Below are positions 1 through 64,000 of a stretch of DNA of 64,000 bases, one piece after another. A model generated the notes under the pieces. The model saw nothing but the letters and a program-made list of their open reading frames with translations, made no database searches and was not told the origin of the DNA. Both the position numbers and the translations under genes were made by a program. Numbering within the stretch: position 1 is the first letter of the stretch; the number at the start of each line of letters is the position of its first letter. This DNA is from Macrostomum lignano (Eukaryota): the NCBI GenBank assembly GCA_002269645.1, contig NIVC01001059.1:62001-126000 (forward strand), read 5' to 3'.

Positions 1-1415
<1,415 letters not shown>

Positions 1416-2030
1416 CAACTTAGTAACTGACTGAGAAAACTAAATAATAACTTTTGACTTGGGAAAGATTAGCCAGAATACGAAACCGGCCTTTCAACGC
1501 TTGGCGTCAAGCAAAAAGGCGCTTAACTCGAAATTCAGGTGCTGCCCAGTCCGAATTCGAATGTCTGTGGCCAGGGCTGCAGCAGTGAGAAGGGCCGCCG
1601 CTAATCCCAGTCCATCAAGTCTCCGCGGCGTTAATTCTCCATTAGTGGCGAGTCGCACCTGTCTTTGGGGCGCCCGTCAGCCATGTCAGCCTCGGCAGCC
1701 CGGGTCCACTTTCAAACAGACTCGGGACAAAAGCTGAAGGGCCTGGGGAAAATGGCTAAAGAGGGGATTAGCGAGAGGCAGCAGGGCTAATCTGATGTTT
1801 TGACAGCCGTGCCATATTGGGAGGGGCGCCTCGCCAGCTCGGGTGTCTGCCATCCTCAGGTGGTGCGGATTAGGACCAGATTTTCTCCTATTCGAAGCTC
1901 CCGGCTGCACTCGAGTCTCGGGTTTGTTTTGCTGCAGGCCTGAAAATAGACCGCCGGACAGCGGCAAAACACTAATAATTCTGACCCAGCTGCGGCAAGC
2001 ACGATGCTGCAGCTCCCATGAATAAGGGTT

Positions 2031-2127
2031 AGTCAGTCAGTCAGTCAGTCAGTCAGTCAGTCAGTCAGTCAGTCAGTCAGTCAGTCAGTCAGTCAGTCAG
2101 TCAGTCAGTCAGTCAGTCAGTCAGTCA

Positions 2128-2170
<43 letters not shown>

Positions 2171-2391
2171 AGTCAGTCAGTCAGTCAGTCAGTCAGTCAG
2201 TCAGTCAGTCAGTCAGTCAGTCAGTCAGTCAGTCAGTCAGTCAGTCAGTCAGTCAGTCAGTCAGTCAGTCAGTCAGTCAGTCAGTCAGTCAGTCAGTCAG
2301 TCAGTCAGTCAGTCAGTCAGTCAGTCAGTCAGTCAGTCAGTCAGTCAGTCAGTCAGTCAGTCAGTCAGTCAGTCAGTCAGTCAGTCAGTCA
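2031..2391. repeat. (AGTC)n microsatellite
   Basis: Direct reading. Confidence 0.98.
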
Positions 2392-2595
2392 GGCATGCAC
2401 TCAACGCCTTGGGGGCTGGTCTTCACAGCCGCGTGAATCATTTGACAAGCCACGGGCAAATCTTCTTGACCGCAGACAGAATCGAACCCACTCCCTGCTC
2501 TGCCACCGACGTTCTTGTTTGTCCCGCGTCATTTGCACTTGCTAGGAGAGCACGGGACGCAGCCGCCTGGTCGAGCCTAGCGCATCCGATGAGGA

Positions 2596-2988
2596 CTGGC
2601 TGCTTAGGGCTCTCTTGCCTGACTGTTGTGTTTGGGGTGGCTGCCTGCGGCTCTCTTGCCTGACTGTTGTGTTTGGGGTGGCTGCTTGGGGCTCTCTTGC
2701 CTGACTGTTGTGTTTGGGGTGGCTGCTTGGGGCTCTCTTGCCTGACTGTTGTGTTTGGGGTGGCTGCCTGCGGCTCTCTTGCCTGACTGTTGTGTTTGGG
2801 GTGGCTGCTTGGGGCTCTCTTGCCTGACTGTTGTGTTTGGGGTGGCTGCTTGGGGCTCTCTTGCCTGACTGTTGTGTTTGGGTGGCTGCCTGCGGCTCTC
2901 TTGCCTGACTGTTGTGTTTGGGGTGGCTGCCTGCGGCTCTCTTGCCTGACTGTTGTGTTTGGGGTGACTGCCTGTGGCTCTCTTGCCT
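2596..2988. repeat. 41-bp minisatellite, ~9-10 copies
   Basis: Unit GGCTGC(C/T)TG(C/G)GGCTCTCTTGCCTGACTGTTGTGTTTGGGGT. Confidence 0.95.
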
Positions 2989-3254
2989 CTGTCTCTCGTG
3001 CTCTTCCAAACTTCCATTGTGTACAACCCTAACCACCGGGCCACCCTAGAGGATGCGTTACCAAGGGTGACAGGAACGCCAGCTTGGGTTGCTAAGGGCA
3101 CCAAGACTGCGTGCTACTCGAAGACTGCGCCTGTGGCACTTACATCAGTTGCGGACCCAAATTTCGGGAGCGGGATGGGCGGTCACCCCCCGCTTCCCCG
3201 CTGCACCTGCCGTCAGTCCAGCCAGTTTCCTTGGAAATCGCTCTGGGGAGCGGC

Positions 3255-3294
3255 TGGCCAATGGCTTGCGACAGCAAAGTGCCGCTACTATAAA
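3255..3294 (+). promoter_or_regulatory. CCAAT box plus TATA box upstream of ILP-a
   Basis: TGGCCAATGG at 3255-3264 and TATAAA at 3289-3294, about 105 bp before the ATG. Confidence 0.5.
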
Positions 3295-3398
3295 CTGCCG
3301 GGCGGCTCCGCGGATGCTCCGGCGCAGGCCGCGGCCCCTCTCCGCATCTCCGTCTCGTTCAGCAACCTCTCGCTACTCTCTCCCATCAGCAGGCCTCG

Positions 3399-3885
3399 AT
3401 GCCGAGCTCAGCTGCCGTGTCCGCCTTCGCCCTGCTGGTGCTGGCGGCCATCTGCATGGCGCAGTGCAGCGCCAGCCAGCACTCCGACGTCATGGTGGTA
3501 GGCCCCCCCCTGCTCACTCTGCTGCTCACCCAACCGCTCCCGTCACTGTACTGTGCCTCAAACCCCTCTGCTTTGCAGGACAGGTACATCAGGAAGTGCG
3601 GCTACGATCTCGTCAGGACAATGTGGAAGGTGTGCAGCCGGAGAGGCGTCGCGGTGAAGCGGGGGCAGCTCAACAAACTTGGTGAGTAGCGGCGGGTGTC
3701 CCCCGGTTGCACTTTCAGCGCTTCAAGCCGCACCCTGTGCGATCATTTCAGTCACCGGCTTGGCCAAGCGGAGCAACAGGCACCGCCTGCCGGAGCTGCA
3801 GTGCCTCATCAAGCAGGAGGACGTGGTGTACCACTGCTGCTGCAACTGGTGCAAGCTGTCCTACCTGGAGCTGTACTGCGACTGA
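3399..3885 (+). CDS. Insulin-like peptide precursor ILP-a (111 aa, 3 exons: 3399-3497, 3579-3681, 3752-3885)
   Basis: Signal peptide MPSSAAVSAFALLVLAAICMAQCSA; GT-AG introns of 81 and 70 bp (phase 0, phase 1). B chain CGYDLVRTMWKVC (C-x11-C); KR-flanked C-peptide; A chain C-x10-CCC-x2-C-x8-C (..LQCLIKQEDVVYHCCCNWCKLSYLELYCD*). Family assignment is from the insulin cysteine pattern. Confidence 0.92.
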
Positions 3886-4836
3886 CGCAGGAACTGAATT
3901 TGAATTGGCGCCACCCTGAACTGGCCAGTCCCACCTCCCCCAGTCTCTCTCTGAACTCTCTCTACAGACCTCCCCAGAACGCAGTGAATATACGGAGACC
4001 TCACAGAGTCCTGCCGCCAGGACATTTTATTGAAGCTGTTTTAACTTGCTTGTTCAGAGTTGAAGATCTTATTGAACTTGGCCAATATGCGACAGTCTCT
4101 TAGCCCTATAAGTGAACTGGATCGTTTATAACCTGCAGTTGTTTCTTGTTTGTGGACAGAGCTGAGGGGTCAGGCTCAGTGACCACCCAGAGACTCCTTG
4201 ACTTACTTAGCGGTTGATTCCGCCAACGCCTGGCGACCACGGGCAGTTGGTGTTGCGGTGTCGCGCAGGGAGATCCGGTGGTGTCACCCGGTGTCCAGAG
4301 CGAGGTGCCTCTCCAGAGAGTCCAGGAGGTGGATGGCCGCTCGCCCGGTCGTAGACCTTGGGTGGCAGAAATTCTCGGGCTTGAAAATATCTCGGAGACA
4401 TCCGGGTTTGGGCTGAGGCAGGTGAGCCTGTCCTGAGTAAAAGCCTGATGTCTCTGCAGTTGAGTCCAAGCAGCGCCCTGTGGAGGGCGGGGGCGTATGG
4501 GGGACAGCCGCGCGGGATTTTGGCAGTCGGGGTGGTCAGCCCACTTCTCCCACCCAGTGACCCCTCAGTGGCAGAAACCGCGTGTTTGTCTGCTAAAAGC
4601 AGCTGTTTTAGGCCTGGAGTCACTCCCAGACCTCAGAACTGACACAATGAGTTATTCTTGACTGATGCCACTGAAAAATTGATTTTGATGTGGCAAAAAC
4701 AGCGCATGGGGCCGGAATCAGAAAAATGACATTGGATAACATCGGATAGCCAGGAGCTTTGCCACTGGCTTCTTTTGAGCTTCTGGGCTTCTTTTCTTCT
4801 TTTGAAAATTGATTGGATTCCAATGGAAATCGCTTA

Positions 4837-5290
4837 TGTCAGCGATGAGTTCCAGCACTGCCCGCTTCTGTCAGAGATGAGTTCCAGCACTGCCCGCTTC
4901 TGTCAGAGATGAGTTCCAGCACTGCCCGCTTCTGTCAGAGATGAGTTCCAGCACTGCCCGCTTCTGTCAGAGATGAGTTCCAGCACTGCCCGCTTCTGTC
5001 AGAGATGAGTTCCAGCACTGCCCGCTTCTGTCAGAGATGAGTTCCAGCACTGCCCGCTTCTGTCAGAGATGAGTTCCAGCACTGCCCGCTTCTGTCAGAG
5101 ATGAGTTCCAGCACTGCCCGCTTCTGTCAGAGATGAGTTCCAGCACTGCCCGCTTCTGTCAGAGATGAGTTCCAGCACTGCCCGTTTCTGTCAGAGATGA
5201 GTTCCAGCACTGCCCGCTTCTGTCAGAGATGAGTTCCAGCACTGCCCGCTTCTGTCAGAGATGAGTTCCAGCACTGCCCGCTTCTGTCAG
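4837..5290. repeat. 32-bp minisatellite, ~14 near-identical copies
   Basis: Unit TCAGAGATGAGTTCCAGCACTGCCCGCTTCTG. Confidence 0.97.
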
Positions 5291-5494
5291 CCCTGAGCTC
5301 ACGCGCGCCAGTTCAGCCATTCCCCATCAAAGCTCTCCTACGTATGTTTACTAGCTAAAAGAGAAAAACATCGATAAATAAATTCCGCAAAGGCAAGCGA
5401 GATTTCTGCTCTTCTTTACTGAAGTGACGGAAACGTGTCCGGGATGATGTCCGGCCCCCGAGCTGCCCAGGCCGGGCCCGTTGGCCCAGCTGGT

Positions 5495-5532
5495 TGGCCA
5501 ATGGGAGGCGGCGGGGCTGCTCGGGGATAAAA
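5495..5532 (+). promoter_or_regulatory. CCAAT box plus TATA-like box upstream of ILP-b
   Basis: Same 10-mer TGGCCAATGG at 5495-5504 and GATAAAA at 5526-5532. Confidence 0.45.
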
Positions 5533-5682
5533 TTGGCAGCCTTCGGGACCGCCCCGGCCGATGCAGGCGGCCTGGCTGGCTTCCCGCAGCACTCACCGAC
5601 TGACCTTCCCTCTCCACAAGCTCTGCTCAAACTCTGCTCAAGCTCTCCTCACTCCGGCCAATCCAGCAAGAAGCTGCAGACG

Positions 5683-6336
5683 ATGCGCAGCTCGGCACTG
5701 ACGCTCTCGGCTCTGGTCCTCCTGGCTGTGGCGCTGTGCGGCAGCGGCTCGCAGCAGATTCGAACCCGGTCCGGCTCTGGGCTGGCTGAGGTAGGTCTTG
5801 AGCTGTTAAAGTTGCATTCAGCGCTATGCTATCCTAAACCAGCACGTTTTCGGCCCCAACGCAGCCTAAACTGCCGAGGCTGTGCGGCATCAGGCTGATC
5901 AGGAAGCTGTACGAGGTGTGCAAGGACCGCGGCGGCGTCTACAACGGTGGTCTCATGCGCCGCGTCAGACGCGACACCTCTAGCAGCTCAGGTGAGTTGG
6001 CTACCTCAGCCTCCGCCATCAGTGCTCACCTCAGCCTCCATCATCAGTGCTCACCCCAGCCTCCATCATCAGTGCTCACCCCAGCCTCCATCATCAGTGC
6101 TCACCCCAGCCTCCATCATCAGTGCTCACTCAGCCTCCATCATCAGTGCTCACCCCAGCCTCCATCATCAGTGCTCACCCCAGCCACTGCATCAATTTTC
6201 AGTCGGCCAGCTCCTGAAGCGCACCATAGGGCATTCCAAGCTCAAATGCCTGATTCCAAAGGACGACATTGTGCACCACTGCTGCACCTGCGGGCGGTGC
6301 ACCTTGTCCTACATGCAGCTGTACTGCAACTACTGA
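5683..6336 (+). CDS. Insulin-like peptide precursor ILP-b (122 aa, 3 exons: 5683-5790, 5865-5991, 6203-6336)
   Basis: Signal peptide MRSSALTLSALVLLAVALCGSGS; introns phase 0 and phase 1 as in ILP-a. B chain CGIRLIRKLYEVC; RRVRR and KR cleavage sites; A chain KCLIPKDDIVHHCCTCGRCTLSYMQLYCNY*. AATAAA at 6421-6426. Confidence 0.92.
6006..6184. repeat. 25-bp minisatellite in ILP-b intron 2
   Basis: Unit CCTCCATCATCAGTGCTCACCCCAG. Confidence 0.92.
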
Positions 6337-6884
6337 TCTGGCGGTGACAATGTCCCTCCACTCAAGGACTGCCCTTCACCTCCCTTTGCTTCTGTTAACC
6401 GAGCAATGACTGCGCTATAAAATAAACTCTATGAGGCTATTTTACCTGTGCATGACTCGGACTGCGCGATCTCTTTCATTCTTTAATATTCGACAGCACA
6501 GCACAGCTGGCCTGCACTGATGCTGGCTGACCTTCCGCCGGCAGCTGCAGATCTGCTGCATCAGCCAATACGGTGGGAGACCCGCGCGGTGTGCAAATCC
6601 GCGGTAATCCTCCATGCAGACGGGCAGTTGGATAATCCTTCGCTTCCAGCAGCGGGATTAGCGTCCCCAGCAATTAGTCTGACAGAGCTCGGGCCCAGTC
6701 AACCCCCAACCACCTGTGTGTCATCGAATTTCGGCGCTCGTTCAGCCGCAGTCTGAAGAAAGGGGGCGGCAAAATTCGTCAAAGCTGTTATTTCGAAAAT
6801 TGCTGCCTTCGAGGACAAGCAAAACGGAGTCGAAGTGTTGTTGTGTATTTTTTCTGCAGATAACTGCAGAGGCTCGGGTGAGAA

Positions 6885-8955
6885 GGCAGATTCAGGACAC
6901 AGGCAGATTCAGGACACAGGCAGATTCAAGACACAGGCAGATTCAAGACACAGGCAGATTCAGGACACAGGCAGATTCAAGACACAGGCAGATTCAAGAC
7001 ACAGCCAGATTCAAGACACAGCCAGATTCAGGACACGGATTGGCAGATTCAAGACACAGAGGCAGATTCAAGACACAGAGGCAGATTCAGGACACAGCCA
7101 GATTCAGGACACAGGCAGATTCAAGACACAGGCAGATTCAAGACACAGGCAGATTCAAGACACAGGCAGATTCAAGACACAGCCAGATTCAGGACACAGG
7201 CAGATTCAGGACACAGGCAGATTCAAGACACAGGCAGATTCAAGACACAGGCAGATTCAAGACACAGGCAGATTCAGGACACAGGCAGATTCAAGACACA
7301 GGCAGATTCAAGACACAGGCAGATTCAAGACACAGGCAGATTCAAGACACAGGCAGATTCAAGACACAGGCAGATTCAAGACACAGGCAGATTCAGGACA
7401 CGGATTGGCAGATTCAGGACACAGGCAGATTCAGGACACAGGCAGATTCAGGACACAGGCAGATTCAGGACACAGGCAGATTCAGGACACGGATTGGCAG
7501 ATTCAGGACACAGGCAGATTCAAGACACAGGCAGATTCAAGACACAGGCAGATTCAAGACACAGGCAGATTCAAGACACAGGCAGATTCAAGACACAGGC
7601 AGATTCAGGACACGGATTGGCAGATTCAGGACACAGGCAGATTCAGGACACAGGCAGATTCAGGACACAGGCAGATTCAGGACACGGATTGGCAGATTCA
7701 GGACACAGGCAGATTCAGGACACAGGCAGATTCAAGACACAGGCAGATTCAAGACACAGGCAGATTCAAGACACAGGCAGATTCAGGACACGGATTGGCA
7801 GATTCAGGACACAGGCAGATTCAAGACACAGGCAGATTCAAGACACAGGCAGATTCAGGACACAGGCAGATTCAGGACACAGGCAGATTCAGGACACGGA
7901 TTGGCAGATTCAGGACACAGGCAGATTCAAGACACAGGCAGATTCAAGACACAGGCAGATTCAAGACACAGGCAGATTCAAGACACAGGCAGATTCAGGA
8001 CACGGATTGGCAGATTCAGGACACAGGCAGATTCAGGACACAGGCAGATTCAGGACACAGGCAGATTCAGGACACGGATTGGCAGATTCAGGACACAGGC
8101 AGATTCAGGACACAGGCAGATTCAAGACACAGGCAGATTCAAGACACAGGCAGATTCAAGACACAGGCAGATTCAGGACACGGATTGGCAGATTCAGGAC
8201 ACAGGCAGATTCAAGACACAGGCAGATTCAAGACACAGGCAGATTCAGGACACAGGCAGATTCAGGACACAGGCAGATTCAAGACACAGGCAGATTCAAG
8301 ACACAGCCAGATTCAAGACACAGCCAGATTCAGGACACGGATTGGCAGATTCAAGACAAAGAGACAGATTCAAGACACAGGCAGATTCAAGACACAGGCA
8401 GATTCAAGACACAGGCAGATTCAGAACACAGGCAGATTCAAGACACAGCCAGATTCAAGACACAGCCAGATTCAGAACACGGATTGGCAGATTCAAGACA
8501 AAGAGACAGATTCAGGACACAGGCAGATTCAAGACACAGGCAGATTCAAGACACAGCCAGATTCAGGACACGGATTGGCAGATTCAAGACAAAGAGGCAG
8601 ATTCAAGACACAGGCAGATTCAAGACACAGGCAGATTCAGGACACAGGCAGATTCAGGACACAGGCAGATTCAAGACACAGAGGCAGATTCAAGACACAG
8701 AGCCAGATTCAGGACACGGATTGGCAGATTCAGGACACGGATTGGCAGATTCAGGACACAGGCAGATTCAAGACACAGGCAGATTCAGGACACAGGCAGA
8801 TTCAGGACACAGGCAGATTCAGGACACAGGCAGATTCAGGACACGGATTGGCAGATTCAGGACACAGGCAGATTCAGGACACGGATTGGCAGATTCAGGA
8901 CACAGGCAGATTCAGGACACAGAGGTAGATTCAAGACACAGATTGGCAGATTCAA
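6885..8955. repeat. 17-bp (with 21-bp variant) minisatellite, >100 copies
   Basis: Unit GGCAGATTCA(A/G)GACACA; variant GGCAGATTCAGGACACGGATT. Confidence 0.97.
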
Positions 8956-9456
8956 TTAAGTGGTCACTCGAAAGATAAGAAATGGTTATCATATCATGTA
9001 TCTAAACGTTATATACTGGTATATCTGTAACAAAACTACATATCTGAGTCGACAACGCTGGCACAGAGCAATATTGAATTCGGCATAATTATTTTGCAGT
9101 ATAAATGAACTCTAATTTCTTCTATTCAGCGGCAGAGAAGCCCTATTAAATAATTAACAGGTGAAAAGCTGAAGCGGCAGTGTAAATTGAAAATTCACAC
9201 ACTGCCATCAGTTCACAGCTTGGGAATGGCTGCAACAGACTATTATCAGACGAAATGCAATTTATATTTAAAGAATTTCGACACCAATAATCTAATCTCG
9301 CTCTCCACATTGCGGTCGAACAAATCCTTTTTTTAACAAATTTTAGTTTTTTTAAGCGAAAAATGTATATATTTTCATATCTTGTCCCAGTTACTGCCAA
9401 AAGTAGCAACGTGCGAATGAAAAAGGTATCTTTTACGAGCGTAACTTTGAGGTTCC

Positions 9457-9980
9457 CAATCTCTCCCTGAACTCCGGAATCTCTCCCTGGACTGCGGAAT
9501 CTCCCCTGAACTGCGGAATCTCTCCCTGAACTCCGGAATCTCTCCCTGGACTGCGGAATCTCTCCCTGGACTGCGGAATCTCTCCCTGAACTGCGGAATC
9601 TCTCCCTGGAGTGTGGAATCTCTCATTGGACTGCGGAATCTCTCTCTGGACTGCGGAATCTCTTCCTGGAGTGTGGAATCTCTCCTTGGACTGCGGAATC
9701 TCTCCCTGGACTGCGGAATCTCTCCCTGGAGTGTGGAATCTCTCATTGGACTGCGGAATCTCTTCCTGGAGTGTGGAATCTCTCCTTGGACTGCGGAATC
9801 TCTCCCTGGACTGCGGAATCTCTTCCTGGAGTGTGGAATCTCTCTCTGGACTGCGGAATCTCTCCTTGGACTGCGGAATCTCTTCCTGGACTGCGGAATC
9901 TCTCTCTGGACTGCGGAATCTCTCCCTGAACTGCGGAATCTCTCCCTGGACTGCGGAACTCTCCCTGGACTGCGGAATCT
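9457..9980. repeat. 20-bp minisatellite, ~26 copies
   Basis: Unit CTGCGGAATCTCTCCCTGGA. Confidence 0.95.
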
Positions 9981-10079
9981 TACCGACTTTCCAAGGAATC
10001 TCATCTAGACAGCTAGCTGAAAATTGAATCCCACTCTGAGTCGTGAGCACGGCAATGCCAATTTTGTCGGAGCGATGGG

Positions 10080-10127
10080 ATTGGCTGCGCCAGGGATTCT
10101 CATATCCCGGATGCTAGGGGATAAATA
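10080..10127 (+). promoter_or_regulatory. Inverted CCAAT plus TATA-like box upstream of ILP-c
   Basis: ATTGG at 10080-10084 and GATAAATA at 10120-10127. Confidence 0.35.
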
Positions 10128-10266
10128 GGCTGCAGACCGGTGACCAGTTGCCCGCTTCTGCATCCGCCTGACAGCGCAGTCTCTCCGCAGATTCTTCCGC
10201 CTCCGGCCCGACCGAACAGGCAAATTTGACTCAAATCTGAACTCGACGACTCGCCAGCACCGCGCC

Positions 10267-11699
10267 ATGTCGGCATCAGCTCAGCTGATTCTGCGGTTTG
10301 CCCTTCCGCTGCTGCTCCTGGCATTCGCCGCTGGGCCTCAGCTGGCCGGCTCCGCAACCGTTCCTCCCGATGTGAGGCTGGCCCTGGCAACTGCAAAATG
10401 TCATGGCAACTATCCCACAGAAGCCAAATCTTTCTAGCCACTAAATATCCTAGTAACTAAATCCCATAGCAACTAAATATCATAGCAAGTAAATCCCATA
10501 GCAAATAAACCCCATAGCAACTAACCCCCATAGCAACTAACCCCCATAGCAACTAAACACCATAGCAACTAAACACCATAGCAACTAAACCCAATAGCAA
10601 CTAAACCCCATAGGAAGTAAATCCCATAGCAAATAAACCCCATAGCAACTAACCCCCATAGCAACTAAACACCATAGCAACTAAACACCATAGCAACTAA
10701 ACACCATAGCAACTAAACACCATAGCAACTAGACACCATAGCAAGTAAACACCATAGCAACTAAACACCATAGCAACTAAACACCATAGCAACTAAACCC
10801 CATAGCAACTAAATCCCATAGCAAGTAAATCTCATAGCAAGTAAATCCATAGCAACTAAATCCCATGGCAACTAAATCCCATAGCAAGTAAATCTCATAG
10901 CAAGTAAATCCCATAGCAACTAAATCCCATGGCAACTAAATACCTTGACAATCAAATCTATTCGCGGAGTGTGTGAGCAAAAAGCTCGAACTGGTGCCCA
11001 TGGCCTCTCCATCATTGCAGCAGATCAGCATCCAGCAGTGCAGCGATAACCTGGTCAAAATTGTCCACTTCGTCTGCCGCAACAGGGGCGGAATCTACGA
11101 TCAACGGTCCGACTACCTGGAGCAGGCGGCTCGCTTCCTGAAGAGGGGCAAGCAGCTGGAGACCGCAGGTGAGGCCACGAGGTCACCTCGTCATCACGTG
11201 TGAGGTCAATGGCATTTGAGCTGGAGATCCGTGTGCTGCGGCTTGACGCTCATGCCTTCAAAACGTGTTGATTTGATGCTTGTCGAGAGAAACTCAATTT
11301 AGTTTATCCATAGGTCCATGGTATTTGCTGTGAGGTCCATGGTATTTGCTGTGAGGTCCATGGTATTTGCTGTGAGGTCCATGGTATTTGCTGTGAGGTC
11401 CATGGTATTTGCCACGAGATGCACCCCTAACAGAAGGCCAAGTGAAGATCCTTGAACTGAAGTTGAGCTTACCAGAAAAAGCAGTTCAAGCACTCGCACA
11501 GCAGAGCCGCAACCCCAGCCCTTCACCCCTGCGCCCCGCAGCCGCCGTAGCCAAGCGCCAGCGCAGCCTGTCCTCGCTGGCCTGCATGATCGAAGACGCT
11601 GAGAACATCGTGAGCAGCTGCTGCTGCCGCGAGTGCTCGCTGTCCTACCTGTACGGCTTCTGCGCCTACCCCGAGCCAGTTGGGAGAGTGACCAACTGA
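10267..11699 (+). CDS. Insulin-like peptide precursor ILP-c (136 aa, 3 exons: 10267-10371, 11021-11168, 11542-11699)
   Basis: Signal peptide MSASAQLILRFALPLLLLAFAAG; donors GTGAGG at 10372 and 11169; acceptors TTGCAG (11020) and CCGCAG (11541) give phase 0/1. B chain CSDNLVKIVHFVC; two KR sites; A chain ACMIEDAENIVSSCCCRECSLSYLYGFC plus an 11-aa tail. AATAAA at 11974-11979. Confidence 0.9.
10437..10942. repeat. ~16-17-bp minisatellite in ILP-c intron 1
   Basis: Core CCATAGCAACTAAA. Confidence 0.93.
11312..11412. repeat. 21-bp minisatellite in ILP-c intron 2, ~5 copies
   Basis: Unit AGGTCCATGGTATTTGCTGTG. Confidence 0.9.
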
Positions 11700-11893
11700 G
11701 TGACCAACTGAGTGACCAACTGAGTGACCAACTGAGTGACCAACTGAGTGACCAACTGAGTGACCAACTGAGTGACCAACTGAGTGACCAACTGAGTGAC
11801 CAACTGAGTGACCAACTGAGTGACCAACTGAGTGACCAACTGAGTGACCAACTGACCAACTGAGTGACCAACTGAGTGACCAACTGAGTGACC
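11688..11893. repeat. 12-bp minisatellite overlapping the ILP-c stop codon, ~17 copies
   Basis: Unit GTGACCAACTGA. Confidence 0.95.
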
Positions 11894-12261
11894 GCTAAAT
11901 TAACTAAGCTGTCACTGCTACACTGGAGACAAATTCAAAACACATTAAACCCTTGCGAACTGCAAGATAACAAAATAAAACAATCTCAAGTCGAGTCCCA
12001 CTCAAGGGTAACCAAGCGGCTCCGCTGGACCGCGTTGCACCGACTTTGCCGATTCGAAAAAACACTTTTCGAAGGCTTCTTGGCTTCTTCGTTTTAAATC
12101 CCAAAATATGAACCGATTGTTCTCTCTAGTGTCCGCCACGGGCTGGGGAAGTCTTACAGAGCAGATTTTCTCTGAGGGTTGTGGCAGTCCGGCAGGGATA
12201 AAACTGAACTGAGTAAACTGTGGAAGCCCGGCTGTTCTGCCTGAACTTCATGGGGCAGTGC

Positions 12262-12652
12262 AATGGGAATTTTGATCGGTGGAGACAGATTGATGGGGAT
12301 TTTGATCGGTAGGGACAGTGGGATGGGGATTTTGATCGGTAGGGACAGTGGGATGGGGATTTTGATCGGTAGGGACAGTGGGATGTGGATTTTGATCGGT
12401 AGGGACAGTGGGATGGGGATTTTGATCAGTAGGGACAGTGGGATGGGGATTTTGATCGGTAGGGACAGTGGGATGGGGATTTTGATCGGTAGGGACAGTG
12501 GGATGGGGATTTTGATCGGTGGGGATAGTGGGATGAGGATTTTGATCGGTGGGGATAGTGGGATGGGGATTTTGATCGGTACGGACAGTGGGATGGGGAT
12601 TTTGATCGGTGGGGATAGTGGGATGGGGATTTTGATCGGTAGGGACAGTGGG
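12262..12652. repeat. 30-bp minisatellite, ~13 copies
   Basis: Unit GGGATTTTGATCGGTAGGGACAGTGGGATG. Confidence 0.94.
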
Positions 12653-13086
12653 AGCCTGGGACAATTGCAAAATTCATCTGCAGTCAGCTCCATGAAGGCA
12701 GACAAAAACTTTGAACTCACTGAAGACGAGAAAGCCTCATGAGGTTTAGCAGCTCATATTTCAGTCACAGATGTCTGCAGAGCTCAGGTGCGACTGCGGC
12801 TGCGGCGCAAGGGAGGGCAGGCAGCCTGGTGCTCAGCATCGGATGCCAGCTGCTGACTCGGCAACTCAGGCTCCCCATCAGCGGGGATCTGACTTCTGAA
12901 AGCCGACACCTCCGGCAGAGCAGCTGCGTCAGTCAGCGGCCCCCCACCTCCAGTTCCAGTTGCCTGCCGCAGCAACGCGCAGCTCTGCTCTCAGAAGAAA
13001 GCAAACCGGGATTGACAGAATTGCTGCTTCTGAATAAATCTGACAGCGGGACAGCTGAAAGTTTGGGCAAGATCTGGGTCCGAGTG

Positions 13087-13645
13087 GGCGCCAGCTTCAG
13101 AAGGGCGCCAGCTACAGAGAGGCGCGAGCTACAGAGAGGCGCCAGCTATAGAGGAGGCGCCAGCTACAGAGGGGCGCCAGCTACAGAAGGGCGCCAGCTA
13201 CAGAGAGTCGCCAGCTACAGAGAGGCGCCAGCTACAGAGAGGCGCCAGCTACAGAGAGGCGCCAGCTACAGAGGGGCGCCAGCTACAGAGAGGCGCCAGC
13301 TACAGAGGGGCGCCAGCTACAGCTACAGAAGGGCGCCAGCTCTACAGAAGGGCGCCAGCTACAGAGGCGCCAGCTACAGAGGGGCGCCAGCTACAGAGAG
13401 GCGCCAGCTACAGAGAGGCGCCAGCTACAGAGGGGCGCCAGCTACAGAGAGGCGCCAGCTACAGCTACAGAAGGGCGCCAGCTCTACAGAAGGGCGCCAG
13501 CTACAGAGGCGCCAGCTACAGAAGGGCGCCAGCTACAGAGAGGCGCCAGCTACAGAAGGGCGCCAGCTACAGAGGCGCCAGCTACAGAAGGGCGCCAGCT
13601 ACAGAGAGGCGCCAGCTACAGAAGGGCGCCAGCTACAGAGAGGCG
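13087..13645. repeat. ~16-18-bp minisatellite
   Basis: Core GGCGCCAGCTACAGA. Confidence 0.93.
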
Positions 13646-13844
13646 CACGCTACAACTAGTTTGACACAGAATCAAGGTAAACTCACGGAATATTTGCGCC
13701 TCAATTATTGATATTTAATCCCAACTGGATGCGTTATTTTTCTTGTTCCTAAAAAAAACTCTGGGGTTGCCGGTGCTGAAATCGAGTTTCTCCAGACAGC
13801 AGGGACTGACAACAGCCTGGTGACGCAGGCAGGCAGCAGGCCAG

Positions 13845-14372
13845 TCTGTGCAAAATCAATCTGCGCGCTTGTGCCAGTGTGTGCAAATCAATCTGCGCGC
13901 TTGTGCCAGTGTGTGCAAATCAATCTGCGCGCGTGTGCCAGTGTGTGCAAATCAATCTGCGCGCTTGTACCAGTGTGTGCAAATCAATCTGCGCGCGTGT
14001 GCCAGTGTGTGCAAAATCAATCTGCGCGCTTGTGCCAGTGTGTGCAAAATCAACCTGCGCGCTTGTGCCAGTGTGTGCAAAATCAATCTGCGCGCTTGTG
14101 CCAGTGTGTGCAAAATCAACCTGCGCGCTTGTGCCAGTGTGTGCAAAATCAATCTGCGCGCTTGTGCCAGTGTGTGCAAAATCAATCTGCGCGCTTGTGC
14201 CAGTGTGTGCAAATCAATCTGCGCGCTTGTGCCAGTGTGTGCAAATCAATCTGCGCGCTTGTGCCAGTGTGTGCAAAATCAATCTGCGCGCTTGTGCCAG
14301 TGTGTGCAAAATCAATCTGCGCGCTTGTGCCAGTGTGTGCAAAATCAATCTGCGCGCTTGTGCCAGTGTGTG
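13845..14372. repeat. 30/31-bp minisatellite, ~17 copies
   Basis: Unit GTGTGCAAA(A)TCAATCTGCGCGCTTGTGCCA. Confidence 0.94.
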
Positions 14373-15570
14373 AGCTTAGCGAAATGACTGCAGACTCAAA
14401 TTGCGCGCTTCTGTCATGCGTGCTGAGTCAGGCGTCCCGCACCATCCGTCCCGATTTATAGGGGACATTTCTTCGGCTTGCAACGCAAGAACTTTTAAAG
14501 CAATTAAGATCCTCTCTGCATAAGCTTTAGGAGAATTTATGATATGCAGTGCTATACTGAGGCGCAGTGCTGATTGGCGCACAGGGGTGTACTGAATACA
14601 CTGGCGCTTATGGGAAAAATCCGACCTACTGGCAGAACCCTTGATTATCTTGACGGTCCGGAGGGTTGGCGACTTGTGTGCCTGCGTTGCTCCGTTCCGG
14701 CGCAGCAAAAGAATTGCCCTGGTAGATCAACCAGCAATTGCTTGATAAAAGCTGAACGCAAATCGTACATGCAATTACTGAGTAGGTTCAGTCACCAGCC
14801 AGTGAACAGGTGACTCGCGCAGACGGTCTGTCAATTTTATTTGATTTATTAAATTTACTGTGCGCAGACGCGTGGATGATGAGGGAGGCTGAGAATTAGG
14901 CAGAGGTGCTCAGGCATGAGCTGGATTGCGCAACAGGCGATTGGCTCGGCTTTAACGATCGCATTTCATACTGAAACATTATTATAAATAATAAGTTTAT
15001 ATATATGCTACTAAAAGCTGTCTTGCACAATAAATTATGTTAATAACAGCGGCACGCGGGGCACACAGCCACAGGGAACTCGGGAATGTACTTTTGAGCC
15101 AGACTGGCGGCACAGTGTATAATGAATAAAGTATAATGAAGGTTAATAAACTCGGGCTGGAATGTTGACAGCATAATGTACTGTAAAACTTATCATAATA
15201 GCAACAGTGGTGGCGTCTCAGTGCCCATGGAAATTTCGTAACGCACGCGTCCATAGCAACCAGTTTTCAATAAATCTAAATAGTAGCAGGGCGGACCCGA
15301 TGCGGTTGGTAGAAAAAGTGCGCGTATTAAAACAAAAAACAGTTAAAAACCAAAATGTTCGAATCATTCAGGGCGAGAGTTTATGTACAAGTATGCAGAG
15401 CCAACCGCATCCCGGCATGCTGGGTGGACAAGCAATTGCTTTACTCCTCAATAATCCTCTCAGACAACAGACTAATAACTAACAATAAAATTAGACTTGT
15501 ATAAAATAACCCTACAGTTACACAAGACGTTTGCACAGCTTCCAGTCTACATAACAGAATCTTCTTCAGT

Positions 15571-15876
15571 AGCATACTACTTCCGGTTCAGTAGTGTACT
15601 ACTTCCGGTTCAACAGTGTACTACTTCCGGTTTAGTAGTGTGCTACTTCCGGCTCAGTAGTGTACTACTTCCGGTTCAATAGTGTACTACTTCCGGTTTA
15701 GTAGTGTGCTACTTCCGGTTCAGTAGTGTACTACTTCCGGTCCAGTATTATACTACTTTCGGTTCAATAAGTATACTACTTCCGGTTCAGTAGTATACTA
15801 CCTCTAATTCACTAGTCCAATGCTTCCGTTTCGGTAGCACGTGCTACTTCCGGCTTATTGTTTACAGCACTTCCGG
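15571..15876. repeat. ~21-bp minisatellite downstream of the ATPase stop codon
   Basis: Core TAGTGTACTACTTCCGGTTCA. Confidence 0.88.
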
Positions 15877-16008
15877 CAGAATTAGCATACTACTCTATAT
15901 CCAACACAAATACATTGTTTTCCAATTGAACAGTTAAAAATTCACTATAATTCACAGACAGACGCAGCTAAACTGATTAGCAGAGAAGAGTTCACAGCAG
16001 GAAGTGTC

Positions 16009-19000
16009 TTAGAAGCTTTCCAGAAAATCCAGCCAGTTGTTCTTCACCCCGGATGGCCTCAGCCGGAGCACCAGTTTCCTGATCTCGTCGTACATGAGGA
16101 TGAGGAAGCCGAAGGGCATTGCGGGCAGCCACCAGGTGAAGCGGAGCGGCTGCATCTGCAGGGCCTGGTTCAGGTAGGGCACGTAGACCATCACGATGGC
16201 CAGGCCGGTCTCAAACAGCAGCGAGAAGGACAGGAAATGATTCCACATGCCCTGCTGCAGCAGCGAGTTGCTGCGGGTCTTGCAGGCCAGGAGGTTGGCC
16301 CACTGCATCACCACAATGCTGGCAAAGAAAGCCGAGTGAGCTGTGTACTCCAGGCGCTTGCGCTGGTAATAGGACTGCGGGCAGAGCGCAGGGGCTTTGT
16401 TTGAGCTTGGATTCTTTTTTTAATACTTCCGGAAAGGTGATCAATTTGGTTACAACAGTTCGCATAGCTGCAGATTCCTACCTTGGTCCCATGCTTACCC
16501 TAAATCTACTCCCGGTTCTATGTAGTTTCCTGCTTCCACTTTGATGTAGTTTCCTACTTCCGGCCCCATGTAGTTTCCTACTTCCGGTCCCATGTAGTTT
16601 CCTACTTCCGGCCCCATGTAGTTTCCTACTTCCGGCCCCATGTAGTTTCCTAATTCGGGTTCCATGTAGTTTCCTACTTCCGATCCCATGTAGTTTCCTA
16701 ATTCGGGTTCTATGTAGTTTCCTGCTTCCAGTTTCATATAGTTTCCTACTTCCGGTCCCATATAGTTTCCTACTTCCGGTCCCATATAGTTTCCTACTTC
16801 CGATCCCATGTAGTTTCCTGCTTCCAGTCCCATGTAGTTTCCTAATTCGGGTTCTATGTAGTTTCCTGCTTCCAGTTTCAAATAGTTTCCTACTTCCGGT
16901 CCCATATAGTTTCCTACTTCCGGTCCCATATAGTTTCCTACTTCCGGTCCCATATAGTTTCCTACTTACGGTCCCATATAGTTTCCTACTTCCGATCCTA
17001 TGTAGTTTCCTACTTCCGGTCCCATGTAGTTTCCTAATTCGGGTTCTATGTAGTTTCCTGCTTCCAGTTTCATATAGTTTCCGACTTCCGGTCCCATATA
17101 GTTTTCTACTTCCGGTCCCATATAGTTTCCTACTTCCGGTCCCATATAGTTTCCTACTTCCGGTTCTAATATAGTTTCCTATTTCCGGTTCTAATATAGT
17201 TTCCTATTTCCGGTTGTTTATAGTTTTGTGCTTCCGGTTCTGTATAGTTTCCTATTTCCGGTTGTATGTAGTTTTGTGCTTCCGGTTCTGTATAGATGTA
17301 GGCGTATATTTTCCAACTTACGGCTCTTAGTTCCCCACTTTCAGCATAAAGTTCTATCAAAACTGCCTTGTTTCTATTGAGCCTATTGAAAATCCTTAGC
17401 CACTTCACACGTACTTAGGGGGTTCAGCAGGTCACTTCCGGTTAGCCTACTTCACGGCCGCACTCACCCACTCCTGGCCGTAGCTGTCCTCCAGGTCCAC
17501 GATGCCCTCGCTGTCCCACACCCGCCGGATGCCGAACAGCCGGCGCGGCCAAAAGCCGTTCTCGGACAGCACGACGAAGTAGGTGAAGAAGCCGCCGGCC
17601 GCCTGCAAGATGCCGATGCGGGCGAAGGCCGAGCTGAGCAGCCGCTCGCTCACTAGGCGGTCCCGGCGCGGATTCCTGGGATCGCGGCGCATGATGTCGC
17701 TTTCAGCCTCCTCGTAGGCCAGGGAGACGGCCGGGGCCAGGTCTGTGCCGAGGTCGATGCACAGGATGGTGATAGTGCCCAGGGGCAGCGGGATGCTGAC
17801 CACCAGGAAGGACAGGAAGCAGATGACCTCGGGCATGTTGGAGGTCAGCGTGTAGGCGATGGACTTCTTGAGGTTGTCGAACAGGATGCGGCCCTCCTCG
17901 ATGCCCGTGACGATGGAGGCGAAGTTGTCGTCCGCCAGCACCATGTCGGCGACCTGCGGCGGCGGTTGGTAAAAACGGCTGAGGCTCAGATCCCCAATCC
18001 CTTGACAGGCTCAGATCCCAATCTTCTGACAGGCTCAGATCCCCAATCCCCTGACAGGCTCAGATTCCCAATCCCCTGACATGCTCAGATCCCAAATCCA
18101 ATGACAGGCTCAGATCCCCAATCCCCTGACAGGCTCAGATCCCCAATCCCCTGACAGGCTCAGATCCCAAATCTCCTGACAGGCTCAGATCCCCAATCCT
18201 CTGAAGGCTCAGATCCCAAATCTCCTGACAGGCTCAGATCCCCAATCCTCTGAAGGCTCAGATCCCCAATCCCCTGACAGGCTCAGATCCCCAATCCCAT
18301 GACAGGCTCAAATCCCCAATCCCCTTACAGGCTCAGATCCCAAATCTTGACAGGTTCAGATCCCCAATCCCGACAGGCTCAGATCCCCAATCCCCTGACA
18401 TGCTCAGATCCCGAATCCCCTGACAAGCTCAGATCCCCAATCCCCTGACAGGCTCAGATCCCCAATCTCCTGTCAGGCTCAGATCCCCAATCCCCCGACA
18501 GGCTCAGATCCCAAATCCCCTGACAGGCTCACCTGCTTGCTGATGTCGCTGCCCGCCAGGCCCATGGCGATGCCGATGTCCGCCTGCCTGAGCGCCGGCG
18601 AGTCGCTCACGCCGTCGCCAGTGACCGCCACCACGTGACCCAGGCGCTGGCAGCTCTCCACAATGACCAGCTTCTGCTGCGGGGTGGTCCTGGCGAACAC
18701 GAGCTCCCGGTGAGTGCGCACCAGCTCGTCCAGCTGGCCGCTGGTCATCTCGGCCAGGTCGGAGCCGTGCACCACGCAGGCGTCGGCCTCCCGCGGGTCC
18801 ACGTGGGACGGGTCGACGCCGCGCTCCAGTGCGATGTCCTCCGCCGTCTTGCTGCGGCTGCTGATGATGTCCACGTGGCGGGCGATGGCCTTCGCCGTGA
18901 TTGGGTGGTCGCCCGTCACCATGATGACCTGGAAAGGTGGCGGTGAGATTCGGGTGGGCAGTGGCTGAGATTCGGGTGAGCAGTGGCTGAGATTCGGGTG

Positions 19001-22000
19001 GGCAGTGACTGAGATTCGGGTGAGACAGTAGCTGAGATTCGGGTGAGACAGTGACTGAGATTCGGGTGGGCAGTGACTGAGATTCGGGTGGGCAGTGACT
19101 GAGATTCGGGTGGGCAGTGGCTGAGATTCGGGTGGGCAGTGGCTGAGATTCGGGTGGGCAGTGGCTGAGATTCGGGTGAGACAGTAGCTGAGATTCGGAT
19201 GAGACAGTGGCTGAGATTCGGGTGAGACAGTGGCTGAGATTCGGATGAGACAGTGGCTGAGATTCGGGTGGACAGTAGCTGAGATTCGCGAGATTCGCGA
19301 AAAGCTAGCACACGCTAGCAACTGCCTACTTATAAGTAGCAAAACACGAGCACGAACAGAAAAGTTCATCCCTGCGCTCTCCCAGCTCCTCACCTTGATG
19401 CCTGCGGAGCGGCACTTCTGCACGGCGTCAGGCACGGAAGCCCTGGGCGGGTCAATCATGGAGATGAGGCCGAGAAACCGCAGCCCCATGAGCGGGAAGT
19501 TCACCTCCTCGGCGTTGAACTCGTATCGCTCGTCGAATTCGTCAGCGGACAGGCGGAGGTCGCAGAAGCCGAGGACCCGCTCGCCCTGGCCGCCCAGCTC
19601 GTTGTAGGCGGCGAGAAAGGAGCGGCGCCACTGGTCGGAGGTCTGCACCTCGCGGCCGTCAACCAGCAGGTGCGAGCATCTGTCAAAGATGATCTCCGGA
19701 GCGCCCTTCATCACCAGTAGGAAGTTGGAGCCGCGCTCCCGCATCACGTGCACGGAGGCCTGGGGCGAGGCGGAGGGGTGAAGAGGCACTTCCGGTGAAT
19801 ATTCTTGCTTAGAGTGAAAAGGCAATACTAAGTCACTTCCGATCCAATATTCTAGTCACTTCCGGTTTCGAGGGAAAAGGCAATCCAATAGTCTAGTCAC
19901 TTCCGGTTTAGAGGGAAAAGGCAATCCAATATTCTAGTCACTTCCGGTTTAGAGGGAAAAGGCAATCCAATAGTCTAGTCACTTCCGGTTTAGAGGGAAA
20001 AGGCAATCCAATATTCTAGTCACTTCCGGTTTAGAGGGAAAAGGCAATCCAATAGTCTAGTCACTTCCCGCCTCACCTGGAATTTGTTGGCGCTGCTGAA
20101 CGGAACCTCGCAAATCTTGGGATGTTGGCGCCGGAACTCCGGCACGCCGCCCACGCACCACTCCATGTACTTGAGCAGCGCGGACTCGGAAGCGTCGCCA
20201 ATGCAGTCCCGCTGCAGAATCGGCTTTTCCTCTTCGCCGGCTTTGAACTCCGCCCGGCTGCACAGCATGGCGCACCGGCTGAGGGCTACCCAGTCAGGGG
20301 ACTGCGGAGGCGCCGGGGCCGCGCCTTCGCCCATCTGGACCTCCGCGATGCGGCCGCTCTGCCAGGTGTGCGTCACCGTCATCCGGTTCATTGTCAGCGT
20401 GCCTGGCGGGGGCGGCATGTGGTTTTTTAGTTGAACTCAAGTCTGTTGCTAGGCAGTTGCTATGTGGTTTTTTAGGTGAACTCAAGTCTGTTACTAGGCA
20501 GTTGCTATGTGTTTTTAGGTGAACTTAAGCCTGTTGCTAGGTAGTTACTATGTGGTTTTTAGGTGAACTCAAGTCTGTTGCTAGGCGGTTGCTACTCGGT
20601 TTTACACCCTCAATAGTCTAGCAATCCCGTTCGCCATCGCCCCCACGCCAGACTCACCGGTCTTGTCCGAGCAGATGACGCTGGTGGCACCCAGAGTTTC
20701 CACAGCCTCCAGGTTGCGGACGAAGCAGTTCTTCGAGGCCATGCGCTGGGCGGTGAGGGTCAGGCAGACGGTGACGGTGGCCAGGAGGCCCTCCGGGATG
20801 TTGGCCACGATGATGCCGATGAGGAAGATGATGGAGTCCAGCCAGTCGTACTGCATGGCGAAGGAGGCGATGAAGAAGGCGGCGCCCATCAGCACGGCGA
20901 TGACGGTGACGATGTTGATGAAGCGCTCGATTTCCCGGCCGATGGGGGTCTGGCGGGCGTCCAGCCCGGAGGCCAAGTTGGCGATGCGCCCGATGAGGGT
21001 GGCGTCACCAGTGCGGATCACAATGCCGATGCAGTTGCCTGGTGGGGGGTGGTGAAATTCCAGCTCAGGTTCATGTGCTCAATCGCAGCGGGTCTGAAGC
21101 CAGTGGGATAAAATCCCCATCTCAGGTGCTCACTCTCTGAAGCTAGTGGGATAAAATCCCCATCTCAGATGCCTCACTCCCTGAAGTCAGTGGGATAAAA
21201 TCCCCATCTCAGGTGCTCACTCCCTGAAGCCAGTGGGATAAAATCCCCATCTCAGGTGCCTCCTCACTCCCTGAAGCCAGTGGGATGAAATCCCAATCTC
21301 AGGTGCCTCCTCACTCCCTGAAGCCAGTGGGATAAAATCCCCATCTCAGGTGCTCACTCTCTGAAGCCAGTGGGATAAAATCCCCATCTCAGATGCCCCA
21401 CTCTCTGAAGCCAGTGGGATAAAATCCCCATCTTAGGTGCACACTCCCTGAAGCCAGTGGGATAAAATCCCCATCTCAGGTGTACACTCTCTGAAGCCAG
21501 TGGGATAAAATCCCCATCTCAGGTGCACACTCCCTGAAGCCAGTGGGATAAAATCCCCATCTCAGGTGCCTCCTCACTCCCTGAAGCCAGTGGGATAAAA
21601 TCCCCATCTCAGGTGCTCACTCTCTGAAGCCAGTGGGATAAAATCCCCATCTAAGGTGCTCACTCCCTGAAGCCAGTGGGATAAAATCCCCATCTCAGGT
21701 GCACACTCCCTGAAGCCAGTGGGATAAAATCCCCATCTCAGGTGCACACTCCCTGAAGCCAGTGGGATAAAATCCCCATCTCAGATGCACACTCCCTGAA
21801 GCCAGTGGGATAAAATCCCCATCTCAGGTGCACACTCCCTGAAGCCAGTGGGATAAAATCCCCATCTCAGGTGCACACTCCCTGAAGCCAGTGGGATAAA
21901 ATCCCCATCTCAGGTGCACACTCCCTGAAGCCAGTGGGATAAAATCCCCATCTCAGGTGCACACTCCCTGAAGCCAGTGGGATAAAATCCCCATCTCAGA

Positions 22001-25000
22001 TGCCTCACTCTCTGAAGCCAGTGGGATAAAATTCCCATCTCAGGTGCTCACTTCCTGAAGCCAGTGGGATAAAATCCCAATCTCAGGTGCCTCCTCACTC
22101 CCTAAAGCCAGTGGGATAAAATCCCCATCTCAGGTGCTCACTCTCTGAAGCCAGTGAGATAAAATCCCCATCTAAGGTGCTCACTCCCTGAAGCCAGTGG
22201 GATAAAATCCCCATCTCAGGTGCCTCCTCACTCCCTGAAGCCAGTGGGATGAAATCCCAATCTCAGGTGCCTCCTCACTCCCTGAAGCCAGTGGGATAAA
22301 ATCCCCATCTCAGGTGCTCACTCTCTGAAGCCAGTGGGATAAAATCCCCATCTCAGATGCCCCACTCTCTGAAGCCAGTGGGATAAAATCCCCATCTTAG
22401 GTGCACACTCCCTGAAGCCAGTGGGATAAAATCCCCATCTCAGGTGCACACTCTCTGAAGCCAGTGGGATAAAATCCCCATCTCAGGTGCACACTCCCTG
22501 AAGCCAGTGGGATAAAATCCCCATCTCAGGTGCTCACTCTCTGAAGCCAGTGGGATAAAATCCCCATCTCAGGTGCTCACTCCCTGAAGCCAGTGGGATA
22601 AAATCCCCATCTCAGGTGCTCACTCTCTGAAGCCAGTGGGATAAAATCCCCATCTCAGGTGCACACTCCCTGAAGCCAGTGGGATAAAATCCCAATCTCA
22701 GGTGCCTCCTCACTCCCTGAAGCCAGTGGGATAAAATCCCCATCTCAGGTGCTCACTCTCTGAAGCCAGTGGGATAAAATCCCCATCTAAGGTGCTCACT
22801 CCCTGAAGCCAGTGGGATAAAATCCCCATCTCAGGTGCTCACTCTCTGAAGCCAGTGGGATAAAATCCCCATCTCAGATGCCTCACTCTCTGAAGCCAGT
22901 GGGATAAAATTGCCATCTCAGGTGCTCACTTCCTGAAGCCATTGAGATAAAATCCCAATCTCAGGTGCTCACTCTCTGAAGCCAGTGGGATAAAATCCCC
23001 ATCTCAGGTCCCTACTCTCTGAAGCCAGTGGGATAAAATTCCCATCTCAGGTGCTCACTTCCTGAAGCCAGTGGGATAAAATTCCCATCTCAGGTGCTCA
23101 CTCCCTGAAGCCAGTGGGATGAAATCCCCATTTCAGATGCTCACTCCCAGCGGGTTTGACGCCACAAAGGATAAAATCCCCATTCTTGGGCACTTACCCT
23201 CAACAGCGTAGGTAGAGAAGAACGCCAGGTTCTCTGTCTCCAGCGGGTTCTCGCTGGTGTACTCCCTGGAGCGCACCTGGGGATCGGACTCGCCAGTCAG
23301 ACAGGAGTTGTCCACCTTGAAGCGCTGCGCATTGATGATGCGGACATCGGCTGGCACCTGGTCACCGGCGTTGATCTCGACGATGTCACCGCGGACGAGT
23401 TTGGAAGTGAGGACGCGGCGCTTCTCGCCGTCGCGCAGCACGAGCGCCTGCTGGGGCAGGCTCTCCTTGAACTTGTCGATGATCTGGGCGGACTGGTGCT
23501 CCTGCGGCGGACGGCGGGATGACAGATTTGTGACTCTGGGCGCATCGCACATTCTTTATTTAACACAACTAACTGACTGACTAACTGACTAACTAACTAA
23601 CTAACTAACTAACTAATTTGTTAACTAACTAAAAGGTGAAACTAAATTTAGGGACTCACCTGGTAGTAGGAGAAGCCACCGGTCACAGCGACCACCACCA
23701 CCAGCACGATACCGATGTACAGGTTGTCTGCCGGGGGGCTTTCGTAGGCGCCGAACTCCACGCCATAGGCGATGAAGCAGAGGATGGCGCCAATGAGTAG
23801 CAGCAGGGAGAAGCCGCTGAAGACGGTCTTGGCGATTTGAACCCACTGCGGCGCGGCGGACGGCGGCGTCAGCTCGTTCGGGCCCTCCTGGGCGAGGCGC
23901 GCATCTGCGTCCTCCTGCGGCAGGCCGTGCGACTCCGAGGACTGCATGTAGTCCATGAGCGCCGCAAGGTCCATGCGGTGCTCGTCCATCTCGAACTCCT
24001 GGCGGAGGTCATCTGTGCGGTGCGGCCGGCCAGTGCGAGAGCCCTTCTCGCCGCGAAGGGTCTCGGCGCGGACTGCCTGCCGGAAGCTGTTGTCTCTCTG
24101 TGGTGCAAGATTTATGAGGCGGAATTAATGTTGGCATTCTTGAAGAATATAAAACACAACTAGAGTTTTAGCCATGTTATTGCCATAAGCATATAAACAG
24201 ATATAAACATAGGAAGTTTACCTTGCATAGGCCTAAAATATTAATATAAGTCTTTGTCTACAATCATGATGTAAATCTAAACTTGTAGCAAGAGTGAATT
24301 CATTGCTAAAAACAATGCTAAATAGCAAAAAAGCTTTAGATCATCTTAGTTACTCATATTCAAACTGCCAAAGAAGCAGTTTAGAGTAATGAAAAAATAT
24401 AAGTACATTGTTATCAATAAATTTGAAACATTTATTTTTCAGAATGAAATGCTTTATATTGTGCTTATTTAAGTAAATGGAGAAATCAAAAATTGATTTC
24501 TATAAAGAGGGCTTATTTCAAGGAGGCTAAATATACAAATGGAAATATACTATTTTTAACAATATCAAACATAAGAAAAAAGTTTGTACAAGTCTAAATC
24601 AAAAGCTGTAGCTAATATAACCAGGCATTTACTGTAAAATTATGCTTAGATTTTTTCCAGACAGCTTGGATTTGATTTTATGAATCATAACTCATTTGAA
24701 ATATTTTTCTTTTGCTTAATCAGTTAATGCCCAATTGTGAAAGGTAAATAAAACTAACCAACTTGTTTTTCATTGGAAAAATATACTGTTAAAATACAGA
24801 AACTACCAAGTAAAACGCGCTATTGGTAAAAAAATGTTTTTTTCTAATTTAACTTCTCCAAATTTTCCAGTCCAGTGTCATGTAGTAATATCTAACTGAT
24901 TTTTATAAATGTACAAATAACTTATAACGAGAGAAGAAACAAAATGCTGGAAATCCTGTGGCTAGGAATTTCTTAGCAATAACCCTTTAGTATAGGAATT

Positions 25001-25233
25001 ACTGAGCCAACTTCCCGCTGTTCCAAGCTATATTGCTAGGTCTAGACCGTCTAGGTACAAAGCTTGCAAAGTCATTTAACTTTTCGTTGGGTCTAGCGAA
25101 AAGAACCATGAAGTTGGAAACAGAAAAAATCTGCCTGCAACTAGGGGTAAACATGCAAATAAATATTATTATGTGAGTTACAATTAAAATTATAAAGTTA
25201 ATAAGAACGCTATAAACTTACCCCGTCATCCAT
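16009..25233 (-). CDS. ATP1A: Na+/K+-ATPase alpha subunit-like P2C ATPase, divergent (1024 aa, 9 exons: 25222-25233, 23660-24097, 23198-23501, 20658-21038, 20077-20402, 19394-19759, 18533-18928, 17468-17953, 16009-16374)
   Basis: All junctions are GT-AG with matching phases and sum to 3075 nt. Motifs: MDDGRDNSFR N-terminus, [24 protein letters not shown] (phosphorylated Asp), [42 protein letters not shown]. The 12-nt first coding exon is the least certain part. Confidence 0.95.
16520..17293. repeat. 24-bp minisatellite in ATPase intron 8
   Basis: Unit TAGTTTCCTACTTCCGGTCCCAT(A/G). Confidence 0.93.
17980..18532. repeat. 25-bp minisatellite in ATPase intron 7
   Basis: Unit AGGCTCAGATCCCCAATCCCCTGAC. 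Confidence 0.92.
18943..19290. repeat. 22-bp minisatellite in ATPase intron 6
   Basis: Unit GGCTGAGATTCGGGTGGGCAGT. Confidence 0.92.
19787..20068. repeat. 41-bp minisatellite in ATPase intron 5
   Basis: Unit GTCACTTCCGGTTTAGAGGGAAAAGGCAATCCAATA(G/T)TCTA. Confidence 0.92.
20418..20595. repeat. ~46-bp minisatellite in ATPase intron 4, ~4 copies
   Basis: Core GTGAACTCAAGTCTGTTGCTAGGCAGTTGCTATGTGGTTTTT. Confidence 0.85.
21095..23135. repeat. 43-bp minisatellite in ATPase intron 3, ~47 copies
   Basis: Unit CTGAAGCCAGTGGGATAAAATCCCCATCTCAGGTGCTCACTC(C/T); contains the small inverted repeat GGGAT-AAA-ATCCC. Confidence 0.96.
23567..23620. repeat. (TAAC)n microsatellite in ATPase intron 2
   Basis: Direct reading. 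Confidence 0.9.
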
Positions 25234-26567
25234 TTCCGGGTACAAGTAAGAGAAATGAGGATTTGTCAACTGATTTGAATTTACACCGCGTCTTATATGT
25301 AAACCCCAGCAATCAGTTTAACAAAGTAAAAAATAAGCTTAAAACTTATTATTTAAGACGTTTAATGTGTTTTTTAAAAGCGTTTTGATATTAGGCCATT
25401 CTGATTTGCAAAATTTTGCAACTAGTTAACTTGCGAATAATACCGTGAATTGGCAAACTTCATGAGCTGAAAAAAACTATACTACAAAGTACTTAACTAT
25501 GATGTAATGCAAGCAAATGAAATTATACATGCTTTATTCATAATCGACTCGAAACGCAACCAATATTATTTCCTGCAATAGGCTAGACGAGAAGTTAGTT
25601 TGATCACTATCGAAGCAGTTGAAAAATGACTTTGATCTATTTCTTGTAAAGAAACTACTTTTCGATAAATAAAAGATAACTCAGTACTGAATAAATACAT
25701 ACCGGCATACAGTAACATTTAGCAACAGTAATTGGGCTTATACCAGATTTTTTACGTGATTACGTTGTACATCTACCGGATGGCACAAGCAGTTGTGCAA
25801 ACTGCAGGATCTAACAGCATATGTCGTTGATCCTTTCTGTCAAAGCTTACTTAATTAAATGTTTATGCATCAAAGATTCGTCCTTTGAATAAAATCTGTT
25901 TTAAAGCTCTTGAGCCGATCAATGGATGCGTCTCATGCTCGATCTACTGCCCCTGTATACATTGTAGCTCGTACTTGTACTGCGCGCAGCAATTCAAGCT
26001 AAGCAGTCAAATGCAAACCAATTACTGCATGTCAAAAAATTATTTTTCGTCTACAAAAAGCTCTCGTGTGCAGCCAATTCATTCAAGCTCGGGTTGCGAG
26101 AGCGGCTGAGTATCAAAGCAAAGCTGCTCTTTGTGAGAAGGAACTGGCGGAGGTCTGCATCTCAACAATCCGGAGAGACCGAGCCGTAGCAATTTTTGCT
26201 TTCAAGCTGCCGAATCTCCCATTGTTTTTTTCTATACAATGACGCTGGAGTGACTCATTTGCATGCATCTGCGTGACGCTCTCGAATTTGCTCTTTTCTA
26301 GTTGTTCTGGAAAGAGCGACTAAAAACGGGAACGCAAAAATGCGGAGGCGGAGACAAAAAGCGCGATTTGATTCGCTGCCGGGGCGACCACCAATTGATG
26401 GCTTGCTGGAGAGTTGCAGCGTTGGCAGCGTTGAAAAGTGCTTTTTCTGTCTCAAAAATCCACACTCATTTTTAACGCTTTGAGCCCTTCTGTCACATAG
26501 TGGAGCATCGAGACTGACATTTGTTGTAGTTCAGCGCTTTTCCAATAGAGGAATTAAAAAAGAAGAC

Positions 26568-27299
26568 ATGCAAATTCTCGCACTGTCAGTTGCCACCCTC
26601 GCCATCGCTGCTGCAGTCGCTGCCGCTGCGACCGCCGATCAATGGGAGAAAGTGGAATCTGGAGACGGGCTGCTAGTGGGGAAGAACGCCTGGGAGCGAG
26701 GCTCCCGTCTCGGCAAGCGCGAGTGGCAGCGAGGCTCTCGCCTGGGCAAGCGCGATTGGCAGCGAGGCTCCCGTCTCGGCAAGCGCGAGTGGCAGCGAGG
26801 CTCCCGTCTCGGCAAGCGCGAGTGGCAGCGAGGCTCCCGTCTCGGCAAGCGCGAGTGGCAGCGAGGCTCCCGCCTTGGCAAGCGCGAGTGGCAGCGAGGC
26901 TCTCGCCTGGGCAAGCGCGATTGGCAGCGAGGCTCCCGTCTCGGCAAGCGCGAGTGGCAGCGAGGCTCCCGTCTCGGCAAGCGCGAGTGGCAGCGAGGCT
27001 CTCGCCTGGGCAAGCGCGAGTGGCAGCGAGGCTCTCGCCTGGGCAAGCGCGAGTGGCAGCGAGGCTCTCGCCTGGGCAAGCGCGAGTGGCAGCGAGGCTC
27101 CCGCCTTGGCAAGCGCGAGTGGCAGCGAGGCTCTCGCCTGGGCAAGCGCGAGTGGCAGCGAGGCTCTCGCCTGGGCAAGCGCGAGTGGCAGCGAGGCTCT
27201 CGCCTGGGCAAGCGCGATTGGCAGCGAGGCTCCCGCCTCGGCAAGCGCGAGTGGCAGCGAGGCTCTCGCCTGGGCAAGCGCAACTACATCGAAGAGTAA
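26568..27299 (+). CDS. Amidated neuropeptide precursor (243 aa; 14x EWQRGSRLa, 3x DWQRGSRLa, 1x ..NAWERGSRLa)
   Basis: Hydrophobic signal peptide, then 18 units ending in G-K-R (amide donor plus dibasic cleavage). Differences among the 17 [E/D]W units are synonymous except E/D. Acceptor-like TTTTCCAATAG just upstream of the ATG; AATAAA at 27420-27425. Confidence 0.93.
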   Translation: MQILALSVATLAIAAAVAAAATADQWEKVESGDGLLVGKNAWERGSRLGKREWQRGSRLGKRDWQRGSRLGKREWQRGSRLGKREWQRGSRLGKREWQRGSRLGKREWQRGSRLGKRDWQRGSRLGKREWQRGSRLGKREWQRGSRLGKREWQRGSRLGKREWQRGSRLGKREWQRGSRLGKREWQRGSRLGKREWQRGSRLGKREWQRGSRLGKRDWQRGSRLGKREWQRGSRLGKRNYIEE

Positions 27300-28632
27300 A
27301 ATCAAAGCACTCCCCCGAACCTGAGCACTAAATGCAGGATGATATTACAGACAGGGTTTAAAGTTTCATATCGAATGTCGGTGCCATCAGAGATACTCCA
27401 GCGGCTTTATGTCTTGACAAATAAAATCTGTTTGGTTTTGACTGAAGCAACTTCATCAGTTTGAAAGAAGTTCGCAGCATTGAACCTTTCTTTCTCTGCC
27501 TTTGTCTTTTCTCTTGACCTGAGAGCATCAACAGCCAATGACCAGCTGCGTTGATTCAGCCATGCTCAAATGTACTTTAGATCTGAGAGAGACTTTTACA
27601 GAAATTGACTTTGCTTATACTACGAGTATATTACGAAAGGATGTTTGAGAATGTACATCATTTGTTATGGCTTTGGTGGTTTTATAGAAACTGGGATACA
27701 GGTACGATTACTGTACTTTGAGGGCTCTTGCCCACAGAAGGAGCCGGCATTAAAATGTTTTTTCTGTTGAAGAGAGCAAGATTCTGAGCAACCGGAATGA
27801 AAAAGCAAGCCTTCTGCATGCAATATTTTAAAAATTATGGAGCGCTTTGAAACTTGGCTGTCAAAAAATCCACACGATTTGATAGTGGCATTCCATGGAC
27901 AGCTGAAGTAGAAGGACACTGCACTCGGCTTTCTTAGAAATGAGCCGGCAAAGAGCGGATGCTCCAGAGAAATCATAGCGCTTCGAGTCAAAGTTGTGCC
28001 ATAGACAGATTTGTTCGAGAATATTCCGATTTCTACAGACCACACTAAATGCACTGCTTCTATCCGAGTACATTGTGAAATTTCTAAGCACTAAATTTGG
28101 AGCTGTCCATTGATGACGCGCCTGATTAACCTGATTTGAGCATTATCAGCAGCTTCGGATGCTATTAAAGTGTTGGCACTCGCCTATCAGGAATTACGGG
28201 GAACAGAAGGGTTGATTTTTGTCGATCAAATGCAAACTTATTCCGTTTTTGGGGCTGGTCTCGCCCGCCCACGCAGGAGCTCTGTGGGACGCATTCCATA
28301 CATGGGGATGGCTTAGATAGCCAGAGCATGGGACTCAATTTCTCAATAGCAGAAGTGGGCTGCATGTCGCACGTAGCTGCAGACACTGATGCAGCATAAA
28401 AAGTGCTCTGCAGAGCTCTCGAACCTAATGGACAGAAACTGCTGAAATAATATTGCAGATTGAATCCTGATGTCTCAGTATCAGTGCATTGATGCGAGGC
28501 GAGCTGCGTACTAACAGGCAAATGCAATATTAATAATGGCTTTCTCGGGCACTATGGGCAGTGACAGAGACTGACCCTGGTAATTGGATTCCATTTACTT
28601 TCATTGGTAAAAGCTGTAATTGAATTTCAACC

Positions 28633-28634
<2 letters not shown>

Positions 28635-28726
<92 letters not shown>
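28635..28726. repeat. (CT)n microsatellite
   Basis: Direct reading. Confidence 0.98.
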
Positions 28727-28731
<5 letters not shown>

Positions 28732-29227
28732 GCTAAAAATGAAGCGAGCCAAGCGGCGATGCGGATTTTAAAGGGTTTGGCGTGGAGTTATCAGAATACA
28801 TCTGAGTATGAGTCTGGCGATGTAGATCACTTGGGGAGTAGCCAAAGGCGCAGACGCTAAAATCATATGGTGCATCAGAGGGCTCTGTACGACTGTGGGA
28901 AGGGGGTTCTCCTGTACTCCCTGCACCCCTGCACCCCCTGGTACTCGATCACAGCGGGGTGAACGCTAGCTCAGCTTAGTGGGCCATTCGCACACTGTGA
29001 CTGCCATGAGGTGTGATACAATTTATTTAGGTGTGTGCTAACCACTATCATCTCTGCTTAACTTTCAGCGCATTCAGCGGGTCGCAAGCCGAGAGGGTTG
29101 GCGAAGAGTTTCCACCAGACTCGCTCAGTTACTGAGGCAAATTCCAATGGTTTCATTGTGCAGTCTTTAATTCAACTAGCTCAACATTTGGTCTGAGTCT
29201 GTCTTGCGTCCCAGCACTTTCCTAGCC

Positions 29228-32200
29228 ATTAGCAACAATTGGCAACCATTAGCAATCATTAGCAATCATTAGCAACCAGTGGCAACCATTAGCAATCATT
29301 AGCAATCATTAGCAACCCCCATTGGCAACCATTAGCAATCATTAGCAATCATTAGCAATCATTAGCAATCATTGACAATTATTAGCAATCATTAGCAATC
29401 ATTGACAATTATTAGCAATCATTAGCAATCATAAGCAATCATGAGCGATCATTGGCAATCATTAGCAATCATTGGCAATCATTAGCAATCATTATCAATC
29501 ATGAGCAATCATTGGCAATCATTAGCAATCATTGGCAATCATTAGCAATCATTAGCAATCATTAGCAATCATGAGCAATCATTGGAAATCATTAGCAATC
29601 ATTAGCAATCATTAGCAATCATTAGCAATCATGAGCAATCATGAGCAATCATTGGCAATCATTGACAATCATTAGCAATCATTATCAATCATGAGCAATC
29701 ATTGGCAATCATTAGCAATCATTAGCAATCATTGGCAATCATTGGCAATCATTAGCAATCATTAGCAATCATTAGCAATCATTAGCAATCATTGGCAATC
29801 ATTAGCAATCATTGGCAATCATTAGCAATCATTGGCAATCATTAGCAATCATTGGCAATCATTGGCAATCATTAGCAATCATTGGCAATCATTGGCAATC
29901 ATGAGCAATCATTGGCAATCATTGGCAATCATTGGCAATCATTAGCAATCATTGGCAATCATTAGCAATCATGAGCAATCATGAGCAATCATTGGCAATC
30001 ATTAGCAATCATTGGCAATCATGAGCAATCATTGGCAATCATTAGCAATCATTGGCAATCATTAGCAATCATTAGCAATCATGAGCAATCATGAGCAATC
30101 ATTGGCAATCATTAGCAATCATTGGCAATCATGAGCAACCATTGGCAATCATTAGCAATCATTAGCAATCAATAGCAATCATTGGCAATCATTGGCAATC
30201 ATTAGCAATCATTAGCAATCATTAGCAATCATTAGCAATCATTAGCAATCATTAGCAATCATTAGCAATCATTGGCAATCATTAGCAATCATTGGCAATC
30301 ATTAGCAATCATTGGCAATCATTGGCAATCATTGGCAATCATTAGCAATCATTGGCAATCATTGGCAATCATGAGCAATCATTGGCAATCATTGGCAATC
30401 ATGAGCAATCATTGGCAATCATTAGCAATCATTGGCAATCATTAGCAATCATTGGCAATCATTAGCAATCATGAGCAATCATGAGCAATCATTGGCAATC
30501 ATTAGCAATCATTGGCAATCATGAGCAATCATTGGCAATCATTAGCAATCATTGGCAATCATTAGCAATCATTAGCAATCATGAGCAATCATGAGCAATC
30601 ATTGGCAATCATTAGCAATCATTAGCAATCATTGGCAATCATTGGCAATCATTAGCAATCATTAGCAATCATTAGCAATCATTAGCAATCATTGGCAATC
30701 ATTAGCAATCATTGGCAATCATTAGCAATCATTGGCAATCATTAGCAATCATTGGCAATCATTGGCAATCATGAGCAATCATTGGCAATCATTGGCAATC
30801 ATTGGCAATCATTAGCAATCATTGGCAATCATTAGCAATCATGAGCAATCATGAGCAATCATTGGCAATCATTAGCAATCATTGGCAATCATGAGCAATC
30901 ATTGGCAATCATTAGCAATCATTGGCAATCATTAGCAATCATTGGCAATCATTATCAATCATGAGCAATCATTGGAAATCATTAGCAATCATTAGCAATC
31001 ATTAGCAATCATTGGCAATCATAAGCAATCATGAGCAATCATTGGCAATCATTAGCAATCATTATCAATCATGAGCAATCATTGGCAATCATTAGCAATC
31101 ATTGGCAATCATTAGCAATCATTGGCAATCATTGGCAATCATGAGCAATCATTGGCAATCATTGGCAATCATTGGCAATCATTAGCAATCATTGGCAATC
31201 ATTAGCAATCATGAGCAATCATGAGCAATCATTGGCAATCATTAGCAATCATTATCAATCATGAGCAATCATTGGCAATCATTAGCAATCATTGGCAATC
31301 ATGAGCAATCATTGGCAATCATTAGCAATCATTAGCAATCAATAGCAATCATTGGCAATCATTGGCAATCATTAGCAATCATTAGCAATCATTGGCAATC
31401 ATTGGCAATCATTAGCAATCATTAGCAATCATTAGCAATCATTAGCAATCATTAGCAATCATTGGCAATCATTAGCAATCATTGGCAATCATTAGCAAGC
31501 ATTGGCAATCATTAGCAATCATTGGCAATCATTGGCAATCATGAGCAATCATTGGCAATCATTGGCAATCATGAGCAATCATTGGCAATCATTGGCAATC
31601 ATTGGCAATCATTAGCAATCATTGGCAATCATTAGCAATCATGAGCAATCATGAGCAATCATTGGCAATCATTAGCAATCATTGGCAATCATGAGCAATC
31701 ATTGGCAATCATTAGCAATCATTGGCAATCATTGGCAATCATTAGCAATCATTGGCAATCATTAGCAATCATTAGCAATCATTAGCAATCATTAGCAATC
31801 ATGAGCAATCATGAGCAATCATTGGCAATCATTAGCAATCATTAGCAATCATTGGCAATCATTGGCAATCATTAGCAATCATTAGCAATCATTAGCAATC
31901 ATTAGCAATCATTGGCAATCATTAGCAATCATTGGCAATCATTAGCAATCATTGGCAATCATTAGCAATCATTGGCAATCATTGGCAATCATTAGCAATC
32001 ATTGGCAATCATTGGCAATCATGAGCAATCATTGGCAATCATTGGCAATCATTGGCAATCATTAGCAATCATTGGCAATCATTAGCAATCATGAGCAATC
32101 ATGAGCAATCATTAGCAATCATTGGCAATCATTAGCAATCATTAGCAATCATGAGCAATCATGAGCAATCATTGGCAATCATTAGCAATCATTAGCAATC

Positions 32201-32502
32201 ATTGGCAATCATTGGCAATCATTAGCAATCATTAGCAATCATTAGCAATCATTAGCAATCATTGGCAATCATTAGCAATCATTGGCAATCATTAGCAATC
32301 ATTGGCAATCATTAGCAATCATGAGCAATCATGAGCAATCGTTGGCAATCATTAGCAATCATTGGCAATCATTAGCAATCATTGGCAATCATAAGCAATC
32401 ATGAGCAATCATTGGCAATCATTAGCAATCATTGGCAATCATAAGCAATCATGAGCAATCATTGGCAATCATTAGCAATCATTAGCAATCATTGGCAATC
32501 AT
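29228..32502. repeat. 10-bp satellite, ~325 copies, three main variants
   Basis: ATTAGCAATC / ATTGGCAATC / ATGAGCAATC. Confidence 0.98.
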
Positions 32503-33329
32503 TAGAAAGGCGCTGGTTTGGCAGGCAGCGGCGAGACGTCCCCGCAGCGCCAGTGATTGATGGCTCGGGGCAGTCCAGGCCGGAGAACAGCCCCATTTGT
32601 GACTCGTGGCACGCAAGCAGCTCGAGAGCCGCTGCAGGGAGGGAGACTGGTAGACCTTCTGCTACAGGCTCTAAATTAATGCAGTCTTGTTGAACCACAC
32701 CCTAGCAACTAAAGCTGGCTATATTTAGCGACCTTGCACTAATTCGACCCAAGCGTCTGCATCAGTACTGCTACTGCGAGCAGCCCATTTGCATGCCAGA
32801 GCTGACCAGCCAGATATTTCCATGCAGATTCAAACTGAATTCAGCGATAAAAACAAACCATTTTTCTATTGAATTCCAACCGTCCCAGTTTTACTACCTT
32901 GTGAGAGAATCGATTCGTGTATTGTGTTTAGGACGATGGGGGGCCTTCATCGAGTCAGTTGAGTGCCAACTAAATCGGTACATTTTGCCAAATCAATCCG
33001 AGCATCTGAGCAGAGCTGTCAGGTTGGGTGTGAGACCCGTGAGCAGCCACTCCAATAATTGGAGCAAGCGCTGCTCAGTGAGAACCCCGAGCTTGCAACA
33101 ATTCTGCCAGCCAGCTCATTTCGTGAGTAGCTTTAAAAGCGGCTTGCCCTTTCAAATTAAAATTGAAGGAGGACAGCTCAGCGGTAACCATGAGGGCCGC
33201 CCACTCCAATGCACAGTGCGTGTGCATGCCCGACTACAAGGGGCCACTGAAGTAATGTACATATCATGTGCGTGCTCGGGGCATGACAACCGCCTTCTCG
33301 ATGTCTGCAGGTTCCCTGCGGCCTGCGAA

Positions 33330-34730
33330 CCAGCTCTTGTCCACCTGGAGATCCCCGAGCCTCCACAGCTCTTGTCCACCTGGAGATCCCCGAGCCTCCA
33401 CAGCTCTTGTCCACCTGGAGATCCCCGAGCCTCCACAGCTCTTGTTCACCTGGAGATCCCCGAGCCTCCCCAGCTCTTGTCCACCTGGAGATCCCCGAGC
33501 CTCCACAGCTCTTGTTCACCTGGAGATCCCCGAGCCTCCACAGCTCTTGTCCACCTGGAGATCCCCGAGCCTCCACAGCTCTTGTCCACCTGGAGATCCC
33601 GAGCCTCCACAGCTCTTGTTCACCTGGAGATCCCCGAGCCTCCACAGCTCTTGTCCACCTGGAGATCCCCGAGCCTCCACAGCTCTTGTCCACCTGGAGA
33701 TCCCCGAGCCTCCACAGCTCTTGTCCACCTGGAGATCCCCGAGCCTCCACAGCTCTTGTCCACCTGGAGATCCCCGAGCCTCCACAGCTCTTGTCCACCT
33801 GGAGATCCCCGAGCCTCCACAGCTCTTGTCCACCTGGAGATCCCCGAGCCTCCACAGCTCTTGTCCACCTGGAGATCCCGAGCCTCCACAGCTCTTGTCC
33901 ACCTGGAGATCCCCGAGCCTCCACAGCTCTTGTCCACCTGGAGATCCCCGAGCCTCCCCAGCTCTTGTCCACCTGGAGATCCCCGAGCCTCCACAGCTCT
34001 TGTCCACCTGGAGATCCCCGAGCCTCCACACCTCTTGTCCACCTGGAGATCCCCGAGCCTCCACACCTCTTGTCCACCTGGAGATCCCCGAGCCTCCACA
34101 GCTCTTGTCCACCTGGAGATCCCCGAGCCTCCACAGCTCTTGTCCACCTGGAGATCCCCGAGCCTCCACAGCTCTTGTCCACCTGGAGATCCCGAGCCTC
34201 CACAGCTCTTGTCCACCTGGAGATCCCCGAGCCTCCACAGCTCTTGTCCACCTGGAGATCCCCGAGCCTCCCCAGCTCTTGTCCACCTGGAGATCCCCGA
34301 GCCTCCACAGCTCTTGTCCACCTGGAGATCCCCGAGCCTCCACACCTCTTGTCCACCTGGAGATCCCCGAGCCTCCACACCTCTTGTCCACCTGGAGATC
34401 CCCGAGCCTCCACAGCTCTTGTCCACCTGGAGATCCCGAGCCTCCACAGCTCTTGTCCACCTGGAGATCCCCGAGCCTCCCCAGCTCTTGTCCACCTGGA
34501 GATCCCCGAGCCTCCACAGCTCTTGTCCACCTGGAGATCCCCGAGCCTCCACAGCTCTTGTCCACCTGGAGATCCCCGAGCCTCCCCAGCTCTTGTCCAC
34601 CTAGAGATCCCCGAGCCTCCACAGCTCTTGTCCACCTGGAGATCCCCGAGCCTCCACACCTCTTGTCCACCTGGAGATCCCCGAGCCTCCACAGCTCTTG
34701 TCCACCTGGAGAACCCCAAGCCTCCACAGC
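33330..34730. repeat. 35-bp minisatellite, ~40 copies
   Basis: Unit GAGCCTCCACAGCTCTTGTCCACCTGGAGATCCCC. Confidence 0.97.
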
Positions 34731-35362
34731 CTCAGAGGGAAAGCGCTTCCAAGGAATTTCAAAATTTCACCAGCCCGGCTTGTAGCGCCTGCCTTTGCGC
34801 ATGTGCGGTGAAGTCTGCAGAAAATAATACGCTGACACAATTCTGCCACTTTATTATCGAGACACAGAGGCGTCTGAACGAAAAAGACGGTCGGAAAATA
34901 GGAAATGTTGGAAGCAACTTTGAGGGATCTGTCTGTTGTTTTGCTGGTCAAAAAAGGGATTGCACCACATCCACAGAAATAAGAACAAATTTTTATTGCG
35001 TCAATAAATTTATAAAGCAGAAATTCCCGAGTACCGCAGATTTACACTAACTAATTAGCATAATGAGGAATTAGCAAGTAGATTGGCCTTCGCTGCCAAG
35101 CGTCAGTTTTAAGTTACTAATGTAGTCAGTCAGCTGTATTGTTCACAGGTGCTGAGGATCTGAAATGGGGTGGGAAAATCAATAATTAAGTCAACTGGGG
35201 TTGAACGAAGCCGTTTTGAATGTAGGGAGCGATATTCGAGCATGCTGTAGCGATAGTGCGAATGGGTGAGTAATGGGAGATAGGAGAACTCAATCAATAA
35301 CTCAATCACTTGGTCATTGACCTCACCTCTTCAGGCGTCTTCGACTTGGCGGCCTTGTACTT

Positions 35363-38300
35363 CTACTTGGTCTCTTTCTTCTCTTTCTTCTCTTTCTTCT
35401 CTTTCTTCTCTTTCTTCTCTTTCTTTCCTTTCTCTCCTTTCTCTCCTTTCTCTTTCTTCTCTTTCTTTCCTTTCTCTCCTTTCTCTCCTTTCTCTTTCTT
35501 CTCTTTCTTTCCTTTCTTCCCTTTCTCTCCTTTCTCTCCTTTCTCTTTCTTCTCTTTCTTTCCTTTCTTCTCTTTCTTTTCTTTCTTCTCTTTCTTCTCT
35601 TTCTTTCCTTTCTTCTCTTTCTTCTCTTTCTTCTCCTTCTCGCCCTTCTCGCCCTTCTTCTTAGCCTCGGGCGCCTTGGAAATCTTGTCGTCTGACAATT
35701 TGATCTCCTTCTGGGCCTGGGCGATCCTGCCATTGACCTTGGCCAAGCGCCGTTTCAAGATGTCCTTGTCACTCCTGCGAGAGAAGTAAGCGATGTAGCT
35801 GATGTGCCTGGACACCTTCTCGGCAGTCTCAAGGAGGTCCTTGAAATCCTCGATGCACTTCTCGGCGAGCTTCTGGTCTCGCTTGGCCCGGGCCTTGTTG
35901 GAGGCGACAATGAGCTTGTCGGTCATGCTGTCGGCTTTGCTGGTGGCCTTCTTCAGCTTGACCGCTTCCTTGTCGGCGAGTTTTCGCACGTCCTTGCGGC
36001 GGATGCGCGGCACGGAGTCGGAGGCCGAGCGGACCAGGCGGCGCAGTGGCCGCATAATGCTCAGGACGATGTCTGACACCTCGGAGGCCTGGCGGACAAC
36101 CTCCAGCGAGGCTGCGAGAATTTGGTAGTCGGGTTACGTTTTAGTTAGGCTTGTAATCTTGCCTATTTTTAGTGACACAGCAGCCGATAATTTGTGCGCA
36201 ATGAACCTACTATTTGATACGCTCACGGATCGATGGATTCCAGCTTACCGTATGGCATGAATTGTGTGTAATTAACCTACTATTTGATACGCTCACGGAT
36301 CGATGGATTCCAGCTTACCGTATGGCATGATTTGTGTGTAATTAACCTACTATTTGATACCCTCACGGATCGATGGATTCCAGCTTACCGTATGGCATGA
36401 TTAGTGTGTAATTAACCTACTATTTGATACGCTCACGGATCGATAGATTCCAGCTTACCGTATGGCATGATTTGTGTGTAATTAACCTACTATTTGATAC
36501 CCTCACGGATCGATAGATTCCAGCTTACCGTATGGCATGATTTGTGTGTAATTAACCTACTATTTGATACCCTCACGGATCGATAGATTCCAGCTTACCG
36601 TATGGCATGAATTGTGTGTAATTAACCTACTATTTGATACGCTCACGGATCGATGGATTCCAGCTTACCGTATGGCATGAATTGTGCGCAATGAACCTAC
36701 TATTTGATAAGCTCACGGATCGATGGATTCCAGCTTACCGTATGGCATGAATTGTGCGCAATGAACCTACTATTTGATAAGCTCACGGATCGATGGATTC
36801 CAGCTTACCGTATGGCATGAATTGTGTGTAATTAACCTACTATTTGATACGCTCACGGATCGATGGATTCCAGCTTACCGTATGGCATGATTTGTGTGTA
36901 ATTAACCTACTATTTGATACCCTCACGGATCGATGGATTCCAGCTTACCGTATGGCATGATTTGTGTGTAATTAACCTACTATTTGATACCCTCACGGAT
37001 CGATGGATTCCAGCTTACCGTATGGCATGATTTGTGTGTAATTAACCTACTATTTGATACGCTCACGGATCGATGGATTCCAGCTTACCGTATGGCATGA
37101 TTTGTGTGTAATTAACCTACTATTTGATACACTCACGGATCGATGGATTCCAGCTTACCGTATGGCATGATTTGTGTGTAATTAACCTACTATTTGATAA
37201 GCTCACGGATCGATGGATTCCAGCTTACCGTATGGCATGATTTGTGTGTAATGAACCTACTATTTGATACGCTCACGGATCGATGGATTCCAGCTTACCG
37301 TATGGCATGAATTGTGCGCAATGAACCTACTATTTGATACCCTCACGGATCGATGGATTCCAGCTTACCGTATGGCATGAATTGTGCGCAATGAACCTAC
37401 TATTTAATACCCTCACGGATCGATGGATTCCAGCTTACCGTATGGCATGATTTGTGTGTAATTAACCTACTATTTGATAAGCTCACGGATCGATGGATTC
37501 CAGCTTACCGTATGGCATGATTTGTGTGTAATTAACCTACTATTTGATACCCTCACGGATCGATGGATTCCAGCTTACCGTATGGCATGAATTGTGCGCA
37601 ATTAACCTACTATTTGATACCCTCACGGATCGATGGATTCCAGCTTACCGTATGGCATGAATTGTGTGTAATTAACCTACTATTTGATACCCTCACGATC
37701 GATGGATTCCAGCTTACCGTATGGCATGAATTGTGTGTAATTAACCTACTATTTGATACCCTCACGGATCGATGGATTCCAGCTTACCGTATGGCATGAA
37801 TTGTGTGTAATTAACCTACTATTTGATACCCTCACGGATCGATGGATTCCAGCTTACCGTATGGCATGAATTGTGTGTAATTAACCTACTATTTGATACC
37901 CTCACGAATCGATAGATTCCAGCTTACCGTATGGCATGAATTATGTGTAATTAACCTACTATTTGATACGCTCACGGATCGATGGATTCCAGCTTACCGT
38001 ATGGCATGAATTGTGCGTAATTAACCTACTATTTGATAAGCTCACGGATCGATGGATTCCAGCTTACCGTATGGCATGATTGTGTGTAATTAACCTACTA
38101 TTTGATACGCTCACGGATCGATGGATTCCAGCTTACCGTATGGCATGATTTGTGTGTAATTAACCTACTATTTGATACCCTCACGGATCGATGGATTCCA
38201 GCTTACCGTATGGCATGAATTGTGTGCAATTAACCTACTATTTGATACCCTCACGGATCGATGGATTCCAGCTTACCGTATGGCATGATTTGTGTGTAAT

Positions 38301-41300
38301 TAACCTACTATTTGATAAGCTCACGGATCGATGGATTCCAGCTTACCGTATGGCATGAATTGTGCGTAATTAACCTACTATTTGATACCCTCACGGATCG
38401 ATGGATTCCAGCTTACCGTATGGCATGAATTGTGTGTAATTAACCTACTATTTGATACCCTCACGGATCGATGGATTCCAGCTTACCGTATGGCATGATT
38501 TGTGTGTAATTAACCTACTATTTGATACCCTCACGGATCGATGGATTCCAGCTTACCGTATGGCATGAATTGTGCGCAATTAACCTACTATTTGATACCC
38601 TCACGGATCGATGGATTCCAGCTTACCGTATGGCATGAATTGTGTGTAATTAACCTACTATTTGATACCCTCACGGATCGATGGATTCCAGCTTACCGTA
38701 TGGCATGATTTGTGTGTAATTAACCTACTATTTGATAAGCTCACGGATCGATGGATTCCAGCTTACCGTATGGCATGAATTGTGTGTAATTAACCTACTA
38801 TTTGATAAGCTCACGGATCGATGGATTCCAGCTTACCGTATGGCATGATTTGTGTGTAATTAACCTACTATTTGATAAGCTCACGGATCGATGGATTCCA
38901 GCTTACCGTATGGCATGATTTGTGTGTAATTAACCTACTATTTGATACCCTCACGGATCGATGGATTCCAGCTTACCGTATGGCATGATTTGTGTGTAAT
39001 TAACCTACTATTTGATACCCTCACGGATCGATGGATTCCAGCTTACCGTATGGCATGAATTGTGCGCAATTAACCTACTATTTGATACCCTCACGGATCG
39101 ATGGATTCCAGCTTACCGTATGGCATGAATTGTGTGTAATTAACCTACTATTTGATAAGCTCACGGATCGATGGATTCCAGCTTACCGTATGGCATGATT
39201 TGTGTGTAATTAACCTACTATTTGATAAGCTCACGGATCGATGGATTCCAGCTTACCGTATGGCATGAATTGTGCGTAATTAACCTACTATTTGATACGC
39301 TCACGGATCGATGGATTCCAGCTTACCGTATGGCATGATTTGTGTGTAATGAACCTACTATTTGATACCCTCACGGATCGATGGATTCCAGCTTACCGTA
39401 TGGCATGATTTGTGTGTAATTAACCTACTATTTGATACGCTCACGGATCGATGGATTCCAGCTTACCGTATGGCATGATTTGTGTGTAATTAACCTACTA
39501 TTTGATAAGCTCACGGATCGATGGATTCCAGCTTACCGTATGGCATGAATTGTGTGTAATTAACCTACTATTTGATACGCTCACGGATCGATGGATTCCA
39601 GCTTACCGTATGGCATGATTTGTGTGTAATTAACCTACTATTTGATACCCTCACGGATCGATGGATTCCAGCTTACCGTATGGCATGATTTGTGTGTAAT
39701 TAACCTACTATTTGATACGCTCACGGATCGATGGATTCCAGCTTACCGTATGGCATGATTTGTGTGTAATTAACCTACTATTTGATAAGCTCACGGATCG
39801 ATGGATTCCAGCTTACCGTATGGCATGAATTGTGTGTAATTAACCTACTATTTGATACGCTCACGGATCGATGGATTCCAGCTTACCGTATGGCATGATT
39901 TGTGTGTAATTAACCTACTATTTGATACCCTCACGGATCGATGGATTCCAGCTTACCGTATGGCATGATTTGTGTGTAATTAACCTACTATTTGATACGC
40001 TCACGGATCGATGGATTCCAGCTTACCGTATGGCATGATTTGTGTGTAATTAACCTACTATTTGATAAGCTCACGGATCGATGGATTCCAGCTTACCGTA
40101 TGGCATGATTTGTGTGTAATTAACCTACTATTTGATACCCTCACGGATCGATGGATTCCAGCTTACCGTATGGCATGATTTGTGTGTAATTAACCTACTA
40201 TTTGATACGCTCACGGATCGATGGATTCCAGCTTACCGTATGGCATGATTTGTGTGTAATTAACCTACTATTTGATAAGCTCACGGATCGATGGATTCCA
40301 GCTTACCGTATGGCATGAATTGTGCGCAATGAACCTACTATTTGATACGCTCACGGATCGATGGATTCCAGCTTACCGTATGGCATGAATTGTGTGTAAT
40401 TAACCTACTATTTGATACGCTCACGGATCGATGGATTCCAGCTTACCGTATGGCATGAATTGTGTGTAATTAACCTACTATTTGATACCTCACGGATCGA
40501 TGGATTCCAGCTTACCGTATGGCATGAATTGTGCGTAATTAACCTACTATTTGATAAGCTCACGGATCGATGGATTCCAGCTTACCGTATGGCATGAATT
40601 GTGTGTAATTAACCTACTATTTGATACGCTCACGGATCGATGGATTCCAGCTTACCGTATGGCATGAATTGTGTGTAATTAACCTACTATTTGATACCTC
40701 ACGGATCGATGGATTCCAGCTTACCGTATGGCATGATTTGTGTGTAATTAACCTACTATTTGATAGCTCACGGATCGATGGATTCCAGCTTACCGTATGG
40801 CATGAATTGTGTGTAATTAACCTACTATTTGATACCCTCACGGATCGATGGATTCCAGCTTACCGTATGGCATGAATTTGTGTAATTAACCTACTATTTG
40901 ATACCTCACGGATCGATGGATTCCAGCTTACCGTATGGCATGATTGTGTGTAATTAACCTACTATTTGATACTCACGGATCGATGGATTCCAGCTTACCG
41001 TATGGCATGATTTGTGTGTAATTAACCTACTATTTGATAGCTCACGGATCGATGGATTCCAGCTTACCGTATGGCATGAATTGTGTGTAATTAACCTACT
41101 ATTTGATACCTCACGGATCGATGGATTCCAGCTTACCGTATGGCATGAATTGTGTGTAATTAACCTACTATTTGATACCTCACGGATCGATGGATTCCAG
41201 CTTACCGTATGGCATGATTTGTGTGTAATTAACCTACTATTTGATAGCTCACGGATCGATGGATTCCAGCTTACCGTATGGCATGATTGTGTGTAATTAA

Positions 41301-44300
41301 CCTACTATTTGATACTCACGGATCGATGGATTCCAGCTTACCGTATGGCATGATTTGTGTGTAATTAACCTACTATTTGATACTCACGGATCGATGGATT
41401 CCAGCTTACCGTATGGCATGATTGTGTGTAATTAACCTACTATTTGATACCTCACGGATCGATGGATTCCAGCTTACCGTATGGCATGATTTGTGTGTAA
41501 TTAACCTACTATTTGATAGCTCACGGATCGATGGATTCCAGCTTACCGTATGGCATGATTGTGTGTAATTAACCTACTATTTGATACGCTCACGGATCGA
41601 TGGATTCCAGCTTACCGTATGGCATGATTTGTGTGTAATTAACCTACTATTTGATACCTCACGGATCGATGGATTCCAGCTTACCGTATGGCATGATTTG
41701 TGTGTAATTAACCTACTATTTGATACCTCACGGATCGATGGATTCCAGCTTACCGTATGGCATGATTTGTGTGTAATTAACCTACTATTTGATACTCACG
41801 GATCGATGGATTCCAGCTTACCGTATGGCATGATTGTGTGTAATTAACCTACTATTTGATACCTCACGGATCGATGGATTCCAGCTTACCGTATGGCATG
41901 ATTTGTGTGTAATTAACCTACTATTTGATACCTCACGGATCGATGGATTCCAGCTTACCGTATGGCATGATTTGTGTGTAATTAACCTACTATTTGATAG
42001 CTCACGGATCGATGGATTCCAGCTTACCGTATGGCATGATTGTGTGTAATTAACCTACTATTTGATACGCTCACGGATCGATGGATTCCAGCTTACCGTA
42101 TGGCATGAATTGTGTGTAATTAACCTACTATTTGATACCTCACGGATCGATGGATTCCAGCTTACCGTATGGCATGATTGTGTGTAATTAACCTACTATT
42201 TGATACCTCACGGATCGATGGATTCCAGCTTACCGTATGGCATGATTTGTGTGTAATTAACCTACTATTTGATAGCTCACGGATCGATGGATTCCAGCTT
42301 ACCGTATGGCATGATTGTGTGTAATTAACCTACTATTTGATACTCACGGATCGATGGATTCCAGCTTACCGTATGGCATGAATTTGTGTGTAATTAACCT
42401 ACTATTTGATACCTCACGGATCGATGGATTCCAGCTTACCGTATGGCATGATTTGTGTGTAATTAACCTACTATTTGATACTCACGGATCGATGGATTCC
42501 AGCTTACCGTATGGCATGATTTGTGTGTAATTAACCTACTATTTGATAGCTCACGGATCGATGGATTCCAGCTTACCGTATGGCATGATTGTGTGTAATT
42601 AACCTACTATTTGATAGCTCACGGATCGATGGATTCCAGCTTACCGTATGGCATGAATTGTGTGTAATTAACCTACTATTTGATACCCTCACGGATCGAT
42701 GGATTCCAGCTTACCGTATGGCATGATTTGTGTGTAATTAACCTACTATTTGATACTCACGGATCGATGGATTCCAGCTTACCGTATGGCATGATTTGTG
42801 TGTAATTAACCTACTATTTGATAGCTCACGGATCGATGGATTCCAGCTTACCGTATGGCATGAATTGTGTGTAATTAACCTACTATTTGATACCTCACGG
42901 ATCGATGGATTCCAGCTTACCGTATGGCATGATTGTGTGTAATTAACCTACTATTTGATACCTCACGGATCGATGGATTCCAGCTTACCGTATGGCATGA
43001 TTTGTGTGTAATTAACCTACTATTTGATACCTCACGGATCGATGGATTCCAGCTTACCGTATGGCATGATTTGTGTGTAATTAACCTACTATTTGATAGC
43101 TCACGGATCGATGGATTCCAGCTTACCGTATGGCATGATTTGTGTGTAATTAACCTACTATTTGATACCTCACGGATCGATGGATTCCAGCTTACCGTAT
43201 GGCATGATTTGTGTGTAATTAACCTACTATTTGATACTCACGGATCGATGGATTCCAGCTTACCGTATGGCATGATTTGTGTGTAATTAACCTACTATTT
43301 GATACCTCACGGATCGATGGATTCCAGCTTACCGTATGGCATGATTGTGTGTAATTAACCTACTATTTGATACCACGGATCGATGGATTCCAGCTTACCG
43401 TATGGCATGATTGTGTGTAATTAACCTACTATTTGATACCTCACGGATCGATGGATTCCAGCTTACCGTATGGCATGATTTGTGTGTAATTAACCTACTA
43501 TTTGATACTCACGGATCGATGGATTCCAGCTTACCGTATGGCATGATTTGTGTGTAATTAACCTACTATTTGATACCTCACGGATCGATGGATTCCAGCT
43601 TACCGTATGGCATGATTTGTGTAATTAACCTACTATTTGATACCTCACGGATCGATGGATTCCAGCTTACCGTATGGCATGATTGTGTGTAATTAACCTA
43701 CTATTTGATACCCTCACGGATCGATGGATTCCAGCTTACCGTATGGCATGATTGTGTGTAATTAACCTACTATTTGATACCTCACGGATCGATGGATTCC
43801 AGCTTACCGTATGGCATGATTGTGTGTAATTAACCTACTATTTGATACTCACGGATCGATGGATTCCAGCTTACCGTATGGCATGATTGTGTGTAATTAA
43901 CCTACTATTTGATACCTCACGGATCGATGGATTCCAGCTTACCGTATGGCATGAATTGTGTGTAATTAACCTACTATTTGATACCTCACGGATCGATGGA
44001 TTCCAGCTTACCGTATGGCATGATTTGTGTGTAATTAACCTACTATTTGATACTCACGGATCGATGGATTCCAGCTTACCGTATGGCATGATTGTGTGTA
44101 ATTAACCTACTATTTGATACCTCACGGATCGATGGATTCCAGCTTACCGTATGGCATGATTTGTGTGTAATTAACCTACTATTTGATACCTCACGGATCG
44201 ATGGATTCCAGCTTACCGTATGGCATGATTTGTGTAATTAACCTACTATTTGATACCTCACGGATCGATGGATTCCAGCTTACCGTATGGCATGATTTGT

Positions 44301-47300
44301 GTGTAATTAACCTACTATTTGATACTCACGGATCGATGGATTCCAGCTTACCGTATGGCATGATTGTGTGTAATTAACCTACTATTTGATACCTCACGGA
44401 TCGATGGATTCCAGCTTACCGTATGGCATGATTGTGTGTAATTAACCTACTATTTGATACCTCACGGATCGATGGATTCCAGCTTACCGTATGGCATGAT
44501 TGTGTGTAATTAACCTACTATTTGATACCTCACGGATCGATGGATTCCAGCTTACCGTATGGCATGATTTGTGTGTAATTAACCTACTATTTGATACCTC
44601 ACGGATCGATGGATTCCAGCTTACCGTATGGCATGAATTGTGTGTAATTAACCTACTATTTGATACTCACGGATCGATGGATTCCAGCTTACCGTATGGC
44701 ATGATTTGTGTGTAATTAACCTACTATTTGATACCCTCACGGATCGATGGATTCCAGCTTACCGTATGGCATGATTGTGTGTAATTAACCTACTATTTGA
44801 TACTCACGGATCGATGGATTCCAGCTTACCGTATGGCATGATTGTGTGTAATTAACCTACTATTTGATACTCACGGATCGATGGATTCCAGCTTACCGTA
44901 TGGCATGATTGTGTGTAATTAACCTACTATTTGATACCTCACGGATCGATGGATTCCAGCTTACCGTATGGCATGATTTGTGTGTAATTAACCTACTATT
45001 TGATACCTCACGGATCGATGGATTCCAGCTTACCGTATGGCATGATTGTGTGTAATTAACCTACTATTTGATACCTCACGGATCGATGGATTCCAGCTTA
45101 CCGTATGGCATGATTGTGTGTAATTAACCTACTATTTGATACTCACGGATCGATGGATTCCAGCTTACCGTATGGCATGATTGTGTGTAATTAACCTACT
45201 ATTTGATACTCACGGATCGATGGATTCCAGCTTACCGTATGGCATGATTTGTGTGTAATTAACCTACTATTTGATACCTCACGGATCGATGGATTCCAGC
45301 TTACCGTATGGCATGATTTGTGTGTAATTAACCTACTATTTGATACCTCACGGATCGATGGATTCCAGCTTACCGTATGGCATGATTTGTGTGTAATTAA
45401 CCTACTATTTGATACTCACGGATCGATGGATTCCAGCTTACCGTATGGCATGATTTGTGTGTAATTAACCTACTATTTGATACTCACGGATCGATGGATT
45501 CCAGCTTACCGTATGGCATGATTGTGTGTAATTAACCTACTATTTGATACCTCACGGATCGATGGATTCCAGCTTACCGTATGGCATGATTGTGTGTAAT
45601 TAACCTACTATTTGATACCTCACGGATCGATGGATTCCAGCTTACCGTATGGCATGATTTGTGTGTAATTAACCTACTATTTGATACCTCACGGATCGAT
45701 GGATTCCAGCTTACCGTATGGCATGATTTGTGTGTAATTAACCTACTATTTGATACCTCACGGATCGATGGATTCCAGCTTACCGTATGGCATGATTGTG
45801 TGTAATTAACCTACTATTTGATACCTCACGGATCGATGGATTCCAGCTTACCGTATGGCATGATTGTGTGTAATTAACCTACTATTTGATACCTCACGGA
45901 TCGATGGATTCCAGCTTACCGTATGGCATGATTTGTGTGTAATTAACCTACTATTTGATACTCACGGATCGATGGATTCCAGCTTACCGTATGGCATGAT
46001 TTGTGTGTAATTAACCTACTATTTGATACTCACGGATCGATGGATTCCAGCTTACCGTATGGCATGATTTGTGTAATTAACCTACTATTTGATACCTCAC
46101 GGATCGATGGATTCCAGCTTACCGTATGGCATGATTGTGTGTAATTAACCTACTATTTGATACCTCACGGATCGATGGATTCCAGCTTACCGTATGGCAT
46201 GATTGTGTGTAATTAACCTACTATTTGATACTCACGGATCGATGGATTCCAGCTTACCGTATGGCATGATTTGTGTGTAATTAACCTACTATTTGATACT
46301 CACGGATCGATGGATTCCAGCTTACCGTATGGCATGATTTGTGTGTAATTAACCTACTATTTGATACCTCACGGATCGATGGATTCCAGCTTACCGTATG
46401 GCATGATTTGTGTGTAATTAACCTACTATTTGATACTCACGGATCGATGGATTCCAGCTTACCGTATGGCATGATTTGTGTGTAATTAACCTACTATTTG
46501 ATACTCACGGATCGATGGATTCCAGCTTACCGTATGGCATGATTTGTGTGTAATTAACCTACTATTTGATACTCACGGATCGATGGATTCCAGCTTACCG
46601 TATGGCATGATTTGTGTGTAATTAACCTACTATTTGATACTCACGGATCGATGGATTCCAGCTTACCGTATGGCATGATTTGTGTGTAATTAACCTACTA
46701 TTTGATACCTCACGGATCGATGGATTCCAGCTTACCGTATGGCATGATTTGTGTGTAATTAACCTACTATTTGATACTCACGGATCGATGGATTCCAGCT
46801 TACCGTATGGCATGATTTGTGTGTAATTAACCTACTATTTGATACCTCACGGATCGATGGATTCCAGCTTACCGTATGGCATGATTTGTGTGTAATTAAC
46901 CTACTATTTGATACCTCACGGATCGATGGATTCCAGCTTACCGTATGGCATGATTTGTGTGTAATTAACCTACTATTTGATAGCTCACGGATCGATGGAT
47001 TCCAGCTTACCGTATGGCATGATTTGTGTGTAATTAACCTACTATTTGATACCTCACGGATCGATGGATTCCAGCTTACCGTATGGCATGATTTGTGTGT
47101 AATTAACCTACTATTTGATACCTCACGGATCGATGGATTCCAGCTTACCGTATGGCATGATTTGTGTGTAATTAACCTACTATTTGATACCTCACGGATC
47201 GATGGATTCCAGCTTACCGTATGGCATGATTTGTGTGTAATTAACCTACTATTTGATACTCACGGATCGATGGATTCCAGCTTACCGTATGGCATGATTT

Positions 47301-50300
47301 GTGTGTAATTAACCTACTATTTGATACTCACGGATCGATGGATTCCAGCTTACCGTATGGCATGATTTGTGTGTAATTAACCTACTATTTGATACCTCAC
47401 GGATCGATGGATTCCAGCTTACCGTATGGCATGATTTGTGTGTAATTAACCTACTATTTGATACCTCACGGATCGATGGATTCCAGCTTACCGTATGGCA
47501 TGATTTGTGTGTAATTAACCTACTATTTGATACTCACGGATCGATGGATTCCAGCTTACCGTATGGCATGATTTGTGTGTAATTAACCTACTATTTGATA
47601 CCTCACGGATCGATGGATTCCAGCTTACCGTATGGCATGATTGTGTGTAATTAACCTACTATTTGATACCTCACGGATCGATGGATTCCAGCTTACCGTA
47701 TGGCATGATTTGTGTGTAATTAACCTACTATTTGATACTCACGGATCGATGGATTCCAGCTTACCGTATGGCATGATTTGTGTGTAATTAACCTACTATT
47801 TGATACTCACGGATCGATGGATTCCAGCTTACCGTATGGCATGATTGTGTGTAATTAACCTACTATTTGATACTCACGGATCGATGGATTCCAGCTTACC
47901 GTATGGCATGATTTGTGTGTAATTAACCTACTATTTGATACCTCACGGATCGATGGATTCCAGCTTACCGTATGGCATGATTTGTGTGTAATTAACCTAC
48001 TATTTGATACCTCACGGATCGATGGATTCCAGCTTACCGTATGGCATGATTGTGTGTAATTAACCTACTATTTGATACTCACGGATCGATGGATTCCAGC
48101 TTACCGTATGGCATGATTGTGTGTAATTAACCTACTATTTGATACCTCACGGATCGATGGATTCCAGCTTACCGTATGGCATGATTGTGTGTAATTAACC
48201 TACTATTTGATACCTCACGGATCGATGGATTCCAGCTTACCGTATGGCATGATTTGTGTGTAATTAACCTACTATTTGATACTCACGGATCGATGGATTC
48301 CAGCTTACCGTATGGCATGATTTGTGTGTAATTAACCTACTATTTGATACCTCACGGATCGATGGATTCCAGCTTACCGTATGGCATGATTGTGTGTAAT
48401 TAACCTACTATTTGATACCTCACGGATCGATGGATTCCAGCTTACCGTATGGCATGATTTGTGTGTAATTAACCTACTATTTGATACCTCACGGATCGAT
48501 GGATTCCAGCTTACCGTATGGCATGATTTGTGTGTAATTAACCTACTATTTGATACTCACGGATCGATGGATTCCAGCTTACCGTATGGCATGATTGTGT
48601 GTAATTAACCTACTATTTGATACTCACGGATCGATGGATTCCAGCTTACCGTATGGCATGATTTGTGTAATTAACCTACTATTTGATACCTCACGGATCG
48701 ATGGATTCCAGCTTACCGTATGGCATGATTTGTGTGTAATTAACCTACTATTTGATACTCACGGATCGATGGATTCCAGCTTACCGTATGGCATGATTTG
48801 TGTGTAATTAACCTACTATTTGATACTCACGGATCGATGGATTCCAGCTTACCGTATGGCATGATTGTGTGTAATTAACCTACTATTTGATACCTCACGG
48901 ATCGATGGATTCCAGCTTACCGTATGGCATGATTTGTGTGTAATTAACCTACTATTTGATACCTCACGGATCGATGGATTCCAGCTTACCGTATGGCATG
49001 ATTTGTGTGTAATTAACCTACTATTTGATACTCACGGATCGATGGATTCCAGCTTACCGTATGGCATGATTGTGTGTAATTAACCTACTATTTGATACTC
49101 ACGGATCGATGGATTCCAGCTTACCGTATGGCATGATTGTGTGTAATTAACCTACTATTTGATACCTCACGGATCGATGGATTCCAGCTTACCGTATGGC
49201 ATGATTTGTGTGTAATTAACCTACTATTTGATACCTCACGGATCGATGGATTCCAGCTTACCGTATGGCATGATTTGTGTGTAATTAACCTACTATTTGA
49301 TACTCACGGATCGATGGATTCCAGCTTACCGTATGGCATGATTGTGTGTAATTAACCTACTATTTGATACCTCACGGATCGATGGATTCCAGCTTACCGT
49401 ATGGCATGATTGTGTGTAATTAACCTACTATTTGATACCTCACGGATCGATGGATTCCAGCTTACCGTATGGCATGATTTGTGTGTAATTAACCTACTAT
49501 TTGATACCTCACGGATCGATGGATTCCAGCTTACCGTATGGCATGATTTGTGTGTAATTAACCTACTATTTGATACCTCACGGATCGATGGATTCCAGCT
49601 TACCGTATGGCATGATTGTGTGTAATTAACCTACTATTTGATACCTCACGGATCGATGGATTCCAGCTTACCGTATGGCATGATTTGTGTGTAATTAACC
49701 TACTATTTGATACCTCACGGATCGATGGATTCCAGCTTACCGTATGGCATGATTTGTGTGTAATTAACCTACTATTTGATACTCACGGATCGATGGATTC
49801 CAGCTTACCGTATGGCATGATTTGTGTGTAATTAACCTACTATTTGATACCTCACGGATCGATGGATTCCAGCTTACCGTATGGCATGATTTGTGTGTAA
49901 TTAACCTACTATTTGATACCTCACGGATCGATGGATTCCAGCTTACCGTATGGCATGATTTGTGTGTAATTAACCTACTATTTGATACCTCACGGATCGA
50001 TGGATTCCAGCTTACCGTATGGCATGATTTGTGTGTAATTAACCTACTATTTGATACCTCACGGATCGATGGATTCCAGCTTACCGTATGGCATGATTTG
50101 TGTGTAATTAACCTACTATTTGATACCTCACGGATCGATGGATTCCAGCTTACCGTATGGCATGATTTGTGTGTAATTAACCTACTATTTGATACCTCAC
50201 GGATCGATGGATTCCAGCTTACCGTATGGCATGATTTGTGTGTAATTAACCTACTATTTGATACCTCACGGATCGATGGATTCCAGCTTACCGTATGGCA

Positions 50301-53300
50301 TGATTTGTGTGTAATTAACCTACTATTTGATACTCACGGATCGATGGATTCCAGCTTACCGTATGGCATGATTTGTGTGTAATTAACCTACTATTTGATA
50401 CCTCACGGATCGATGGATTCCAGCTTACCGTATGGCATGATTTGTGTGTAATTAACCTACTATTTGATACCTCACGGATCGATGGATTCCAGCTTACCGT
50501 ATGGCATGATTTGTGTGTAATTAACCTACTATTTGATACCTCACGGATCGATGGATTCCAGCTTACCGTATGGCATGATTTGTGTGTAATTAACCTACTA
50601 TTTGATACCTCACGGATCGATGGATTCCAGCTTACCGTATGGCATGATTTGTGTGTAATTAACCTACTATTTGATACCTCACGGATCGATGGATTCCAGC
50701 TTACCGTATGGCATGATTTGTGTGTAATTAACCTACTATTTGATACCTCACGGATCGATGGATTCCAGCTTACCGTATGGCATGATTTGTGTGTAATTAA
50801 CCTACTATTTGATACTCACGGATCGATGGATTCCAGCTTACCGTATGGCATGATTTGTGTGTAATTAACCTACTATTTGATACTCACGGATCGATGGATT
50901 CCAGCTTACCGTATGGCATGATTTGTGTGTAATTAACCTACTATTTGATACCTCACGGATCGATGGATTCCAGCTTACCGTATGGCATGATTTGTGTGTA
51001 ATTAACCTACTATTTGATACCTCACGGATCGATGGATTCCAGCTTACCGTATGGCATGATTTGTGTGTAATTAACCTACTATTTGATACTCACGGATCGA
51101 TGGATTCCAGCTTACCGTATGGCATGATTTGTGTGTAATTAACCTACTATTTGATACCTCACGGATCGATGGATTCCAGCTTACCGTATGGCATGATTTG
51201 TGTGTAATTAACCTACTATTTGATACCTCACGGATCGATGGATTCCAGCTTACCGTATGGCATGATTTGTGTGTAATTAACCTACTATTTGATACCTCAC
51301 GGATCGATGGATTCCAGCTTACCGTATGGCATGATTTGTGTGTAATTAACCTACTATTTGATACCTCACGGATCGATGGATTCCAGCTTACCGTATGGCA
51401 TGATTTGTGTGTAATTAACCTACTATTTGATACCTCACGGATCGATGGATTCCAGCTTACCGTATGGCATGATTTGTGTGTAATTAACCTACTATTTGAT
51501 ACCTCACGGATCGATGGATTCCAGCTTACCGTATGGCATGATTTGTGTGTAATTAACCTACTATTTGATAGCTCACGGATCGATGGATTCCAGCTTACCG
51601 TATGGCATGATTGTGTGTAATTAACCTACTATTTGATACCTCACGGATCGATGGATTCCAGCTTACCGTATGGCATGAATTTGTGTGTAATTAACCTACT
51701 ATTTGATACCTCACGGATCGATGGATTCCAGCTTACCGTATGGCATGATTGTGTGTAATTAACCTACTATTTGATACTCACGGATCGATGGATTCCAGCT
51801 TACCGTATGGCATGATTTGTGTGTAATTAACCTACTATTTGATACCTCACGGATCGATGGATTCCAGCTTACCGTATGGCATGATTGTGTGTAATTAACC
51901 TACTATTTGATACCTCACGGATCGATGGATTCCAGCTTACCGTATGGCATGATTTGTGTGTAATTAACCTACTATTTGATACCCTCACGGATCGATGGAT
52001 TCCAGCTTACCGTATGGCATGATTTGTGTGTAATTAACCTACTATTTGATACCTCACGGATCGATGGATTCCAGCTTACCGTATGGCATGATTTGTGTGT
52101 AATTAACCTACTATTTGATACTCACGGATCGATGGATTCCAGCTTACCGTATGGCATGATTTGTGTGTAATTAACCTACTATTTGATACCTCACGGATCG
52201 ATGGATTCCAGCTTACCGTATGGCATGATTTGTGTGTAATTAACCTACTATTTGATACTCACGGATCGATGGATTCCAGCTTACCGTATGGCATGATTTG
52301 TGTGTAATTAACCTACTATTTGATACTCACGGATCGATGGATTCCAGCTTACCGTATGGCATGATTGTGTGTAATTAACCTACTATTTGATACCTCACGG
52401 ATCGATGGATTCCAGCTTACCGTATGGCATGATTTGTGTGTAATTAACCTACTATTTGATACCTCACGGATCGATGGATTCCAGCTTACCGTATGGCATG
52501 ATTTGTGTGTAATTAACCTACTATTTGATACCTCACGGATCGATGGATTCCAGCTTACCGTATGGCATGATTTGTGTGTAATTAACCTACTATTTGATAC
52601 TCACGGATCGATGGATTCCAGCTTACCGTATGGCATGATTGTGTGTAATTAACCTACTATTTGATACCTCACGGATCGATGGATTCCAGCTTACCGTATG
52701 GCATGATTTGTGTGTAATTAACCTACTATTTGATACCTCACGGATCGATGGATTCCAGCTTACCGTATGGCATGATTTGTGTGTAATTAACCTACTATTT
52801 GATACTCACGGATCGATGGATTCCAGCTTACCGTATGGCATGATTTGTGTGTAATTAACCTACTATTTGATACCTCACGGATCGATGGATTCCAGCTTAC
52901 CGTATGGCATGATTTGTGTGTAATTAACCTACTATTTGATACCCTCACGGATCGATGGATTCCAGCTTACCGTATGGCATGATTTGTGTGTAATTAACCT
53001 ACTATTTGATACCTCACGGATCGATGGATTCCAGCTTACCGTATGGCATGATTTGTGTGTAATTAACCTACTATTTGATACCCTCACGGATCGATGGATT
53101 CCAGCTTACCGTATGGCATGATTTGTGTGTAATTAACCTACTATTTGATACCCTCACGGATCGATGGATTCCAGCTTACCGTATGGCATGATTTGTGTGT
53201 AATTAACCTACTATTTGATACCTCACGGATCGATGGATTCCAGCTTACCGTATGGCATGATTTGTGTGTAATTAACCTACTATTTGATACCTCACGGATC

Positions 53301-56300
53301 GATGGATTCCAGCTTACCGTATGGCATGATTTGTGTGTAATTAACCTACTATTTGATACCCTCACGGATCGATGGATTCCAGCTTACCGTATGGCATGAT
53401 TTGTGTGTAATTAACCTACTATTTGATACCCTCACGGATCGATGGATTCCAGCTTACCGTATGGCATGATTTGTGTGTAATTAACCTACTATTTGATACC
53501 TCACGGATCGATGGATTCCAGCTTACCGTATGGCATGATTTGTGTGTAATTAACCTACTATTTGATACCTCACGGATCGATGGATTCCAGCTTACCGTAT
53601 GGCATGATTTGTGTGTAATTAACCTACTATTTGATACCCTCACGGATCGATGGATTCCAGCTTACCGTATGGCATGATTTGTGTGTAATTAACCTACTAT
53701 TTGATACCCTCACGGATCGATGGATTCCAGCTTACCGTATGGCATGATTTGTGTGTAATTAACCTACTATTTGATACCCTCACGGATCGATGGATTCCAG
53801 CTTACCGTATGGCATGATTTGTGTGTAATTAACCTACTATTTGATACCCTCACGGATCGATGGATTCCAGCTTACCGTATGGCATGATTTGTGTGTAATT
53901 AACCTACTATTTGATACCCTCACGGATCGATGGATTCCAGCTTACCGTATGGCATGATTTGTGTGTAATTAACCTACTATTTGATACCCTCACGGATCGA
54001 TGGATTCCAGCTTACCGTATGGCATGATTTGTGTGTAATTAACCTACTATTTGATACCCTCACGGATCGATGGATTCCAGCTTACCGTATGGCATGATTT
54101 GTGTGTAATTAACCTACTATTTGATACCCTCACGGATCGATGGATTCCAGCTTACCGTATGGCATGATTTGTGTGTAATTAACCTACTATTTGATACCCT
54201 CACGGATCGATGGATTCCAGCTTACCGTATGGCATGATTTGTGTGTAATTAACCTACTATTTGATACCTCACGGATCGATGGATTCCAGCTTACCGTATG
54301 GCATGATTTGTGTGTAATTAACCTACTATTTGATACCTCACGGATCGATGGATTCCAGCTTACCGTATGGCATGATTTGTGTGTAATTAACCTACTATTT
54401 GATACCTCACGGATCGATGGATTCCAGCTTACCGTATGGCATGATTTGTGTGTAATTAACCTACTATTTGATACCTCACGGATCGATGGATTCCAGCTTA
54501 CCGTATGGCATGATTTGTGTGTAATTAACCTACTATTTGATACCTCACGGATCGATGGATTCCAGCTTACCGTATGGCATGATTTGTGTGTAATTAACCT
54601 ACTATTTGATACCCTCACGGATCGATGGATTCCAGCTTACCGTATGGCATGATTTGTGTGTAATTAACCTACTATTTGATACCCTCACGGATCGATGGAT
54701 TCCAGCTTACCGTATGGCATGATTTGTGTGTAATTAACCTACTATTTGATACCCTCACGGATCGATGGATTCCAGCTTACCGTATGGCATGATTTGTGTG
54801 TAATTAACCTACTATTTGATACCCTCACGGATCGATGGATTCCAGCTTACCGTATGGCATGATTTGTGTGTAATTAACCTACTATTTGATACCCTCACGG
54901 ATCGATGGATTCCAGCTTACCGTATGGCATGATTTGTGTGTAATTAACCTACTATTTGATACCTCACGGATCGATGGATTCCAGCTTACCGTATGGCATG
55001 ATTGTGTGTAATTAACCTACTATTTGATACCCTCACGGATCGATGGATTCCAGCTTACCGTATGGCATGATTTGTGTGTAATTAACCTACTATTTGATAC
55101 CCTCACGGATCGATGGATTCCAGCTTACCGTATGGCATGATTTGTGTGTAATTAACCTACTATTTGATACCTCACGGATCGATGGATTCCAGCTTACCGT
55201 ATGGCATGATTTGTGTGTAATTAACCTACTATTTGATACCTCACGGATCGATGGATTCCAGCTTACCGTATGGCATGATTTGTGTGTAATTAACCTACTA
55301 TTTGATACCCTCACGGATCGATGGATTCCAGCTTACCGTATGGCATGATTTGTGTGTAATTAACCTACTATTTGATACCCTCACGGATCGATGGATTCCA
55401 GCTTACCGTATGGCATGATTTGTGTGTAATTAACCTACTATTTGATACCCTCACGGATCGATGGATTCCAGCTTACCGTATGGCATGATTTGTGTGTAAT
55501 TAACCTACTATTTGATACCCTCACGGATCGATGGATTCCAGCTTACCGTATGGCATGAATTGTGTGTAATTAACCTACTATTTGATACCTCACGGATCGA
55601 TGGATTCCAGCTTACCGTATGGCATGATTTGTGTGTAATTAACCTACTATTTGATACCCTCACGGATCGATGGATTCCAGCTTACCGTATGGCATGATTT
55701 GTGTGTAATTAACCTACTATTTGATACCCTCACGGATCGATGGATTCCAGCTTACCGTATGGCATGATTTGTGTGTAATTAACCTACTATTTGATACCCT
55801 CACGGATCGATGGATTCCAGCTTACCGTATGGCATGAATTTGTGTGTAATTAACCTACTATTTGATACCCTCACGGATCGATGGATTCCAGCTTACCGTA
55901 TGGCATGATTGTGTGTAATTAACCTACTATTTGATACTCACGGATCGATGGATTCCAGCTTACCGTATGGCATGATTTGTGTAATTAACCTACTATTTGA
56001 TACCCTCACGGATCGATGGATTCCAGCTTACCGTATGGCATGATTTGTGTGTAATTAACCTACTATTTGATACCTCACGGATCGATGGATTCCAGCTTAC
56101 CGTATGGCATGATTTGTGTGTAATTAACCTACTATTTGATACCTCACGGATCGATGGATTCCAGCTTACCGTATGGCATGATTTGTGTGTAATTAACCTA
56201 CTATTTGATACCTCACGGATCGATGGATTCCAGCTTACCGTATGGCATGATTTGTGTGTAATTAACCTACTATTTGATACCTCACGGATCGATGGATTCC

Positions 56301-59300
56301 AGCTTACCGTATGGCATGATTTGTGTGTAATTAACCTACTATTTGATACCCTCACGGATCGATGGATTCCAGCTTACCGTATGGCATGATTTGTGTGTAA
56401 TTAACCTACTATTTGATACCTCACGGATCGATGGATTCCAGCTTACCGTATGGCATGATTTGTGTGTAATTAACCTACTATTTGATAAGCTCACGGATCG
56501 ATGGATTCCAGCTTACCGTATGGCATGATTGTGTGTAATTAACCTACTATTTGATACCTCACGGATCGATGGATTCCAGCTTACCGTATGGCATGATTTG
56601 TGTGTAATTAACCTACTATTTGATACCTCACGGATCGATGGATTCCAGCTTACCGTATGGCATGATTGTGTGTAATTAACCTACTATTTGATACCTCACG
56701 GATCGATGGATTCCAGCTTACCGTATGGCATGAGTGTGTGAATCCGCAGTTTGCCTTGGCAATTCCGTTCCTCACTGCGCTTAAGAATTTGCTGCTGAGA
56801 GTCGCCAACAGTGGAAACTATGAGCCCTTGACGGTGATCGAACTGAGCCAGGTCCGTTGGCTGAGGGGTTTGAAATGGTTATTTAAGAAGAACCCGTCGG
56901 TTTAACTTGTTGGCAGAAATTCAACATTGACTTACGATCGACCTTCTTGAAGCCCTCTCCTCCCAGTTGATCTCAACGTTTCGCGACAGCAGATCCCGGA
57001 TCTTGTCTGCAATTGGTTGTTCAGTTATACAGTCCGTTGTTGGTCATTACCAGAATGAGTAGAAAACCGAGCACTTACTGGTATATTTCGCCTTCATCGA
57101 AACCTTGTTAACTTTTCCAACTCTGCAGGTGGCAGAGATGATGTCATCTACGAACTGCGGCTCGACCAGCTCGCTGAATGTGCTTGTCTTGAAGCTGTGG
57201 ATGCCGTGCGGCACCGTTGCAATGCTGTCGAGCTGCTTTGCCTGGATGTCATCGCCAACTCCGACGGTGATGATTCGGCAGCCCAAGGCTTTGACCTTCG
57301 CGGCCTCCTTGATCGGGTCGACCTTGCTGTTGGAGGCTCCGTCGGTAACCAGAATGACGACACTCTCGGCGCCCTTGCTCTCGCCACCCCGATAGCCATT
57401 GACCTTGTTGAGCAGAAAGCGGCGGAAGGCCTTGATGGCGTCTCCGGTGTAGGTGGAGCCTGGAGAATATTCCATCTCCATCACTCGAGTGGTCATGGAG
57501 TCCAGGTGGTAGTGGGCGACGTAGTTGAAGATCACCTTCATTCTCTGCACGCTGGAGAACTTGAGCAGAGCCACGTGCGTGTTGTCGCGAGAAACGTCCA
57601 GCTTCTTTGCTACGGCAACAATGAAGCGCCGAATGTGCTCGAAGTTCCTGCCGCGAACGGAGTCAGAGGAGTCGATTAGGAAAGCGACGTCCATGCGCTT
57701 GCTGCAGGTGCGCTTGCACTTGGCTGATCCCGTCCACAGAATGTCATCGCACTGGTTGCGGCTGTTGACTCGCTGGGTGTACACCTTGATTGGCACAATC
57801 TTGCCATTGCAATGGCCAGTTTCCACCGCCGGCTTGGGGCAAGAGCAGCGGATCTCCTTGGTGCGTCTGCGTTGGATGCAGCCGCGAGTGAGGCGGTTGA
57901 ACTCGTAGAAGGTCTCATACATGATCTTGAAGTTGTTCACACACGGCAGGTATTTGCGGGTGGGCTTTGGGCAGGCTGAAATGCATTCATCAGTGATAGT
58001 TTTTTCATTCGACAAGACGGAATGCCATAAATTGTTTAAAAACTTACCGCATCTCGCAGTCTTAGTCTTAGTCACTGCTTTGCAATGACCGCCAGATTCG
58101 CCACCACTGATCAGCTTGTACTGCAGAATGGTGGTCTTCCTGTACTGGTTCTCGCATTTGCCAATGGTTTTCTTCGGACCGGGGCAGCCACAGCGGACTC
58201 TACTGTCCTTGGAGGAGCTTTCGCAAATGCCCTTCTTTTTATTTAACTTGAAGTAGGTAGTCGTAATTTTTTTAAACATTTTTTCGCACGGACCCGCCTT
58301 TGTGTCCGGCTTCGGACACGCGCAGCGCACCTTCTTAAAGTCCTGCTTCACAACCTTCTTGCAGCCGTAGCCCTTGGGCACGTACTCAACCCGGTGGATG
58401 GATTTGTAGTTGCCGACGCAGTCGCCATTGATTAAATACGGGTGCGGGCACACTGCAATTTCGGGCAATACAGAGTTAAGCAAGCTGGGTTATTAGCTTG
58501 AGTAATCCATCTAAGACACTCACGTGGCCTCTCGCAGTGGAAGGTGAGAACTCGGGCAACCAGGCCGTGGATGTCCTGGAACTCGCGCAGGCCGAAGATG
58601 AACACGCGGCCCTCGGGTCCGGCCAGCTTGGCCAGCTGGGCCCTGTTCTGCTTGGACTGCTCGCCGATGGCGATCGTGACGAAGAAAACGCCAGACCGCC
58701 TGACCAGCTTGGACTCGTAGAACTGGTCAACCTCGCCGTTGGATTCGGCACCGTCCGTGAGCAGGATGGTGACGTGGGGCACGTCCTCTCGCATGCCGGC
58801 GTGCTTCTGCCACATCTTGGTGCGCACCTCGTGCAGCGCCTCGCCGAGGAAGGTGAGACCGGGCTCGTACTGCATGGCCTCGATCTTCTTCAGGATCTCC
58901 TCGTGCGAGTTGTGCTCCCAGCTGTCCAGGTCCATGACAATCTTGTTCTTGTGGCTAAAGCGCATCACGCCGATTCGCTGGCGCTCACCGTTCTTCATAT
59001 AGAACTGCTGGACAACGTCGCGAACGAAGTTTTTCATGATGTAGAAGTTGTGCTCGGTCACGGTCAGGGACGAGTCCAGCATGAAGATCACGTCGGCCTT
59101 CTGAATGCAGACTGAGAAGTTTGAGAGAGTTTACCTTAGATGGATTCTTGCTTGAAAGTTGAAAGGAGAAAAGGTGCGCTTATTTTCTAGCATAGCCTTG
59201 CATCCGCGCCAGTTACTCACTGGGAACGTTCGGGCAGTCACTGGGGTGCACGCATTTGCCCTTGTGCAGCAGGAAGTACGGCCGGCACTCGCACTGCGGC

Positions 59301-62300
59301 CGTCGCTCCTTGGGGCACTTGCTGAACAGCACGGGCTCGTTGCAGGTCCTGGGCAGCCGGAGCCGCGCACTCGGAAATACTGGTGCCCGGGGCAGGGCGT
59401 GGGTTCGTTGCACTTTCCCTTGTAGTAGTACTTCTTGCCGGTGCACACTGCGGGTAGGCAATGCGGCAGAAAGAAATTGGTCGGGCTTCAAATATTTGCC
59501 CGAATTCCACTTGTGTGGATATGAGCTCCACTATTCATTCAATCTGAAAAAGAGGATCTGACACTACTGGGAAGAACCAGTTTGATTCGGATCCTTACTC
59601 TTCACGCAGCGGCCATCCTTGGTCTTCTTGAAGCCGGGGTCGCAGCCGACTTTGTAACATTTTCGGTCAGAGCGCAGCTTGTAGCCCTTGGGGCACTTTA
59701 TGGCTGAAATTCGAGACGTGAAATCCTCGTGAGCGCTCATAGCTAATCCCAGCTGAGTCTCACCACCTGCACTGGGCCTGCCTGCCTACCTTTCTTGCAG
59801 ATGTCTCGGAACAGGATCTGGCCTGGAGGGCAGTACTTGCGCACCTTCGGCATGCATTTGCCATCGAAGAATTCCGTTTTGGGCGGACAGTCGACTGAAT
59901 GTTTTTTGTTGCAATGGGCGGAGGAATTGAGTAGGGAATGGAAAAACTGATTGGCATGGATGCGAAGTCAGGCAATCAATTTAATTGAATTCAGTTTAAT
60001 GCAACAGAATATTTTAACTGCAGTGTTCTGCGAAAAAGGAATGCAATGATAAATAAAATCTCTGCTTTGCACTGCACTGTGGCAACAAGGCGGATTAAGC
60101 TGGGCTACATTTGCTTGAATTGAAAGCAAAGCAGATGCTGGAACTGCACTGTGAACAATGGAGTAGCAAAAGGTAGGATTTCGTTTTAGGATACGGCTGC
60201 GAGGGGAGATCAATTCGCCTCACCTTTTCTGCAGGTGCAGGTGGCTTTGTTCAGCGCCAGGCCCTTGCGGCAGCGCATTTTGCATTCGCACCGGCAGTCG
60301 CTCTTCTGGTCAAAGTTTCGGCCCGGGCACTTCTTCTTGCACTCTACAAGTCAATTAGACAGCTTTGGTGGAGCACTGGAGCTTGTTTCAGTCAAGGGGA
60401 TTGGGGATTAACTTCTTGCGCAAGGCAAGGCTTTGGAACTCAATATTTACCACAGGCACAGAGCTTAGCGTTGAGTTTCTTTTCTCCTTTGCAGGATTTC
60501 TTGCAGACCTTGGCCTTCTTGGGCTTCGAGGGCACGTGTCGGGGCACGCAGACGCAGCCCTTGACGAGGATCTCCGACTCCTTGCAGCTCTTCTTGCAGT
60601 CATCGCTGACGGACACATTGGGGACGCACTTGCACGGGACCACCAGCATAAAGCCCTTGGGGCATTTCAGGCTGCACTTGGGTTTCACTGGAATTGAGGG
60701 AGCAAAATTCATACTGCCCATGCTGCTCAAAGCAAAATACGCGCTGCTCAGTGCTCTAACGACGCTTCTGACTCACATGGGACGCACTCTCGGGCGATCA
60801 TCTGCAGTCCCTTGCCGCAGGACTTGAAGTCTTTAACTGAGGCAGCCTTGCCGCCTTCGCACAGGATGTCGGTGATAACCTTGCCGACTTTGCCGAGGTC
60901 TTCGAAATCGTTGACAACCGTGACGTACTTCTTATTGCTGGCCAGCTTCTCCAGGGCGCTCCTGGAGATGCCGGTGCCGATGCCGAGCGCCAAGACGGAG
61001 GCGCCCATCTTGCGCAGCTTGTTGGACTCAGCAACGGGGTTGGCGCGGCCGTTGGCGCGACCGTCGGTAAGAAGCACCACTACCGGCTTGGCCTCGGAGC
61101 GGTGGCCGTTCGCCTTCTGGAAGCCCTGCTCGCGGATCAGCTGGAAAGCCTCGCCGGTGACGGTCTTGCCGGATTTGTACCTGAATTTTGCCAGGTAGTT
61201 CGTGTGCGACCAATTCGGCATGGGTGAAGTACTGGGAAGCTGAATGAGCAACTTTTCCATTTTCAGAGGGTCGCTAATCAAACTCTAACAGCTTCTTAGT
61301 TTACAGCTCAAAAAGCAGACGGTAACCTAGTTGTAGCTTCTCATGTTGCGAGCGTGCATTGCAAGCGCTCGGGCATCTGCCCTCTTTTGTACTAAGGTGT
61401 CTGTCTGCTTGTGGTGATAGGCAGGAGGCACAGCTAGACTCAGAGGCTTACTCAAGGTCGTGCAGCAGGAACTGCAGGATGGCGTTGCGTTCCGCGGGCT
61501 TTCTCATGGAGTAGTCCTTCAGCTTGATGACCATGTCCGCCTTGTCCGAGAAGATCACGACGCCGAAGCGGAAGTTGCTGGATTTGCGCAGCAGTTTGGA
61601 GACGATCTCGTGAATGAATTTCGTCACCAGAGCGAAGTTCCTCCGGCCGACGGAGTGGGACGAGTCCAGTGCGAAGAAAATGTCCGCCTTTTGGCTGCAG
61701 CCTGGATTGCGTGGTGGGGCCGGCGTGATTGTTCTGGGATTTGCAGCAGAGTTCAAAGCGAAAGCCGGCAAGCAGGCAGACAGTCGGACCGGGCCCGGGG
61801 CTTGGGGCTTTCCCAGGGATTGACTGGCCAGGAGGCAATGCCAGAAAGATTAAAAGCAGGCTTTGGCGACGATGCAGAAGCAAGGAAGAATTCCCAAAAG
61901 GTTTTTAATTTGTTGTTTATAATGTACTGTTTTAGGTTGAAAATATCGTTTGGGTCGCAGTAGTGCTTGTATTAAGTCTTGTTTACACTTTTGTCAACAG
62001 ATGTTTCCTTTAGCGTAGAGGCCTGAACTACTTGCAGTAGTGTGGTTCAAAGATGAATTTAAATTAACGAATTACTACGAGAAATTCTAGGCAGTGCATG
62101 TACCGAGTTTTTTTACATAATTTTGCGAAACTTACGTAATGCTGAATTTTTTTTGCAAAAACAAGTTGAAGATGCATTGTTAGAGACAGTCAATAATTTT
62201 GGGGTTTCACATCGCACAGACAGACAGGTAGGTGCCTAGCACATTGTCTATGGCTCTGATGGACAGGTAGGTGCCTCGCACACTGTCTATGGCTTTGATG

Positions 62301-63140
62301 AACAGGTAGGTGCCTCGCACACTGTCTATGGCTTTGATGAACAGGTAGGTGCCTCGCACACTGTCTATGGATCTGATGGACAGGTAGGTGCCTCGCACAC
62401 TGTCTATGGCTCTGATAGACAGGTAGGTGCCTCGCACACTGTCTATGGCTCTGATGGACAGGTAGGTGCCTCGCACACTGTCTATGGCTCTGATGGACAG
62501 GTAGGTGCCTCGCACACTGTCTATGGCTCTGATGGACAGGTAGTGTCTAGCATACTGTCTATGGCTCTGATGGACAGGTAGGTGCCTCGCACACTGTCTA
62601 TGGCTCTGATGGACAGGTAGCAGTTTAAACGTCCCTGCATTGGAAATTGTTAGTTGAATCCTGAGTCCTTTCAGCGGCTCCCTGAGGCGAACTCATAGAT
62701 ACGAGCTAAGCGTACAAGGATAGGAAAAGCGGAAGCGACAAGCGGAGCATGCAACCAGGTTGGAACGCTGCAGCGCAGTTGCAGAACGGTCATTGAAAGC
62801 AATAGCAAATTTCTGCACAAATAAAAATATCGGTACTTACTTTTACCTGAGAATTGAGGTGTATGCACGTAGTTAGGCGTGTTAGAAGTGTGTCAATAGT
62901 CAGGTTAATTAGTCAAAATGGCAAAAACCAAGGCGTGACTGAGAAGGGCCACTGACTCAATTTCTGTTCTAGTGCAGACTTTGTGAGGCTGTAGGCCTTC
63001 GGAAAGCCGAGTGGCTACTCACCATCCTTGCTGATCTCAGTCAGCGTGCTGAGCACATCGCTGTCAGCGGCTGCAACATTGCCTTGGAGCACCAGCGGCA
63101 GCAGCAGCAGCGCCGGGAACAGTGACATCAGGCGCCGCAT
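35363..63140 (-). CDS. Predicted secreted multi-vWA, Cys-rich protein with Lys/Glu tail (~1470 aa; exons 63023-63140, 61452-61701, 60777-61231, 60451-60687, 60224-60343, 59790-59894, 59599-59703, 59221-59447, 58524-59111, 58048-58452, 57079-57975, 56936-57006, 56776-56860, 35363-36111)
   Basis: Signal peptide MRRLMSLFPALLLLPLVLQGNVAA; three vWA domains (DSSHS, DSSLT, DSSDS, each with a later T and TDG); CXCXC repeats; TIL-like domain; five 4-Cys repeats. All introns are GT-AG with compatible phases. One 1-bp deficit at 59351-59353 must be restored. The link to the 35363-36111 exon is inferred from phase. Confidence 0.75.
35372..35660 (-). repeat. Coding 9-bp repeat (EKK/GEK/GKK tripeptides)
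   Basis: CT-rich 9-bp units on the + strand, in frame with a non-repetitive helical region on the - strand. Confidence 0.85.
36204..56733. repeat. 70-bp tandem satellite array, ~295 copies, 20.5 kb
   Basis: Unit AACCTACTATTTGATACCCTCACGGATCGATGGATTCCAGCTTACCGTATGGCATGATTTGTGTGTAATT; head-to-tail with no spacers. Confidence 0.99.
57079..61701 (-). CDS. Core vWA / Cys-rich exons of the secreted protein (high-confidence portion)
   Basis: vWA folds recognisable directly, e.g. KADIFFALDSSHSVGRRNFALVTKFI, KADVIFMLDSSLTVTEHNF and KRMDVAFLIDSSDSVRGRNFEHIRRFI, each followed by VVLLTDG-like strands. Confidence 0.92.
62208..62622. repeat. 39-bp minisatellite in the first intron region of the vWA gene, ~10 copies
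   Basis: Unit GACAGGTAGGTGCCTCGCACACTGTCTATGGCTCTGATG. Confidence 0.93.
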
Positions 63141-63718
63141 TGGTGGCCGCTCTCGTTGCCTATCGAAGAATCGAAGAGTATCTGCTCAAGCAGCACGGAA
63201 ACAATTCCAACGGAGAGTGCGAGAGATGCTTAAAGTCCTGGCAGCAGCGAATTCCGCTTTCCCTCACTGTTGAGCTTAGCCTGGCCGCGCACACAGCGTC
63301 TTATTCTGCTCGCTGCGATCCGCGCTCCAACAGAGACAGTCTTAGAGGAGTTGCTGGCCGGAGCAGAAGCCGTGGGAGGAGGGGCTGGCAGGCAGGGAGT
63401 GGTGGACCAAGCGGAGAGCCGGCAGTTGGTGCGGGGGGCAGAAAGTCGCCGCTGTTGGCAAAAAAGGCTTCTCCTGGTTGCTGGGCAGTGGGGAGCCGCG
63501 GCGAGCTGTGGGTTGGCCGAGCCTCTCGGACCGCTGGACAGGGAGGGGGCGGGGGGCGCAGCTCCTCTCCTGAGCTCTGGCGTCTACCAGCATTTTTGCC
63601 GCTGCAGAGCTGGCGCTGCGGCTGCCCCGCGCGGACTCGTGCAGGTGTTTTCGGTGCCGAATTGATTATTTTGTGCCGTAGCCAAAAATGCGCCTCCACC
63701 CACCGTCATTGCTGGGTG

Positions 63719-63720
<2 letters not shown>

Positions 63721-63750
<30 letters not shown>
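63721..63750. repeat. (CAG)10 microsatellite
   Basis: Direct reading. Confidence 0.9.
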
Positions 63751-63751
<1 letters not shown>

Positions 63752-64000
63752 TCTACTCGGGGCTCCTCAACTTCAACGTCGCGGACAGCACCGCGCATCC
63801 CATAAAGTCTGCTGTGGCAGGATCGATCGCTCCGGGATAGTGGGGGAGGGTGCTGGAGTTGCTGGTGCAGCGCTGGGGGGGGGGCTGACTGGCTCGCATT
63901 CTTGCCGCTCTGCGTGTGGCACTGACAAGGCGCTGTTTGCGTCTAATCGCAACTCTCTGCTGCCCGAGACATATTTGGGAGCGAAGGGGGGCAGCAGCGG

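What the first reader, a model, noticed from the sequence alone, without database searches (positions are those of the whole stretch)
16009..16374. Na+/K+-ATPase paralogue with an apparently dismantled third Na+ site
Seen: M8 reads [12 protein letters not shown] (AAC at 16294-16296) where Na/K pumps have VQWADL, i.e. D926N in pig alpha1 numbering, and the C-terminus is WLDFLESF* instead of WVEKETYY*. Established: D926 and the terminal tyrosines form Na+ site III and the C-terminal pathway, and the equivalent ATP1A3 D923N sharply lowers Na+ affinity. Sites I/II (E327, S775, N776, E779, D804, D808) are intact, and the H/K-pump Lys (M5) and Arg (M8) are absent. Inference: a natural pump with altered stoichiometry (perhaps 2:2 electroneutral) or altered selectivity, reached by a route different from H/K-ATPases.
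Basis: partly seen in the sequence, partly recalled or inferred. Interest (0 to 1): 0.75.

Follow-up and report, generated by a model that had tools for sequence, protein, structure and literature searches.

The report
Flatworm sodium-pump paralogue lacking site-III aspartate
A free-living flatworm (Macrostomum lignano) keeps under strong selection a fast-evolved extra copy of the sodium-potassium pump that has lost the acidic residue and tail tyrosines of the third sodium site, so it is a natural test case for how that site sets pump affinity and stoichiometry, although nobody has measured its function.

Summary
Window 16009-16374 (minus strand) is the last exon of a 9-exon, 1024-aa P2C ATPase alpha gene, Macrostomum lignano Mlig017217. 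M8 reads [12 protein letters not shown]: Asn (AAC, 16294-16296) where pig alpha1 has D926. The protein ends WLDFLESF*.

It is not an error or a pseudogene. Three genomic copies differ at 29 codons, all synonymous, and one copy uses AAT for the Asn. The GenBank models are transcript-derived. The canonical paralogue encodes its YY tail in the homologous last exon, so no hidden YY exon is expected, and none lies in the 16 kb downstream.

The protein differs at 86 of 535 near-invariant columns, against 2 of 536 for the canonical paralogue. These include N713S in TGDGVND (the SERCA equivalent abolishes transport), P782C and R934S. Sites I/II and the other catalytic motifs are intact.

Published Asp-to-Asn mutants at this position still carry net outward current, with 80-100-fold lower Na+ affinity and slower turnover. 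A low-affinity, still electrogenic pump is therefore more likely than a 2:2 electroneutral one.

Asp loss together with YY loss also occurs in a separate copepod-type clade. This is a new variant of a known kind, of moderate interest, and its function is untested.

The parts
25222..25233 (-). Exon 0: ATG GAT GAC GGG (MDDG), followed by a gtaagt donor. This is the likely start codon.
   Evidence: It matches the N-termini of P0122 and P0123 and the internal MDDG of P0121.
23660..24097 (-). Exon 1: RDNSFRQ...GFSYYQ (N-terminal segment, M1 and M2).
   Evidence: It has a cag acceptor and a gtgagt donor.
23198..23501 (-). Exon 2: A domain, including TGES.
   Evidence: GT-AG splice sites.
20658..21038 (-). 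Exon 3: M3 and M4 (E327 at 20791-20793) and the phosphorylation site DKTG (D369 at 20665-20667).
20077..20402 (-). Exon 4: first part of the N domain.
19394..19759 (-). Exon 5: N domain (KGAPE, DPPR).
18533..18928 (-). Exon 6: P domain (MVTGD, TGDGVSD).
18605..18607 (-). AGC = Ser at the position of pig N713 in the TGDGVND motif.
   Evidence: The position is Asn in 115 of 115 protostome homologues and in 142 of 151 diverse P2C sequences scored, none of which has Ser.
17468..17953 (-). Exon 7: M5, M6 and M7 plus the SYGQ loop. It holds Y771, S775, N776, E779, D804, T807 and D808, and P782C at 17819-17821.
16009..16374 (-). Exon 8 (the finding): M8, M9 and M10, the C-terminal tail and the stop codon.
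   Evidence: It has a cag acceptor, and the same exon boundary (QEW|S/T-Y) as the canonical paralogue.
16294..16296 (-). AAC = Asn at the position of pig D926 (Na+ site III).
   Evidence: The codon is AAT in copy L003.
16270..16272 (-). AGC = Ser at the position of pig R934 (M8-M9 loop, next to R933, which contacts the C-terminus).
   Evidence: The position is Arg or Lys in 115 of 115 homologues.
16012..16035 (-). The tail WLDFLESF, in place of WLERETYY.
   Evidence: It is identical in all three genomic copies.

Best explanation
This is an intact, transcribed and selectively maintained gene (Macrostomum lignano Mlig017217; 9 exons, 1024 aa). It encodes a fast-evolved, lineage-restricted paralogue of the Na+,K+-ATPase alpha subunit (P2C type). 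The protein keeps the phosphorylation machinery, the ligands of cation sites I and II, and the SYGQ beta-subunit loop. It is therefore most likely still a beta-dependent, ATP-driven Na+/K+ exchanger. The Na+-specific site III is weakened in three places: Asn for D926, Ser for the basic residue 934, and SF for the terminal YY after a 3-residue insertion. Engineered pumps carrying the same changes suggest the expected behaviour. Cytoplasmic Na+ affinity should be much lower and turnover slower. Inhibition by extracellular Na+ should be small or absent, and the proton leak through site III should be small. Transport should still be net outward, that is electrogenic, rather than 2:2 electroneutral. 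N713S in the P domain probably slows the E1P-E2P steps further. Shown here: gene structure, identity, residue states, purifying selection and rarity of the changes. Inferred: every transport property.
For: Identity: TIGR01106 (P2C alpha) scores 1507 bits against a cutoff of 946, and the best solved structures are pig, shark and human Na,K-ATPase alpha. The model matches GenBank BOX15_Mlig017217g1 at 100%. Function is maintained: three genomic copies differ at 29 codons, all synonymous and none non-synonymous (about 713 synonymous and 2239 non-synonymous sites; P about 1e-18 under neutrality). The Asn codon itself varies AAC/AAT. All eight introns are GT-AG. The GenBank annotation of this assembly was built from RNA-seq-based transcript assemblies (PMC5730564). 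The machinery is retained: DKTGT, TGES, KGAPE, DPPR, MVTGD, D710, D714, E327, Y771, S775, N776, E779, D804, T807, D808, Q923 and SYGQ are all present. Mutant precedent: rat D928N has about 80-fold lower Na+ affinity and 40% turnover, and all mutants in that study supported cell growth (PMC13607240). With Asp at 314, which is the state this protein and most protostome pumps have, the loss is only about 9-fold. Xenopus D935N shows outward K+-activated current insensitive to extracellular Na+, about one third of the turnover, normal charge movement, and proton import about 12% of the parent pump (PMC3971657). Loss of YY otherwise amplifies that leak.
Against: No transport measurement exists for this protein. 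It differs from the canonical consensus at 86 of 535 near-invariant columns, so single-mutant data from vertebrate pumps may not transfer. The exact equivalent of N713S in SERCA (N706S) abolished Ca2+ transport and ATPase activity, which argues that this protein might not cycle at all. Given a 16% background replacement rate, hitting D926 alone is not statistically remarkable. No orthologue from another species was found, so the age and the selective history of the changes are unknown.
Confidence: 0.5

Rival explanations
1. Site III is no longer used, and the pump runs with a reduced or altered stoichiometry (2Na:2K electroneutral, 2Na:1K, or Na+ replaced by H+). It reached this state without the Lys and Arg that H,K-ATPases use.
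For: The site-III carboxylate, the basic residue 934 and the YY cap are all changed, while sites I and II are untouched. Across the animal-type sequences collected here, loss of Asp-926 always goes with loss of YY: non-Asp and non-YY 16, non-Asp with YY 0, Asp with YY 243, Asp without YY 3. In the copepod-type clade the residue at 926 wanders (S, C, V, A, T, N), as expected if the site is unused. Bulky Ser777 mutants show that Na+ at site II alone can trigger phosphorylation (PMC10812997). Natural pumps with reduced stoichiometry exist, for example Artemia alpha2KK at 2Na:1K (PMC10756188).
Against: The same Asp-to-Asn change in Xenopus alpha1 leaves a net outward current and wild-type-like Na+ charge movement. 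Asn can still act as a ligand. Y771, T807, Q923 and E954 are retained. No positive charge is introduced to replace the missing Na+, unlike in H,K-ATPases and alpha2KK. The association count covers only about two independent lineages.
Confidence: 0.2
2. The protein no longer works as an efficient pump. It is a very slow or non-cycling alpha-like subunit, kept for another role such as junctional or scaffolding function, signalling, or regulating or competing for beta subunits. Pump-independent roles are described for other invertebrate alpha subunits, for example Drosophila Atpalpha in septate junctions and C. elegans CATP-1 (from my own knowledge, not checked here).
For: Asn-713 of TGDGVND is Ser. 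That position is Asn in 115 of 115 protostome homologues and in 142 of 151 diverse P2C sequences, and is never Ser. SERCA N706S was devoid of transport and ATPase activity although phosphorylation from ATP was normal. There are 86 changes at near-invariant columns against 2 in the canonical paralogue, 15 of them radical, including P782C in M5 and the Arg after KGAPE changed to Ile.
Against: In a protein this diverged, nearly every catalytic and ion-coordinating residue is still in place. That is hard to explain without selection for ion binding and phosphoryl transfer. N706S evidence comes from a different P2 pump and from a meeting abstract. Purifying selection is strong, although it does not say for what.
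Confidence: 0.22
3. Artefact or dead gene. The Asn and the odd tail would come from an assembly error, a decaying duplicate, or a mis-called last exon whose real transcript ends in YY.
For: M. lignano DV1 is a recent polyploid with much redundant sequence. A GTGAAG lies at PSG|VK and could in principle act as a splice donor.
Against: Three separately assembled copies give an identical protein with 29 synonymous and no non-synonymous differences. The Asn codon is AAC or AAT and never GAC. There are no frameshifts or stops, and all splice sites are canonical. No Trp-x-Glu...YY-stop exon lies anywhere in the 16 kb downstream. The canonical paralogue encodes its tail in the homologous exon. The transcript-derived annotation ends at the same stop.
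Confidence: 0.03

Closest known systems
Canonical animal Na+,K+-ATPase alpha subunit (pig alpha1, PDB 3WGU; M. lignano Mlig021528)
   Same: It has the same family profile, the same domain order and ten-helix layout by alignment, and the same catalytic motifs, site I/II ligands and SYGQ loop. It is 66% identical to the canonical M. lignano copy (about 62% on average to other protostome pumps), and four intron positions are shared with that copy.
   Different: D926N, YY changed to SF after a 3-residue insertion, R934S, N713S and P782C. Overall it differs at 86 of 535 near-invariant columns, against 2 of 536 for the canonical copy. Its N-terminus is short and poor in lysine.
Engineered and disease mutants at the site-III aspartate (human ATP1A3 D923N, rat alpha1 D928N, Xenopus D935N) and C-terminal mutants (delta-YY)
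   Same: The residue changes are the same: Asp to Asn at the site-III aspartate, and loss of the tyrosine pair.
   Different: Here the changes are fixed by selection in a wild gene and combined with many others. The mutants are single changes in a canonical background. They show low Na+ affinity, slower turnover and electrogenic transport.
Artemia and Daphnia alpha2KK pump (2Na:1K)
   Same: It is also a natural, paralogue-specific remodelling of the cation sites of an invertebrate sodium pump that coexists with canonical copies.
   Different: alpha2KK places lysines at N324 and N776 (pig numbering). Here both are Asn, no positive charge is added, and the change is at site III. alpha2KK has been measured and this protein has not.
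Gastric and non-gastric H+,K+-ATPases
   Same: They belong to the same P2C family, and site III is not used for Na+.
   Different: H,K pumps keep the M8 Asp and the YY tail and block the site with Lys (M5) and Arg (M8). Here those positions are Ser-775 and Cys-930.
Copepod-type divergent alpha paralogues (Tigriopus californicus TCAL_08725 and unnamed marine metatranscriptome sequences)
   Same: Residue 926 is not Asp (T, S, C, V, A or N), the penultimate Tyr is lost, and the tail often ends in Phe. Sites I and II are largely kept.
   Different: They are only 47% identical to the flatworm protein and form a separate branch in a neighbour-joining tree. They keep Asn-713 and change N324. They share no more derived states with the flatworm protein than other distant P2C lineages do.

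Membership tests
P2C-type ATPase alpha subunit (Na,K / H,K; TIGR01106) | Full-length match to the family profile above the curated cutoff | tested here: met
   1506.9 bits against a cutoff of 946.1, covering profile positions 5-990 of 997. All five expected Pfam domains are present.
P2C-type ATPase alpha subunit (Na,K / H,K; TIGR01106) | P-type catalytic motifs: DKTGT, TGES, KGAPE, DPPR, MVTGD, TGDGVND | tested here: inconclusive
   Five motifs are intact. The sixth reads TGDGVSD, i.e. N713S.
P2C-type ATPase alpha subunit (Na,K / H,K; TIGR01106) | Beta-subunit dependence (SYGQ motif in the M7-M8 loop) | tested here: met
   DSYGQEW is present. Actual beta binding was not tested.
Canonical 3Na:2K Na+,K+-ATPase | Site I/II ligands E327, S775, N776, E779, D804, D808 | tested here: met
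   All are present.
Canonical 3Na:2K Na+,K+-ATPase | Site III ligands Y771, T807, Q923 and D926, with E954 nearby | tested here: not met
   D926 is Asn. The other four are present.
Canonical 3Na:2K Na+,K+-ATPase | C-terminal ...ETYY, with the basic pair R933/R934 | tested here: not met
   The tail is ...LESF. R933 is kept and R934 is Ser.
Canonical 3Na:2K Na+,K+-ATPase | Electrogenic exchange of 3 Na+ for 2 K+ per ATP | not testable with these tools
   This needs flux and current measurements.
H+,K+-ATPase | Lys in M5 (at pig S775) and Arg in M8 (at pig C930) | tested here: not met
   The residues are Ser and Cys.
alpha2KK-type reduced-stoichiometry pump | Lys at pig N324 (M4) and N776 (M5) | tested here: not met
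   The sequence reads ANIPEG and TSNMPE, so both positions are Asn.

The most novel reading that the evidence does not exclude
Animal genomes repeatedly evolve a second class of sodium pump that has given up the Na+-specific third site. This would have happened at least twice: in the Macrostomum Mlig017217 gene and in a copepod-type clade that includes Tigriopus TCAL_08725. In both lineages the M8 aspartate and the C-terminal tyrosine cap are lost together. These pumps would move fewer Na+ per ATP (2:2 or 2:1), or would work only at high Na+ loads, giving euryhaline invertebrates a pump able to work against steeper gradients. The route is different from both the H,K-ATPases and the brine-shrimp alpha2KK.
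Probability: 0.2. Interest if true: 0.8.

Novelty: new variant of a known kind. Interest (0 to 1): 0.5.

Why it matters
How the third, Na+-specific site and the C-terminal tail set the 3:2 stoichiometry, Na+ affinity, voltage dependence and proton leak of the sodium pump is known almost entirely from disease mutations and engineered mutants. Here selection itself has fixed the 'disease' substitution (human ATP1A3 D923N) together with loss of the tail tyrosines, and the protein is kept under strong purifying selection. It therefore offers the set of accompanying changes that make such a pump useful. A second, independent animal lineage shows the same joint loss. That makes the functional coupling of the aspartate and the tail testable by comparison. 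M. lignano has RNAi and transgenesis, so the physiological role could be tested, for example salinity tolerance in an intertidal worm. If the protein turns out not to pump because of N713S, it would instead be a clear case of a P-type ATPase retained for a non-transport role.

Tried and rejected
1. Alternative last exon. I scanned all three minus-strand frames in the 16 kb downstream for YY-stop or E..[YF][YF]-stop peptides. The only hit (15787-15843...ELEVVYY*) lies inside a tandem repeat and has no Trp-x-Glu motif. Rejected.

2. Orthologues in other species. The full-length search found nothing between 67% and 100% identity. A search with the last 162 residues found no close fragment. So no phylogeny of the changes, and no branch dN/dS, was possible.

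3. Ancient common paralogue family. The flatworm protein and the copepod-type clade are both changed at 42 near-invariant columns, against 22.6 expected. This looked like a shared origin. A control showed that unrelated divergent P2C lineages share just as many identical derived states with it: 13-24 against 13-18. The overlap therefore reflects unequal constraint among columns. Rejected as evidence of common ancestry.

4. E312D as a specific compensatory mutation. It is the known partial rescuer of D928N. However, Asp is the majority state in protostome pumps (96 of 115), so it is background and not compensation.

5. Literature. Searches for the gene name and protein accessions found nothing. 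Searches for natural site-III or YY variants in invertebrates found nothing relevant. The key paper Einholm et al. 2010 is not held.

6. Naming other sequences. Cluster look-ups gave no organism names for the non-Asp environmental sequences.

7. Structure prediction. Not run, because the tool returns only confidence values, which could not show whether the new tail docks.
Full report
WHAT IS THERE

The finding's coordinates (16009-16374) are the last exon of a gene on the minus strand. Translation gives [37 protein letters not shown]...[17 protein letters not shown]. I assembled a model from open frames and splice sites, first eight exons and then the short first exon. The final model has nine exons:
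- 25233-25222
- 24097-23660
- 23501-23198
- 21038-20658
- 20402-20077
- 19759-19394
- 18928-18533
- 17953-17468
- 16374-16009

The CDS is 3075 nt and encodes 1024 aa. All eight introns are GT-AG and there is no internal stop. The introns are packed with minisatellites.

The protein matches GenBank 'hypothetical protein BOX15_Mlig017217g1' of the flatworm Macrostomum lignano at 100%. The window is contig NIVC01001059.1 of assembly GCA_002269645.1.

FAMILY

The protein scores 1507 bits on TIGR01106, the P2C alpha-subunit model, against a cutoff of 946. All five expected Pfam domains are present. Its best solved relatives are pig, bovine, human and shark Na,K-ATPase alpha.

In the gapless alignment to pig alpha1 (3WGU), the Asn of VMQWANLL falls on residue 926. 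It is encoded by AAC at 16294-16296. E327, Y771, S775, N776, E779, D804, T807, D808, Q923, C930 and E954 are all present. So are DKTGT, TGES, KGAPE, DPPR, MVTGD, D710, D714 and the SYGQ loop.

IS IT REAL AND ALIVE?

The assembly holds three distinct copies of the gene: the window (identical to L002), L003 and L001 (Mlig017217g3). Over 2955 nt they differ at 29 codons. Every difference is synonymous. With about 713 synonymous and 2239 non-synonymous sites, the chance of this under neutrality is about 1e-18. Pairwise dS is 0.022-0.035.

The Asn codon itself is AAC in two distinct copies and AAT in the third, and no copy has GAC. The tail is identical in all copies.

The GenBank annotation of this assembly was built from RNA-seq-based transcript assemblies, with ORFs called on the transcripts (PMC5730564). 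The annotated CDS ends at the same stop.

The canonical M. lignano pump gene (Mlig021528; P0003, L004) has its last intron at the same QEW|TY position. It encodes NWLERETYY* inside that last exon. There is therefore no reason to expect a separate YY exon. None is present in the 16 kb downstream. Artefact, pseudogene and mis-called exon are thus effectively excluded.

HOW UNUSUAL IS IT?

Among 115 protostome homologues, position 926 is Asp in all. Of the 119 homologues from that search whose M8 and tail could be scored, 117 end in YY.

These two features are not the only changes. Of 535 columns that are at least 97% conserved in those homologues, this protein differs at 86. The canonical M. lignano copy differs at 2 of 536. 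Mean identity to other protostome pumps is 62%, against 78% for the canonical copy. So this is a long-branch paralogue.

Changes never seen in the 115 homologues include:
- N713S in the catalytic TGDGVND motif (AGC at 18605-18607).
- P782C in M5.
- R934S beside R933, which contacts the C-terminus (basic in 115 of 115).
- D926N.

The tail is not truncated. After the Trp it has the same length as the canonical tail (WLERETYY against WLDFLESF). The terminal Tyr becomes Phe, the penultimate Tyr becomes Ser, and three extra residues precede the Trp.

With a 16% background replacement rate, a hit on D926 alone is unremarkable. D926 together with both tyrosines is expected about 0.4% of the time under independence. 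The catalytic and ion-binding residues are, if anything, better kept than the background.

WHAT THE CHANGES SHOULD DO, FROM PUBLISHED MUTANTS

Rat alpha1 D928N and human alpha3 D923N lose about 80-fold and more than 100-fold in Na+ affinity. Their turnover is 40% and 11% of wild type. All mutants in that study supported cell growth. With Asp instead of Glu at rat position 314, the loss is only about 9-fold (PMC13607240). This protein has Asp there, but so do 96 of 115 protostome pumps, so it is background and not a specific compensation.

Xenopus D935N is expressed normally and has normal Na+ charge movement. It still carries K+-activated outward current at about one third of the turnover. That current is insensitive to extracellular Na+, and proton import through site III falls to about 12%. 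Removing YY, by contrast, amplifies that leak (PMC3971657). Simulations suggest that D926N loses Na+ selectivity at sites II and III (PMC5026471).

The direct precedent therefore argues against 2:2 electroneutral transport from Asp-to-Asn alone. It points to a low-affinity, slower, still electrogenic pump that is little affected by external Na+ and leaks few protons.

Against any simple transfer of these data stands N713S. In SERCA, N706S had normal phosphorylation from ATP but no Ca2+ transport or ATPase activity. Its conformational transitions were slowed and it formed no E2P from Pi (meeting abstract in PMC2268108). This supports a rival in which the protein cycles very slowly or has a non-transport role.

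RELATIVES WITH THE SAME FEATURES

A search of 1.84 billion cluster representatives shows that Asn at 926 with otherwise canonical I/II ligands is common outside animals. Examples are Paratrimastix, Chilomastix, Neobodo, Andalucia and a Desulfuromonadia genome bin. The Asn is therefore compatible with a working P2C-type ATPase fold.

Within animal-type sequences there is a separate clade. It includes Tigriopus californicus TCAL_08725 and unnamed marine metatranscriptome sequences. In it, residue 926 is T, S, C, V, A or N, and the tails end ETCF, ETQF, ETQY or ELTF.

Across the animal-type sets the counts are:
- Asp with YY: 243
- Asp without YY: 3
- non-Asp without YY: 16
- non-Asp with YY: 0

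The Fisher P value is about 7e-23. These cells count sequences, not events, and represent only about two independent lineages.

The copepod-type clade is 47% identical to the flatworm protein and sits on its own branch in a neighbour-joining tree. It shares no more derived states with the flatworm protein than other distant P2C lineages do. The joint loss therefore looks convergent, which supports a functional link between the aspartate and the tail. The tree is distance-based and subject to long-branch effects, so this is provisional.

VERDICT

It is best described as a new, uncharacterised variant of the Na,K-ATPase alpha subunit, with a weakened third Na+ site and an altered catalytic Asn.

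My preferred mechanism is a low-Na+-affinity, slow, still electrogenic pump (confidence about 0.5). Altered stoichiometry (0.2) and a slow or non-pumping role (0.22) remain open. Only expression and flux/current measurements can decide between them.

No paper in the searchable library mentions this gene or natural animal pumps lacking Asp-926.

Noticed in passing
window 18605-18607 (minus strand): The catalytic P-domain motif reads TGDGVSD instead of TGDGVND. Asn at this position is invariant in all 115 protostome homologues, and none of 151 diverse P2C sequences has Ser. The SERCA equivalent N706S abolished transport in a published abstract.
   Followed up: partly
proteins P0373 (Tigriopus californicus TCAL_08725), P0345, P0350-P0357, P0363, and fragments P0152-P0159: A separate, unnamed clade of animal-type pump alpha subunits, mostly from marine metatranscriptomes. 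Residue 926 is T, S, C, V, A or N, and the tail ends ETCF, ETQF or ETQY instead of ETYY. N324 in M4 is also changed to C, A or S.
   Followed up: partly
window 36190-56740: A 20.5-kb satellite array with a 69-bp unit (also read as 140 bp), about 298 copies, 97% matches.
   Followed up: no
window 21094-23148, 19842-20068, 18944-19288, 17982-18531, 16506-17286: Most introns of the pump gene are largely filled by their own minisatellites (units of 43, 41, 22, 25 and 24 bp). Intron lengths differ between the three genomic copies.
   Followed up: no
window 5838-6344 (+) and 3294-3686 (+): Two open frames look like insulin-like peptide genes downstream of the pump gene. The first matches Pfam Insulin at 21.6 bits, just below the 23-bit cutoff (B-chain-like LCGIRLIRKLYEVC). 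The second has a similar KCGYDLVRTMWKVC but no Pfam hit. A gene with a weak Insulin hit is called at the matching place in all three copies (L001-L003).
   Followed up: partly
window 57050-58489 (-) and 61451-61849 (-): Exons encoding von Willebrand factor type A domains (Pfam VWA, E = 1e-37 and 1e-12), next to cysteine-rich repeats.
   Followed up: no
window 1-1432 and 2031-2392: Long simple repeats: (TAACTAAC) about 179 copies and (AGTC) about 90 copies.
   Followed up: no
window 16270-16272 and 17819-17821 (minus strand): R934S (basic in 115 of 115 homologues, beside the Arg that contacts the C-terminus) and P782C (Pro in 115 of 115, in the M5 helix that carries the site I-III ligands).
   Followed up: partly

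What the first reader, a model, noticed from the sequence alone, without database searches (positions are those of the whole stretch)
35363..63140. Novel-looking secreted mosaic: SP - vWA - CXCXC silk-like - TIL - vWA - 5x 4-Cys - vWA - helical - Lys/Glu tail
Seen: the domain order above, with MIDAS residues intact in vWA1 and vWA3 (DxSxT in vWA2) and Lys-rich Cys modules. Established: CXCXC repeats occur in Chironomus Balbiani-ring silk proteins; vWA domains occur in matrix and mussel-byssus proteins; Macrostomum adhesive proteins use Lys/Arg-rich tracts and TIL/vWF-type modules. I know no protein with this combination. Inference: candidate glue, mucus, eggshell or basement-matrix component.
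Basis: partly seen in the sequence, partly recalled or inferred. Interest (0 to 1): 0.8.

Follow-up and report, generated by a model that had tools for sequence, protein, structure and literature searches.

The report
Flatworm secreted multi-vWA matrix protein gene
This is one real Macrostomum lignano gene for a large, lysine-rich secreted protein with three vWA adhesion domains. It belongs to an uncharacterised flatworm-only family and its peptides appear in a published footprint proteome, but the copy in this window is broken as assembled.

Summary
A minus-strand gene runs from the ATG at 63140 to the stop at 35363. I modelled 14 GT-AG exons.

The window is 100% identical to M. lignano assembly GCA_002269645.1. 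NCBI annotates the gene (BOX15_Mlig011403g1) as only 529 aa, because a 1-nt frameshift sits inside TIL near 59350. The post-vWA3 domain carries six compensating indels and lacks about 53 aa. Intron 13 (20.6 kb) is a 69-bp satellite of 298 copies.

Published footprint mass spectrometry (PMC6410801, Dataset S2) holds 17 peptides of this protein. They include the splice junction across the satellite intron and the correct TIL frame, so it is one gene and an intact copy is expressed.

Relatives are a 54%-identical paralogue (three copies), three transcriptome homologues and a monogenean partial homologue. The 4-Cys module was found only in flatworms.

It is not Mlig-ap1 or Mlig-ap2, a matrilin or a collagen VI. 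The most likely role is an externally secreted, polycationic cross-linking scaffold. This is a lineage-specific variant of multi-vWA matrix proteins and of moderate interest.

The parts
63023..63140 (-). Exon 1: ATG, signal peptide, ...TEISKD; donor G|GTGAGT, phase 1
   Evidence: Identical to the N-terminus of NCBI PAA72813.1.
61452..61701 (-). Exon 2: first half of vWA1, with MIDAS motif DSSHS
   Evidence: Pfam VWA E 1.4e-12. The acceptor is fixed by P0005, which reads ISKD|GCSQKADIFF. Peptide ADIFFALDSSHSVGR was observed.
60777..61180 (-). Exon 3: second half of vWA1
   Evidence: Pfam VWA E 2.1e-17. Peptides SEAKPVVVLLTDGR, YVTVVNDFEDLGK and VITDILCEGGK were observed.
60451..60687 (-). Exon 4: three C-x3-C-x9/10-C-x-C units (CKC, CVC, CACEC), Lys-rich
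   Evidence: All Cys are invariant in the four-sequence alignment A1.
60224..60343 (-). Exon 5: two more units (CRCEC, CTC), of the CX10CXCXC type
   Evidence: Pfam CXCXC (PF03128) is hit only below threshold, and only in homologue P0003.
59790..59894 (-). Exon 6: two CP-x-G 2-Cys hairpin units
   Evidence: Peptide KYCPPGQILFR was observed.
59599..59703 (-). Exon 7: two more 2-Cys hairpin units
59221..59447 (-). Exon 8: one hairpin plus the TIL domain. One nucleotide is missing near 59350, which shifts the frame.
   Evidence: TIL reaches 30.6 bits over the full profile after repair. Peptides CNEPTPCPGHQYFR and TCNEPVLFSK show that the repaired frame is the one translated.
58524..59111 (-). Exon 9: vWA2, with DSSLT. 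A second acceptor-like AG lies 8 nt further on, at 59103.
   Evidence: Pfam VWA E 1.7e-31. The junction peptide CVHPSDCPNVPICIQK uses the acceptor at 59111.
58048..58452 (-). Exon 10: 4-Cys modules 1 to 3
   Evidence: P0001 and P0006 show the 72-nt intron 58047-57976 spliced out, reading ARC|ACPKP.
57079..57975 (-). Exon 11: 4-Cys modules 4 and 5, and vWA3 (DSSDS)
   Evidence: Pfam VWA E 1e-37. Peptides NQCDDILWTGSAK, GAESVVILVTDGASNSK, IITVGVGDDIQAK, QLDSIATVPHGIHSFK and TSTFSELVEPQFVDDIISATCR were observed.
56936..57006 (-). Exon 12: linker helix and the start of the post-vWA3 domain ('domain X'). It has a -1 indel relative to the intact copy.
   Evidence: Frameshift-aware alignment to P0006.
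56722..56860 (-). Exon 13: remnant of domain X, with indels +1, -2, -1, -8 and +2. The second half of the domain (about 53 aa) is absent. The donor TAC G|GTAAGC lies in the first satellite unit.
   Evidence: P0006 reads ...SSSFSTLPY|ASLEVV.
36190..56740 (.). 69-bp satellite, 298 copies at 97% identity. It fills intron 13 (56721-36112). Each unit carries CATACG|GTAAGC on the gene strand.
   Evidence: Tandem Repeats Finder. 298 copies of CATACGGTAAGC were counted.
35363..36111 (-). Exon 14: helical region (about 146 aa), then the 103-aa Lys/Glu/Gly tail, then the TAG stop
   Evidence: Peptides CIEDFKDLLETAEK and HISYIAYFSR were observed. AlphaFold2 predicts four long helices. The tail DNA is a 9/51-bp tandem repeat at 35371-35658.

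Best explanation
What is shown:
- The locus is the M. lignano gene BOX15_Mlig011403g1 (transcripts RNA815_464 / RNA1310_1588.1).
- It encodes a secreted protein of about 1,470-1,520 aa, about 164 kDa, pI about 9.7, with 15% Lys and 4.8% Cys.
- It belongs to a family detected so far only in flatworms or in unidentified transcriptomes. The conserved core is CX10CXC repeats, 2-Cys hairpins, TIL, vWA, five 4-Cys beta-modules, vWA, an alpha/beta domain, a helical bundle and a basic tail. The Macrostomum proteins add an N-terminal vWA.
- An intact version of the protein is made and is recovered from material the worms leave on glass.

Inferred mechanism:
- It acts as an extracellular cross-linking scaffold released to the outside, in a surface or mucus film or in glue-associated material.
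- The three vWA domains, whose MIDAS motifs are complete or nearly so, bind partner proteins through a divalent cation.
- The disulfide-rich modules form stiff spacers between the vWA domains.
- The C-terminal alpha/beta domain and helical bundle provide folding or self-association.
- The polycationic Lys-rich tail (net charge about +29) holds the protein electrostatically to polyanions such as sulfated glycans, or to negatively charged surfaces.

State of the window copy: as assembled it cannot encode the full protein. It has a TIL frameshift and a scrambled, truncated post-vWA3 domain. This is either an assembly error next to a 20-kb satellite (which I favour, about 60%) or a genuinely decaying duplicate (about 40%).
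For: - Gene model: all 14 exons have GT-AG borders and matching phases.
- Identity: the window is 100% identical to GCA_002269645.1 contig NIVC01001059.1, and PAA72813.1 equals the frameshifted reading.
- Domains.
- Family: a paralogue at 54% identity and 94% coverage, plus homologues at 28-35% identity in which every Cys is invariant. Lys-rich tails are also present in P0003, P0013 and P0036.
- Protein evidence: 17 peptides on the sheet footprints_Trypsin_intact_1 of PMC6410801 Dataset S2, score 70.8, ranking above tubulin. They include both junction peptides. None were found in the stored top part of the tail-tissue dataset.
- The closest solved vWA domain is in mussel byssal PTMP1, at 92 bits for a single domain.
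- AlphaFold2 on the C-terminus gives pLDDT 82: a beta-alpha-beta-beta-alpha-beta-beta domain followed by four helices of 25-38 residues.
Against: - There is no localisation or knock-down data for this gene.
- The footprint sample also contains a vitellogenin-like protein, tubulin and mucins, so presence there does not prove a role in secretion or adhesion.
- The stored supplementary files are truncated, so absence from the tail and pull-down datasets is weak evidence.
- The monogenean partial homologue (P0019), and the wider spread of the 4-Cys module in trematodes and cestodes, would suit a general internal matrix role as well.
- Oligomerisation and polyanion binding are inferred from composition and a predicted fold only.
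- The structure prediction rests on a four-sequence alignment.
Confidence: 0.5

Rival explanations
1. It is an internal extracellular-matrix or basement-membrane adaptor that works like matrilin, AMACO or collagen VI. Its presence in the footprint proteome would then be carry-over from tissue.
For: - The vWA domains score best against collagen VI alpha-3 over the whole chain.
- The transcript's best human hit is COL12A1.
- Relatives in parasitic flatworms are automatically named 'Matrilin 2' and 'Collagen alpha-3(VI)'.
- The plan of vWA domains, Cys-rich spacers and a C-terminal helical module parallels the matrilins.
- The footprint sample clearly contains cellular proteins.
Against: - It ranks above tubulin in the footprint sample, and its peptides are not in the stored top-scoring part of the tail-tissue dataset.
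- Pfam finds no EGF domain and there are no collagen Gly-X-Y repeats.
- The long polycationic tail resembles secreted cohesive proteins more than matrilins.
Confidence: 0.3
2. It is a dedicated component of the duo-gland temporary adhesive: a third glue or cohesion protein working beside Mlig-ap1 and Mlig-ap2.
For: - It was detected in adhesive footprint samples.
- It is Lys-rich, like the KR regions of Mlig-ap1.
- Its vWA domains are closest to mussel byssal PTMP1.
- Its 4-Cys module also builds 225-aa tandem repeats in other M. lignano secreted proteins (Mlig000884 and Mlig000808). That period is close to the 221-aa repeat reported for Mlig-ap2.
Against: - The authors' screens and model need only ap1 and ap2, and RNAi of ap2 alone abolishes adhesion.
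- Known flatworm adhesives are based on vWD-C8-TIL, not vWA.
- The 4-Cys module, and at least one partial family homologue, occur in parasitic flatworms (monogenean, trematodes, cestodes), so neither is confined to free-living worms.
- Peptides of the 225-aa-repeat proteins were not found in the stored datasets.
Confidence: 0.12
3. The window copy is a true pseudogene or decaying duplicate, and the finding describes a dead gene. The protein seen by mass spectrometry would then come from other copies.
For: - There is an uncompensated frameshift in TIL, six indels and a deletion of about 159 nt in exons 12-13.
- Amino-acid substitutions against P0001 and P0006 (ERNAILQF against ERKAMLQF; CKKSC against CRKSC) show that several distinct copies exist.
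- The variant peptide QLDSIATAPHGIHSFK shows another expressed copy.
- The indels sum to 0, -3 and -6, and the missing stretch of about 53 codons also leaves the downstream frame intact, which is unlike random sequencing error.
Against: - All changes cluster in about 200 bp at the edge of a 20-kb satellite, while the other 4.2 kb is nearly perfect. That pattern is typical of a poorly polished long-read consensus.
- The other assembly also shows local gene-model errors (KTVTEGERPPPEAKP in P0001 and P0006 against the peptide-supported SEAKPVVVLLTDGR).
- My searches recovered only one NCBI-annotated locus (g1) for this gene, although an intact 4.7-kb transcript exists.
Confidence: 0.4

Closest known systems
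Matrilins and AMACO (VWA2): vertebrate multi-vWA matrix adaptors
   Same: They are secreted. They have two or three MIDAS-bearing vWA domains separated by small disulfide-rich modules, and a C-terminal helical module. One flatworm relative is automatically named 'Matrilin 2'.
   Different: No EGF domains were detected. The spacers are CX10CXC repeats, TIL and a flatworm-specific 4-Cys module. The C-terminus is predicted to be an alpha/beta domain plus an intramolecular four-helix bundle and a Lys/Glu tail, not a short heptad coiled coil.
Mussel proximal thread matrix protein 1 (PTMP1, PDB 4CN8)
   Same: It is the best single-domain match among solved structures for vWA1 (92 bits, E 3e-25 per domain). 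It is a secreted matrix protein of an external holdfast.
   Different: PTMP1 is only two vWA domains (454 aa). It has no Cys-rich repeats, TIL, helical domain or basic tail.
Collagen VI alpha-3 and collagen XII
   Same: The highest whole-chain vWA scores are against collagen VI alpha-3 (E 3e-72 and 1e-68). COL12A1 is the transcript's best human hit.
   Different: There is no collagen triple-helix region. The high score is the sum of many weak vWA matches of 15-46 bits each.
Macrostomum adhesive proteins Mlig-ap1 and Mlig-ap2 (PMC6410801)
   Same: Same species. All are secreted, rich in Cys and Lys, contain TIL and were detected in the same footprint proteome.
   Different: ap1 and ap2 are 5,407 and 14,794 aa, built on vWD-C8-TIL, C-lectin, EGF, LDL and TSP-1 domains and long repeats, with no vWA reported. 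This protein has no vWD.
BR3P / VEGF-C 'silk homology' CXCXC repeats (Pfam PF03128)
   Same: Two units match CX10CXCXC exactly (CKGEKKLNAKLCACEC and CPGRNFDQKSDCRCEC) and three more are CX9-10CXC.
   Different: The window protein gives no PF03128 hit. Homologue P0003 reaches 14.9 bits against a cut-off of 15. The match is to a motif only.

Membership tests
vWA domain superfamily (PF00092) | Rossmann-like vWA fold matched above the Pfam gathering score | tested here: met
   Three domains at 110-130 bits, and 48.6 + 64.3 bits for the split vWA1, against a cut-off of 23.8.
vWA domain superfamily (PF00092) | MIDAS motif DxSxS, plus the Thr and Asp residues | tested here: met
   DSSHS with GKTVT and LLTDG; DSSLT with GLTFL and LLTDG; DSSDS with GSTYT and LVTDG. 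vWA2 has Thr in place of the second Ser.
TIL domain (PF01826) | Full-length match above the gathering score | tested here: met
   30.6 bits against 24.5, profile positions 1-55 of 55, but only after one nucleotide is restored near 59350. As assembled, only profile positions 15-55 match (25.7 bits).
Matrilin family | EGF-like domains between the vWA domains | tested here: not met
   No EGF family hit up to E = 5 in the Cys-rich regions.
Matrilin family | C-terminal heptad coiled-coil oligomerisation domain | tested here: inconclusive
   The C-terminus is helical, but AlphaFold2 predicts four antiparallel helices that form a bundle within one chain. Oligomeric state cannot be tested with these tools.
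Collagen VI / FACIT collagens | Gly-X-Y triple-helical region | tested here: not met
   There is no Gly-X-Y stretch in the 1,471-aa translation and no collagen Pfam hit.
Flatworm adhesion proteins ap1 / ap2 | vWD-C8-TIL core (ap1), or vWD, TIL, LDL, TSP-1 and RP-1/RP-2 repeats (ap2) | tested here: not met
   Pfam finds only VWA and TIL. The ap1 and ap2 architectures are taken from PMC6410801, PMC8621496 and PMC9229212.
Flatworm adhesion proteins ap1 / ap2 | Expression in adhesive gland cells, and a non-adhesive RNAi phenotype | not testable with these tools
   No in situ or RNAi data were found for RNA815_464.
CXCXC repeat (PF03128, BR3P / VEGF-C) | Pfam match above the gathering score of 15 bits | tested here: inconclusive
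   No hit for the window protein. Homologue P0003 scores 14.9 bits. The CX10CXCXC motif is present twice by inspection.
Flatworm vWA / 4-Cys family (this work) | Colinear core: CXC repeats, TIL, vWA, five 4-Cys modules, vWA, domain X, helical region | tested here: met
   Alignment A1 with P0002, P0003 and P0013 has all Cys invariant. The 4-Cys profile scores E 1e-105 to 4e-52 against family members. Domain X matches in P0019 and P0036 by hhalign at 97-98% probability.

The most novel reading that the evidence does not exclude
The protein is an unrecognised third structural component of the flatworm temporary-adhesion footprint. It would be a polycationic, vWA-based cohesive cross-linker built partly from a flatworm-specific 4-Cys beta-module. 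That module also makes up the 225-aa repeats of other secreted M. lignano proteins, which may be Mlig-ap2-like.
Probability: 0.12. Interest if true: 0.65.

Novelty: new variant of a known kind. Interest (0 to 1): 0.4.

Why it matters
- It defines a flatworm-restricted family of secreted multi-vWA proteins. The family contains two modules with no Pfam model and no structural match: the 4-Cys three-stranded module, and the alpha/beta domain joined to a helical bundle.
- The protein is physically present in the best-studied flatworm adhesion proteome but has never been examined. That makes it a ready candidate for in situ hybridisation and RNAi in a tractable model.
- It shows that the reference annotation truncates the gene to a third of its length because of a single-base frame error. 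That matters to anyone mining this genome.
- The intron satellite, with 298 tandem copies of a consensus 5' splice site starting at the exon border, is a natural test case for how the spliceosome chooses a splice site.

Tried and rejected
- My first exon-2 acceptors (61800 or 61823) were wrong. NCBI protein P0005 places it at 61701.
- I first read exon 10 as one 1,374-nt exon. Homologues show a 72-nt intron inside it.
- I first placed the exon-13 donor at 56776 (CGCA|GTGAGG). P0006 and the peptide IDSSSFSTLPYASLEVVR place it in the first satellite unit, at 56722.
- Foldseek searches of both AlphaFold2 models against the PDB found nothing significant. The best hits were E 0.03 for generic helical bundles and E 0.18 for the 4-Cys array.
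- A profile search with the C-terminal alignment through the word-indexed database returned one fragment only, because low-complexity words saturated the candidate list.
- Literature searches for the gene and transcript identifiers found nothing.
- RNA815_464 is absent from the stored supplements of the positional RNA-seq paper.
- The SRA run that holds homologue P0013 could not be tied to a species.
- Peptides of the 225-aa-repeat proteins were not found in the stored mass-spectrometry files, so the proposed link to Mlig-ap2 stays untested.
- The missing half of domain X is nowhere else in the window.
Full report
**Where the gene is and how it is built**

The finding lies on the minus strand. 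Three-frame translation and inspection of splice sites gave a first model. Related proteins and a second pass refined it.

The final model has 14 exons, all with GT-AG borders and consistent phases.

About 20.5 kb of the 27.8-kb span is not coding. Intron 13 (56721-36112) is filled by a 69-bp satellite of 298 copies at 97% identity.

**Domains**

Pfam confirms three vWA domains and a TIL domain.

Between vWA1 and TIL there are two kinds of small Cys-rich unit:
- five units of C-x3-C-x9/10-C-x-C, two of which are exact CX10CXCXC motifs;
- a run of CP-x-G 2-Cys hairpins.

Pfam's CXCXC repeat model (PF03128) is not hit by the window protein. It reaches 14.9 bits against a cut-off of 15 in one homologue only.

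Between vWA2 and vWA3 there are five 4-Cys modules with spacing C-x-C-x9-C-x19-23-C-x10.

The mature protein is about 164 kDa, with pI 9.7, 15% Lys and 4.8% Cys.

**The window copy is not intact**

Exon 8 lacks one nucleotide inside TIL (GGCTGCCC^AGGACC, near 59350). Translated as it stands, the ORF ends at residue 529.

The window is 100% identical to M. lignano assembly GCA_002269645.1, contig NIVC01001059.1. NCBI's protein for this gene (BOX15_Mlig011403g1, PAA72813.1, 529 aa) is exactly that frameshifted reading.

I aligned the near-identical UniProt model A0A1I8HJC7 (P0006) to exons 12-13 with an aligner that allows frameshifts. It shows six indels: -1, +1, -2, -1, -8 and +2. They cancel in sets, so the frame stays open.

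The second half of the post-vWA3 domain (PYTIRK...SSSFS, about 53 aa) is absent from the window. The exon runs straight from ...LRIH into the first satellite unit.

Restoring the single nucleotide in TIL gives an open 1,471-codon frame through to the Lys/Glu tail.

These defects could be assembly errors or real decay, and I cannot tell which.
- For error: the changes cluster in about 200 bp at the edge of the satellite. The other assembly also has local gene-model errors. My searches recovered only one NCBI-annotated locus for this gene, although an intact transcript exists.
- For a real decaying duplicate: the indels compensate one another. Several distinct copies demonstrably exist, from amino-acid differences and a variant peptide.
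- I put the odds at about 60:40 in favour of error.

**One gene, and a real protein**

The supplementary Dataset S2 of Wunderer et al. 2019 (PMC6410801) reports mass spectrometry of adhesive footprints left by M. lignano on glass.

Its sheet footprints_Trypsin_intact_1 contains an entry for a 4,735-nt transcript with both UTRs, a Pfam VWA hit and COL12A1 as best human hit. The entry has 17 peptides, 14.8% coverage and a score of 70.8. Shorter fragment entries for the same gene carry the identifiers RNA815_464, RNA1310_1588.1, RNA1509_6924 and RNA1509_14059.

The peptides run from vWA1 (ADIFFALDSSHSVGR) to the last exon (CIEDFKDLLETAEK, HISYIAYFSR). Four of them settle structural points:
- TCNEPVLFSK shows that TIL is translated in the repaired frame.
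- CVHPSDCPNVPICIQK spans the junction of exons 8 and 9.
- KLLVSGLVR lies in the half of domain X that the window lacks.
- IDSSSFSTLPYASLEVVR spans the splice across the satellite intron.

Of the 18 peptides that are not allele variants, 16 are encoded by the repaired window gene.

The authors did not discuss this protein. The sample also holds a vitellogenin-like protein, tubulin and mucins, so presence there is suggestive and not specific. The peptides were not in the stored, truncated parts of the tail-tissue and lectin pull-down datasets.

**Relatives**

Database searches found:
- the same gene in another assembly (A0A1I8IU13 and A0A1I8HJC7);
- a paralogue at 54% identity present in three copies (BOX15_Mlig006812g1-3, 1,621 aa). 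Its gene spans 31 kb, and its introns are also full of tandem repeats;
- three full-length homologues at about 30% identity from transcriptome-type contigs of unknown species (P0003, P0013, P0036);
- a partial homologue in the monogenean Cichlidogyrus, annotated 'Matrilin 2'.

In the four-sequence alignment every Cys of the core is invariant. The three transcriptome homologues lack vWA1 but keep a Lys-rich C-terminal tail.

I searched 1.84 billion representative proteins with a profile of the 4-Cys region. It found 24 proteins. Of the 20 whose source I looked up, all those that carry a species name are from Platyhelminthes: Macrostomum, Echinococcus, Dibothriocephalus, Cichlidogyrus, Trichobilharzia, Paragonimus, Calicophoron and Echinostoma. 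The module occurs there together with vWA, vWD, ShKT, CTCK and SUEL-lectin domains.

Domain X is recognisable in the monogenean protein and in P0036 (hhalign probability 97-98%).

**Structure**

AlphaFold2 on the C-terminal alignment gave pLDDT 82 and pTM 0.64. It predicts a beta-alpha-beta-beta-alpha-beta-beta domain followed by four helices of 25-38 residues joined by short turns, which is a helical bundle.

The 4-Cys array gave pLDDT 78 and is predicted as a string of three-stranded antiparallel sheets.

Neither model has a significant match in the PDB, and Pfam has no model for either region.

**Comparison with known families**

By sequence, the closest solved vWA domain is in mussel byssal PTMP1, at 92 bits for one domain. 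Collagen VI alpha-3 scores higher overall only because it sums many weak domain matches.

- It is not a matrilin: no EGF domain was detected, and the C-terminus is not a simple coiled coil.
- It is not a collagen: there are no Gly-X-Y repeats.
- It is not Mlig-ap1 or Mlig-ap2. Those are 5,407 and 14,794 aa and built on vWD-C8-TIL.

In how it is likely to work, it most resembles matrilin- or AMACO-type multi-vWA adaptors with an added polycationic tail.

**Likely function (inferred)**

I think it is a secreted scaffold that cross-links partners through its MIDAS-bearing vWA domains. The disulfide-rich modules would keep it rigid. The Lys-rich tail would anchor it electrostatically to polyanions.

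Its recovery from footprint samples at a rank above tubulin favours release to the outside, in a surface or mucus film or glue-associated material, at about 0.5.

Two rivals remain:
- an internal matrix role, at about 0.3;
- a dedicated glue role, at about 0.12.

**Verdict**

The 'no known protein' claim needs qualifying. The protein is uncharacterised, but it is already deposited in databases, has a paralogue, and has homologues at least in a monogenean and in unidentified transcriptomes. Its 4-Cys module is widespread in flatworms. It is a lineage-specific variant of multi-vWA matrix proteins and of moderate interest.

Noticed in passing
window 36190-56740 (intron 13): A 69-bp satellite of 298 copies at 97% identity. 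Every unit carries a consensus 5' splice site (CATACG|GTAAGC) on the gene strand. The array begins inside the last codons of exon 13 (..HTLMPY), so the working donor is the first of 298 near-identical donors. The missing second half of domain X borders this array directly, which suggests a deletion or a mis-join driven by the satellite.
   Followed up: partly
window 59103-59111: Two acceptor-like AGs lie 8 nt apart (TTCTCAG|TCTGCATTCAG|AAG). Using the downstream one would restore the frame after the -1 shift in TIL (-1 - 8 = -9) and give ...TFP|KADVIFMLDSS. The observed peptide CVHPSDCPNVPICIQK uses the upstream acceptor.
   Followed up: partly
window 33331-34730: A 35-bp tandem array of 40 copies at 97% identity lies just downstream of the gene's stop. 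It is open in several frames, with ORFs of 500-600 aa. UniProt model A0A1I8HJC7 wrongly reads into it at its C-terminus (LQVDKSCGGSEISRWTRAVEAQGSPGGQEL).
   Followed up: partly
window 63266-63553: The N-terminus of UniProt model A0A1I8IU13 (residues 14-109) is translated from GC-rich sequence upstream of the true ATG. That model therefore lacks the signal peptide and is wrong at its 5' end.
   Followed up: yes
window 1-32505 and 62223-62620: The window is packed with unrelated tandem arrays. Examples are (TAACTAAC)n at 1-1432, a 17-bp array at 6884-8941, a 43-bp array at 21094-23148, (CATTAGCAAT)n at 29227-32505 and a 39-bp array in intron 1. Many of them create long spurious ORFs. The introns of the paralogue locus L001 look the same.
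   Followed up: no
P0016 / P0018 (BOX15_Mlig000884, Mlig000808), found with the 4-Cys profile: Other M. lignano secreted proteins are built from tandem 225-aa repeats, each made of four related Cys modules with poly-Lys linkers. The period is close to the 221-aa RP repeat reported for the adhesive Mlig-ap2. Members of the same sequence cluster carry vWD and SUEL-lectin labels. The link to Mlig-ap2 could not be verified.
   Followed up: partly
PMC6410801 Dataset S2, sheet footprints_Trypsin_intact_1: The variant peptide QLDSIATAPHGIHSFK occurs alongside QLDSIATVPHGIHSFK, and QAK (window, P0001) differs from QEK (P0006) at IITVGVGDDIQAK. At least three distinct copies or alleles of the gene therefore exist, and at least two are expressed.
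   Followed up: partly
window 35371-35658: The Lys/Glu tail is encoded by an imperfect 9/51-bp tandem repeat, (TCTCTTTCT)n on the plus strand. Its length probably varies between copies. The other assembly's gene model has a much shorter, different tail.
   Followed up: no
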